This document shows, one piece after another, positions 1-64,000 of a stretch of 64,000 bases of DNA. The position numbers and the translations under genes are program-made. Source of the DNA: Botryllus schlosseri. Lineage: Eukaryota. Within the stretch, counting starts at the first letter, position 1; each line of letters begins with the position of its first letter. The notes below the pieces were generated by a model. It ran no database searches and was not told the origin of the DNA. It was given only the letters and a program-made list of their open reading frames with translations. Location of the stretch: the NCBI GenBank assembly GCA_051294905.1, contig CM119372.1, forward strand, positions 34,784,001 to 34,848,000, given 5' to 3'.

Positions 1-500
1 AACTGAGTAAACATATCATTTTCCTTTGGAGATCTGACGTTTACCTAGACTAAGAAACCATTTTCACTTGGAAATATATTTTTCCCTCAGCAACAAACCA
101 TTTTCACTTGGAAATATATTTTTTCCCTCAGCAACAAACCATTTTCACTTGGCGGTCCGTCGTTTACCTGAGTAAAAACATCACTTGCCTTTAGAGATCT
201 ATCGTTTACCCAGAGTAACAATACAATTTGACTTTGGGTTCAATCCTTTCCTAGAGTAACAAAACCCTTTTCGTTTGCAAATCTATTTTTTTTCCTACAG
301 CAACAAACCATTTTCACTTGGAAAAATACTTTTACCTAGAGTAACTAATTATTTTCTTTTGGAAATATATTTTCTCCCTGGGTAACAAACCTTTTTCGTT
401 TGGAAAACTATCATTTACCTGAGTACCAATACCGTTTTCACTTGGAAATCTATCTTTTCCCTGGGTAACAATACCATTTTCGTTTTGAAAACTGAAAACC
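1..500. repeat. Degenerate ~39-40 bp tandem repeat (ttttcacttggaaatatattttttccctcagcaacaaacca-like); mirror at ~24171..24720
   Basis: Repeated accattttcacttggaaa/tttacc motifs about every 39-40 bp; the array continues to ~24720 on the right. Confidence 0.85.
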
Positions 501-1559
501 ACACCCGATATTTTGATATTTTTGTATATTGTTACAACGGACAGTGACAAAATACACACCAACAACGACTCCGATACATTTGTGTAATCGCATATTCACT
601 TGTGCTGGTGCATCCCATCAAAATCATCGGTTACCCACATGCAATGTGCTCTTGTATATCGAAATGCATGTTTTGGAAATTGGACAATAGGTTTCGACAT
701 GTCCGCGATGTCCGGGTTCGTGCTTTGGATTTTCCAGAGTCAAAATGTCTGAATAAAACACCTCCTCGACGATGGTTGGTACGTGGATAATGGTGTTCGG
801 AAAACGGTTGGATTTATGTCACCCATCGCGATAACAATTCCAGGTCGAGTTTTCCCCCGCATGTTTACTATATTGTGTCTTTATTGGTCAATGTATGTCT
901 CAACAATGTCGACATGACAGTACGGGCCCTATTATCCAGTCCATATACAATTCAGACTGTCATTGAATTCGTATTGGCTACCCGATTAATCTAATTATTT
1001 GCGGATATATTATTTTCGACGTGGTCTGGTGCACAAGACCTTAGTAGTTAAGCACCATTAACCCCACATACAACAACAACAATATATGATCCGCACTGCT
1101 GCAAAATAAGTTTAACTTATATAGCACTTCATATTAAACTACAGTCGACCTTGTTATTCATAATTGCTAGTGGTTACTATGAAATCACAGCAGGCATGGT
1201 GAGTTGAGTGAAACGAGATATTTACAATCTCGCAAAAATATATGTTCACCTACATTCAAATTTTCGTTTGAAAATATTTCAATGCTAGTTATAACTAGGC
1301 TATATAAAAACGTCAATTAGAATTACCCCCCAAATATTGGTAAATTACCCCTTTGGGGGTAATTACCCCAGGTTAAGAACCGCTGGATTAGAGCATACGT
1401 TGCCATAGTAGAAGTAGTAGTAGATTAATAGCAACGTATCTGTGTTTCTTAGTCGGCTAGCAAACATTGCGCAGTGCTCACCTTTACCAACCCTCATAAA
1501 TAATTTAAATCGAATTATTATCGTTTATGCGTTCATGTTCTCACGGATTGGTAGTGTAT

Positions 1560-2029
1560 GGTACCATATAAATTTGCTTAAATTTCTCAAGGCTTCGTAT
1601 TCGCTCCTCTATTTTAGCTGATAATAACAGACTGTGGCATGTAACTATATACAGTTTCTCACTTATTTCATTGGCAGTTCTAGGTGTTTCTGTGCGATAC
1701 AACGCCTTTTTGCATGCATATTTACCTTTATATTCGTGATTTGGTTAAAAATAAATGGCTAATTATTCTGTCATTCACGCAGCTGACAAAATGTTATGAC
1801 TTTGAAGCATCACTCATACTTCGAAAATTCAATTTGACTTGAATTGCGACTTGACTCGTGACTTGACTTGACTTGACTCGACTTGACTCGAGTCACCTCC
1901 AAAAATCGAGTGACTTGACTTGACTCGAGTCACCTTCGAAAATCGATTGACTTGACTTGACTCGAGTCAAAATCTGCAATGACTCGAGATGACTCGTGAC
2001 TCGAAGGTAGTGACTTGATCCCAACACTG
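1560..2029 (+). mobile_element. 3' part of GACTC/GAGTC-rich hAT-like MITE (mirror 22642..~23110)
   Basis: gacttgactcgagtc arrays and terminal gatcccaacactg, close to the end of the full copy at 44346..45309; left boundary approximate. Confidence 0.8.
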
Positions 2030-3607
2030 CCTTGAAGTTCAACTAGTTTGATCACACCCGAGTCAAACAGATACACTTGTCTCATAATGTCATTGACCAA
2101 TATCCACCTCACCTCTAGGCGTCCAGTTGAAAAGAAAACTGGGTCACAAGGTAATTATTCGCACATCAGGCGAAATAAAACAGTTCCGAACCGTTGTGTA
2201 TAAGGTACATAGTGCTCAAAGAACATAATGTAAATATGTATGGTCGCACTGGTGCATTATTTCTGAATCAATGGTCCAGCATTACAACATCGTTGCGTGT
2301 ATTCAGTTCATCAAATGTACTTTTTCGATGTATGTCCAAGCGGTAAAACAAATTATTCACCTTTTCCACTTTATTCAGTGTGGTAAATTTGGTTCAGTGT
2401 GGCGAGTCGACAACTTTAATATACTGAGAATCGTATTTGTGGAAACCCGCTTAACGATATGATAATGTGATTGCAATAAACACCGATCTATCGCATTTCT
2501 TGTCATCAAACTTTACCATGCGAGCTCGTAGAAGCAAAATGAAGAATGCAGAAGCACCACTCTGCTTAGAAACAAACGTTGTGTATCCTGAATGTTGAGA
2601 CTATCGCATATATCGAAACTGATAATGGTAAACGTTACAGTAACGTCGCTATTACAAGAGACTAATATGCCGACGGCACAAATGTCTGGCTTAAGGGAAG
2701 AGAAGTTTAATTTTACACTCTTCAAATAACATGTCATATCATCACAACTCGGTTGCTCATATAAATTACAGGTTATTTTTAACGCCGCGTCACAATATCC
2801 ATGGTACGTGGATGGCAGGTATATCTCATTGCGATACATTATGGGAAGTAATAAAGATCCTATGTGCGTTAGGGTTATGACTGGATAAAAAAATTTAAAA
2901 TTTTGTTTGTCCTGTAGTCACAAATAATGAACTTTTGTGTCCTCATATCAAAATTCACAAGACTGTTTAAACAAAAAACTCCCGCACAAAAAGTTTCCAG
3001 TTTACACTGTATGAAGGATAGGCTTTATTTTGTAGATACAGACTATATAATATGTATAGCGACTGATTCGAATTGAACTGACACAATTCCAACTGCGAAG
3101 ATTTAAAATAGTATTTAGGTAAATTGTGATTGCCCAGAATAAATTAATGCTATCGTGTTCTTGTTTACAGTTAAAATTGAATAATTAATGAATCGTTATC
3201 AATTTCGATTTTAGATGTAGACTGCATATATCGTATAATTCCAATTCGTCTGACACAAATCAAACTGGGTGTTTAAAAAGGCGAAAGTAGATAAACTCAA
3301 AATATTTTCGGCGGTCTAGGAAACCGATTAGAGGAATAGGATGCATAGGAAAATTTAAAAATGTCATATCATATGTGCCACAGCATCTGTTGATACTGGA
3401 CGGCGGAATGGCGAATTTGTGAAACTGCAAAATGCAATGTTGAGCAAGGGTTTTCATAAACCAAAATATATTGGTTGCAAACATTCTATTATCGTTTCTT
3501 AAAGCATATATCAGAGTTCTTCAATCCAACGTCTTCAACAAATCCATCTCTTCTTGGAGGTACAGAACTTCACTATACAGTTGAATAGTATCTTCATATT
3601 GAAATGA

Positions 3608-3641
3608 ACCCGAATATTTTCGGCTGACACTCGTCAGGGGT
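3608..3641 (-). ncRNA. Putative minimal type I hammerhead ribozyme in PLE pseudo-LTR
   Basis: Minus strand reads ACCC-CTGACGA-GTGTCAGCC-GAAA-ATAT-TC-GGGT: core CUGANGA/GAAA, stem I ACCC/GGGT, palindromic short stem III, UUC triplet; stem II is weak. Confidence 0.6.
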
Positions 3642-4455
3642 AATCGTCAGTAAATAGTAGAGAATTCAAAAGAACTCTCTCGTATTCGACATTTCATGCT
3701 GGTGACGTCATATTTTGTGCTACGATTATTGATATACGATGTTCTTCTGAATTCTCTACTAGTTGCTGACGATTACCCCTGACCAGTGTCAGCCGAAAAT
3801 ATTCGGGTTCATTTCAATATGAAGATACTATTCAACTACAAATTTCGAGATGATGTGGTAAACACTACGAAAACTTGATACGATTCACCAAGCCAGAATT
3901 CAGATGAAAATATGAGAAAACCGAGTATGGAGGGACGATTTTATGTTTATCTATCAGCTGTGCAGAGCAAGCCGCTCTTTCGAAGAAAATGATAGATTAC
4001 CACTAATCAAATGGCATAAACTTCCATTACGCAATGCGAGATTGAGCTCAGGGGCCATGATGGCATACTTCCAAATCCCCAAATGGAGAGTAACTCTTGA
4101 GATATCATGCTTATTCATCGCAAATGCGTGTCAAGAAGCCCGGTATTCTAACCAGACGTCTAAAGATGGAATATACTGGAGCCCGACCGATTATCGGTTC
4201 ACCGATGATATCGAGACGATAGCACACTTTGAAAGAATTAACGGTATCTTTGTAAGAATTAACGGTATCTGTGATTGTGGCTACGTGGGAAGAACGTCAA
4301 AGCGTCCGCAGGAACGCATAAACCAGCATGTCCCCAGATTTATCAGAACACATGTGTCACGCTCGGTGAAAAGCTCACCCTCAACTCATCCGCTTAAACT
4401 TGATGCTGGCCGATCAAAGGCCATTAATTCTGCCATCGGCAAACATCTGTTAGTT

Positions 4456-5855
4456 CAGGGGTTCTCAGCCCTTTCTTGGCCGTGGCCCATTTTCCAGTTT
4501 GAAAATGTGTTGTGGGCTGTGGCCCACCTCTTATCTTAGAGTCATAACCCTGTTCACTGCGTGGTAGTCCACGGCGCCGATATGCCTATTTATTTGAAAT
4601 ATGCGCATTTTCTCTTAATTTACTGATGTGATGAGAGAGAGAGAGAGAGATTTTTATTTCTTTGTCAACCGGAATAAACAGAATACCAGAATACTCATAA
4701 CAAAACAAAAAACATACAGTAATAACAGCAACACATACACAGTAATAATAGTGTGTAACTGGCTCTATAACGGTATAGACGGGTGCCGGCGATATGATCC
4801 TTACGATGATATTTGAATCTAGACCTCTAGGGACATGAAATCGCGCTAAGCGCGACGAAAATTTTCAAGTTGAATAAATATCCCCCTAGAAACGACCAAC
4901 GACATAATCTTGGGCCCCTCCCCTTCGAGCTCCGCCAATTGAGGGCTTGGGTGCGGCAGACACGGCCCCGGTAGATCATAGGCTAAAACTCATGTGTATA
5001 TTATGACCGTCCGCTGCTCCATTAGCGTCGCGAAACATAATTATCAAACCCACGCATCCACTGTGTGATTAGGGTTTTAGTTCCACTATTGTGGGGAATA
5101 ATATAATCATTCTGGGCCAGTTTCAAACATTCATTAATGAATGGGGTGCTAGTACCACAGAGAAGTGGAAAAATAGTTTTGTAATATGCATGCTGTACAT
5201 TGTATGTCTTGTACCAAACCAACTGAAATTGCGATGTCAGAATATTCAATCCAATGATACAATCAATTCATGTGACTCTTACATCATGTTCAATGATTCC
5301 AGGCCGTACATTTTAAACCGACTCCAAAGATTATTGCGCTCCGCTAAATCCTCAATCCCTTGCGATTCGCTGCGGTGGTGCAGTATGCCTTCACCAGAAG
5401 TTGCTAATAATTTTCAATACTGGCTACAATAATATGACCTGCCGAAGTACAGTAAATCTATACATCAATTACACTTCATTCCGAGTTCATTGCACACCCC
5501 TTTCAACGGCATACGACATATGACCCTGCCGGAATACTTAGTTACTTCAGCATTACCTTCCGGTTATCATATACTCGAAAATACTTTAGTTGCTGTTAGC
5601 CGTAGGTTGTCATGGCCAGTGGAAAAATCCGCCGTTTGTCCCCCCGTTTTCGACTTGTACATGCTGACTCCATACGTGCCACTATACGTCTGGGCAAAGT
5701 CGGATGAAAAGTTTATGAATATATTTCTAGCGTTTAACATAACAAATATCACTAAACTTACACTAATTCTAAAATTTACTAAATAGCTTTGTGGCCCACC
5801 TCAAAATGCTCTAAGGCCCACCAGTGGGCCATGGCCCACCCTTTGAGAACCCCTG
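4456..5855. mobile_element. hAT-type non-autonomous element (mirror 18816..20215)
   Basis: TIR caggggttctca...tgagaacccctg with perfect 8-bp TSD tgttagtt, interrupting the GIY-YIG frame. Confidence 0.92.
4630..4950 (-). mobile_element. Possible LINE (L2/CR1-like) 3' fragment nested in the MITE
   Basis: Minus strand RSSKGRGPRL resembles the LINE ORF2 C-terminal GPRLWN motif, followed by aataaa and a (TC)n tail; very degenerate. Confidence 0.3.
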
Positions 5856-6685
5856 TGTTAGTTACTCCGATTTGTGCGAATAATTATCGAGACGACAGAT
5901 TTCGCGTCGTTGGGAGGGGCCGCTCACGTGCCTTGGAGTCGACTTTTATCAAATACACCAACCAAAACTCTGTCAACAAAAGGAGTTCGTGTATAACCTT
6001 AAAATAGTACATTGAACGATGTCTCATTCGAAATTTCATGCTGGTGACGTCATATTATGTGATACGATTGTTGATATACAATGTTCTTTCCAATTCTCTA
6101 CTAGTTGCTGACGATTACCCCTGACGAGTGTCAGCCAAAAATATTCGGGTTCATTTCAATATGAATATACTATTAAATTGAATACCTTTCAATTGTAATT
6201 TTTTTCTATATTTGGACCAGTGTCAAAATTGAAGTCAGTTTGTGCGGGACATTTTTTTTGATTTGAACAAAATGATTACAATTTTAATAATTTATATCAA
6301 AATGTTCACTAACTCCTGCTACCTGCTAACCCTAATGTGCATACGTGTATACCTTCCTACGTCCTAATTATTACATTGAAATGTTGTGTTTGATTTACAT
6401 CGTGGTGTAAGTCTCAGGTAGGCTCCGGTTTCATGCATCACGGGTGCATATTCACACCCAAATATCACGGGTGGTAAACGGATGTTAATACACACCCTTC
6501 TCGCCAAGAGTGTACGGGCCCCTATAGATATTTCACCATTCGTTACACAGGATTAGAACCAGAAAGAAGTCACCTATTATATATCACGTTGGCACAGGCG
6601 TAGCTAAAACAAAAAGAGGTATCGCAAGGGCGACAAATTGCCAGCGATAAAATTGTGCAATCGTAGTGTCCTAAATGGTGAGGAC

Positions 6686-7247
6686 TAGGGTTGCATTTGA
6701 AATAAAAATCAATTTAAAACGAACATGTTTAAAACAGGACCCTTGTTTAAAACATTTTTTTTATTCCTTTTGTAGCCATGACGTCACGAATATCTAATTG
6801 TGATGTCACAGTGAATTGTCATTTACTATTGAAAATATAGCGTAAATATGGCTCCTTCGGCGAAAAGGGCTTCCGATCACTGTCACAAACAGACTAAAAT
6901 ATCTTTAACCAGGACTAAATCGTTATGCTGCATTTTTACGGTCGGCGGTCATCATCATCGGAACACCCATTCCGTACCAATGGTCTATATTTACGTGCAA
7001 AAACTGTTGAACCGACGAAGCTTTCGAGGGCTCCAGCCACCCCACATCGTATACGTCGACTATTTTGGGTGCAAATCGTCCGTAAGCTCATACTACATGG
7101 ACGTATTTACACAGTTATGGCATAATTAGACAACGTTAGAAAAAAAAGCATTATTTTTTTTTCAAAAAGGCATTTGTTTGAAACACTGTTTAAAACATGA
7201 TTTGAACAAAGTGTTTTAAAACACCGTTTGTTTTAAATGCAAACCTA
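6686..7247. mobile_element. hAT-type MITE, TIR tagggttgcattt (mirror 17424..17985; relative at ~55126..55567)
   Basis: TIRs tagggttgcattt/aaatgcaaaccta, TSD gtgaggac/gtgtggac. Confidence 0.85.
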
Positions 7248-7736
7248 GTGTGGACACTGCGAGATCACTGCGTTTGGGTTACGTCATGCTTTCCATTTGA
7301 CCAAAGGCAATTTGACGGCAATTTTTGACCGGCTTGCTGACGCTAAATTTGCTAAAACGGGTATCAATCGAAAGCTGTCGCTGTACTGATTACGAAAATA
7401 TAAATATACTGCTCATGGCCCTGCAACCCCCCAAAATTCGTCTAGTATTTTACATTGCTACGAGGTTTGACATTGTGACGCTACAATGCCGTCTGGAGTT
7501 ACTATGGTGCAGCTCAGGAGCAAGTGAGCGGCAAGGAGTGAGAGTGGGAGTCAAGTCATGACTCGAGTCGTGCCAACACTGGCACGCAATAATTGCAGAC
7601 GCAGTCAAGCCCCCTATTATATATCCTATATAAACGTGTTTGGAGGTAGCAAATAAACTGTATCTCTCCATCTCATGAGCATTTCTGACAATCATCAATT
7701 GGACATGCATTGTTAAGACGTCACCAGGTAACGATT

Positions 7737-7783
7737 ATGCTCGCCAAGGACGATTTTGGCAGAACGAGTCTACGTAATGTTTC
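7737..7783 (+). CDS. Candidate first coding exon of class-A GPCR copy 1 (MLAKDDFGRTSLRNV-S)
   Basis: ATG, open frame, donor gtaagt at 7784; phase 2 matches the next exon and forms an N-V-S sequon. The true start is uncertain. Confidence 0.45.
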
Positions 7784-8097
7784 GTAAGTCCGCTGTTATT
7801 TGTCCGGTAACATTTCCTTGAATTTCCTCTGGTTTGTTTTGAAGGCTAGATGTATATTGGAGGTACTTTAATTACAGATACCATTACAAAATCATCGATA
7901 TGGATTCACACCAGTTCCATAACTTCATATCCTCGGCTCCTGTCCTTAAATGAGGCAATGAGATAATCGGAGGGCTTTCACTGGCTTATTTCCTAACAGT
8001 AAAGATGATAAATTTGATGGGAAAGCTTTTTAGGCAAACATATTACCACAGGCATATTATATTAAGCTGTGATTGTTTACAAATTAATCGATTTTAG

Positions 8098-8220
8098 AGG
8101 TGCATTCTCAGACTGGGAAGCAATATTATTCGTCGTGGTAACGGCTATTCTAGCTGCATTCGGAATCGTTGCCAGTACCATCACGATTCTTGTTATCAAC
8201 AGCAATGATACCTTAAAATC
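8098..8220 (+). CDS. Class-A (rhodopsin-like) GPCR TM1 exon, copy in left arm
   Basis: ttttag|...|gtgagt, 123 bp, phase 2-2, GAFSDWEAILFVVVTAILAAFGIVASTITILVINSNDTLK; same length and phase as, and clearly similar to, exon 41027..41149. Confidence 0.8.
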
Positions 8221-8630
8221 GTGAGTACATTTCAAATACAATTTTACATATCTTTGCAGAATTAACCGTCGCGAAATTATGTAGTAAATTTTTTTTTCAT
8301 GTAGTTTTAATGCAGTTTTTGAATGGATTCTTAACATGATCACGAGACCCCCGAAAAGTCTTGATTAGTCTTTCGAATTCGTAGTCAATCTTGGTGCCGA
8401 ATTTCATTCCAGAGACCTTGGTAGGATAGCCATACATTAAAGGGGCCCAACGCTCTGAACATAATGTGGCCACAAATTAAACTTGTCAGTGGTAAAAACA
8501 TTTTGGAACAAGCCATTTTCCTTGGAAAGCCACCGGATTCGAATTGCAGCTAAAAGACAAAGTAGCATTCCAGCTTTCCAGTCCATCCCAACCCATCGAT
8601 CTCTGTGATGCCGACGTAACGCGTCATCAA

Positions 8631-9507
8631 TAGGGCAAGTTTTTGTTGCTCTAAAATCGCGAGAAAGTTGCATTTAATTTTAACAAATGTTGCATTAAAA
8701 CGTTACATTTATAATTTTCGTTGAATTATTAGGGTATGAGATGCTCGAACGGTTCCGTTGTATAACCTAGTTCCGGCAGAGCTGTAAAATTTGTTTCTTT
8801 ATTGCCATTTAACGCATGGTCTGGCGAAACCGCCAAAAATTAAATTTTGTTCGGCACATAGCAAGAAAATTACGTAATGCGGGAATAATACCCTCCCAAA
8901 AAGTCAAAAAGCATAGCTATAACCCCTCCCCTAAAACAAGTCAAATAACACACCCCAAACCCCCTAGGTCTGCAAACTTGACCCAAGGCATGACAGGAAA
9001 ACTCACACTCGGTGACTTCAACAAAAGCAATGGCCTTAAAAAGGTGACTCAGTGACAATGTAATTTTCGACGGTCTCGCCTGGGCGCACGTGAAATGGAA
9101 AATTAGTTCAAATTTAAACGACAGAATTACTAAAGCGAACTATTTACATATTGTTCGGGCACGGTCGTTGGCGGGGGTAGTTGAACTTCTTGGTTGCAAG
9201 TCATTGTGTCATAGATAACAGTGAGATGCAACTAACCCATCATATAGCTTTGCTTTGCAAATCAAAGAGAATAGAATCATACTAGAAATACTATATAGCA
9301 TGCTTTTAAATCACTCCTTTACATTTTAACTCAATATTTGATGCAGGTTGCAGTAAAAATTGGCATGAAAAATCGAGAAAAGTTGCAAAAAGTTGCGATT
9401 TAAAATCCCTCCAAACAGCTTAAAACATCATAGTACATAGATTCTGAGTATCTAGGAAGCTGTCGGAAGCTGTAAAAAAATAGCAAAAGTAGCAAAAACT
9501 TGCCCTA
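8631..9507. mobile_element. hAT-type MITE, TIR tagggcaagttttt (mirror 15164..16040; diverged copy 58063..58933)
   Basis: TIR tagggcaagtttttg/caaaaacttgcccta, TSD gtcatcaa/gtcatcag. Confidence 0.9.
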
Positions 9508-10182
9508 GTCATCAGTTCCTAATCATTTGCGAAATTACTGACACGCATTGTTTCACTGTTGCACTTTCCCGGCTTGATCAACGCGAATAAAAATGAATTT
9601 TAAATAGCTGTTGGCCGATAGTATGAAGGAACTGCGTCTTACGATACCATGACGGTTTAGTGTAAGTAACAATCACCGCCGGAAAGAGTTGATATCGGTA
9701 CCAATAACTTCCACAAAGATACCTGACGCAACATAGTTCGTTGAGCTACAATACCGTAAAGGCGTACGCCTACTTACTGCAGGGGTCACGAACTCAAAAC
9801 GGGTCGCGAGCGTCTTTTTCAACTTTATTAGAAGCCGCGGGCCGCATTATTTCAATATCGAGATAAAATGGGCCTCACACGTTTTTAAAACTTTACGTCA
9901 GTACAACACCGTGCTCTTTAACATGGGCGACGGGCATATAGTTACCACAAAATAAATAATATTTTATTGAAGAAATGCAAATACAAGAAAAATATAATTA
10001 TCATCACTTTTATTGTATTTTGAACTACTAGCTGCGCATGATACTTGACAACACTTTTCAGCGAGTAATGGAGTGAGCTAGAGCCACGGTATTCGCTGGA
10101 AAACTATCTCCTCGGAAAGGTTCTTCCTGTGGGGTAGCCCCAGTTCGTTTTCGAAGCGCCTCGGTCTCTGCATTGTCTAGGC

Positions 10183-11508
10183 CAGTGGTTGGGAACCTAT
10201 GGCTCGCGAGCCATACATGGCTCTTTTGGGCATGAGATATGGCTCTTTGCGAGATTTTTATTTTTGTGCTTCATTTATCAATATTGCAGTAACTATTGTA
10301 ATTAAATCTTCAGCACAACTAATATAAATATGCTCGTGGCAGTTTGAAGTTTCTTTGAGAGGTTAATACAGTGGAGTATTAGGGGTTTGGGGTTGGGCGC
10401 CCTTTTCAAAATCGTTACATTTAAGTTGCTGTCGCGGCGGCGACCAATATCACTCCCAAATTCGATGTACCCGCCACGAAATCTTGGATTGCGCGATACG
10501 TCGATTGATCAACGAGAATAGCAGACATGACGGCGCCTGTATCGCAATGCAGTTTTCAAATACACATTGTCTTCCTGATCTACGGCGAGAATGAACTGCC
10601 GTGGAAGTGACATTCACAATTACAAATTCAAATTACAAACAACGCCATAGCTATTCACGTTTCTGATTGATAACGTATAGTTTTGTAGCCGCTTTTAGCA
10701 AGTAGGCGTGTGGCGCATCGTCGCGTTACGGCTGACTACTTTGAGAATTGAGAAGTCGATTCGGAATCAGTGCCACAAATACATTACATTATTATCAGTT
10801 ATCATAAATTCTTTGATATTTACGATCAATTGCGCTATCACGGGTATGGCATCGTGCGGCCGTGCCTCACCTATGCCTCACTTCTCCTTTCACGCTTTAT
10901 TTTCGAGCAATAAATAGGCTATTTGCGTGTTTTTGGTGGTAAAAATGTTCAAAATCTAGTAGACAGGTGAGGCAGCGCCTCACCTGTCTCCCCTGAAACC
11001 ACGTCATACACTGACGCATCACACATTACAGTGGTTATGTATCCTGCTGTATAGTGACCGTGTTTGGCTCCAGCTACGTATGTCATCATGGGTCCTCGCA
11101 TTGGAGAATAACATCAAGACTAACCTACGATCTCGTATAACTGACTAAAGTCTCAAATTTTGTATGAAGCTTAACCTCAACCAGACTACAAAGCCGTCAG
11201 GAATACCATGCAACACCAAAAGACGCATTAACTGTAAAAAGCGTGTAAAAGTAGATTCATACTTTTACTGTTGTCTACGTATGTTGGAAATTTACAAATT
11301 AATTGTCTTAAGCTTCGAAAAATATCATATGCCTCTCAGTGCAATACAATTAAAAATGTATAACTAGCAAAGGATATATATGTAACCGAAGTTTTGCATA
11401 CTCATTACTCAAATAAGGCAACCAATAAGATTAGTACGAGTTTGACAGAGAAAAACGGTGCAAACGACGATTTCCATGCAAAGATTTCGAATTTGCACTA
11501 CCATGACG
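10183..11508. mobile_element. Truncated mirror of hAT MITE 13047..14488 (second TIR missing)
   Basis: Starts cagtggttgggaacc at 10183 and is cut at the arm end. Confidence 0.85.
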
Positions 11509-11517
11509 ACTATATAC

Positions 11518-12837
11518 CAGTGATGGGATGACTCTAGTCAACTTTTACTGATGACTAGGGTGATTTTTTTGATATGCCAAAATATGTCAAAATTTTGTCA
11601 AAAATTTTAGCGTTAGGTCAAAAAATTGTCAAAATTGTTTACGAAGTCAAAAGTTTTTGTTGCCACTTGCATTTCGTTTGTATCGTGTATGTTTTCACTG
11701 TCGGCGAACTTATCATTTGACATTTTACAGCTTTTAGCCTACTTTATAGCCCGACCGTTGTAGACGGCTTATTGTGAATCATAAACGGCCAAATGAAACA
11801 AATAGGTTGACATGGTGTTATGCTGATTCTATCGCAATATCCGGACTCAAGCAAGGCTGCGTGGGCATTGGTTCTTATATCAAGAAGCGCATGATGAAAT
11901 ATTGTGATGTAGAAAACATTGTCAGAATGAAGCAGCACGGTGTGTCACCAGCAGTGTACGCACAACTTCAGTGTTGCCGGCCAACAACTGCTGCTGTTGA
12001 ACGTTCTTTCTCCATTTTTGGCAAGCTACTTATCGTAAGGACAGACAATTTCTGCAAGAGAATGTGGGAAAGTATCTTTCGCTACACTACAACAAATGTT
12101 CATTATTTCAACCATAATGAGTAATGTAACTAATGGAATTCTTCATAGGTCCAGCTTTCGATAAAATAAATTTTTTCGATAGTTTTTAAGTCAAACAAGT
12201 GTTTTTCAGGCCAAACTACTTCGTAAGGGCAGACAGTTCCAACCAGAAATGGAGATAAGTAGTACAATTTCAATATTATGTCATGAAATATACAGGAAGT
12301 CAAAATTTGGTCAGAATTAAGTTTTTTGAGGTAAAAAAATGTCAAAATTTTAATTTTTCAGGTCAAAAGCTTCCCTTTTTTAGATAAAACTAAATCGCCC
12401 TATCGATGACTTAATCTGACTCGAGGCACTTTGCAAAACTGACTTGATTTGACTCGGCGTCTCCATACTGTTTCCGAGTCAATTTCAGGTCAAGTACTCA
12501 TGTCGACCAAGTCGCTGTACCTATGCGTACATGTTTCCGACACGCTGATATGATGCCCCATTGAAGGTGAAATTAACTGAATATTCGTTACTCGATTTGT
12601 AATTAATAGTAAATCAATCTGTACTTCAATCATCTTGCAAAATGTATCGGCTTGAATCACGCCTCGAACTTCGAAAATTCGACATGTCTTTGTGACTTAA
12701 CACGTCACATGAATCGACCTGACTTGACTTGACTCTAGTCACCTTCAACCATCGAGTGACTCGACTTGAGTCCAGTGAAATGTACAATGACTCTAATTGA
12801 CATGTGACTCGAAGGTAGTGAGTTGATCCCAACACTG
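11518..12837 (+). mobile_element. GACTC-rich hAT-like MITE in the palindrome spacer
   Basis: TIR cagtgatgggat/atcccaacactg, TSD ctatatac/ctgtatac; same family as 44346..45309. Confidence 0.85.
11556..12402 (+). mobile_element. Nested hAT-like deletion derivative with transposase C-terminal remnant
   Basis: TIR tagggtgattt/aaatcgcccta. ORF 11774..12124 contains QLQCCRPTTAAVERSFSIFGKLL, like the PxTSxxxERxFS motif of the hAT dimerisation domain. Second copy at 52331..53153. Confidence 0.8.
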
Positions 12838-13046
12838 CTGTATACTCTTTGTAATTTAAAAATGCTGAAATAATTTCAGTTAAACAATATTGTTGTTGTT
12901 GTTGTTCAAAATAAGCTATTCTCCTGTGCCCAACATCACGATTCCTCACTAGCTGATAAAAGCTTCAATAGAGCATTCAATGGAGGAAGAATGTACTAAT
13001 ATTGACTGGGCATGGGCATATTGCGTTCATGTACAATGGCCTAGAT

Positions 13047-14488
13047 CAGTGGTCGGGAACCTTTTTCGTCCGAAGAGCCATATTGACCCTATATTTTTCA
13101 TTCTAACCCCCAAAGAGCCATACATGTCAATCAACTACTATGTCACAATTGAAAAATCGTGACGTCATGGTAGTGCAAATTCGAAATCTTTGCATGGAAA
13201 TCGTCGTTTGCACCGTTTTTCTCTGTCAAACTCGTACTAATCTTATTGGTTGCCTTATTTGAGTAATGAGTATGCAAAACTTCGGTTACATATATATCCT
13301 TTGCTAGTTATACATTTTTAATTGTATTGCACTGAGAGGCATATGATATTTTTCGAAGCTTAAGACAATTAATTTGTAAATTTCCAACATACGTAGACAA
13401 CAGTAAAAGTATGAATCTACTTTTACACGCTTTTTACAGTTAATGCGTCTTTTGGTGTTGCATGGTATTCCTGACGGCTTTGTAGTCTGGTTGAGGTTAA
13501 GCTTCATACAAAATTTGAGACTTTAGTCAGTTATACGAGATCGTAGGTTAGTCTTGATGTTATTCTCCAATGCGAGGACCCATGATGACATACGTAGCTG
13601 GAGCCAAACACGGTCACTATACAGCAGGATACATAACCACTGTAATGTGTGATGCGTCAGTGTATGACGTGGTTTCAGGGGAGACAGGTGAGGCGCTGCC
13701 TCACCTGTCTACTAGATTTTGAACATTTTTACCACCAAAAACACGCAAATAGCCTATTTATTGCTCGAAAATAAAGCGTGAAAGGAGAAGTGAGGCATAG
13801 GTGAGGCACGGCCGCACGATGCCATACCCGTGATAGCGCAATTGATCGTAAATATCAAAGAATTTATGATAACTGATAATAATGTAATGTATTTGTGGCA
13901 CTGATTCCGAATCGACTTCTCAATTCTCAAAGTAGTCAGCCGTAACGCGACGATGCGCCACACGCCTACTTGCTAAAAGCGGCTACAAAACTATACGTTA
14001 TCAATCAGAAACGTGAATAGCTATGGCGTTGTTTGTAATTTGAATTTGTAATTGTGAATGTCACTTCCACGGCAGTTCATTCTCGCCGTAGATCAGGAAG
14101 ACAATGTGTATTTGAAAACTGCATTGCGATACAGGCGCCGTCATGTCTGCTATTCTCGTTGATCAATCGACGTATCGCGCAATCCAAGATTTCGTGGCGG
14201 GTACATCGAATTTGGGAGTGATATTGGTCGCCGCCGCGACAGCAACTTAAATGTAACGATTTTGAAAAGGGCGCCCAACCCCAAACCCCTAATACTCCAC
14301 TGTATTAACCTCTCAAAGAAACTTCAAACTGCCACGAGCATATTTATATTAGTTGTGCTGAAGATTTAATTACAATAGTTACTGCAATATTGATAAATGA
14401 AGCACAAAAATAAAAATCTCGCAAAGAGCCATATCTCATGCCCAAAAGAGCCATGTATGGCTCGCGAGCCATAGGTTCCCAACCACTG
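13047..14488. mobile_element. Complete hAT-type MITE spanning the spacer/right-arm boundary
   Basis: TIR cagtggtcgggaacc/ggttcccaaccactg, TSD gcctagat/gcctagac. Confidence 0.88.
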
Positions 14489-16450
14489 GCCTAGACAATG
14501 CAGAGACCGAGGCGCTTCGAAAACGAACTGGGGCTACCCCACAGGAAGAACCTTTCCGAGGAGATAGTTTTCCAGCGAATACCGTGGCTCTAGCTCACTC
14601 CATTACTCGCTGAAAAGTGTTGTCAAGTATCATGCGCAGCTAGTAGTTCAAAATACAATAAAAGTGATGATAATTATATTTTTCTTGTATTTGCATTTCT
14701 TCAATAAAATATTATTTATTTTGTGGTAACTATATGCCCGTCGCCCATGTTAAAGAGCACGGTGTTGTACTGACGTAAAGTTTTAAAAACGTGTGAGGCC
14801 CATTTTATCTCGATATTGAAATAATGCGGCCCGCGGCTTCTAATAAAGTTGAAAAAGACGCTCGCGACCCGTTTTGAGTTCGTGACCCCTGCAGTAAGTA
14901 GGCGTACGCCTTTACGGTATTGTAGCTCAACGAACTATGTTGCGTCAGGTATCTTTGTGGAAGTTATTGGTACCGATATCAACTCTTTCCGGCGGTGATT
15001 GTTACTTACACTAAACCGTCATGGTATCGTAAGACGCAGTTCCTTCATACTATCGGCCAACAGCTATTTAAAATTCATTTTTATTCGCGTTGATCAAGCC
15101 GGGAAAGTGCAACAGTGAAACAATGCGTGTCAGTAATTTCGCAAATGATTAGGAACTGATGACTAGGGCAAGTTTTTGCTACTTTTGCTATTTTTTTACA
15201 GCTTCCGACAGCTTCCTAGATACTCAGAATCTATGTACTATGATGTTTTAAGCTGTTTGGAGGGATTTTAAATCGCAACTTTTTGCAACTTTTCTCGATT
15301 TTTCATGCCAATTTTTACTGCAACCTGCATCAAATATTGAGTTAAAATGTAAAGGAGTGATTTAAAAGCATGCTATATAGTATTTCTAGTATGATTCTAT
15401 TCTCTTTGATTTGCAAAGCAAAGCTATATGATGGGTTAGTTGCATCTCACTGTTATCTATGACACAATGACTTGCAACCAAGAAGTTCAACTACCCCCGC
15501 CAACGACCGTGCCCGAACAATATGTAAATAGTTCGCTTTAGTAATTCTGTCGTTTAAATTTGAACTAATTTTCCATTTCACGTGCGCCCAGGCGAGACCG
15601 TCGAAAATTACATTGTCACTGAGTCACCTTTTTAAGGCCATTGCTTTTGTTGAAGTCACCGAGTGTGAGTTTTCCTGTCATGCCTTGGGTCAAGTTTGCA
15701 GACCTAGGGGGTTTGGGGTGTGTTATTTGACTTGTTTTAGGGGAGGGGTTATAGCTATGCTTTTTGACTTTTTGGGAGGGTATTATTCCCGCATTACGTA
15801 ATTTTCTTGCTATGTGCCGAACAAAATTTAATTTTTGGCGGTTTCGCCAGACCATGCGTTAAATGGCAATAAAGAAACAAATTTTACAGCTCTGCCGGAA
15901 CTAGGTTATACAACGGAACCGTTCGAGCATCTCATACCCTAATAATTCAACGAAAATTATAAATGTAACGTTTTAATGCAACATTTGTTAAAATTAAATG
16001 CAACTTTCTCGCGATTTTAGAGCAACAAAAACTTGCCCTATTGATGACGCGTTACGTCGGCATCACAGAGATCGATGGGTTGGGATGGACTGGAAAGCTG
16101 GAATGCTACTTTGTCTTTTAGCTGCAATTCGAATCCGGTGGCTTTCCAAGGAAAATGGCTTGTTCCAAAATGTTTTTACCACTGACAAGTTTAATTTGTG
16201 GCCACATTATGTTCAGAGCGTTGGGCCCCTTTAATGTATGGCTATCCTACCAAGGTCTCTGGAATGAAATTCGGCACCAAGATTGACTACGAATTCGAAA
16301 GACTAATCAAGACTTTTCGGGGGTCTCGTGATCATGTTAAGAATCCATTCAAAAACTGCATTAAAACTACATGAAAAAAAAATTTACTACATAATTTCGC
16401 GACGGTTAATTCTGCAAAGATATGTAAAATTGTATTTGAAATGTACTCAC

Positions 16451-16573
16451 GATTTTAAGGTATCATTGCTGTTGATAACAAGAATCGTGATGGTACTGGC
16501 AACGATTCCGAATGCAGCTAGAATAGCCGTTACCACGACGAATAATATTGCTTCCCAGTCTGAGAATGCACCT
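16451..16573 (-). CDS. Class-A GPCR TM1 exon, mirror copy in right arm
   Basis: Reverse complement of 8098..8220. Confidence 0.8.
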
Positions 16574-16887
16574 CTAAAATCGATTAATTTGTAAACAATC
16601 ACAGCTTAATATAATATGCCTGTGGTAATATGTTTGCCTAAAAAGCTTTCCCATCAAATTTATCATCTTTACTGTTAGGAAATAAGCCAGTGAAAGCCCT
16701 CCGATTATCTCATTGCCTCATTTAAGGACAGGAGCCGAGGATATGAAGTTATGGAACTGGTGTGAATCCATATCGATGATTTTGTAATGGTATCTGTAAT
16801 TAAAGTACCTCCAATATACATCTAGCCTTCAAAACAAACCAGAGGAAATTCAAGGAAATGTTACCGGACAAATAACAGCGGACTTAC

Positions 16888-16934
16888 GAAACATTACGTA
16901 GACTCGTTCTGCCAAAATCGTCCTTGGCGAGCAT
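16888..16934 (-). CDS. Candidate first coding exon of GPCR, mirror copy
   Basis: Reverse complement of 7737..7783. Confidence 0.45.
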
Positions 16935-18490
16935 AATCGTTACCTGGTGACGTCTTAACAATGCATGTCCAATTGATGATTGTCAGAAATGCTCATGAGA
17001 TGGAGAGATACAGTTTATTTGCTACCTCCAAACACGTTTATATAGGATATATAATAGGGGGCTTGACTGCGTCTGCAATTATTGCGTGCCAGTGTTGGCA
17101 CGACTCGAGTCATGACTTGACTCCCACTCTCACTCCTTGCCGCTCACTTGCTCCTGAGCTGCACCATAGTAACTCCAGACGGCATTGTAGCGTCACAATG
17201 TCAAACCTCGTAGCAATGTAAAATACTAGACGAATTTTGGGGGGTTGCAGGGCCATGAGCAGTATATTTATATTTTCGTAATCAGTACAGCGACAGCTTT
17301 CGATTGATACCCGTTTTAGCAAATTTAGCGTCAGCAAGCCGGTCAAAAATTGCCGTCAAATTGCCTTTGGTCAAATGGAAAGCTTGACGTAACCCAAACG
17401 CAGTGATCTCGCAGTGTCCACACTAGGTTTGCATTTAAAACAAACGGTGTTTTAAAACACTTTGTTCAAATCATGTTTTAAACAGTGTTTCAAACAAATG
17501 CCTTTTTGAAAAAAAAATAATGCTTTTTTTTCTAACGTTGTCTAATTATGCCATAACTGTGTAAATACGTCCATGTAGTATGAGCTTACGGACGATTTGC
17601 ACCCAAAATAGTCGACGTATACGATGTGGGGTGGCTGGAGCCCTCGAAAGCTTCGTCGGTTCAACAGTTTTTGCACGTAAATATAGACCATTGGTACGGA
17701 ATGGGTGTTCCGATGATGATGACCGCCGACCGTAAAAATGCAGCATAACGATTTAGTCCTGGTTAAAGATATTTTAGTCTGTTTGTGACAGTGATCGGAA
17801 GCCCTTTTCGCCGAAGGAGCCATATTTACGCTATATTTTCAATAGTAAATGACAATTCACTGTGACATCACAATTAGATATTCGTGACGTCATGGCTACA
17901 AAAGGAATAAAAAAAATGTTTTAAACAAGGGTCCTGTTTTAAACATGTTCGTTTTAAATTGATTTTTATTTCAAATGCAACCCTAGTCCTCACCATTTAG
18001 GACACTACGATTGCACAATTTTATCGCTGGCAATTTGTCGCCCTTGCGATACCTCTTTTTGTTTTAGCTACGCCTGTGCCAACGTGATATATAATAGGTG
18101 ACTTCTTTCTGGTTCTAATCCTGTGTAACGAATGGTGAAATATCTATAGGGGCCCGTACACTCTTGGCGAGAAGGGTGTGTATTAACATCCGTTTACCAC
18201 CCGTGATATTTGGGTGTGAATATGCACCCGTGATGCATGAAACCGGAGCCTACCTGAGACTTACACCACGATGTAAATCAAACACAACATTTCAATGTAA
18301 TAATTAGGACGTAGGAAGGTATACACGTATGCACATTAGGGTTAGCAGGTAGCAGGAGTTAGTGAACATTTTGATATAAATTATTAAAATTGTAATCATT
18401 TTGTTCAAATCAAAAAAAATGTCCCGCACAAACTGACTTCAATTTTGACACTGGTCCAAATATAGAAAAAAATTACAATTGAAAGGTATT

Positions 18491-21092
18491 CAATTTAATA
18501 GTATATTCATATTGAAATGAACCCGAATATTTTTGGCTGACACTCGTCAGGGGTAATCGTCAGCAACTAGTAGAGAATTGGAAAGAACATTGTATATCAA
18601 CAATCGTATCACATAATATGACGTCACCAGCATGAAATTTCGAATGAGACATCGTTCAATGTACTATTTTAAGGTTATACACGAACTCCTTTTGTTGACA
18701 GAGTTTTGGTTGGTGTATTTGATAAAAGTCGACTCCAAGGCACGTGAGCGGCCCCTCCCAACGACGCGAAATCTGTCGTCTCGATAATTATTCGCACAAA
18801 TCGGAGTAACTAACACAGGGGTTCTCAAAGGGTGGGCCATGGCCCACTGGTGGGCCTTAGAGCATTTTGAGGTGGGCCACAAAGCTATTTAGTAAATTTT
18901 AGAATTAGTGTAAGTTTAGTGATATTTGTTATGTTAAACGCTAGAAATATATTCATAAACTTTTCATCCGACTTTGCCCAGACGTATAGTGGCACGTATG
19001 GAGTCAGCATGTACAAGTCGAAAACGGGGGGACAAACGGCGGATTTTTCCACTGGCCATGACAACCTACGGCTAACAGCAACTAAAGTATTTTCGAGTAT
19101 ATGATAACCGGAAGGTAATGCTGAAGTAACTAAGTATTCCGGCAGGGTCATATGTCGTATGCCGTTGAAAGGGGTGTGCAATGAACTCGGAATGAAGTGT
19201 AATTGATGTATAGATTTACTGTACTTCGGCAGGTCATATTATTGTAGCCAGTATTGAAAATTATTAGCAACTTCTGGTGAAGGCATACTGCACCACCGCA
19301 GCGAATCGCAAGGGATTGAGGATTTAGCGGAGCGCAATAATCTTTGGAGTCGGTTTAAAATGTACGGCCTGGAATCATTGAACATGATGTAAGAGTCACA
19401 TGAATTGATTGTATCATTGGATTGAATATTCTGACATCGCAATTTCAGTTGGTTTGGTACAAGACATACAATGTACAGCATGCATATTACAAAACTATTT
19501 TTCCACTTCTCTGTGGTACTAGCACCCCATTCATTAATGAATGTTTGAAACTGGCCCAGAATGATTATATTATTCCCCACAATAGTGGAACTAAAACCCT
19601 AATCACACAGTGGATGCGTGGGTTTGATAATTATGTTTCGCGACGCTAATGGAGCAGCGGACGGTCATAATATACACATGAGTTTTAGCCTATGATCTAC
19701 CGGGGCCGTGTCTGCCGCACCCAAGCCCTCAATTGGCGGAGCTCGAAGGGGAGGGGCCCAAGATTATGTCGTTGGTCGTTTCTAGGGGGATATTTATTCA
19801 ACTTGAAAATTTTCGTCGCGCTTAGCGCGATTTCATGTCCCTAGAGGTCTAGATTCAAATATCATCGTAAGGATCATATCGCCGGCACCCGTCTATACCG
19901 TTATAGAGCCAGTTACACACTATTATTACTGTGTATGTGTTGCTGTTATTACTGTATGTTTTTTGTTTTGTTATGAGTATTCTGGTATTCTGTTTATTCC
20001 GGTTGACAAAGAAATAAAAATCTCTCTCTCTCTCTCTCATCACATCAGTAAATTAAGAGAAAATGCGCATATTTCAAATAAATAGGCATATCGGCGCCGT
20101 GGACTACCACGCAGTGAACAGGGTTATGACTCTAAGATAAGAGGTGGGCCACAGCCCACAACACATTTTCAAACTGGAAAATGGGCCACGGCCAAGAAAG
20201 GGCTGAGAACCCCTGAACTAACAGATGTTTGCCGATGGCAGAATTAATGGCCTTTGATCGGCCAGCATCAAGTTTAAGCGGATGAGTTGAGGGTGAGCTT
20301 TTCACCGAGCGTGACACATGTGTTCTGATAAATCTGGGGACATGCTGGTTTATGCGTTCCTGCGGACGCTTTGACGTTCTTCCCACGTAGCCACAATCAC
20401 AGATACCGTTAATTCTTACAAAGATACCGTTAATTCTTTCAAAGTGTGCTATCGTCTCGATATCATCGGTGAACCGATAATCGGTCGGGCTCCAGTATAT
20501 TCCATCTTTAGACGTCTGGTTAGAATACCGGGCTTCTTGACACGCATTTGCGATGAATAAGCATGATATCTCAAGAGTTACTCTCCATTTGGGGATTTGG
20601 AAGTATGCCATCATGGCCCCTGAGCTCAATCTCGCATTGCGTAATGGAAGTTTATGCCATTTGATTAGTGGTAATCTATCATTTTCTTCGAAAGAGCGGC
20701 TTGCTCTGCACAGCTGATAGATAAACATAAAATCGTCCCTCCATACTCGGTTTTCTCATATTTTCATCTGAATTCTGGCTTGGTGAATCGTATCAAGTTT
20801 TCGTAGTGTTTACCACATCATCTCGAAATTTGTAGTTGAATAGTATCTTCATATTGAAATGAACCCGAATATTTTCGGCTGACACTGGTCAGGGGTAATC
20901 GTCAGCAACTAGTAGAGAATTCAGAAGAACATCGTATATCAATAATCGTAGCACAAAATATGACGTCACCAGCATGAAATGTCGAATACGAGAGAGTTCT
21001 TTTGAATTCTCTACTATTTACTGACGATTACCCCTGACGAGTGTCAGCCGAAAATATTCGGGTTCATTTCAATATGAAGATACTATTCAACT
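18491..21092 (-). mobile_element. Mirror copy of Penelope-like remnant
   Basis: Reverse complement of 3579..6180 (ORF 20132..20728 identical to 3943..4539). Confidence 0.85.
21030..21063 (+). ncRNA. Putative minimal type I hammerhead ribozyme (mirror copy)
   Basis: acccctgacgagtgtcagccgaaaatattcgggt. Confidence 0.6.
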
Positions 21093-24000
21093 GTATAGTG
21101 AAGTTCTGTACCTCCAAGAAGAGATGGATTTGTTGAAGACGTTGGATTGAAGAACTCTGATATATGCTTTAAGAAACGATAATAGAATGTTTGCAACCAA
21201 TATATTTTGGTTTATGAAAACCCTTGCTCAACATTGCATTTTGCAGTTTCACAAATTCGCCATTCCGCCGTCCAGTATCAACAGATGCTGTGGCACATAT
21301 GATATGACATTTTTAAATTTTCCTATGCATCCTATTCCTCTAATCGGTTTCCTAGACCGCCGAAAATATTTTGAGTTTATCTACTTTCGCCTTTTTAAAC
21401 ACCCAGTTTGATTTGTGTCAGACGAATTGGAATTATACGATATATGCAGTCTACATCTAAAATCGAAATTGATAACGATTCATTAATTATTCAATTTTAA
21501 CTGTAAACAAGAACACGATAGCATTAATTTATTCTGGGCAATCACAATTTACCTAAATACTATTTTAAATCTTCGCAGTTGGAATTGTGTCAGTTCAATT
21601 CGAATCAGTCGCTATACATATTATATAGTCTGTATCTACAAAATAAAGCCTATCCTTCATACAGTGTAAACTGGAAACTTTTTGTGCGGGAGTTTTTTGT
21701 TTAAACAGTCTTGTGAATTTTGATATGAGGACACAAAAGTTCATTATTTGTGACTACAGGACAAACAAAATTTTAAATTTTTTTATCCAGTCATAACCCT
21801 AACGCACATAGGATCTTTATTACTTCCCATAATGTATCGCAATGAGATATACCTGCCATCCACGTACCATGGATATTGTGACGCGGCGTTAAAAATAACC
21901 TGTAATTTATATGAGCAACCGAGTTGTGATGATATGACATGTTATTTGAAGAGTGTAAAATTAAACTTCTCTTCCCTTAAGCCAGACATTTGTGCCGTCG
22001 GCATATTAGTCTCTTGTAATAGCGACGTTACTGTAACGTTTACCATTATCAGTTTCGATATATGCGATAGTCTCAACATTCAGGATACACAACGTTTGTT
22101 TCTAAGCAGAGTGGTGCTTCTGCATTCTTCATTTTGCTTCTACGAGCTCGCATGGTAAAGTTTGATGACAAGAAATGCGATAGATCGGTGTTTATTGCAA
22201 TCACATTATCATATCGTTAAGCGGGTTTCCACAAATACGATTCTCAGTATATTAAAGTTGTCGACTCGCCACACTGAACCAAATTTACCACACTGAATAA
22301 AGTGGAAAAGGTGAATAATTTGTTTTACCGCTTGGACATACATCGAAAAAGTACATTTGATGAACTGAATACACGCAACGATGTTGTAATGCTGGACCAT
22401 TGATTCAGAAATAATGCACCAGTGCGACCATACATATTTACATTATGTTCTTTGAGCACTATGTACCTTATACACAACGGTTCGGAACTGTTTTATTTCG
22501 CCTGATGTGCGAATAATTACCTTGTGACCCAGTTTTCTTTTCAACTGGACGCCTAGAGGTGAGGTGGATATTGGTCAATGACATTATGAGACAAGTGTAT
22601 CTGTTTGACTCGGGTGTGATCAAACTAGTTGAACTTCAAGGCAGTGTTGGGATCAAGTCACTACCTTCGAGTCACGAGTCATCTCGAGTCATTGCAGATT
22701 TTGACTCGAGTCAAGTCAAGTCAATCGATTTTCGAAGGTGACTCGAGTCAAGTCAAGTCACTCGATTTTTGGAGGTGACTCGAGTCAAGTCGAGTCAAGT
22801 CAAGTCAAGTCACGAGTCAAGTCGCAATTCAAGTCAAATTGAATTTTCGAAGTATGAGTGATGCTTCAAAGTCATAACATTTTGTCAGCTGCGTGAATGA
22901 CAGAATAATTAGCCATTTATTTTTAACCAAATCACGAATATAAAGGTAAATATGCATGCAAAAAGGCGTTGTATCGCACAGAAACACCTAGAACTGCCAA
23001 TGAAATAAGTGAGAAACTGTATATAGTTACATGCCACAGTCTGTTATTATCAGCTAAAATAGAGGAGCGAATACGAAGCCTTGAGAAATTTAAGCAAATT
23101 TATATGGTACCATACACTACCAATCCGTGAGAACATGAACGCATAAACGATAATAATTCGATTTAAATTATTTATGAGGGTTGGTAAAGGTGAGCACTGC
23201 GCAATGTTTGCTAGCCGACTAAGAAACACAGATACGTTGCTATTAATCTACTACTACTTCTACTATGGCAACGTATGCTCTAATCCAGCGGTTCTTAACC
23301 TGGGGTAATTACCCCCAAAGGGGTAATTTACCAATATTTGGGGGGTAATTCTAATTGACGTTTTTATATAGCCTAGTTATAACTAGCATTGAAATATTTT
23401 CAAACGAAAATTTGAATGTAGGTGAACATATATTTTTGCGAGATTGTAAATATCTCGTTTCACTCAACTCACCATGCCTGCTGTGATTTCATAGTAACCA
23501 CTAGCAATTATGAATAACAAGGTCGACTGTAGTTTAATATGAAGTGCTATATAAGTTAAACTTATTTTGCAGCAGTGCGGATCATATATTGTTGTTGTTG
23601 TATGTGGGGTTAATGGTGCTTAACTACTAAGGTCTTGTGCACCAGACCACGTCGAAAATAATATATCCGCAAATAATTAGATTAATCGGGTAGCCAATAC
23701 GAATTCAATGACAGTCTGAATTGTATATGGACTGGATAATAGGGCCCGTACTGTCATGTCGACATTGTTGAGACATACATTGACCAATAAAGACACAATA
23801 TAGTAAACATGCGGGGGAAAACTCGACCTGGAATTGTTATCGCGATGGGTGACATAAATCCAACCGTTTTCCGAACACCATTATCCACGTACCAACCATC
23901 GTCGAGGAGGTGTTTTATTCAGACATTTTGACTCTGGAAAATCCAAAGCACGAACCCGGACATCGCGGACATGTCGAAACCTATTGTCCAATTTCCAAAA

Positions 24001-25067
24001 CATGCATTTCGATATACAAGAGCACATTGCATGTGGGTAACCGATGATTTTGATGGGATGCACCAGCACAAGTGAATATGCGATTACACAAATGTATCGG
24101 AGTCGTTGTTGGTGTGTATTTTGTCACTGTCCGTTGTAACAATATACAAAAATATCAAAATATCGGGTGTGGTTTTCAGTTTTCAAAACGAAAATGGTAT
24201 TGTTACCCAGGGAAAAGATAGATTTCCAAGTGAAAACGGTATTGGTACTCAGGTAAATGATAGTTTTCCAAACGAAAAAGGTTTGTTACCCAGGGAGAAA
24301 ATATATTTCCAAAAGAAAATAATTAGTTACTCTAGGTAAAAGTATTTTTCCAAGTGAAAATGGTTTGTTGCTGTAGGAAAAAAAATAGATTTGCAAACGA
24401 AAAGGGTTTTGTTACTCTAGGAAAGGATTGAACCCAAAGTCAAATTGTATTGTTACTCTGGGTAAACGATAGATCTCTAAAGGCAAGTGATGTTTTTACT
24501 CAGGTAAACGACGGACCGCCAAGTGAAAATGGTTTGTTGCTGAGGGAAAAAATATATTTCCAAGTGAAAATGGTTTGTTGCTGAGGGAAAAATATATTTC
24601 CAAGTGAAAATGGTTTCTTAGTCTAGGTAAACGTCAGATCTCCAAAGGAAAATGATATGTTTACTCAGTTAAACGACGGACAACCAAGTGAAAGTGGTAA
24701 TTTCACATAGGTAAACGTCGTGGGTTCGGTTTCGTTGGTCTTGTTAAACGTAGCTGTCGAGTTGTACAATATACTTGTCGTGAATATACAATTACGAAGG
24801 GAGAGAATGAAATTGCTATTATGAGTGCCAGAAGGTTGTTGTATGTAGATTTGACAGTAACCCTATCATTCACATATGACAAACACAATCATGACCGTGA
24901 ATACATGTAACTAACTTGTTCTGTCTCGATCAATGCGAAAGAGATGATTCGTTCTTTGAAACCGTAGCGAAGACCACACGTAAATCTATGCGATAGACTT
25001 CTATCTCCTTACATTCAGTCGTGTCGTGTCCATTTTAATACGGGTCCCACATGTATGACATGCACAC

Positions 25068-26646
25068 CAGAGTTGGATCAATTACATTATTTCAGTTCAA
25101 TTACAATTACAATTACAATTACTTTCATGCATGTTTCAATTACATTACAATTACAATTACTCCATGCTAAAAATATCAAATTACAATTACAATTTTAATT
25201 ACTCCTTGCATGCTTCAATTACATTACAATTACAATTACAATTGCTGCTGTTGAACATTTAATTGAATAATCATAAATTCTACCGTGCTTCTTGACAACC
25301 GTAGCGTCGTATTTAACAACAATTCAAGTCTAGTTCAGATTGTGTAGTAATAAATGCGTTTATGTGCGTACGCCGTACATACTACATGGTATGCTATTTA
25401 AGATGTCATTGTGACATGATATAAGCGTGTGTTGCATGCTCGGTAATTATGGCTCACGTAATTGGAATGTAAAATGTTATTTACCTAATTTCCTATGGGT
25501 TAGGATTAAGGATAGGGTGCAGTATGTCGTTGAAAAAGTATTATAATATATGCACGTGTGGGATTTGCGTATATAGTATATAATTAAAGAAATAATATTA
25601 TTTTTATCGAGGGACGTAGGAATTAGGATGAGGAGTAAAAACAAAACCGTGCTTTGTCAGATAAGACGTTATATAATATCCAATGGTCTGGTTAGTTAGC
25701 CAGACGAAGTAACGATGCAGCATCGTGATCTGAAATCGTATTGTAGATTGCCAACCCACGGATAGATGCGCAAGATGTGAGTCACGGATGAATGCACCGA
25801 CAAACGTACTGCAGAGCCGGCTAAAAGCAGCAAACTTTGTAGTCCTAGAGCTGGCGATCCATGCGTCAAAATTTGATGCATCTGGTCTTTATCGTAAGCT
25901 ATTGATGTACTAATTCCGAAAATACAAAATAAAATCTCGTCAGGGCAATGTAACTGCTCCAAAATAGCCGTTTAAGGCCGACTGTTCTGAAAAGTGAGAG
26001 CGCTGCAGCAGCATGACCACAACAATTACCAATTACGCCCAGCGATTGTTCAGAACAATGCCGATTCCCAGACTTTCATGACTATTTTGGGATGGTACCA
26101 TTGCCTGGAAATATACTTTTATTGCGGAATCAGTGCGACACTAGCTTTCGATTAGGACCTTACATATCAAATTTCGACGCTTGGATCGCCAGCTATGGTA
26201 CTATAAATTCTGCTGCTTTTAGCCCGTTCAGCAGTTCGCTTCTCGCCGTATTCAATCGTGAGTCACGTGTTGCGAATCCATCCGTTGGTTAGTAATCTAA
26301 AAATTGTATACAATGGCAGCCGAGGCCAGCATAGCGGTAAAAATATAGAAAAAACTTCGCCCGCATGGGCGCAGTCCAGGGCTTCCGCGAATGGATCCAC
26401 CAAATTCCTTGTCGACATTTAAAGAGAACGCATTATAATTCAATTCTTTTATGTTGTGCTTGTCAGGTCTCAATAACAACTTAATGTAATTGAAATTGTA
26501 ATTGAGCAAAATTTTTTTCAAATTACAATTACAATTACAATTACACAAAATAAAAATGCCTCAATTAGAATTAAATTACAATTACATTGAAAAATGTAAT
26601 TAAATACATTCAATTACAATTACAAATTACAATTGATCCAACTCTG
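25068..26646. mobile_element. hAT-type element with subterminal (aattac)n arrays
   Basis: TIR cagagttggatcaatt/aattgatccaactctg, perfect TSD atgcacac. Confidence 0.93.
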
Positions 26647-27465
26647 ATGCACACACTAACACCGTAAACAGAAGTCGATGATTTTGATTAATAAAAATAT
26701 TTCTTGACTACATCGGAATGTCTATGTTGTAGAAAGTAAATACTTTTATGGTGTTGTGTGTTTAATGAAAGCGATTGGTTACAAGTATGTTTTGGGAAAA
26801 TATAATTTATTTTTCTGTATGTGACAGTTTGTGAGGAAATGAAAATAGATCCGTGGTTTTATTGTCTTGTGATTGCACTGTTTTAATGTACGCTTCAACA
26901 TGGAGACTTGACGCTGAACAACAACTCGATTCACTAAACAATTTGTCGCTGGTGTGCAAAGGGTTAGGAAAATTTTAATACAGCTCCATCTACTGGTTGT
27001 TTTGTTGTGAGGACAAGCATGCGATGACTCAGCACTTTTCGTTAGCAAAGTAGATTGATCTGTGTGAAAGATGTAAGGGCCGTGACTAGAAAACATATGT
27101 ACTCTGTTGTTGGAGTAGCTGATTTATTGCTATGAAATTGACAGAACCCTCGGGAAGTGAGTATGCTTTTCTTTCACGAAAGTTTACGTGGTTCGTTGTA
27201 ATAGATTTGTGTTAACTACACTCGGATAGATACTGCAATTGTGCTGGACTTACACATGGTATTCGCATACTGTACACATACAAACTTTGTGTAAACAACT
27301 CTGATGTTTCTGTTCGTACTAGTTCTGTGTTGAACTATTTGATTATTAAGATACACGAACAACCATTCGGACAATAAAGTTCTTGAGGTATCGAAACAGT
27401 TTGAAAGCCCCGCCAATCATTGTACAGGTTTGTAGCATGGGAATATCGAGTATTTTCGTGTAACA

Positions 27466-27927
27466 TAGGCTTACCATATTTCGGAAATGAAAAAAGAGGA
27501 TACTTTTTCAGAAATTTCAAACAAGCAAAACTGGAGAAGAATTCTCAAAAACAGGTAAATTTCACCCGCTTCATGATCAGTTGACTAAAAAAAAAAAAAA
27601 GGTCATCACTTCCGCTCAGAGCTCAAAAACACGTTTTACACTCCACATTGCTAGGTGGATGACTAAAAAAAAAAAAAAAAAAAAAAAAAGGTCTTCTTTT
27701 CGCTCAGAGCTGAAATCACCACTTTTCCCTCCGAAATACCCGCCGGAGCTTCACTTCTGCGCTAATTTGCGGCATATCACTCGCAATTTCCACTAAATCT
27801 GACCTAAATTTTCAAAAAAGAGGACAAAATCTCAAAAAAGAGGACAAAAGGGCGTCCTCCGAGGACACTTTCAAAAAAGTCAAAAAAGAGGACGAATCAT
27901 CTTAAAAGAGGACGTATGGTAAGCCTA
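27466..27927. mobile_element. hAT-type MITE nested in copy A
   Basis: TIR taggcttaccata/tatggtaagccta, perfect TSD gtgtaaca; the empty site is present in copy B near 63200. Confidence 0.93.
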
Positions 27928-30900
27928 GTGTAACATGAATATATTTCATATGCCATCGGTAAGAAATGAGTTATGTGGGATAATAATTAGTGTCCTACAG
28001 TAAAACTTGTTGTGTTTGATTGCATACTTTTTTATCATTGTTTGTTGTGGTTTTGAAAGACGGGTGAGTTTACATTTAAATATAGTAAGCAGAACAACTC
28101 AAGTAATAAATTTTACTCGTTTGAAAATCGACCCGCTCGAGAATACCGATCAATGGAGTAACAGTATCAATATATCAAAAATATCAAACTCTGCATACAA
28201 CTCGGTTAGGTAAACAATACAGTTACAAATCGGATGTAAGCTTGATTTACAGATGACAGCCTGATGATGTAAAGCTCAACCAATCCAGTGTGTTTATTGC
28301 AAAGTATTTGACACAAACAAAATATTGAATGAAGACCCACTCTTCGGTTTGATTACCAAGCTAGTGAAAATTGTTTTCTATTGGATGGATATGATTTACC
28401 TTTAAAAAAACGATATAGACTGATTAAGCGACGCTGTTTCATATCCGTCGAGTGAGTAAACTTTCTTTGGAGTTCGGTTTATTGAGGTAATTGTTAGGGA
28501 TTCAATCACATACAAGTAACGTCTTTTAGTGACAGAGTATTGTGATGACATTTACTTAAGCGAATGACAACGGAAAAATTTTCGATTGCATTGTCGGTGT
28601 ATGTGTTACACAAATAATTCTAGTACACCTAACTATAGGATACATTTGGCAAACATCGTTCAAATTGTTTCTTTGTGATGGTAACGACTTTCAGCGACTC
28701 GGTTTCATGACGAGAATTATTATTTGAGGGTTCTAAAACAATTTCAATCAATACTACAAACGAACAACAATATATTACGAGCGTTGTGTACTAGACATTT
28801 CTAGTTGAATTGGATGCGTCTAGCAAACATATCCCAATTTACTTTTGTAATGATCAAAGTCTGAAAGTGTAACCTCGCGATATTTTACATTTAGCACGTT
28901 CTATAGAAAGTGTGAACGGAGTTGAGTATTAATCGTGTACATTGGGATAATGCTATGATATCAAAGAGATATTTTCACACCGTGTAATGTTTCAATTCTC
29001 TGTTGCGAATACAGACAGTAACGACATTGATGGTAAATCCTCACTCTTGTTCATTGTAAGCGAATCCTAAACATCGCAACAGTCGGTATGGAAATCGAAC
29101 GCATGCATACTTTTAGATAGGCGACACTAACAAGTTTATTACATCTGTGAAATACTTGAAACAGCGATTCGTGATTGTGTTAGGTAGATTCATCTTCTAT
29201 ATCTGGGGACACAAAGATTTCTTAACTTTGGTTACAGCTCATTCGTAACGAATTGTTGCGTGCAATCTAATAAAGCACAAGTCGAAGACGAATGATTTGA
29301 TTTCAATGAACTAAAAAGTCCTTTCGTTTTGGTGTTGGGTTTAATACAATTTGTATGACTATAACGAATCCGATTCCAAAAGTGCAATGTTACATTTAAC
29401 AAAAAGTTTGATGGCTCGCATTCTGATATTGATAGATGTGTAGAGTAATATGACTAGTTTATAAAACCTCGGTAATGTGTTTTGTCATGTCTGTGTTCAA
29501 CAAATATGTGATCAAGTCTTGCCATTCGATATTAACTTTCGCAGTCGGTGTAAGCGAAAATTTATTGAAGTAACAATACCGACGTGTTCAATAATATTCT
29601 CCATCGATGCATTCGAATAGTCCGTCAGCTGCAAGCGGATTTAAAACTCGATGCCGTTTTGTGTTTAACTCAAGTCAGTGGCTGCGTACGTGTTGATTTC
29701 AGGAATGATCATGACGTGTTGCCTGGGTAGATTAGTTAATGTGGTTGTAACTATGACCGTAAAGAGTTGCTGACATTCCAATATCTTTTACGCTGTAATA
29801 TATGGACTCACTTGTGATTATTTAATTCTCAGTTATTGTTCAGACATTCAAATCTCGTATACTCAAAATACAATATGTTTATGTCAAGTCGTATATGCAC
29901 CGAGTATAGTAATTACTTTGTGTTATAGATTAGTAACGACTTTTACAGTTGAATAAAAATTATCGTCATATGAATACAACCAGGATGAATTAATTTAAGT
30001 TTGCGAGTTGTAGTGATATAATCAAGTAAGGCAAAATCGATTTAACACTTGTGAATGTTGTTGCGAATAATTATTTTGAGGGTGGTAAGATATTAAAATG
30101 TCTCTTTGACAAACGGAAAGCCGGATCGCGAAGAGTTGTAATGTTTCATTACTTGTTTCAAATCAATGTGCGTATAATATCGAAATGGCGCTGGGGGAAA
30201 AATGTAGTCATGTTTGTCAATCCTATTTCAATTCACACTACCTCAAAGTCAAAATATTTCGCTTCGGATTACATCAATGTACCTATAGAACGTCTCGCGA
30301 ATGGATTCCGACATCGTGCTATAACTGGATCACTATGTCTGACGCATTATCCTGTCAGCGACGTAGGGTTTTACAATTATTTCACACCTTTTCGAATAAG
30401 CGCCAACTTCGCAAAGGATTAGGGTTCGATCAGAAATAAGTGAGAATTTGTCGGTATTCGAATCACCGTCTGCGACGGTTCGGTTATTCGTTACTTATTA
30501 AATCTTACCGGCGAATTCCAGTTCTGTGACATACTGATTACCAAAATATTACATTGTGAACGATCGGCATGTATGTATCAGAAAATCGCGAGTGATCGCT
30601 ATGTCTGAGGTGTTATCTTGTCAGCGAGCGCGGGGTTTGCAACCTATTTCACACCTTTTTGAAGTGTTGGTTTGCGAACGCGGCTATTGTTGGTATTGGA
30701 ATCGCCGTCTACGCCGGCTCCGTGACAAACTAATTACCAAAATATTACTTGTGCGTAATTCCTACCTTTGTAACATCAAACCACGAGGGATGGGTATTCT
30801 GATGTGTTATCTTCTGAGCGATCGTAGGATTTTACAAATATTTCACACCTTTTTGGAGTGTTAGTATGTGAACGCGGCTATTGTTGGTATTCGAATCGCC

Positions 30901-31229
30901 GTAAAAGACTTGAGCAGGCCGCGTTTCCAAAACGGACGTATTTAGTGGGTCACACATATCAAAACGCAAGCGCAAACATCTGTTTTTCAAAATCGCACAA
31001 TGCACTGCGGTTTAGTGAATTTCCGGTTTAGCGAAACGAACGATTTTATTGTGTCACACATGTCAAAACGCAACCACCAACATCTGTTTTTCAAAATCGC
31101 ACAGCGCAAAGACTTGAGTTAGAACACGATCGGTCATTTGTCACGACTAAACTACGATGTCTTCATGTAGAACCGTGTGAGCGATCCCTATACCTGTAAC
31201 GCTATCATGTCGCGTCTATATCAGCTACC

Positions 31230-31810
31230 GTGTCGCCGCGGTCTATACCCGAAAGTACGAATCATCGCCGTATCCATAAGAATAACGTGAGAATACATGA
31301 CAGGCGAATCACCACCGCAGCCTATACCAAAAAAGACGAATCACCACCACGAGTTTTCACGGCGAATCTTCACCGCGGCCTATACCCGAAAAGGCGAATC
31401 AAGACCGCACCCATAAGAACACATGGCGCATCACTAGAGACTCCGTAAGAATACATGAGAGGCGAATCACCACCGCAGCCTATATCAAAAAAGGCGAATC
31501 ACCACCACGGGTTTTCACGGCGAATCACCGCCACGAGCTATACCCGAAAGGGCGAATCCCGACCGCACCCATAAGAACACATGGCGCATCACCGCCGAGA
31601 GGGGGGTCTAAAAAAGCGCATCACCACCACGAGTTTCCAGGCGCATCACCGCCACGGCCTATACCTGAAAGTGCGAATCACGACCGCACCCATAAGAACA
31701 CATGGCGCATCACCGCCGAGAGGGGGGTCTAAAAAGGCGCATCACCACCACGAGTTTCCAGGCGCGTCACCGCCGCACCCATAAGAACCCCTGCCACATC
31801 ACGAGCGATC
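31230..31810 (+). repeat. GC-rich tandem array of ~29-bp related subunits (cgaatcaccaccg core)
   Basis: Repeated gcgaatcacc/gcgcatcacc motifs; related to the array at 59690..60210. Confidence 0.9.
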
Positions 31811-32698
31811 TACTATACTACTAACGGGGCTGACGAGTCGAAACATATGTAAATGGAATACTTACTCAAACCGATAAAGCGTTTCGTTTGGTGCCATCCG
31901 CGATGTCGAAATATCCAAAACATTGGTAGCCACCATTTCGACCTTCAGTTGCCTATAATGCTACCCTATTTCAGAACTTCATACAAATACATCGACGGAT
32001 TTCCTCATATATATAGTAATACCAACTATCCGTAAAATACATTTGCTGTCGATGATCAATATTATATCTCAGAATAGTACGCCGATATATAATCGCCGCA
32101 ATTAAATACACCTTCTGAATTGCTATGGAGGGCCAAATCGAGGTACATTATGCGTAAGTGCATAAACATCGACTTCTATGAGTTATCATTAGCCTACTTA
32201 TTTTGTCTCAGAAAAGATATACTTCCGAAAGTGAATATGCGCCAATAGTGATCACTTAAGTGCATTTTAGACACTAAAGTGTAGAAATGGAATGAATTGC
32301 ACTATGTTGCGCAATCTACAATCATTGCAGTAAAATATACATAACTCGACGACTATTAGTCTGCGTCTTGTCAAGAGTCAAGGGCACAATTACGAGCATA
32401 AAAGAGAGATTTAAATAAACACAAATTTATCAAATATGAGGTAACAGTAATATCATTTTTAAAATCCGGTTAGACCAGCTGCATCCAAGCACTCCCCCCT
32501 CCCCTTATCATGCTCGGCATATGTTAACCGCCCTCCTGAAATTTAGAGTTCATCATTAAAGAAGTACTTTTCCGTAGTACTCAAGCAGAGTTATCTACTA
32601 GTTTTACTTACTCACGTAGTATTGTTTGTATAATCAATCTACTTCACCAGCTTTTTGATGCTAAAATAATAATATTTGCTCACGTAGTCTTTGGATAC

Positions 32699-34613
32699 CA
32701 GTGGCGGCTCGTGACAATATCGGGTGGTGGGGCAAGGGCTGCAAGCGACTTTTTATCAAGATGACGTCACAATGGCGTTTTCCAACGTAAACAAGTAACT
32801 TAATGATGGTACGATAACATGAATTTGCCGGCTACAGTGATTTTAACGTATGTGTCACGAGAGGTCCGCCGGTGGGCTGTGACTTGAAGTGTGGTAACTG
32901 CGTAAACGGCGTACGGAACAAATATTCAACACGGTTCATGTTCGCACTAGACCTGGAAATGACTATAACTCGAGAGATAGCATAAGCCTAATTGGAAAGG
33001 TCAACGAGTTCGGACAGATACGCAATTGTTATCTCACAGATTGGGCCTGTCATATTGAATCCAAAACATCATTCTTAAGAACTAAGAATAGCAGCCTCGG
33101 AAATTCGGTCTTGGTACAGCATAGGAGATTTTGGCCTTGAAACTGGAGACTGTAACACGACACATACGGCTTTATTACTGTCTATAGGTCTGCTGCGAAA
33201 TAGCCTTTGGAAAATATATTACCGAATTAATACGTGGATGAAAGCCTTAAACTTAGTACACTGTTACATGACATCATCGAGAAGTGGCCTCATGGCCCTT
33301 TCCGGTATGGTACACTGTCAAAATTAATGCGAACAGACCAACACCGAATTTTGCGTAAAATTTACTGAGGAATAGGCTGATCAAGTGATCAGCTGTTAGC
33401 CGCCATCGAAAACTAAATAGCTATCGCGTTTGACAGGGGGTTGTAAGCAAATGGCTTGAAGGCCACAATTTCACGGTGAAATTGGCATTAGAGAATATAA
33501 TATTAAAGTAAATATTTGAATGCAAACTGAGAATGATATCATCATCTCAGTTAACGTTACCGCGCAGATACACCGGCTGTTGCGTCAATCCGCAATGCGT
33601 TGTAGGCTAAAGTGTCAGATCGGAGCACATCTTTACCATACTCGACCTTGATAACGAAATTACTGCCCTAATCATTGAGTGTCAACCTTGAGACTTGGCA
33701 CAGCGTTCGATACTAAAATCAAGACATACCGTGCAAAAGCTTATGACTGATCTAGGTAAGGAGCATCGTTAAAATCAATACAGACCAATACCGGCTTTGC
33801 GCATAATCTGTTAGCGATAAATGACGAGTCAGCTCTCACTTGAATTAGGAAACGAAATTACCACTAACACAGTTCACTGACAAACTTAAAACTTGGTACA
33901 GCCTTCGATACTAACATTAAGACTTACCGTGCCAAATGTCATAACCGATCTCAGTATTGAACATCGTCAAAATCAATGGATAACAATACCGGCTTTTGAG
34001 TAAAATCTGTTTGCGATACATGACGGATCAGCACACACTCAACTTCGGAAACGGAATTACTACCCTAAACTTTAAGTAGAAACCCTGAAACTTGGGGCAG
34101 TGTTAAATACCACCATCACGACATGACATACCAAGTTTCAAGAGTTTTCATGGTGTGAAACACCATCAAAATCGACCTATACCAGCAAAGGTTGACTAAA
34201 CGCATATGACGGTAACCGAGTTCAGCTATAGATACGATTGTTACATCACACCTTAGGGGCACAGAGCTATCGTGCCCGGTTGCTCGGTAATTTTATGAAT
34301 AGGAGAGAGTAAATCACAGTTTCTTTATTGTGCGCGGCTTTGAGAGAATAGACAGTGAAAGCTTGTTATGAGCGCTACCGGGGCATGCCCCGGCTAGGCA
34401 TTCGCAAAGCGAAAACACAGAAGAGAATTCGATTTTCGCAGAGACTTCGATATATATGGGCATTTACAAGCGAAAGGACAAGAAGAATGCGATTTTCGCT
34501 GTGATTTCAGTATATATAGATTGGTGTGCGTCTATAAATGGTAAAGAATTGTTATTGAACAGAATTTTAGGTGGGGCAATGCCCCAGTTGCCCTATAGGA
34601 CGAGCCGCCACTG
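32699..34613 (+). mobile_element. 1.9-kb hAT-type non-autonomous element
   Basis: TIR cagtggcggctcgt/acgagccgccactg, perfect TSD ttggatac; highly similar inverted copy at 55934..57853. Confidence 0.95.
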
Positions 34614-36868
34614 TTGGATACACTTCCACGACGTTTTGCTACGAAGTTAAGAGCTAAATGAATGTAATGGAGTGGCCCTCACACTTTTTAGAAAGCGACC
34701 GAAATCTGAGTTTTATTAACGTCTCGCGACCCACGACTCATTCATCTACAAAATAATGCAGTTTTAATGTTAGTATGGTACGTTTTTATATTGGGATATA
34801 TGACACAGAGAAGGTGCTGACAACCAGTTCTTCGCGGAGCAGTTCAAGAAAGTAGGATTCATTACAAAACAGGCCATCGATCCTGTCAGGTACATGTAGA
34901 TGTCACTGAAACTGTTCCTCTGTATTATCTTTTAATGCGGGACTCTTTTGTATCGTACGCATCGATGGTTTCCATCTGTTTTCTAGTCGTGAACTACTAG
35001 CAGGAAATTATTATTACTAGTTCTGTGAAAATAGATTAGGTGGAGGCGTCGCAGTAAATCGGAAATGTGCTGCTGTCGACATTGCAAGATAGGCAAAGTG
35101 ATACAAAAAGAGTCCAAAACTACTTTCTACTTTTTAAAAGTCAAGGTATATAAACTAAGTATAGTAAGTAGTAGAAGTTGAAGTAGTCCGAAAACATATA
35201 AATACTTGACTGAGTATTGCAAGTAGATAAAACCTACTTGAGTAAATTCCGAAAAGGATCACCTACTTCGTAAGTGACCACCCCTGTAAATAGACCATAG
35301 CTGTACCCTGCATTTTCTACCTACCGTTATGTATTAAATACTAATTTTTCTTGTCTTATGGAGAAGTTGAGAGTTATGCAATGAAAGAATCTAGCGGTAC
35401 GTAAATATGCTGCAAATGGTTGGAAGCTCAATGCTTAATTAGGGAATTCAAAATATTGAGATCTCTATACGACAATGCCTATATTACAAGTTCATGATCA
35501 TCATCAATAATGCAGTATCACGCGATGTCTTCTTCGTCATTATCGCGGCCGAGTGCTTCCACTCGATGAAAGTATTGAGTACCTCATCAGCTTCACGAGA
35601 TTCTGCAAAACATGGCTTCACAAAATCAAATTTTGACAAGTACTCGTTTGTTCTAGATCTCGGAAGCTACTACAATCACGCAGTTACTTCACTATTTAGC
35701 ACATCACAAACGGTAAAGCATTTAACTGTGGTTGAAAAGAGAAAACTAAGAAATTGATGACTACGTAGTAAAGATAATTTAGCATGCAACCAATTATGAT
35801 CGCTGTATGACAGGGGTTCCTACAGTGTGGTTCACGACCTAGTCATGAGTCGAGAAGGGTATAGTTTTGGGTCGCGACAGCACCAGAGCGCGCGATCTTC
35901 GTAATATTTGTTGAATTTCTTGCAGCGAGGATATTTCGTTGGGCTTCTCCAACAAGCCAATAAGAGAAACCCGCAGAAAAGTCGGTACTACAATTTGGCT
36001 TGATCATGAAAACGTGTCGACCTTTGCATTACACAAATATGATTGTATCCATGATAAGATTTGTCCGACATTGATGTCTGTGGAAACACTATCGGAGACT
36101 GTGGGATGCTTAGGGCACGGACGGCCCACCCGTGACCCGCGCGTCACATTTGGCTCGCGGGAAGGTTTTGAGCTGTCCTCGGGTAATTTTTGAAACTGGT
36201 GATCAGCAAGAAAATGAAATGCCGACGTAACTTTGATAGCCTCACCTCGAAATTTGGGATGCTTATGACCAACAATGCATCACTTTTCATGAATCGGCTG
36301 TTCTCGTTCAGTTATCAGTTCAAAATGCGGGGTTTCACCTTGTTCGATTTCGAGCTCCACGTCTCCCCATTGCCGTTACACACGCCGTACCACAGCAACA
36401 GTCGCAATTCGACTATATACTGGTCTGGTCTAAATTCGGCGACGGCTGAGACGAGATGACCCGATGAAAGGGAAAGATTTTCTTTATGAAATTATTGATA
36501 TTTTATGTACATACTTGAATAAAAATCACTCAAAAGGTCTAAATTTCTGCAACCAATGATGGCCAAAATGGGAGTATCATCACAAATCACATACATGAGT
36601 TAAGTGTGTATGTCTTCACCTCCAGAGAACCTGGAGACTGGTTCGGCGAACCCCTAATGTTACATGGAATGCCGGTTAAGAACCATTGCAATTAAGACTG
36701 GAGATAGAGTGGCACTTTAAACGGACGGTGTTTAGATTTTAAACCCAAACTCGCTGCACGGCCGGTAACTACGGCATTCACAATTCATCTACCGATCGCG
36801 CCTAATTACCTGCAACAAAAAATAGCGTGTCGTCACAAATAATATGTACCGGTTTTGCGTGTCTAGAC

Positions 36869-37520
36869 AAGAGGTCGACCGATATTGATTTTTGCAGGCT
36901 GATACCGATACCTATTATCGACATGCTCACATTGCCGATAATAATATGGAAGGAGCAGATAACCATTTACCCAAAGTATTATACATTACGCAAGATGACA
37001 CTGGTACATGCCACAGAAAGCTAAACAACAAAGAAGCAAACTGAAATCAAAAAGAACTGTTGCTGAATTGTGCACATTCATTTGAATTTACGCAGACCCA
37101 AAAAGCCAAACGTGATACAAAATAGCAGATCAGTCCAGTAGAGGTAGATTATAATCAGGAAGCACAGTTTCTCTGCATGCTTATTGCTCACCAGTTAAAC
37201 TTGTCTTGCAAGTGTAACTCTATAGCAATTTCGCTATTGCTTTTCCACCATTCAAGTGGGTCATCTTTTTGCCTATTTAATAACGGTTCTTTGAGGTATA
37301 GCTATAGTTCGTCATCTATACGGCTACTTTCAGTACTCTTGAGGTAACATCTTCAGTATTGAGATGCATGGAATTATGCATGATATAGATGAGTCATTAT
37401 GGCTAACTAGAAGAGTGACCTCTTCTACTGGAACACGAGTTTGAATTAAGTTCAAATTCAATTCATAGGCCGATATCGATAATCGGGAAAGTTCGGAATA
37501 ATGGCCTCGATAATCGGCCA
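36869..37520 (-). mobile_element. Degenerate hAT transposase C-terminal (dimerisation domain) remnant
   Basis: Minus strand near 37200..37335: IDDEL*LYLKEPLLNRQKDDPLEWWKSN (DPLxWW motif); end resembles a TAGAGGTCGACCGAT-type TIR; boundaries approximate. Confidence 0.7.
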
Positions 37521-38741
37521 GATCGTGATGAGCCATGTTTACTTTGATGAAACATGACATATGGCAGACAATGCGGTGCGAACAGAACCACGCAACCCGC
37601 TACGTAAATTATATTGGCCATTACTTTCGTTAAGACGGCTTTATTACTCCATATCTACCTGGCACGATGCGCGACGAGAATCTTGGGCTTTACTTAAATT
37701 TTGTGAAAATTATATTCTTGTTGGTGCTCCGCAAAAACAGTCTCGAAATTCCTCAGTTTCTCACTCTATTTTTCGCAATATATTACTTCTACGTCACAAC
37801 CTTAAAACAGCGAAAAGTAGGTAAGTAAATCACAAAATATTACTTATTAGAAGTAGCGGGAAATTAGATTTACTTGAGTAAGTACTAAAAGTAGTGGAAA
37901 ACCACTGGGTTACTTCATAAAGTAGAAGTACTACTATGCTCACCATTTCTGGTAGGTAGCGCAAATAACGGTTGGGTTGCTTTCCACAAGGGCTTTCGCT
38001 GCATGTGATATGGTATGGATAAATCGCAAGACTGTATTACGTTGTGATGAAAGGTTACCATCGAATAACAAATCGAGTAATTCGATCTTAGATTGTGATG
38101 TGTGGTTTTATGGTGGCCGTAGGCATAACTAGTACTATTCAGACATAATTTTCAGGCGCGATGAAATATTGATAATGAATTTTGTAGAATGGTATTGAAA
38201 TTTAGTTATATATCTTCTTCGCGTATAGACAAGAGGTTACTTAACAACGTATTGGACAAGGAGAGGATAGTTTAACTTTATGTTAGGAAATTTGAGAACG
38301 TAATCGTAGATATTGTCTACTGTGGGATGATGCATATTTGCAAGAAATAATTTGAATATGTAACATTTAGTGTCGCTATTGTGTTGTGTTCGGAGCTTGC
38401 AGCATCCAGTTGCTTTGTAAGTGGATTACAGGCCACAAAAGTGTGACAAAAACTGCATCACTAAATTCCTTTTTTTGATGAGCTCGGAAACAGTATTGTG
38501 AAATCTGAACTTCCGGAGAATAAAATGTCCACGATGAAGCTATTAATAAATGTTGACTGATATGGTGTGCGTTGTTTGGCAAACTAAGTATCGAATCTTA
38601 ACGCTGGGGATAGGGATTGCGCGAACCTCTGAAAGGTTCAGGTTCGTGTGAACGCGAACCTTTTTGATAGGTTCTGTGTGAACGCCAACGTGAACCTATA
38701 ACGTCTCGTGACGTCATATTGGTAATTCCAACCCTACATAT

Positions 38742-39171
38742 TAGTGCGGAGCGGATCAACAAATTCTCTGGTCCGACTCCGATCCTGTTTTTCAGTTATC
38801 TGGTCCGGCTCCGGCCGTATCAGGAAAAGTACTGATCAGGCTCCGGCTAAAAATGAACAAATCCGGCCGGATATCGAATCCGTCTCCGGTCCATGCTCCG
38901 CCCTACATGGTACGGTTGCTCCGTGAATATATAAACACGGCTCGTTTATTTTTGCACTCGCTTGGCGGTTAATTGTGTGTGGTTCGTTGGTAGTTATTTA
39001 GTTACAAAGGTCATGCTTATCAATAAAGATCCTTATAGCCGTATCAAAAAAGTACTGATTCGGCTCCGGCCGTATCAGAAAAAGTACTGATCCGGCTCCG
39101 ATCCGGCTCCAGCTAAAATTGAAAAAATCCGGCTGGATATCCAATCCGGCTCCGGTTCGTGCTCCGCCCTA
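38742..39171. mobile_element. tccgg-rich hAT-type MITE
   Basis: TIR tagtgcggagc/gctccgcccta, perfect TSD ctacatat; appears nested in a gaacc/ggttc-rich element at ~38611..40021. Confidence 0.85.
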
Positions 39172-41026
39172 CTACATATCAGTGTAAACGATACCTAGCG
39201 ATGACCCAGGCCACAATACGCCACAATACGCCACAATGCTGAAGTATATGCTGACATTTCAAACGTCACCAAATGTATCAACTGAAGCAAGCAAATGCTA
39301 TAATAATCCCATAAAATCAATATCATCCGTCGCTTGGTCAACAATTTCGATGAGGACTTGCAAGGGAATATGAGCTTACGCCTTAACAATCTAGGCCAGA
39401 CCGGACAACGTATTCGACATCAGATTATTGGTACATTGATATTGAGCAGAGTGTAAAACAGGCTTCTATACTTGCTACCGATATTAACCAATAAACAAGT
39501 TAGCCAACAGTCCAATCGCAAGGATTTCATTTTTATGATACAATAAATATATCAAATCAAGATGGATCTCGTATGCGTACTGGATTCTTTACATTAAATA
39601 ACGATGTATTCTTTGTATCAATTTCATTGATTGGTTGAATAAGCATTATTCACTGACTATACCTACATGTAGCGTATTTCGTTCTTGATGTTGTGTGATC
39701 GCGGGTCAAGCTCACAGCAGAGAGTAACTAAATATTCACTAACGGAAAGCTAAATATTTCGAGCAAACTTTTTCGATATTGGAAAGTACATACTCGTTCA
39801 GTATTGATTTTTTTATGCAGCCAGCGCGATGCACAGATTGGCCCGGAGTTGAAATGCAAATAATTATAACCAAAGATGTTTTATTGACGTCAAAAATTCT
39901 AATATATGAAAAAGGTTCACAGCGCAGAACGTACCAAGGTTCGTTTGTGAGCGTGAGCCTCTAAATTTCCTAGGTTCATATACAGAACGCGAACGTGAAC
40001 CTCACGTTCACACCACCCCTACGAAATATACGTTGCTATAATCTTCGTTGATTTTCTTAATCTAAGGATGGAGGTGGAAGAGTTCATAATTGCATAATTG
40101 CTATTACTGCGCACATAGTCGCCAGCTTTCTCACATAGACCTTGAGTAGGTCTGAGCGAAAGTGTTGACCAGTTTTTAGGAATCAGCACACCAAGTTATG
40201 AGGTTGGGTCGGGGACAATTTCAAATTGCAAATTAGGATCGCGACCATAAAAAGTTTGGGAAACCCTGGTCTGTGGGGTGTGTTAGAAAAGCCTATAAAG
40301 CACTAAAAAAATCCGTACTAAAAGGTCGCATCCCATTGATCATAATAACGAATACCGGTCAGGTGACCAATGTAGTCAATGACCAATATAGTCGAGGTGC
40401 GATGAACACTAAAACATCAGCATCTGATGATAAAATATCGACTTATTACGCTAAAAATGTGTGCTAAGCAGTTGGATCGTTTGTATAGTCTGCCTTTACC
40501 AAAGTATTCATCGAGCGTTCATTCCGTGTCACGAAACTAACCCACGAAATCACCCCGGAGATACGGATTCAGCGGAGCAAAACCTTGCGACTATGCTGTC
40601 GGTTTCAAATGAAACTTACGGACAATTTGGGTAGGACGTGCTACGACTTAACGATATTTGCAATGAATCACCATTAGGGATCAGTAAGTAACACAATTCG
40701 AACTAACAACTTAATCCTTCAACATCGTGAGGCAAGATGGAAATTCGTCAATGTTTGAGTACAGACAGTAATGATGCAAGCACCAGTCCGGCTTCAGTTT
40801 AATTGTATATTGCATATTGATCATTTAATCCATGAAGGTTCACATGGTTTACAGCGGAATATTGGATCTTTGAGCTACGAATCCACCTATATATATAGTG
40901 TTACATCTTAGAATTTTGACCATAAATCCAAGCTCTTCTGCAATGAAATCGGGTTTTGAGACAATATTAGCCACCATACCCTTTATAAAAAGACCAAATC
41001 ATATTAACCAGTATACTATATTACAG

Positions 41027-41149
41027 AGCGTCGTTCGCAGACTCGGAAGCTATCGCACTGATTGTTTCAATTGCAATCATGGCTGTGTTCGGTATCGCAG
41101 CAAACGTAGTCACAATTCTCGTCATTTACGATAATGCTTCCCTGAAAAA
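41027..41149 (+). CDS. Class-A GPCR paralog, TM1 exon
   Basis: ttacag|...|gtgagt, 123 bp, phase 2-2, ASFADSEAIALIVSIAIMAVFGIAANVVTILVIYDNASLK with conserved TM1 Asn. Confidence 0.85.
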
Positions 41150-41900
41150 GTGAGTCAAAAGTACATACCGTATATTACCACGATTGGACATCATTTTTAA
41201 ATATAATGAACTGAAAGGTAGAGGGTTTCGATATGTTATTTTCTTGTAAATGATAGCCTACGAAATACGAATGAAGGATATTACTTTGGAAGAGCATAAT
41301 TTCAACTTTGTATATATCATGGTATATCAAACATCCTGTGCCGCAGATTGCTATTAAAAATATGACCATTGCTGTCATCACAGTTTTGGATATACTTAAA
41401 TGAGAAGAGCGCGAAAGATTTGATGAGCAGGCTGTAGTTAGTATGTATCTGCTCTTATGATGGATATTCATATGGGTATAATGCCATGACTTGTGCGATA
41501 TCTGTCGTGAAAATACATTACGATAAAGTTTCTCCGGGGATATCTAGCTATCCTTTAGTTTCCCTATCCACACCATTTTTTGTACCAAAGTTGTTTATTC
41601 AATTCCATGAAATTACAGAATAACACTGTTCGCGGCTTAAGTCACCTCGAACATAGCTACGATTACTTGTTTGTGAAAATCGCAGAGCAGTACCATCCGC
41701 ACTAATGAGATTAAATCGCTCCAATCGTCCAACTCAAAAGAGACTAAATTTTATTTCCTGGTATCGCAGTTATTGCCAGTGATAGCAGGCCCGGTCTTAT
41801 CCATTCCACGAAGAGCACTATGTTCCTATACGCTTACAGGAATCGAACTCTATTCATGCGAGATCAGCACATCACTTTATCTTCAATTTATTTGTTCCAG

Positions 41901-42030
41901 ATCTGCATTCAACCACATATTGGTGAGTTTATGTGTCAGTGATATTGCATCAGCTGTTAACAGCGGCTTTGTAGTGTATCGCAAAACGTACGGACGCGAA
42001 ATGTTCCAACTTCCGACACTCATATGCAAG
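41901..42030 (+). CDS. Class-A GPCR paralog, TM2-ECL1 exon
   Basis: ttccag|...|gtagga, phase compatible with the previous exon: SAFNHILVSLCVSDIASAVNSGFVVYRKTYGREMFQLPTLICK (LxxxD of TM2, Cys at start of TM3). Confidence 0.85.
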
Positions 42031-44345
42031 GTAGGACGTTACCGGCGTTATTTCGCAACTTCCTCACACGTGGTAAATACAACGTCGATCACAGCGATAA
42101 AATAATTGAAGATTGATAGCAAACATGGTTCGTTTAACTTGAATCAGATTGGATGACAAATGCACATGAAAACTATTCGAAATTATGCGAATTCACATTC
42201 TTGGACTAACATTATTGGTGCGACTAACCCGTAATTATGATTCCAACGCGAACTATTGGCTGATATAAGTATGGTGGTAATTGATAATAATGTCAGTCTT
42301 AGATGTGCATCCACAAGAACTAAGCACACATATACCGCTGATTCACCGATTTTAGTATTTTTGGCATTATCGACCTATACTTTGAAAGTTGATAATCGCT
42401 GTAGGACGAAAATGTCTAATTATATATTAATCACGGAATGAATAATCGTGTGAAAAATCCAATCAGTTTGAATACAAAATGAATGACTGACCTTTAAGTT
42501 TGATGTTTATCCAGTTCTTCGCCTAGCGTGATTCGTTTTTAAGAAAGTTTGTTCTCCGATGTCACAAGAGAAGGCTACCGAAATATATAAATGCTACGAT
42601 GTAGTTGCAGTGACCATCCTTAAAACTTGACAGACAGGCAATGACACGACAATTAGGTCACCAATAATTGCAATTGATCCATACGCACGATACGGCATGA
42701 TGGTGACGAATAATAAATACTGTATATCGTAGTGGTATGTTTTACAGGTACAACATCACTGAGTCGCGGGTGCAATTCCGACCGGGATCTATTCCCGAGT
42801 TCCAACCTAACTATTTATCTTGTCATCTCATACCTGGACAATGAGCGATACCATCCAAACTCCCATAACTCAGCTCAGAAATCATAAAAAATATCTGCGG
42901 GCTGGTGTACAATTGCTATGACCAATGACCATAGGATGCATGTCGACAGACCTTGATTAGTAAAATACAACACCATAAGACATCAGGCCGTCGGTTTTCA
43001 AAGGCAGTCACGGGTTTTCGTTCCTTTTTTAAACCTTAAACTACTTTTCGGGGTGCGCGATCCGTGGCATATACTCTACAACAGGGATGCAAAACATACA
43101 ACTTGTGATGCAATGCAGAGTGAATGAAGCAATGCTAGTATTTTCCGGCCCATTTCAATCAGAAACTACAATTTTTATTGAGAAATGCTGTCAATTTAAT
43201 TTTTTCCGAACATCTCAAATGTCCAACAAGTTCATAAGTCACATTATGATCGTCCGGCTACAATGTAGAAACGTCACGATAGTCACCATCAACTAAAAGT
43301 ATGTCACATTGACTCTTAATTCTGGAAAGAGCGAAAACTACACCCAGAGTGCAGAATTTTCAAAGAAAGTCCGACGGAATACCAGTTAGTCGCATAGGCA
43401 AAGACGCAAAACTAAACTGTCGAATGAGGATTTAATAATAATCAACCAAATTCGTTTAAGGCAAAATCCCTTGTATTCCTTGCTACGCAGACGCAGTGCA
43501 AACATCGCATCAGGAACAAAGGAAAGGGAGATGAGATAGCGACCTTATATCGCCGTGACCATTAGCTTCAGAGCCGCCGTTTTAATGATTCATAACTGCG
43601 TTCAATCAACCATATATTGCTAATCTCATTGTATGCGAATGAACATTTTTCCAGAATAGAGGCATAATGATCCGTATTATTATATATTATGTAGGCCTAT
43701 ATCCATAATATTGGAGCGTACAATCGAAAAATGGTATTGATTGTGGGATCATTTGACATGTCGATGTCGGGCTCAGGAGTAACCGAGACGTCTGAATCCT
43801 GCTCTACAGCTTAATCTCGTATAGACTCACGCAACCGTGAGTCTCGATAGAAGAATTCACGTCAGAACTCTAACAAGACCGTTTAATTGATGTGAATGAA
43901 GCAAAGTAGATGATGTTAAGGGGGCGTCAAATTGAACAAAAGGTAAGACCCATCGTTTTAGTCTATTCAGGCGACGTATCACTAAATTTTACGGCTGAAT
44001 GACACTACTTGTTGATCGAACCAAACACAACTATATCAGACGTTCAACAAGCAGCTACTATATACTCACATTGCATCAATTCTGACCACACCTGCCTAAA
44101 AATGCAGTGAAGCGGCATCCCCAAGGTGACTCCTTACATTATCATGATGTCGGAATACTGCTTCGCACTATATCCGCCGAAATTGACACATCATAGAATA
44201 GAAGCGTCGACATTGTTGTGATCGGAACTGGTAGTTTCGTGATATGCGATACACACAGCTTTGATCACTATATTAGCCATCGTAACATTGACTTGATTGT
44301 GAACATGATACGTGGATATAATTAGATGTAATCGATACTGTTTAC

Positions 44346-45309
44346 CAGTGTTGGGATGACTCGAGTCATGACTTGACTCGAGTCAGACTCGAGTCAACTT
44401 TTTGGTATGACTTGACTTGACTCGAGTCACTTTGGTAAAATGACTTGACTTGACTTGACTCGGCGTATCAAAAATATGGATTGACTCGTGACTCGGAGCA
44501 AAATTCACGAGTCAATTTCAAGTCATCAAGCATTCGGTGACGATAAAAATCACTGTATCTTGCATGTTCGGATTGCTCGTCAAACGCTGGCGTAACTCGT
44601 GAGAGCGACCAATCATTCAATGATCGTGTGTTTTACTGAGCCTACATTATTCTCCAACAAATATATTGACCACAAACGAAGCGATCGAAGCTTACAGCTT
44701 ACGTTGTCGTAAACTAGTAGTCGAGTAGTTTAATACCAAAATATCTCTTGCTGTTCTTACCTTAACCGAACCTTTTATTTTATTTTGAAATTAAAATCGA
44801 ATAGAGTTTATATATTCCTCAACCATTGGCGCAGACACGAATTGTATCATATCAATATGTATAAATGGGTAATGTATTGCATCTTATCAATTCGTTTCTT
44901 TATTATTTATTTTGGCTGGTAACTATTAACTGAGGCTATGCAATTACGCAGTTTAGCAGTTCTACGCATATGTAAGCGATACAGCCCCTTATTGCATGTA
45001 TATTTAACTCTATATTCGTTCGTCGGTTCAGAATCAATGACCAATTAATTTGTAATTCAGACAGCTGGCGAAATATAATGACGTAACCATGCTTTATACT
45101 TCGAAAAGGCAACTTGACTTGAATTTTGACTTGACTCGTGACTTGACTTGACTTGACTCGACTTGACTCGAGTCATCTCCAAAAATCGAGTGACTTGACT
45201 TGACTCGAGTCACCTTCAAAAATCGATTGACTTGACTTGACTCGAGTCAAAATGTGCAATGACTCGAAATGACTCGTGACTCGAAGGTAGTGACTTGATT
45301 CCTACACTG
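44346..45309 (+). mobile_element. Full-length GACTC/GAGTC-rich hAT-like MITE
   Basis: TIR cagtgttggga/tcctacactg, perfect TSD ctgtttac, subterminal gacttgactcgagtc arrays. Confidence 0.93.
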
Positions 45310-46039
45310 CTGTTTACACCCTTAACCGAATGAAAGCGTAGCTGATGTAGCGCCTCTCTAACGCGATATACATACCAGTCACTAATCATAACATATATTA
45401 TGCATTCCCATGCAATATTTATACGACTCATCTTTCACGCATCGTGTGTAAGCACGATCACAGATCGGGAATCACGACAATGCTAGGTTTCTAATGCAGA
45501 GTATCCGGTTTACAAGTCAATCTATGATGTCAACGTTTGTAAACAACGGTGATGGAGTTGTGCACCGTCAATATTATACGGAGTTCTTCCAAAATCCCAG
45601 AAAGACTGGCGGCACACCTGAGAAACCGGGACGGCACACAGTTTGGAAATCACTGCTACACACAAACGGACTCAAGTCTAGTAGAGTCAACGAAGGATTG
45701 TAACTCAAGCCCGGCTCGAGCCGAGTCATGACACCAGTCATTTCAACCCTGGTAGCATTATAAGCCTACCCTACGATTAGCAACGCTTATCAGTTTAACA
45801 GACCATACCATATCGGGCCAAATATGTCATGATTCATATTCTAGGATCGTTTGCAATTGTTCGTCTGCCTATAGCAGTGGTTCCCAACCTGTGGTACGCG
45901 AGGTCTTCCAGGTGGTACGCGAGTGGACTCTGTTTTTTTTCGACCGAAAGGAGGTATTAGTTCAGGTGGGGTTGACTTCAAGTTTTTTGAAACCGTCGTC
46001 ATCGTGGATAGAGAGACTCCCACCAATGACGACCTACGG

Positions 46040-47095
46040 CAGGGGTGGCCAACCTGCGGTCGCATGTTGTTGTTTTTATTAACTCATATAATTGGAGCTT
46101 TTCAACTCGAGGTTATTTGCGCCCACACAGTAAATTTCATACAATTCATAATGGCATGTCTTCTTGGACTTGAGTCTTTTATTTTCGGCTCATTTGCTGC
46201 CTCCTTTCATGAGTTCGGCTCTCTCTTCGTCTGGGCTTTTAAATGCGCTGTAGTACAGCGGGATCGGCGATGAGGAGCCCAGATAAACCTCCGACACATA
46301 GAAACATGGCAGAGCCGAGACTCGAACCATCAACCATCGATGTCGTGACTGCAGTGTTTAACCAACTGCGCCACTCGCTTCCCCTGCAGTAGAAGGTAAT
46401 TTGTGCGGCCGTGGACATGTAATTCAATTAGTATGTGTTGGCGGCCGTCGACATGCAATTTGCATTTACGACTTGACTCCCGATTTCTTGATAGATTTTA
46501 ATTAATCTTGAAATTTTCTTCGCGCTGGCCGCGAAGAGTAAAGGAAGATGATGCGCCCTATATAGAAATACCAACTCGAAATCGTGTATACCTATAACTA
46601 TACAGACAATCCTGATTGGAGGTCGAGAAATAACAGCGTGCAACAAAGTGACTAATAACAATTGGCCCACCCGAAGATGCATCATCATTTACAACTTGCC
46701 CTCAATTTCCGACAACACCCCTCTATCATCTCTACCGGTGAATATGACCACATCCATGGGCTGAGAAAGGATAAATGTTTGATAGTAATATGTAAAACTT
46801 CTATTATTATTCACGAAATTCATTAGTAAATCTTTAAAAAAAATTCGCGCGGCAATGCCTGCAGTCCCATAACATCACCAGTGACCAGTGACCACTCGCG
46901 ATTTCGTTACATATACCATGCCAATATGATTAAATAGATTATTTCCGAGTTCACCAGAAATGGACGTAGAAACTGTAACGTGAACATTTGGCGTCCATAT
47001 ATAGGTAATTACGACTATATGCCCTGGAATGCGGCCGTCGGCTACATGGGTAGTTGAAATGCGGCCATGAATGGCAAAAAGGTTGGCCACCCCTG
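46040..47095. mobile_element. Nested hAT-type MITE
   Basis: TIR caggggtggccaacc/ggttggccacccctg, TSD acctacgg/gcctacgg. Confidence 0.9.
46140..46384 (-). mobile_element. tRNA-derived SINE
   Basis: Minus strand A box TGGCGCAGTTGG (46362..46373) and B box GGTTCGAGTC (46319..46328), followed by a core shared with 48050..48100; 3' end approximate. Confidence 0.8.
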
Positions 47096-47849
47096 GCCTA
47101 CGGGGAAGAGATCTTATAGTAAAGCATTGGGATTCTCACCTAACCATATTACGTTTTAACATATTTGACCACAATAATTCCAAATGTGTCCATACAGAAA
47201 TCATTCGCTGTACCTTAAAATGGGCCGTTTATTTTCTGTTTCGCTGCCTTTGGCAGCTCAACACGGTGGAAACATTTTGACCTCCTTCGGCGATCGTAAC
47301 TTATGTACGTGGTACGCGAGCACTGCATAAAACCTCGAAATGGTACGTGGGTGGAAAAAGGTTGGGAACCACTGGCCTATAGCGAGCGTATAAGGCTGGT
47401 TTAATTTTATTCACCTTGTAACTTCGTTGAGTTTCGGGAACTGCTGCGTTGCCTGATCAAACATTTCATGTGACAGAAATTCTGTTCACTTTTTTGTTCC
47501 TGATCATTTTGAAATATCTCCATGCGCATAATGCTGATAAACATTGTATTTCTGTTTTTGACCTCGCAGCTGTCACCGACAAGGCCATACATCGAGAGCT
47601 CGCTGCCGTGTTCAACAAGGTTGCATAGTGAAGACTCGTGGGGATAAACGTATGAGAAGATATCATTGTGATCTTGTTCACATTGATAAACTGTAACAAA
47701 TCTCAGCAACTAAATGCCCAAACCAGCAACGGGCTGCAGAATATGAGCTCGCGTACCACATGTGGCTACAAGTCAGTGATCCCTGATATAAGGTTTAATG
47801 TATGTATGTATGTATTAATGGACACAACACAGTGGAGCGTGTCGCCTTT

Positions 47850-48168
47850 TTTAGGCCATGTGCTCCACGACACGAATTTCATAATGTTCAAAGGTCTTCG
47901 CTTTTGTATTCTTGGGAACGTCTTTCAGTCTCTCTCGCAGTCATTCTTCATTCTCTCTCGCTCTCATGCGTCCCCATCGAGGTCTCTGCTGCCGACTTGT
48001 AGCACGACTCACTTTCAGTCTGGGCTTTTCACTGCACTACCATAGTAGTGAGGTCGACGATGAGGAGCCCAGAGAAACCTCCGACACATAGACGTAGGTC
48101 AGAACCGGGATTCGAACCCACGTCCATTGGTGACGTAAGGTTTAATAGGAGAGACTGACACTTGAAAC
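47850..48168 (-). mobile_element. Second SINE, 5' head interrupted by element 48169..50780
   Basis: B box GGTTCGAATCC (48108..48118, minus) and shared core ctatgtgtcggaggtttctctgggctcctcatcg. Confidence 0.7.
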
Positions 48169-50780
48169 CAGAGGTGGTCAGTAACGAAGTAGTTTTCCTC
48201 TATTTCTGGTACTTACTCAAGTAGATCTGATTTTCGCTACTTCTACTTCTACTTCGTAATATTTTGTGATCTACTTACTTACTTTTCGCTATTTTCAGTT
48301 TGTCAAGTAGAAGTAGTTCAATCTTCCAATCAGGAAAATAGCCTGAGAAATTTCGGGACCGTTTTCACGGAGTATCGACATTTAATTTTCACAAAAGTTG
48401 AGTAAAGCCAAAAATTTTCATCACGCTTCACGCGCAGTGGATACGAAATGACCTGTATGATTTCACGCAAGTATCGGTGAACTTAATTTAGGTCGCGGGT
48501 TGGCTTGGTTCCGTTTACACCAATGGTTCTCAACCGCCGGTCCGCGACGACATTCCTGCCGGTCCGCGAGGTATATTACAATTTTATACTTCAATTTCAA
48601 GATGTAATGTCGAAGGCTGGTCCATTGATAGAATAAATAAAACATAAAATTTTAAAATGATTCAAAAATTCGTGAGGTAACATTAGGGCTTGAAACATGT
48701 TCGATTTGACATAAAGTTCAAGACGTGTTATTTGACGAGCGGCAAATATAGAATAGGTTCGAGCTGACTCATCGCTAAACAGCGCAGTTTGCGCGATCAT
48801 TCGTCTTCGATTCATTCATTTTGTGTAGGACCGTAACTGGGGCACCCAAAACCGCCCGATTGGAGTGGGTTCGACCTTGAAAAGTGCCCAAAATTATTTT
48901 GCAAATGAACCTAAATCATAGCGTATTTTTCTGAAACCTTTTCCAATATTTTTCAATTTCTTTTCGCGCTTTGCGCGATTTAGTGTTACTAAATGGCTTG
49001 CTTATTAGGTGCCCTTCTCCGAGATATACGCATGATTTATAGAAATGGGCATTTCGGCGTCAGCCATTACCCAGCCACGACTTACCAACCCCTAATGAAG
49101 TATAGGCTAACATGGAACTTCGACGGGTTAGCCAAAAATTCGGCAGTGAGAAAACCGATTCAGTCATGAATGATCTATAATATTCAGTATTGCCGCGATT
49201 AAGCTACATAAACTCTCTGCTTACACCGAGTAGAATGAATGTGCTCACAAGTACATTTGAAAACATCCACCGAACTGTAGGGTCTTGGGGTGAATCACCC
49301 GGAAGTTTGGTTTATCTCCCTGTGGGGGACCAAGACCAACGTTTTTGGGGGTGGCCTAACGAAGTGCTTTTGCGGCTCGGATTTCCGGATGACCGGTATA
49401 GTTGCTGCAAGGTGTTTTTCTGCGGCACACATTGTATTCGTAGTTGCCAGAGTAGCGTATGCGTCTGATGGAAGTGGGCAATAAGCAAGGTAGCACGGCA
49501 AGGTGCCCGGTTCGACTTGGTGCTTGGTTCGACTTGGTTCGAGTTGTCGTGGTCGGTTAAACCCACGGCCTTCGGAGCGAAAGACTGTAAACGACTCTCG
49601 GCGGTAGCACGTTTATCTGGATAAGGCAATTTTACCTCGAGTCAGCAGACTGACTACCATAAAATCACATGAATGTCATCATGAAGATGATTAATTACGA
49701 TCAAATCCCTTTAAATTTCACTCTCTAGCACCATATAATTGCAAAAAAACGGTTGCATACTTTACATTTTGGCTTCATTTCAATTTTCGAAGTGCACCGG
49801 TCCGCCAGACATTTTTTAAAGATTTCACCGGTCCGCTAGGTGAAAAAAGTTGAGAACCACTGGTTTACACCACATTGTCGCCCTTCGCCCATATGAAATA
49901 ATTCATCACAGTCTATATGGCTCATCATAACGTTTGAAATTGATGTTTCGCAATCTAGCATTTACTTGTCATACCGTAATCTAGCATGGCCATGGCGTGT
50001 TCTAATCTGGAAACGTGGACTCGGACTCTTCTTTTAGTTTTAGAGCTGTTTTAGCACACCACCTTTGAAACTTTCTGGACTAAAGGCATGGAATACATGT
50101 TCCACTTCTAGAGTAGTATTCATATTTCACTTTTAATTCCCAGTAGCACATCATATACTTTGAGTTATAATTAATATCAGTTCTTTTGTCTGGATAACAT
50201 ACATGTTGAACTATAAAAGCAAGTGTAGTAATGCCTTTTATTTCCGGAAATAATGCTACACAATATGTCATTTTGACAGTCCACCATATTTTTATTAACG
50301 TTTAATAATCGCGCAAAGTGTTTACACCGTATCCTTTACAACTTTTCCGTATTGCTCTTCGACTAAACTACGGGTCTTATTATATGGGGTATGGCGCCGT
50401 ACCATGCTATTTTCTAAAACGTGCTATTCGAGAAAACAGAGGATTTGTATCGCATTTCCATATCGATACTATCATGATGTGGATGAATGCTTATGCTATC
50501 GAAAATTCGATACCTGTTGGTATGCATCAATATGAATCAAGCTCGTCACCTTTTGCATAACTCAATTTGCACCTTTTTACAATCCATGTGAACGAATTAG
50601 GATCGTTTTGAAAACTACTTACTTACTTGAGTACTTTTAAAGTCAGTCAATTCTACTTCTACTTCAAGTAGTTTTAGGTTGAGTATGGAAGAAGTACTTC
50701 TACTCGTACTTGAGTAGATTTTTTCGTCGCTACTTCTACTTCTACTTGAGTAGCTTTCTTGACTACTTTGACCACCTCTG
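48169..50780. mobile_element. hAT-type element with tactt/aagta subterminal repeats
   Basis: TIR cagaggtggtca/tgaccacctctg, perfect TSD cttgaaac. Confidence 0.93.
48521..49862. mobile_element. Nested hAT-type MITE
   Basis: TIR caatggttctcaac/gttgagaaccactg, perfect TSD gtttacac. Confidence 0.9.
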
Positions 50781-51027
50781 CTTGAAACCTGGTCTTGCTA
50801 GCGATCACTCAACCCTGCTCCTCTGTTGAACTCTGACATTGCAACAAATTTCGCGCGACATGGGTCGTATGTTGGAAACGGTAAAAAGAGTTTAAGCATT
50901 AAAGTAATGATCTTCCGGTGATACGTCAAGAATTTAAAACATTTCAAACCATTTAATATTGTAATAAGCCTTTTCCAGATCTTTTGCCGAATCAGTTAGG
51001 TTTTTTTGTTTGTTTCCAAAGCGTTAC

Positions 51028-51207
51028 GCGTCCATTGCAAATGATCTCGAAGACCATCGTACGGATGCCATCTTAGGTGCTATTGTGACTTCACTCCCTA
51101 GTAAACAGACATGGTTTGCTGAGCAATAATGTGGGTCGACGAAAGAAGCGTTATTCTTGCGCATTAGGGAAGCCTTCATAAATGAAGTCGGCAAACTATT
51201 GTTTAGG
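51028..51207 (-). CDS. C2-like exon (LNNSLPTSFMKASLMRK...)
   Basis: ttccag acceptor, open 180 bp; LPTSFMKASL resembles the C2 LPDPYVKxxL motif; donor gtaacg tentative. Confidence 0.5.
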
Positions 51208-51425
51208 CTGGAAGGCACATAAATTTCCAACGAGGAATATATGTAGCATTGTTCACATCAGTTTCGTGTTGTTTTATTATGAACATAGGTGACACCTCTA
51301 TCCTCCATCTTGTGTTGAACTAATACGAAAATACATCGCAATATGATATGTTGGAATAATATTGCAATAATATTATTAAAATTATTGGAAATATATTGGA
51401 ATAATACAGAGTCCACTCTCCTTAC

Positions 51426-51570
51426 CATACGTTTACAGATAGCTTATAAACGCTCTGTAACTTGTCATCAAGTCGCAACAAACTACAGATTCGGCCTTCG
51501 ACTACTTCAATCAACACCATCCATGATACTTCATCTGAGATGTTACCAAGTGTTGTCGCTTGAATTATAC
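51426..51570 (-). CDS. Exon linking two C2-like domains
   Basis: ctcag|...|gtaagg, 145 bp open: IIQATTLGNISDEVSWMVLIEVVEGRICSLLRLDDKLQSVYKLSVNV; phase 2 end matches the next exon. Confidence 0.55.
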
Positions 51571-52330
51571 CTGAGAACCAACTAGTCCACATACTGTATA
51601 GTTAGTACAGTAAAAGTGGAGTTATGACGTCGAATTAGAATGTACTATATTGGAGCTATCGATGTATGCAGTAGTTCAAAAGTATTGTGGAATCATACAT
51701 GCTTGGAAAGCTCCCCAACGCAAGAGAAATCGTATCCATGCCATCAATTTTCTAATTGCCGCCACTCTCCAAATTGCAAGATGAATCTCCGGGAATATTA
51801 CACATTGACCGATACAGCTACCACAAATAAAGCATAATGTAGGGGTACTAAACATTCATCAAATTCGGAACTATTCCGCCACGGACCACATCTCACTTCA
51901 CATGCATCGCGTTCAATCAGCCTACACGTTGCGACGCCACAAGAAAGCGCAATGCACGGAGCAAGAATACGCCAGTGTAAACATATAAGTAACATATTTA
52001 TTTCTGAAACCGTAGTTGCAATTATTATTATTTTTCAGATTTCTTGACCTTACAATTAATGGAAAGGCCAGGACATAATATAATTTACGCATCAATGCAA
52101 CGACAACTTGCATTCCAATACTTTTCTTCTAACAGCTATCCATTCAGCACTGGAAACGACGTCTTGGCTTTCGCGTCCGAACCGTTGTCCTGAACACAAA
52201 ACGACTTGATCAACATATAAGTCGTGATACCCAATAAGACTTCTGCTGCGTTACTTCAACACGATCCTAAGTAGCGTGCATCCGCGGGCAGAGCTATAAA
52301 AGTGGGAATAAAGATGTAACAGATAATCAC

Positions 52331-53153
52331 TACGGCGATTTTTTTGACATGTCCAAAGAAGCCGAAAATTTGTCAAAATTGTAGCGTGAGGTCAAAAAAT
52401 TGTCAAAATTCTTTACAAAGTCAATTTTATTTTGCAACCGGAATTTCGTTTTTATCGCAGATGTTTGCACTGTGTGTGAACTCATCATTGATATTTTACA
52501 GCTTGTAACCCAATTTATCGGCCTACCGTTGTATACGGTCCATTGTCTGCTCATTGTGAATCATAAACGGCCAAATGAAACAAATAGGTTGGCATAGTGG
52601 TATGCTCAACATACCGCAATATCCTAACTGAAGCAAGTCTGCGTGGGCAACGGGCATTGTTTTTTTTTATCACCAAGCGCATGCTGAAAAATTGTGATAG
52701 AGACAAAATTGTTGCAACAAGGTGTGTCACCAGCCGTGTACTGTACACACAACTTCAGTGTTGCCAGCCAACAACTGCTGCTGCTGAACGATATTTTTCC
52801 ATTCTTGGCCGCTACTTAGTAAGGACAGACATTTGCTACCCGAGAATGCAGGAAAGTATCTTTCGTTGTACTAAAACAATTTATTTTCAGATTTAGATAA
52901 AAGAAATTTTTCTAATGTAACAATTTATCAGTTTTTAAGTCAAAAAAGTTAGCTCAGGCCTAATTACTTCGTAATGACTGACAGTGCCGACCAGAAATGA
53001 AGAAAAACATTGATATTTTGTGGGAAACACCTAATTTACATACATGAGGTTGAAATTTGGTCGAAATTGAGTTTTTTTAATGTCAAAAAAGTCAAAATTT
53101 TGATTTTTAGGTCAAAATCTTTCATTTTTTAGGTTTAAAAAATAATTGCCTTA
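52331..53153 (+). mobile_element. hAT-like deletion derivative with dimerisation-domain remnant
   Basis: QLQCCQPTTAAAERYFSILG, perfect TSD ataatcac; homologous to 11556..12402. Confidence 0.85.
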
Positions 53154-53184
53154 ATAATCACTAATCACACCCCTTAGTCACGAG

Positions 53185-53674
53185 TAGGGCTGGGCAAAAT
53201 CGAGTACCTGAGTGATTCGATTCTGAATCACGTATTGCGCTTCGGGTTGAGTCGAGTAATCGAGGATCACTCATTATGACGTCACAACAGATTGTACTTT
53301 GTCAAAGTTCAATTATGTACCTTTTATGTTACCACGAAGAACATAATGCCCGCTATCCGTCACATTTAAGATACTTTGCTAGTTTTTCTACCATACTGAT
53401 TTCATTGCACTGCTTGACAATGTTGTGGGATGACCATGATTTCGAAAAAGTGTTAAATCCAATAACGTCCGTAGCTTTGTGCTATGTCTGGTATGCTGCG
53501 ACACGACAAATCAAGGTTTCAAGGTTTTCTCAGTGGTATCAAACCCATATCACTGGTTAGAAAATTAATAATAATCTCAGTACTCGAAAAAATCGTTTTT
53601 CACTACTCGACTCGAATCATTAAAATTATCACTCGATTCAGATTCGAGTAATCGAATCATTGTGCCCATCCCTA
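53185..53674. mobile_element. hAT-type MITE
   Basis: TIR tagggctgggca/tgcccatcccta, perfect TSD gtcacgag. Confidence 0.9.
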
Positions 53675-54546
53675 GTCACGAGTGATTTATGCGCAATTCT
53701 TTCTTTGCTATTCCTTCCGTTATTGCGAACCCATGACAACCTCGTCGACTTGTTGGTTTTAGAAATGCGTCAATGTTGACTCGATGGGTTAATAAGAATT
53801 CGCTCGCTCTGTTAAGTTCTTTTTACCACACGATCTCACGTACAGAGAGTAGCAACTATCCGATACGTTAGAGGCCATCGTGAAATGACTGAACCAGTGC
53901 TTCTCAAACAATTTTAAAATACCGCCCACCGGGGACGCAAACCAGGTATCGAACGCCGCCTAACCCCTTACTCTCGACAAAAAGTTGTTTGATTCATAAC
54001 ACACTCACTATATTGTCGCGTATAGATTTCGCGTTGATCTAATTTAATAACAGCCCCATATGTACGCCGTGTCTGGGTTACAGTTTTGTACGAGTTCTAG
54101 GACAGACACAAACAATGAAAGCAATCGTACAACGCAACTTCACTTCCATATCATCGTACATCGTTTCTGTGCGATATGCGATCTTTAAACTTGTGATAAG
54201 TAAGAGTACGGAAGATTGCTGGTACGTTGTGCCAAATTTTCACTCCAATATGCGATAGGAAATTTCTTGACAGTCTTGATGATTTCAATGAAACAAATGG
54301 GACTGATTTTATGATAATCTCGTGTTATAATGGTGAATTGAATTGGGGCATTGGAAAAGTTGCCAAAATAGTCAGGTACTGTTCTTTCGTTATATTGTTC
54401 CATGATTTTTACAATTTCAAATTGATGCATAATGATTTAAATCCGAGACATTGAAAATGCCCAATTTTCTAAATTCAGGACTGACACAACTGCGCGCAGG
54501 TATATTGAATATAATCATAATGGCTTTTTTTGCTTGCAATACTTAC

Positions 54547-54758
54547 GTTTATTGAGCTCAATGTCGCAGGACGCCAGACACCTGTCGCTGAGCGTCTCCC
54601 TTTTTACAATTGATGCACGCAACACGCCATTACGAATGATCTTCAACGGTACGTTTCGTATCAGAATGTCTTTATCCCAGCTAACAGAATTCTTGCTCTG
54701 TGCGCCGATTCCCAGTTTCCCGCGATGGGGTGTTGATTTCGTGTTTTCTAATATATTG
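54547..54758 (-). CDS. C2-domain exon (C-terminal half)
   Basis: ttttag|...|gtaagt, 212 bp, open in the required phase: NILENTKSTPHRGKLGIGAQSKNSVSWDKDILIRNVPLKIIRNGVLRASIVKRETLSDRCLASCDIELNK. Confidence 0.72.
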
Positions 54759-55125
54759 CTAAAAAAGAATTTTAAGGTTTTATAGCATATGTTATGTTTT
54801 ACTGGCGATTCGATACTGAATATGTTATTGGAAAACGACTATAAATTGGCTTCGACATTAAGGTAACAGTATATAAGTGGATAGCGAGTGTGTGTTGCAT
54901 GTTTGCCCCGTGGATGAGCAAGTGTTCCTCGGGATTCTACAAAATTTGACAATGAACGTACCAGTCAATATATTGTAAATTCTTAACGAAAAACGTGCGT
55001 ATTCACACATGTGTACCACCCCTGATATACGGGTGCGATTCTACACATTAACCAGAACCTAGCCCAGACTGAAACCACGGTATCACCCAAACACAGCATT
55101 TTAACCCAATCGATGCTTGCACGTA

Positions 55126-55567
55126 AGGGTTGCATTTCAAAAACAAACGGTGTTTTAAATTACTTTGTTTAAAACATGTTTTAAACAGTGTTTTAAAAAA
55201 AGGACTTTCTTAAAAAAAAAATTAGGCTGTAAAATTATGCCATAATTGGGTCAATACTTTACAAAAACATGTTGTATGAGTCTAAGGAAAATTACCAACC
55301 GATTTAGCCCACGTATATCGATATGGGATGGTTGGTACCCTCAAAATAGTCGGTTCAACAGCAATAGTACATATATTTCGTCAAAGGAGCTATTTTTACC
55401 CTGTATATTCAATTGTCAATGTCAATCCACTATGGCGTCATAATTGAATATTCGTGACGTCATAGCTTTGAAAAAACTTGAAAAACAATAAAAAAACATG
55501 CTTTAAATTAGGGCCTTGTTTTAAACATGCTTGTTTTAAATTGATTTTTGTTTTAAATGCAACCCTA
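55126..55567. mobile_element. MITE, same family as 6686..7247
   Basis: agggttgcattt...aaatgcaacccta ends and ttttaaaaca-rich subtermini. Confidence 0.75.
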
Positions 55568-55933
55568 CGTATAAGTGACGTTGGAACGTATGTATCCGCG
55601 ATATAATTCTGAGTTAGGTTCTGTTTTTGTGCGCTACCAGCATTTGGGTGTGAATGTGAATGCACACTGTTTTCGCTGAGAGTGTAATCGTTCATGACGA
55701 TTTGATATGTTGATATTTATCCGTAGAGCTAATTAAATAGGTTTGTTTTTTCTTGGGGGGGGGGTATTTATGGTGTTTGTCGACTACTATGGTCCTTTAC
55801 ACCAGGCTTATGTTCCGTAACTGCCGACTTATAGCACGACCCACCTCCAGGCTTTTGTAAGTCTACAGCATTTGGGTGTATATGTGAATGCACAGTGTTT
55901 TCGCTGAGAGTGTAATCGTTCATAACGATTTGA

Positions 55934-57853
55934 CAGTGGCGGCTCGTCCTATAGGGCAACTGGGGCATTGCCCCAACTAAAATTCTCTTCAATAACAATT
56001 CTTTACCATTTATAGACGCACACCAATCTATATATACCGAAACCACAGCGAAAATCGTATTCTTCTTGTCCTTTCGCTTGTAAATGCCCATATATAGCGA
56101 AGTCTCTACGAAAATCGAATTCTCTTCTGTGTTTTTGCTTTGCGAATGCCTAGCCGGGGCATGCCCCGGTAGCGCTCATAACAAGCTTTCACTGTCTATT
56201 CTCTCAAAGCCGCGCACAATAAAGAAACGGTCATTTACTCTCTCCTATTCATAAAATGACCGAGCAACCGGGGCAAATTAGCTCTGTGCCCTTAAGGTGT
56301 GATGTAACAATCGTATCTATAGCTGAACTCGGTTACCGTCATGTGCGTTTAGTCGACCTTTGGTGGTATAGGTCGATTTTGATGGTGTTTCACACCATGA
56401 AAACTCTTGAAACTTGGTATGTCATGTCGTGATGGTGGTATTTAACACTGCCCCAAGTTTCAGGGTTTTTACTTAAAGTTTAGGGTAGTAATTCCGTTTC
56501 CGAAGTTGAGTGTGTGCTGATCCTTCATGTATCGCAAACAGATTTTACTCAAAAGCTGGTATTGGTATCCAATCCATTGATTTTGACGATGTTCAATACT
56601 GAGATCGGCTATGACATTTGGCACGGTAAGTCTTAACGTTAGTATCGAACGCTGTACCAAGTGTAAAGTTTGTCACTGAACTGTGTTAGTGGTAATTTCG
56701 TTTCCTAATTCGAGTGAGAGCTGACTCTCATTTATCGCTAACAGATTATACGCAAGGCCGGTATTGGTCTCTATTGATTTTAACGATGCTCCTTAATTAG
56801 ATCCGTCATAAGCTTTTGAACAGTATGTCTTGATTTTTATATCGAACGTTATGCCAAGTCTCAAGGTTGACACTCAATGATTAGGGCAGTAATTTCGTTA
56901 TCAAGGTCGAGCATGGTAGAGATGCGCTCCGATCTGACACTTTAGCCTTCAACGCATTGCGGATATCACGCAAAAGCCGTTGTATCTGCGGTAACGTTAA
57001 CTGAGATGATGATATCATTCTCAGATTCCATTCAAATATTTACTTTGATATTATATCCTCCAATGTCAATTTCACCGTGAAATTGTGGCCGTCAAGCCAT
57101 TTGCTTACAACCCCCTCAAGCGCGATAGCTATTTAGTTTTCGATGGCGGCTAACAGCTGATCACTTGATCAGCCATTCGGTGTTGGTCTGTTCGCATTAA
57201 TTTTGACAGTGTGCCATACCGAAAAGGGCCATGAGGACACTTCTCGATGATGTCATGTAACAGTGTACTAAGTTTAAGGCTTTCATCCACGTATTTATTC
57301 GGTAATATATATATTCCAAAGGCGATTTCGCAGCAGACCTATAGACAGTAATAAAGCCGTATGTGTCGTGTTACAGTCTCCAGTTTCAAGGCCAAAATCT
57401 TCTATGCTGTACAGAGACCGAATTTCCGAGGCTGCTATTCTTAGTTCTTCAAATGATGTTTTGGATTCAATATGACAGGCCCAATCTATGAGATAACAAT
57501 TGCGTATCTGTCCGAACTCGTTGACCTTTCCAATTAGGCTTACGCTATCTCTCGAGTTATAGTCATTTCCATTTCTGCAGATAATTAGTCAGGCCTAGTG
57601 CGAACATGAACCGTGTTGAATCTTTTTTCCGTACGCCGTTTACGCAGTTACCATACTTCAAGTCACAGCTCACCGGCGGACCTCTCGAGTCTCGTGGCAC
57701 ATACGTTAAAATCACTGTTGCCGGGAAATTCATGTTACCGTACCATCATTAAGTTACTTGTTTACGTTGGAAAACGCGATTGTGACGTCATCTTGATAAA
57801 AAGTCGCTTGCAGCCCTTGCCCCACCACCCGATATTGTCACGAGCCGCCACTG
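55934..57853 (-). mobile_element. Inverted copy of the 1.9-kb element at 32699..34613
   Basis: Same TIRs, perfect TSD cgatttga; inserted in one unit of a local ~100-bp duplication whose other unit (55640..55740) shows the empty site. Confidence 0.95.
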
Positions 57854-58062
57854 CGATTTGATATGTTGATATTTATCCGTAGAGCTAATTAAATAGTGCC
57901 CAACGGTTGTTAACGAGACTGTAAATAGAGGCTGGGAAGTTAAATGTATTCAGTAACATAAGTAGCCTAACCTTTACCTTTCTAAAACAACGACGATCCG
58001 TATTGTCAACGCTTTCAAGACTTTCAAAGGACACTGTATTTTGTAACATATAGTAATTATAC

Positions 58063-58933
58063 TAGGGCAAGTTTTTGAAACTTTTGCAACTTTTTTACAG
58101 CTTCCAACAGCTTCCTAGATACTCGCAATCTATGTACAATGATGTTTTAAGCTGTTTGGAGAGATTTTAGAGTGCATCTTTTTGCAACTTTTATCTATTT
58201 TTCATACCAATTTTGACTGCAACTTTTATCAAATATTACGTTAAAATGAGTGATTTAAAAATATGCAAACTATTTCCAGTTTGGCTCTAATCTCTTTGAT
58301 TGGCATAACAAAGAGCTATATGATGGGTTAGTTGCATCTCACAGTGTTATCCATAGCTCAATGGCTTGGAAGCAAGATGTTAAACTACCCTGCCAGCAAG
58401 ACCGTGTCCGAACAATATCTAAATATATCGCTTTATTAATTCTGTCTTTTAAATTTGAGATGGTTTCCCATTCCACGAACGCCCAGGCGAGACCGCCAAA
58501 AATTACATTTTCATTGGGTCACCTTATTCTGGCTATTGATTTTGTTTAAGTCGCTAAGAATGAGTTTTTCTGCAACGCCTTGGGCCAAGTTTACAGACTT
58601 AGGCGTTTGGGGTGAGTTATTTGACTTGTTTTAGGGAGAGGTGGTTATCGCTATGCAGTTTGGCTTTTTTGAGGAAACTTATTCCCGCATTGCGTCATTT
58701 TCTAGCGATGTAGCTAAGAAAAACATAATTTTTGGTGGTCTCGCCAGAATGTTCGTGAAATGGCAAAGCAGCAAATTTGACAGCTCTGCATGAGCTCGGT
58801 TATACAACTTAACCTTTCGAGTATCTAAAACCTGCTAATTCAACAAAAATTTTAAATGCAACTTTTTACTGCAACCATTGTCGAAATTAAGTGCAACTTT
58901 CTGGCGATTTTAGTGCAACAAAAACTTGCCCTA
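58063..58933. mobile_element. Diverged copy of the tagggcaagttttt MITE
   Basis: Same TIRs and internal similarity to 15164..16040. Confidence 0.88.
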
Positions 58934-59131
58934 GTAATTACAGATAGTGGCGTCAAGTTATTTATAGGTGTATAGCGCCACTGGACTTTTACAGTAATGC
59001 CACTAATACAATTAATGTTAAGAACGACAACATTGTTGCGAAGATAGACAAGTAAGAGCCCATTAACTACTTGTATTAATATAGCATCAGTATATGGTAT
59101 ACCTTTCAATTGGCCAATATTGAAGACTTAC

Positions 59132-59305
59132 AATTTGACGTATAACTTCGTCGCGTCTATGTTCGATTCCAGCTCCTCGCATTTCGAAACCAATATAGTC
59201 AGATTCCCCAGCGCGTTCGCATCCAACGATGAAATGACTGCTGACGAATCGTACGATATTGTAGCATACAAGATCCCCAACCTTGGTTTAGTAGCGCCAG
59301 TTGGG
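59132..59305 (-). CDS. C2-domain exon (N-terminal half)
   Basis: cttcag|...|gtaagt, 174 bp, phase 2-2: PTGATKPRLGILYATISYDSSAVISSLDANALGNLTILVSKCEELESNIDATKLYVK (LGxLxxxxxY...LxxxVxxCxxL...YVK). Confidence 0.72.
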
Positions 59306-59649
59306 CTGAAGTGAATAACCAAGTGTTTTTCCCGGAATTACACCAAAATATAAACACAGATTATGGTACTGCAACATTAAAATTGAGATCCGTTTACACA
59401 GGTTTTATTGCAATAATGTGGCCGCTTTAATAATTTGATCCCCATCAATGAATCAGATCAGAAATACTGCTGCTCATTCAACTAAGACTATGACCGCGAA
59501 CTAACGACTCATCAATTGTATATATATATGTTGCACATGGTGTGAATAACTGTTGATTCGATTTTAATATTGAGCTGGCGGTACAGTGGCTCTATTGTCC
59601 GAACATTTCAGTTAACGTGAGCTTAGCATGCGCTCACCGCAAATACGAC

Positions 59650-62600
59650 AGTAGTATAGTAGATCGGTCGTGACCTGGCAGGGGTTCTTATGGGCGGGGT
59701 GGTGACTCGTATTGAAAACCCGGGGTGGTGACTCGTACTTCCAGACCCCCCTTGTGGTGGTGAGTCGTAATGGGTTCTTATGGACGCGGTCGTGATTCGT
59801 ACTTTCGGGTATAGGCTGCGGCGGTGACTCGTATTGAAAACTCGTGGTCGTGATTCGAACTTTTGGGTATAGGCTGTGGCGGTGACTCGTATTGAAAACT
59901 CGGGGTCGTGATTCGTACTTTTGGGTATAGGCTGTGGTGGTGACTCGTATTGGAAACTCGGGGTCGTGATTCGTACTTTTGGGTATAGGCTGCGGCGGTG
60001 ACTCGTATTGAAAACTCGGGGTCGTGATTCGTACTTTTGGGTATAGGCTGTGGCGGTGACTCGTATTGGAAACTCGGGGTCGTGATTCGTACTTTTGGGT
60101 ATAGGCTGCGGCGGTGAATCGTCTGTCGTGTATTCTTACGGGATCTGTGGTGATTCGCCATGTGTTCTTATGGGCGTGGCGGTGATTCGTACTTTCGAGT
60201 ATAGGCATCTCTCGCGCGGTGTTGAATATGTACGAGTCACCAACAATAACCGCACAAACGGAAACGTGGCTTGCAAGAGGATTAAGCAGTGCGTGCGACC
60301 TATATTTCGAATGACCTGCGCGCTGAATTGTTTCCGTGCAGTCGTGTGCTACTATCGATTATTACACTAGACCAGTCAGTGTGAAATAGTTTGCTAAATC
60401 TAGGAATCAGTCGCATGGTGTTACTTTAGTAATTAGTTTACCACAGAGCCGGCGTAGCCGGTGATTCGAATACCGACAAATTTTCACTTATTTCTGACCC
60501 AACCCTAATCCTCTGTGAAGTTGACGCTTATTCAAAAAGGTGTGAAATAATTGTAAAATCCTAATCCGAAACCGATTATTTCGACTTAGGCGTAGTGCGC
60601 ATTGAAATAGGATTGACAAACATGACTAGCAACTTCCCCACAGTCCCGTTTCGATATTATACACACATTGATTTGAAACAAGTAATGAAACATTACAACT
60701 CTATTCCCGATCCAGCTTTCCGTTTGTCAAAGAGACATTTTAACATCTTACCATACTCAAAAGAATTATTCACAACATTAACAAGTGTTTAAAATCTAGT
60801 TTTCACTTACTTGGCTATATCACTACGACTCGCAAACTTGAATTAATTCATCCTGGTTGTACTCGTATGATCGGTCTTTTTTTTTATTCGATTGAAAAGG
60901 TCGTTACTATTCTGAAGACAAAGTATTTACTAATCGGTGCATATACGATTTGACTTGAACATATTATATTTTGAGTATACGAGATTTGAATGTCTGAACA
61001 ATAACTGAGAAATAATTTATCACAATTAAATCCGTAAAAGATATTTGAATGTCAGCAACTCGGTAAGGTCATAGTTACTACCACATTACCTAATTTACCC
61101 GACCAACTCGTCATGATCATTACCGAAATCAACACAAACATGACTACTAACTTGAGTCAACCACAAAACAGCATCAAGTTTTAAATCCGCTTGTAGCTTA
61201 CGGCTTATTTGAATGCGGGTTATGTTTTGTTGTAATTGAGTGTACGGAAATAGTATTACGTCTCGACATCTCACCATCTTACCATATTCAAAGAGTCAAC
61301 CACGAAAATATTGTCAAGTAAATCCGTTTGTAACTTACCCAACCAACTCAAACAGTATCAGTATGAAAAAAAGCCAAACATACACGAATCCATACAATCA
61401 CTAAAACCTAAAATCCATAACAAGCTTGGTTGTATTCATATCCCTACACATCTTTTTTTTATTCAGCTTGAAAAGTCGTTACTATTCTGTAAGATAGAGG
61501 AATTACTATGCGGTATATTCTACAAGACAAAGTAATTACTACTCGGTATATTTTGTAAGACAAAAGTAATTACTTCTCAGTGACGGCGACTTGAGATTAA
61601 CATAATATGTTTGAGTATACGAGATTTGAAAGTCCGACCAACGTAGTTGAGAATTCATTTCTTACAATCGAACGATGGTGTTATATTCAAAGTTATCATG
61701 CTGTGAACATAAGGATTGACACATTGATTTGACATATGAGATTTGTAATAGTTGATCATTACTTTATTATTAAATTATTTGCGTTAATTAGACCCGGCGT
61801 TGTGGTAAATGTTATGACAGCAACAAACTTTTCAGTACCAATGTTATTAACGTATTAAGCTGTAAAACTATGTGTGTCTGAAATGTTCTTGATAGGAAAA
61901 TTACTCCACCTTGGTAAAAATCACTCTGCGTATCGCGGATATCAGAAAATATTTCCAGTAACCAAGACTAAAGATGAAACGACAATATCGGTATTATTAC
62001 ATTCAACAATCAGTGCAATTATTAAAATCTATCGTTTGCGATAAACAGCACTAAAGATGTAATAATTCCAGTATTCATACATTGAACATCCGATACAAAA
62101 TGCTTTATTATCCCGATTCCCAACGGGTAATTGAAACGACTAAGTGTAGAATCAGTATATCACAATATCGTTACTATTGAATCCAACGATTTATTGTCGG
62201 AATTTGTGACAGAGAATTGAAACACATGCACTTTACAGAGTGTGAAAATATCACTTTGAGTATCGAGTACCGTTCGAAGCTAGCGATCAATTCTTAATCA
62301 TTTCAGTAACTCCCCATTGTGCGTGCTAAATGTAAAATATCGCGAGGTTATACACTCTAAGACTTTGAATATTGCAAAAGTAAATTGTGATATGTTTGTT
62401 AGATGCATCCAATTCAACTAGAAGTGTCTAGTGCCCAACACTCGTAATATCGAAAAAGTACTTGCTACACTGTTATTTGCTAAACGTGTTTTGCATTGTT
62501 GTTCATTTCTAGTATTGATTGAAATCATTCTCGAACCCTCAAATAATAATTCCCGACATGAAACCAAGCCGCTGAAAGTCGTTACCATCACGAAGAAACA

Positions 62601-64000
62601 ATGTGTACGATGTTTATCAAATGTGTCCTACCTGGCCAACAGAAAACAATTTTCACTCACTCGAAATGAAACCAATGTGATGGTCTCCATTCGATATTTT
62701 GTTTGTGTCAAATACTTTGCAATGAACACATTTGCGTGGTTGAGCTTTACATCATCAAGCTGTTATTTGTTAATCAAGATTTCGGTAAACTTGTAAATGT
62801 ATCGTTTAACTAACCAACATTTAGCAAATGTTGAACATACCACTTCGAAATACTGCGTTGATCGTAATTTCCATCATCGTGATAATCGAAGTACATTTCT
62901 TTCGAATTCGTAACAACCGGCGTTTCTACGACATGATAAATTTTTGACAAGTTATGCTTAGAAGATTGGTTGCATATCGCTACTCCATGGTTACTCCATT
63001 GATCGATATTTTCAAACGAGTAAAATTTATTACTTGAGTTTCTCCGCTTAATGTAAATGCAAACTCAGCCGTCTTTTAACATCACAAAGGCATTGATAAA
63101 AAGTAGACAATCAAACGCTACAAGTTTAACTTTTGTAGGTTGTGTATGCTTACCCCACGCAACTCATTTCTTACCAAAAGTAGATGAAATATATTCATGG
63201 TACACGAAAATACTCGACATTCCCATGCTACGAACCTGTACAATGATTGGTGACGCTTTCAAAACTGTTTCGATACCTCAAGGCCTTTATTGTCTGAATG
63301 GATGTTCATGTATCTTAATAATCAAATAGTTCAACACAGAACTAGTACGAACAGAAACACTAGAGTTGTTTACACAAAAGTTTGTATGTGTACACAGTAT
63401 GCGAATACCATGTGCAAGTCCAGCACAATTGTGGTATCCACCCGAGTTTAGTTAACACAATTTACGACACCGAGGTAGCGTCATCTTTCGTAAAACAACA
63501 AACCAACCAAGCCTTCAGGATATGTCCATGTCATAGCAATAAATCAGCTACTCCAACAACAGAGTACATATGTTTTTAGTTACGGTGCTTACATCTTACA
63601 CACAAATCAATCTACTTTGCTAACGAAAAGTGCTGAGTCATCACATGATTGCCCTCGCAACAAAACAGCTAGAAGATATTATCATTCAAAAATATTCCTA
63701 ACCCTTTGCCCACCAGTGACAAATCATACAACAAACATTTTTTGTGAGTCGAATTGTTGTTCAGTGTCAAGTCTACCTGTTGAAACGTACATTAAACAGT
63801 CACAATTAAATTAAAACCACGAATCTATTTTCATTTCGTCACAAACTGTCACATACAGAAAAATAAATTTTCTTTTCACAACACATACTTGTAACCAATC
63901 GCTTTCATTAAACACACAACTTCATAAAAGTATTTACTTTCTACAACATAGACATTCCGATGTAGTCAAGAAATATTTTTATTAATCAAAATCATCGATT
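59650..64000 (-). mobile_element. Large unclassified dispersed element, copy B (runs off window)
   Basis: Reverse-complement similarity to 26673..31822; position 64000 aligns to ~26673. Confidence 0.75.
59690..60210 (-). repeat. 58-bp tandem repeat (two related ~29-bp halves)
   Basis: ggtgactcgtattgaaaactcggggtcgtgattcgtacttttgggtataggctg recurs at 59881, 59939 and 59997; explains the repetitive ORFs 59612..60208 and 59778..60161. Confidence 0.93.

Follow-up and report, generated by a model that had tools for sequence, protein, structure and literature searches.

In the human fold-back inverted duplications of Hermetz et al. (2014, PMC3907307), the 21 sequenced junctions described there have spacers of 766-70,466 bp (median 3,428 bp) and show 2-8 bp of inverted microhomology. 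Primary yeast ODIRA junctions, as described in 10.1101/2023.09.19.558550, form at 4-8 nt repeats lying 40-80 bp apart and yield triplications. A narrow literature search found no ascidian inverted duplication studied with both a genome assembly and heterozygosity, which does not imply that none has been published.

We analyzed a window of 64,000 nt from Botryllus schlosseri (GCA_051294905.1, CM119372.1, 34,784,001-34,848,000, forward strand), which contains no N bases and carries a giant palindrome. The locus resembles the human fold-back events (PMC3907307, as far as that report describes them) in having two inverted copies, a single-copy (disomic) spacer and one apparent new junction at the spacer's far end, and the spacer of 1,654 bp lies inside the human range. 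It differs in that the human events described are megabase in size and sit beside terminal deletions, translocations or rings, whereas the Botryllus case is chromosome-interior. ODIRA and its derived INV-DUP-DEL products, in the account given in 10.1101/2023.09.19.558550, share with the locus an interstitial inverted copy, an intact chromosome end and a local switch to the opposite strand; unlike the ODIRA products in that account, the 1.65-kb spacer here would require secondary trimming, and the read depth corresponds to about two copies rather than three.

If real, the locus would represent a fresh inverted duplication on one invertebrate haplotype, with polarity and inner junction at base resolution, an example of receptor-gene pieces being copied and inverted in a transposon-dense genome, and a case in which an animal chromosome retains a long palindrome that has a short spacer. 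The general picture would be unchanged, the structure being already known in humans and yeast; if the locus is an error, it serves as a warning on this assembly.

Geometry and polarity of the palindrome

A base-by-base test and self-BLAST of the window both reproduced the palindrome proposed in the sequence-only reading. Positions 1 to 11508 pair with 24670 to 13163 over 11,508 columns at 99.991% identity, with one mismatch and no gaps; E = 0 excludes a chance origin, and one mismatch over this length sets the 95% upper bound on the arm-arm difference at 0.05%. The single substitution was located by the base-by-base test exactly where that reading had placed it, at 7287/17384, and position 7287 is absent among the 40 of 873 read-contig differences listed. 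Pairing breaks off sharply at 11509/13162, leaving the same spacer that had been claimed, and no decayed arm homology is found within it. Since the arms align without gaps, their ORF translations are identical and the (GA)n length is the same in both; the mirror ORFs were also seen. The match extends to window base 1, so 11.5 kb is the minimum arm length, and because pairing reaches the window edge there, 24670 is a provisional outer end. The remaining repeats are diverged, as had been stated from the letters: the runner-up among long repeats pairs 32699-34614 with 57853-55933 at 92.6% identity over 1,952 columns. The features of the palindrome and its junctions are as follows.

1..11508, - strand: left arm, putatively the derived inverted copy (polarity from element A), minimum extent
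11509..13162, no strand: single-copy spacer, 1,654 bp, largely transposon remains (self-alignment; exact contig 12349-12566)
13163..24670, + strand: right arm, putatively the original copy (self-alignment, element A, exact contigs); pairing may extend past 24670
7287, no strand: sole difference between the arms, paired with 17384
11508..11509, no strand: putative new junction, where the interior of mirrored element A meets a site lying 1 bp outside element B's left target duplication
11518..12837, + strand: element B, non-autonomous hAT-type; inverted ends 12/14 alike, 8-bp target duplication 7/8 alike (11510-11517, 12838-12845)
13047..14488, + strand: element A, hAT-type, straddling the right junction; inverted ends 13/14 alike, 8-bp target duplication 7/8 alike
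13160..13167, no strand: perfect 8-bp palindrome, its center 1 bp away from where the duplicated stretch begins

Element A is unbroken across 13162/13163, whereas the left arm has a cut version, a mirror (10183-11508) missing the element's first 116 bp; the right side is therefore taken as the old sequence and 11508/11509 as the new joint. As read from the assembly, one edge of the spacer is thus continuous with the parent sequence, while the other is the putative new joint. Within element B, 11551-12383 is 74% like 52326-53132, and a frame in the latter stretch gives a weak match to the hAT dimerisation domain in Pfam (E 0.015, below the cut-off). The coincidence of the 8-bp palindrome with the arm boundary was spotted post hoc, and 1.7% of positions lie equally near the center of such a palindrome.

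Copy number and the origin of the arms

Read depth was examined in public DNA runs, of which X1, X2 and X3 derive from one sample, possibly the source of the assembly itself; the library type, amplified or not, is unrecorded. The depth ratios rest on X2 and X3, with X1 (1/8 exact pieces) and X5 (another sample, 0/8) left out. Copy number was taken per contig, the summed bin depth being set aside as repeat-dominated, and the runs contain only 0.60-0.65 of the sampled words.

Of the eight pieces shown per run, five are exact arm contigs, at depths of 99.3, 125.5, 135, 91.7 and 96.2 in X2 and of 9.7, 12.5, 13, 13.9 and 16.5 in X3. The single-copy contigs of X2 stand at 37.6 (exact spacer, 12349-12566), 59.2 (diverged spacer) and 52.2 (diverged arm), and those of X3 at 5 (the same exact spacer, one such contig per run), 3.52 (the diverged arm contig at 16191) and 7.78. 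All ten exact arm contigs are deeper than each of the six single-copy values of their own run. An arm depth equal to single copy, which had been named beforehand as one half of the sign of an artefact, was not observed, the ratios being 2.2 in X2 and 2.4 in X3, from few contigs of one sample. A version of arm and spacer diverged by 5-9% is present at single depth in the same sample. At base 16191 in X3 an exact contig (depth 13) and a diverged contig (3.52) share their start, which gives three arm copies and two spacer copies. Against a doubled arm, one residual depth within it, at 20262 in X2 (49.6), is at the single-copy level.

Because the exact arms lie at 2.2-2.4 times single-copy depth and the diverged version lies at single depth, a real duplication on one haplotype is favored. 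We consider it likely that the locus is a young inverted duplication, formed by fold-back or template switching, with a single-copy spacer and carried by one haplotype; the duplication itself is probably real rather than an assembly error. In this scenario the starting point at 11509, either a DNA end or a nascent strand that had stalled, would have reached 13163, 1.65 kb off, by fold-back or by a template switch; at least 11.5 kb would then have been copied in the opposite direction before the copied strand returned to the chromosome through a second junction, to the left of the window. Between the arms one position in 11,508 differs, versus 5-9% for the same sample's diverged contigs, and the identity of the arms would then reflect a recent event and not maintenance. 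There is no indication of a function for the duplication. Of the three origins offered by the sequence-only reading, the very recent inverted duplication is thus upheld by the arm depth of about twofold and the one new joint, arms homogenised by gene conversion are disfavored by the diverged arm at single depth, and an artefact is the less likely account.

That artefact would be a read or amplification chimera (fold-back or template switch) or an assembly misjoin that doubled the arm, with the depth supplied by homozygous arms or by a second copy, and we regard it as unlikely, though the foremost of the alternatives. It would explain the near-total identity of the arms and the lack of any gap, and the joint 11508/11509 is not among the joints listed for the public runs, a repeat-swamped list with 3,071 joints and 344,415 pieces beyond it. 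Inverted chimeras are the most frequent kind in amplified DNA, at least in the data described in 10.64898/2026.06.11.730069, and those of multiple displacement amplification resemble the locus, in the descriptions given there and in PMC6218980, in leaving an inverted copy of near-perfect identity after a template switch. In these descriptions they affect part of the molecules, whereas here two runs show an approximately twofold arm depth; a chimera made during amplification would need to be close to fixation in both. A lone chimeric read or a misjoin would keep the arm at single-copy depth, against which all ten exact arm contigs are higher. The two spacer versions in X2 sum to 96.8, the level of the arm, and homozygous arms together with a paralogue could mimic a doubled arm depth; if both homologues carried identical arms, the paralogue would have to be the source of the diverged arm contigs, and the exact and diverged contigs standing side by side at 16191 speak against the artefact. 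False duplication of two haplotypes was rejected, as the arms differ by 0.009% and allelic versions by 5-9%.

An origin by transposition is considerably less probable. It could take the form of a break by hAT transposase beside element B, or of a composite with Maverick-type ends (one at 31822 and a mirror end some 7 kb to the left of the window) that captured host DNA. The putative joint does lie 1 bp outside element B's target duplication, when 220 of 52,492 positions fall within 10 bp outside such ends, and the visible arm end falls within a very high-copy repeat that extends from about 23.5 kb to 31822 and closes with a Maverick-type end at 31810-31822. The coincidence with element B was, however, spotted post hoc, and the joint carries neither a transposon end nor a new target duplication: it falls within element A, which is cut internally, and 9 bp outside element B's end, while element B retains its old duplication plus one base. 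With no new 8-bp duplication, the joint does not have the form of an alternative or macro-transposition by hAT. The exact arm contigs stand at about two copies, at odds with a Maverick-ended multicopy unit, and the residual depths at 29467 (32.7 in X2) and 29620 (5.8 in X1) resemble single-copy values, which hints weakly at an arm that stops before the Maverick end. More doubtful still is a palindrome of about 39 kb with Maverick ends on both sides, host DNA and the receptor exon inside, mobile as a unit and formed by fold-back at the target site of a hAT element.

The least probable origin, and a very improbable one in absolute terms, is an ancient palindrome in which gene conversion between the arms maintains their identity, as happens on mammalian sex chromosomes: the arm identity above 99.9% is of the order given for such palindromes in PMC8981503 and PMC8600007, but the diverged arm (52.2) and diverged spacer (59.2) in X2, with three contigs in all, make the other haplotype seem unduplicated, the joint is sharp beside a spacer free of decayed homology, and the arms hold no whole genes, with 0 of 112 frames reaching the Pfam cut-off.

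Arm contents and a receptor-like exon

In place of whole genes, the arms contain small transposons and one exon resembling the first helix of a GPCR.

18816..20215, + strand: hAT-type element with a perfect 8-bp target duplication, present in both arms (mirror 4456-5855)
24190..24698, no strand: satellite of 41-bp units, running on past 24670 (mirror 3-481) and lying within the high-copy repeat
8098..8220, + strand: left copy of a 123-bp exon bounded by AG and GT, encoding one hydrophobic helix, GPCR first-helix-like; matches 41027-41149
16451..16573, - strand: right, putatively original, copy of the same 123-bp exon, spanned by a diverged contig in X3

Rfam at the gathering score and ARAGORN each returned 0 matches. 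In Pfam, none of the 112 stop-free frames of at least 45 aa in 11509-24670 reached the cut-off (one weak match, E 0.006), nor did any of 12 chosen frames; the 111 frames of at least 55-65 aa in 24671-31822 and 35000-55000, searched with P0001, gave one weak match (E 0.003).

The arm exon is 52.5% identical to the exon at 41027-41149 over 40 aa (E 1e-8), and it was copied without the next exon. We infer the GPCR label of the arm exon. The diverged X3 contig that covers the right copy (16191-16626, depth 3.52) carries 33 differences. Taken alone, three exons of 40-43 aa matched no Pfam family, and neither the second exon nor P0001 gave a match in word searches. Scans by motif and hydrophobicity detected no third-helix exon for either gene, and short exons could escape such scans. 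Metagenome scans gave 331 pattern matches for the exon, 0 of them confirmed, and 0 for the left end of the spacer; the parent allele was not recovered from either scan. A holin identity for the arm exon was considered and rejected, since the Atlas look-alikes fell below 0.9 with low recognition and are attributed to a hydrophobic-helix effect. A profile built from the two first-helix exons found one match, a nameless protein of 55 aa, among 1.84 billion proteins. For the second exon all leads in the Atlas were below 0.9, and several of these are 7TM families.

Palindrome geometry and polarity

Direct comparison and self-BLAST bear out the near-perfect giant palindrome of the sequence-only reading: bases 1–11508 are the reverse complement of 13163–24670, with a single substitution (7287/17384) and no gaps, around a spacer at 11509–13162. 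The arm length of 11.5 kb is a minimum, since the pairing reaches base 1, which is only the edge of the window. All other repeats are diverged, as had also been claimed, the best other long repeat being 92.6% alike. The window has no N, a G+C content of 39% and few long frames, and no RNA families or tRNAs were found in it.

A search of 11509–64000 for inverted ends with an 8-bp target duplication returned 11 elements, which we take to be hAT-type from these two features; a related copy gave one weak match to a dimerisation domain. Two of them lie at the junctions:

13047–14488, element A, from the spacer into the right arm; ends 13/14 alike, target duplication 7/8 alike
11518–12837, element B, in the spacer

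Because element A spans the spacer into the right arm, the right junction (13162/13163) is old, continuous sequence; as the left-arm mirror of element A lacks its first 116 bp, the left junction (11508/11509) is the new one. Here the interior of element A is fused to sequence that starts 1 bp beyond element B's left target duplication. This joint has neither an element end nor a fresh duplication, which speaks against its having been made by a transposase through direct strand transfer. Of 52,492 positions, 220 fall in the 10 bp beyond such an element end, the new junction among them, and 13163 sits no more than 1 bp from the middle of an 8-bp palindrome, a closeness shared by 1.7% of positions; both were spotted after the fact and are leads only.

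Read depth, origin and age

The palindrome is probably a real inverted duplication, very young, specific to one haplotype and with its spacer in single copy; this kind of rearrangement is already known, and no function is indicated here. The fraction of sampled words present was 0.60–0.65 in four runs of one sample and at most 0.16 in other samples of the same organism. Contigs of public runs X1, X2 and X3 (one sample) and X5 (another) were compared with 11440–30500, giving tables dominated by repeats; the new junction was absent among the matches listed, which counts neither for nor against a duplication. Depth ratios are per contig, from the eight pieces listed per run, with X2 and X3 used and X1 and X5 left out. 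In X2, five arm pieces identical to the window had depths of 91.7–135 (mean 109.5), compared with 37.6 for the exact spacer, 59.2 for a diverged spacer (19/220 differences) and 52.2 for a diverged arm (27/332 differences), a ratio of 2.2 between exact arm and single-copy-level pieces. In X3, five exact arm pieces had depths of 9.7–16.5 (mean 13.1), with 5 for the exact spacer and 3.52 and 7.78 for the diverged arm, a ratio of 2.4. Each run contributes only one exact spacer piece, and the sample, whose library type is not on record, is possibly the assembly's own. A simple model has two exact arms and one exact spacer, with a homologue of one arm and one spacer diverged by 5–9%; X5, in which no exact pieces were shown, fits a divergence of this order from one individual to another.

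The main rival, which we consider unlikely, is an amplification chimera: such chimeras take the same shape as the palindrome, according to 10.64898/2026.06.11.730069. The arm ratios in both runs depart from the single-copy depth that the sequence-only reading had named, together with no or only one read across the junction, as the mark of an artefact. Homozygous arms with a diverged paralogue would yield identical depth numbers, because in X2 the depths of the exact and the diverged spacer together equal that of the arms. Residual depth (the window's letter at private positions) was noisy, with one in-arm value at single copy; it hints at two copies at 24728–26199 and one at 29467–29620, which would put the outer end inside a large, very high-copy repeat. 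This repeat, with nested insertions, runs from ~23.5 kb to 31822, finishing in a Maverick-type terminal motif, and has a second, inverted copy, 69–89% alike, from 59650. Were the arms to reach 31822 and its mirror, the whole would form a Maverick-ended palindrome of 39 kb that has taken up host DNA, a reading we consider highly improbable.

Beyond the demonstrated arms, spacer, polarity and approximate doubling, the inverted duplication probably began when an end at 11509, either free or nascent, paired with opposite-sense sequence at 13163, from which at least 11.5 kb would have been copied backwards before the copied strand rejoined the chromosome left of the window. In PMC3907307, human fold-back duplications have a spacer in 21/21 sequenced cases (766–70,466 bp), as does the present palindrome, and most show 2–8 bp of inverted microhomology; interstitial cases are better accounted for by template switching at the fork, according to 10.1101/2023.09.19.558550. 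The arms differ at 1 of 11,508 positions (upper bound 0.05%), versus 5–9% between exact and diverged versions, and the event would therefore be very young.

Arm content and receptor-like exons

The arm consists mostly of small transposons and a 41-bp satellite, and none of 112 stop-free frames had a Pfam match at the cut-off. Each arm carries one receptor-like exon, with a paralogue further right:

8098–8220, + strand, AG..GT exon, 123 bp, left arm
16451–16573, − strand, AG..GT exon, 123 bp, right arm
41027–41149 and 41901–42030, + strand, two exons in compatible phase from a GPCR-like gene, paralogous to the arm exon and lying head to head with the original copy of that exon

The arm exon is 52.5% identical to exon 41027–41149, with equal length and phase. 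The latter is followed by exon 41901–42030, of which no counterpart was found in the arms or spacer; the arm exon has either lost its next exon or is separated from it by over 16 kb, with that exon beyond the window's left edge. Exons 41027–41149 and 41901–42030 resemble helices 1 and 2 of a rhodopsin-type GPCR, judging from known motifs and Atlas leads below 0.9, with no significant family match for the pair and no third-helix exon up to 59600. At a helix-1 position where we take Asn to be conserved, the arm exon has Ser, and the paralogue and P0001, a protein compared with these exons, have Asn.

The longest frame of the arm (3943–4539, mirror 20132–20728) has a weak, below-cut-off GIY-YIG match (E 0.087), is interrupted by an element at 4456–5855 and is possibly a Penelope-type remnant. 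A small palindromic element of 260 bp at 3579–3837 (mirror 20834–21092) is 82% self-complementary and recurs as another, partial copy at 18487–18645.

Other repeats in the window

Both copies of the large repeat (23500–31822, ~6.3 kb without its insertions, and 59650–64000) are non-coding, with Maverick-type motifs at 31810–31822 and 59650–59662 and subterminal tandem arrays. Inside the first lies a foldback-like element of 1,579 bp (25068–26646), skipped by the contigs; CAATTA arrays underlie each of its ends, a decayed palindrome of 560 bp lies within it, and its 8-bp duplication is perfect. At 46216–46346 and 48005–48136 there is a tRNA-like short repeat that ARAGORN does not report as a tRNA. 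The hAT-type elements at 45875–47374 and 48169–50780 enclose others at 46040–47095 and 48521–49862, all with 8-bp duplications, and two 1.9-kb hAT-type elements in opposite orientation (32699–34613 and 55934–57853), 92.6% alike, have perfect ends and an 8-bp duplication each of their own.
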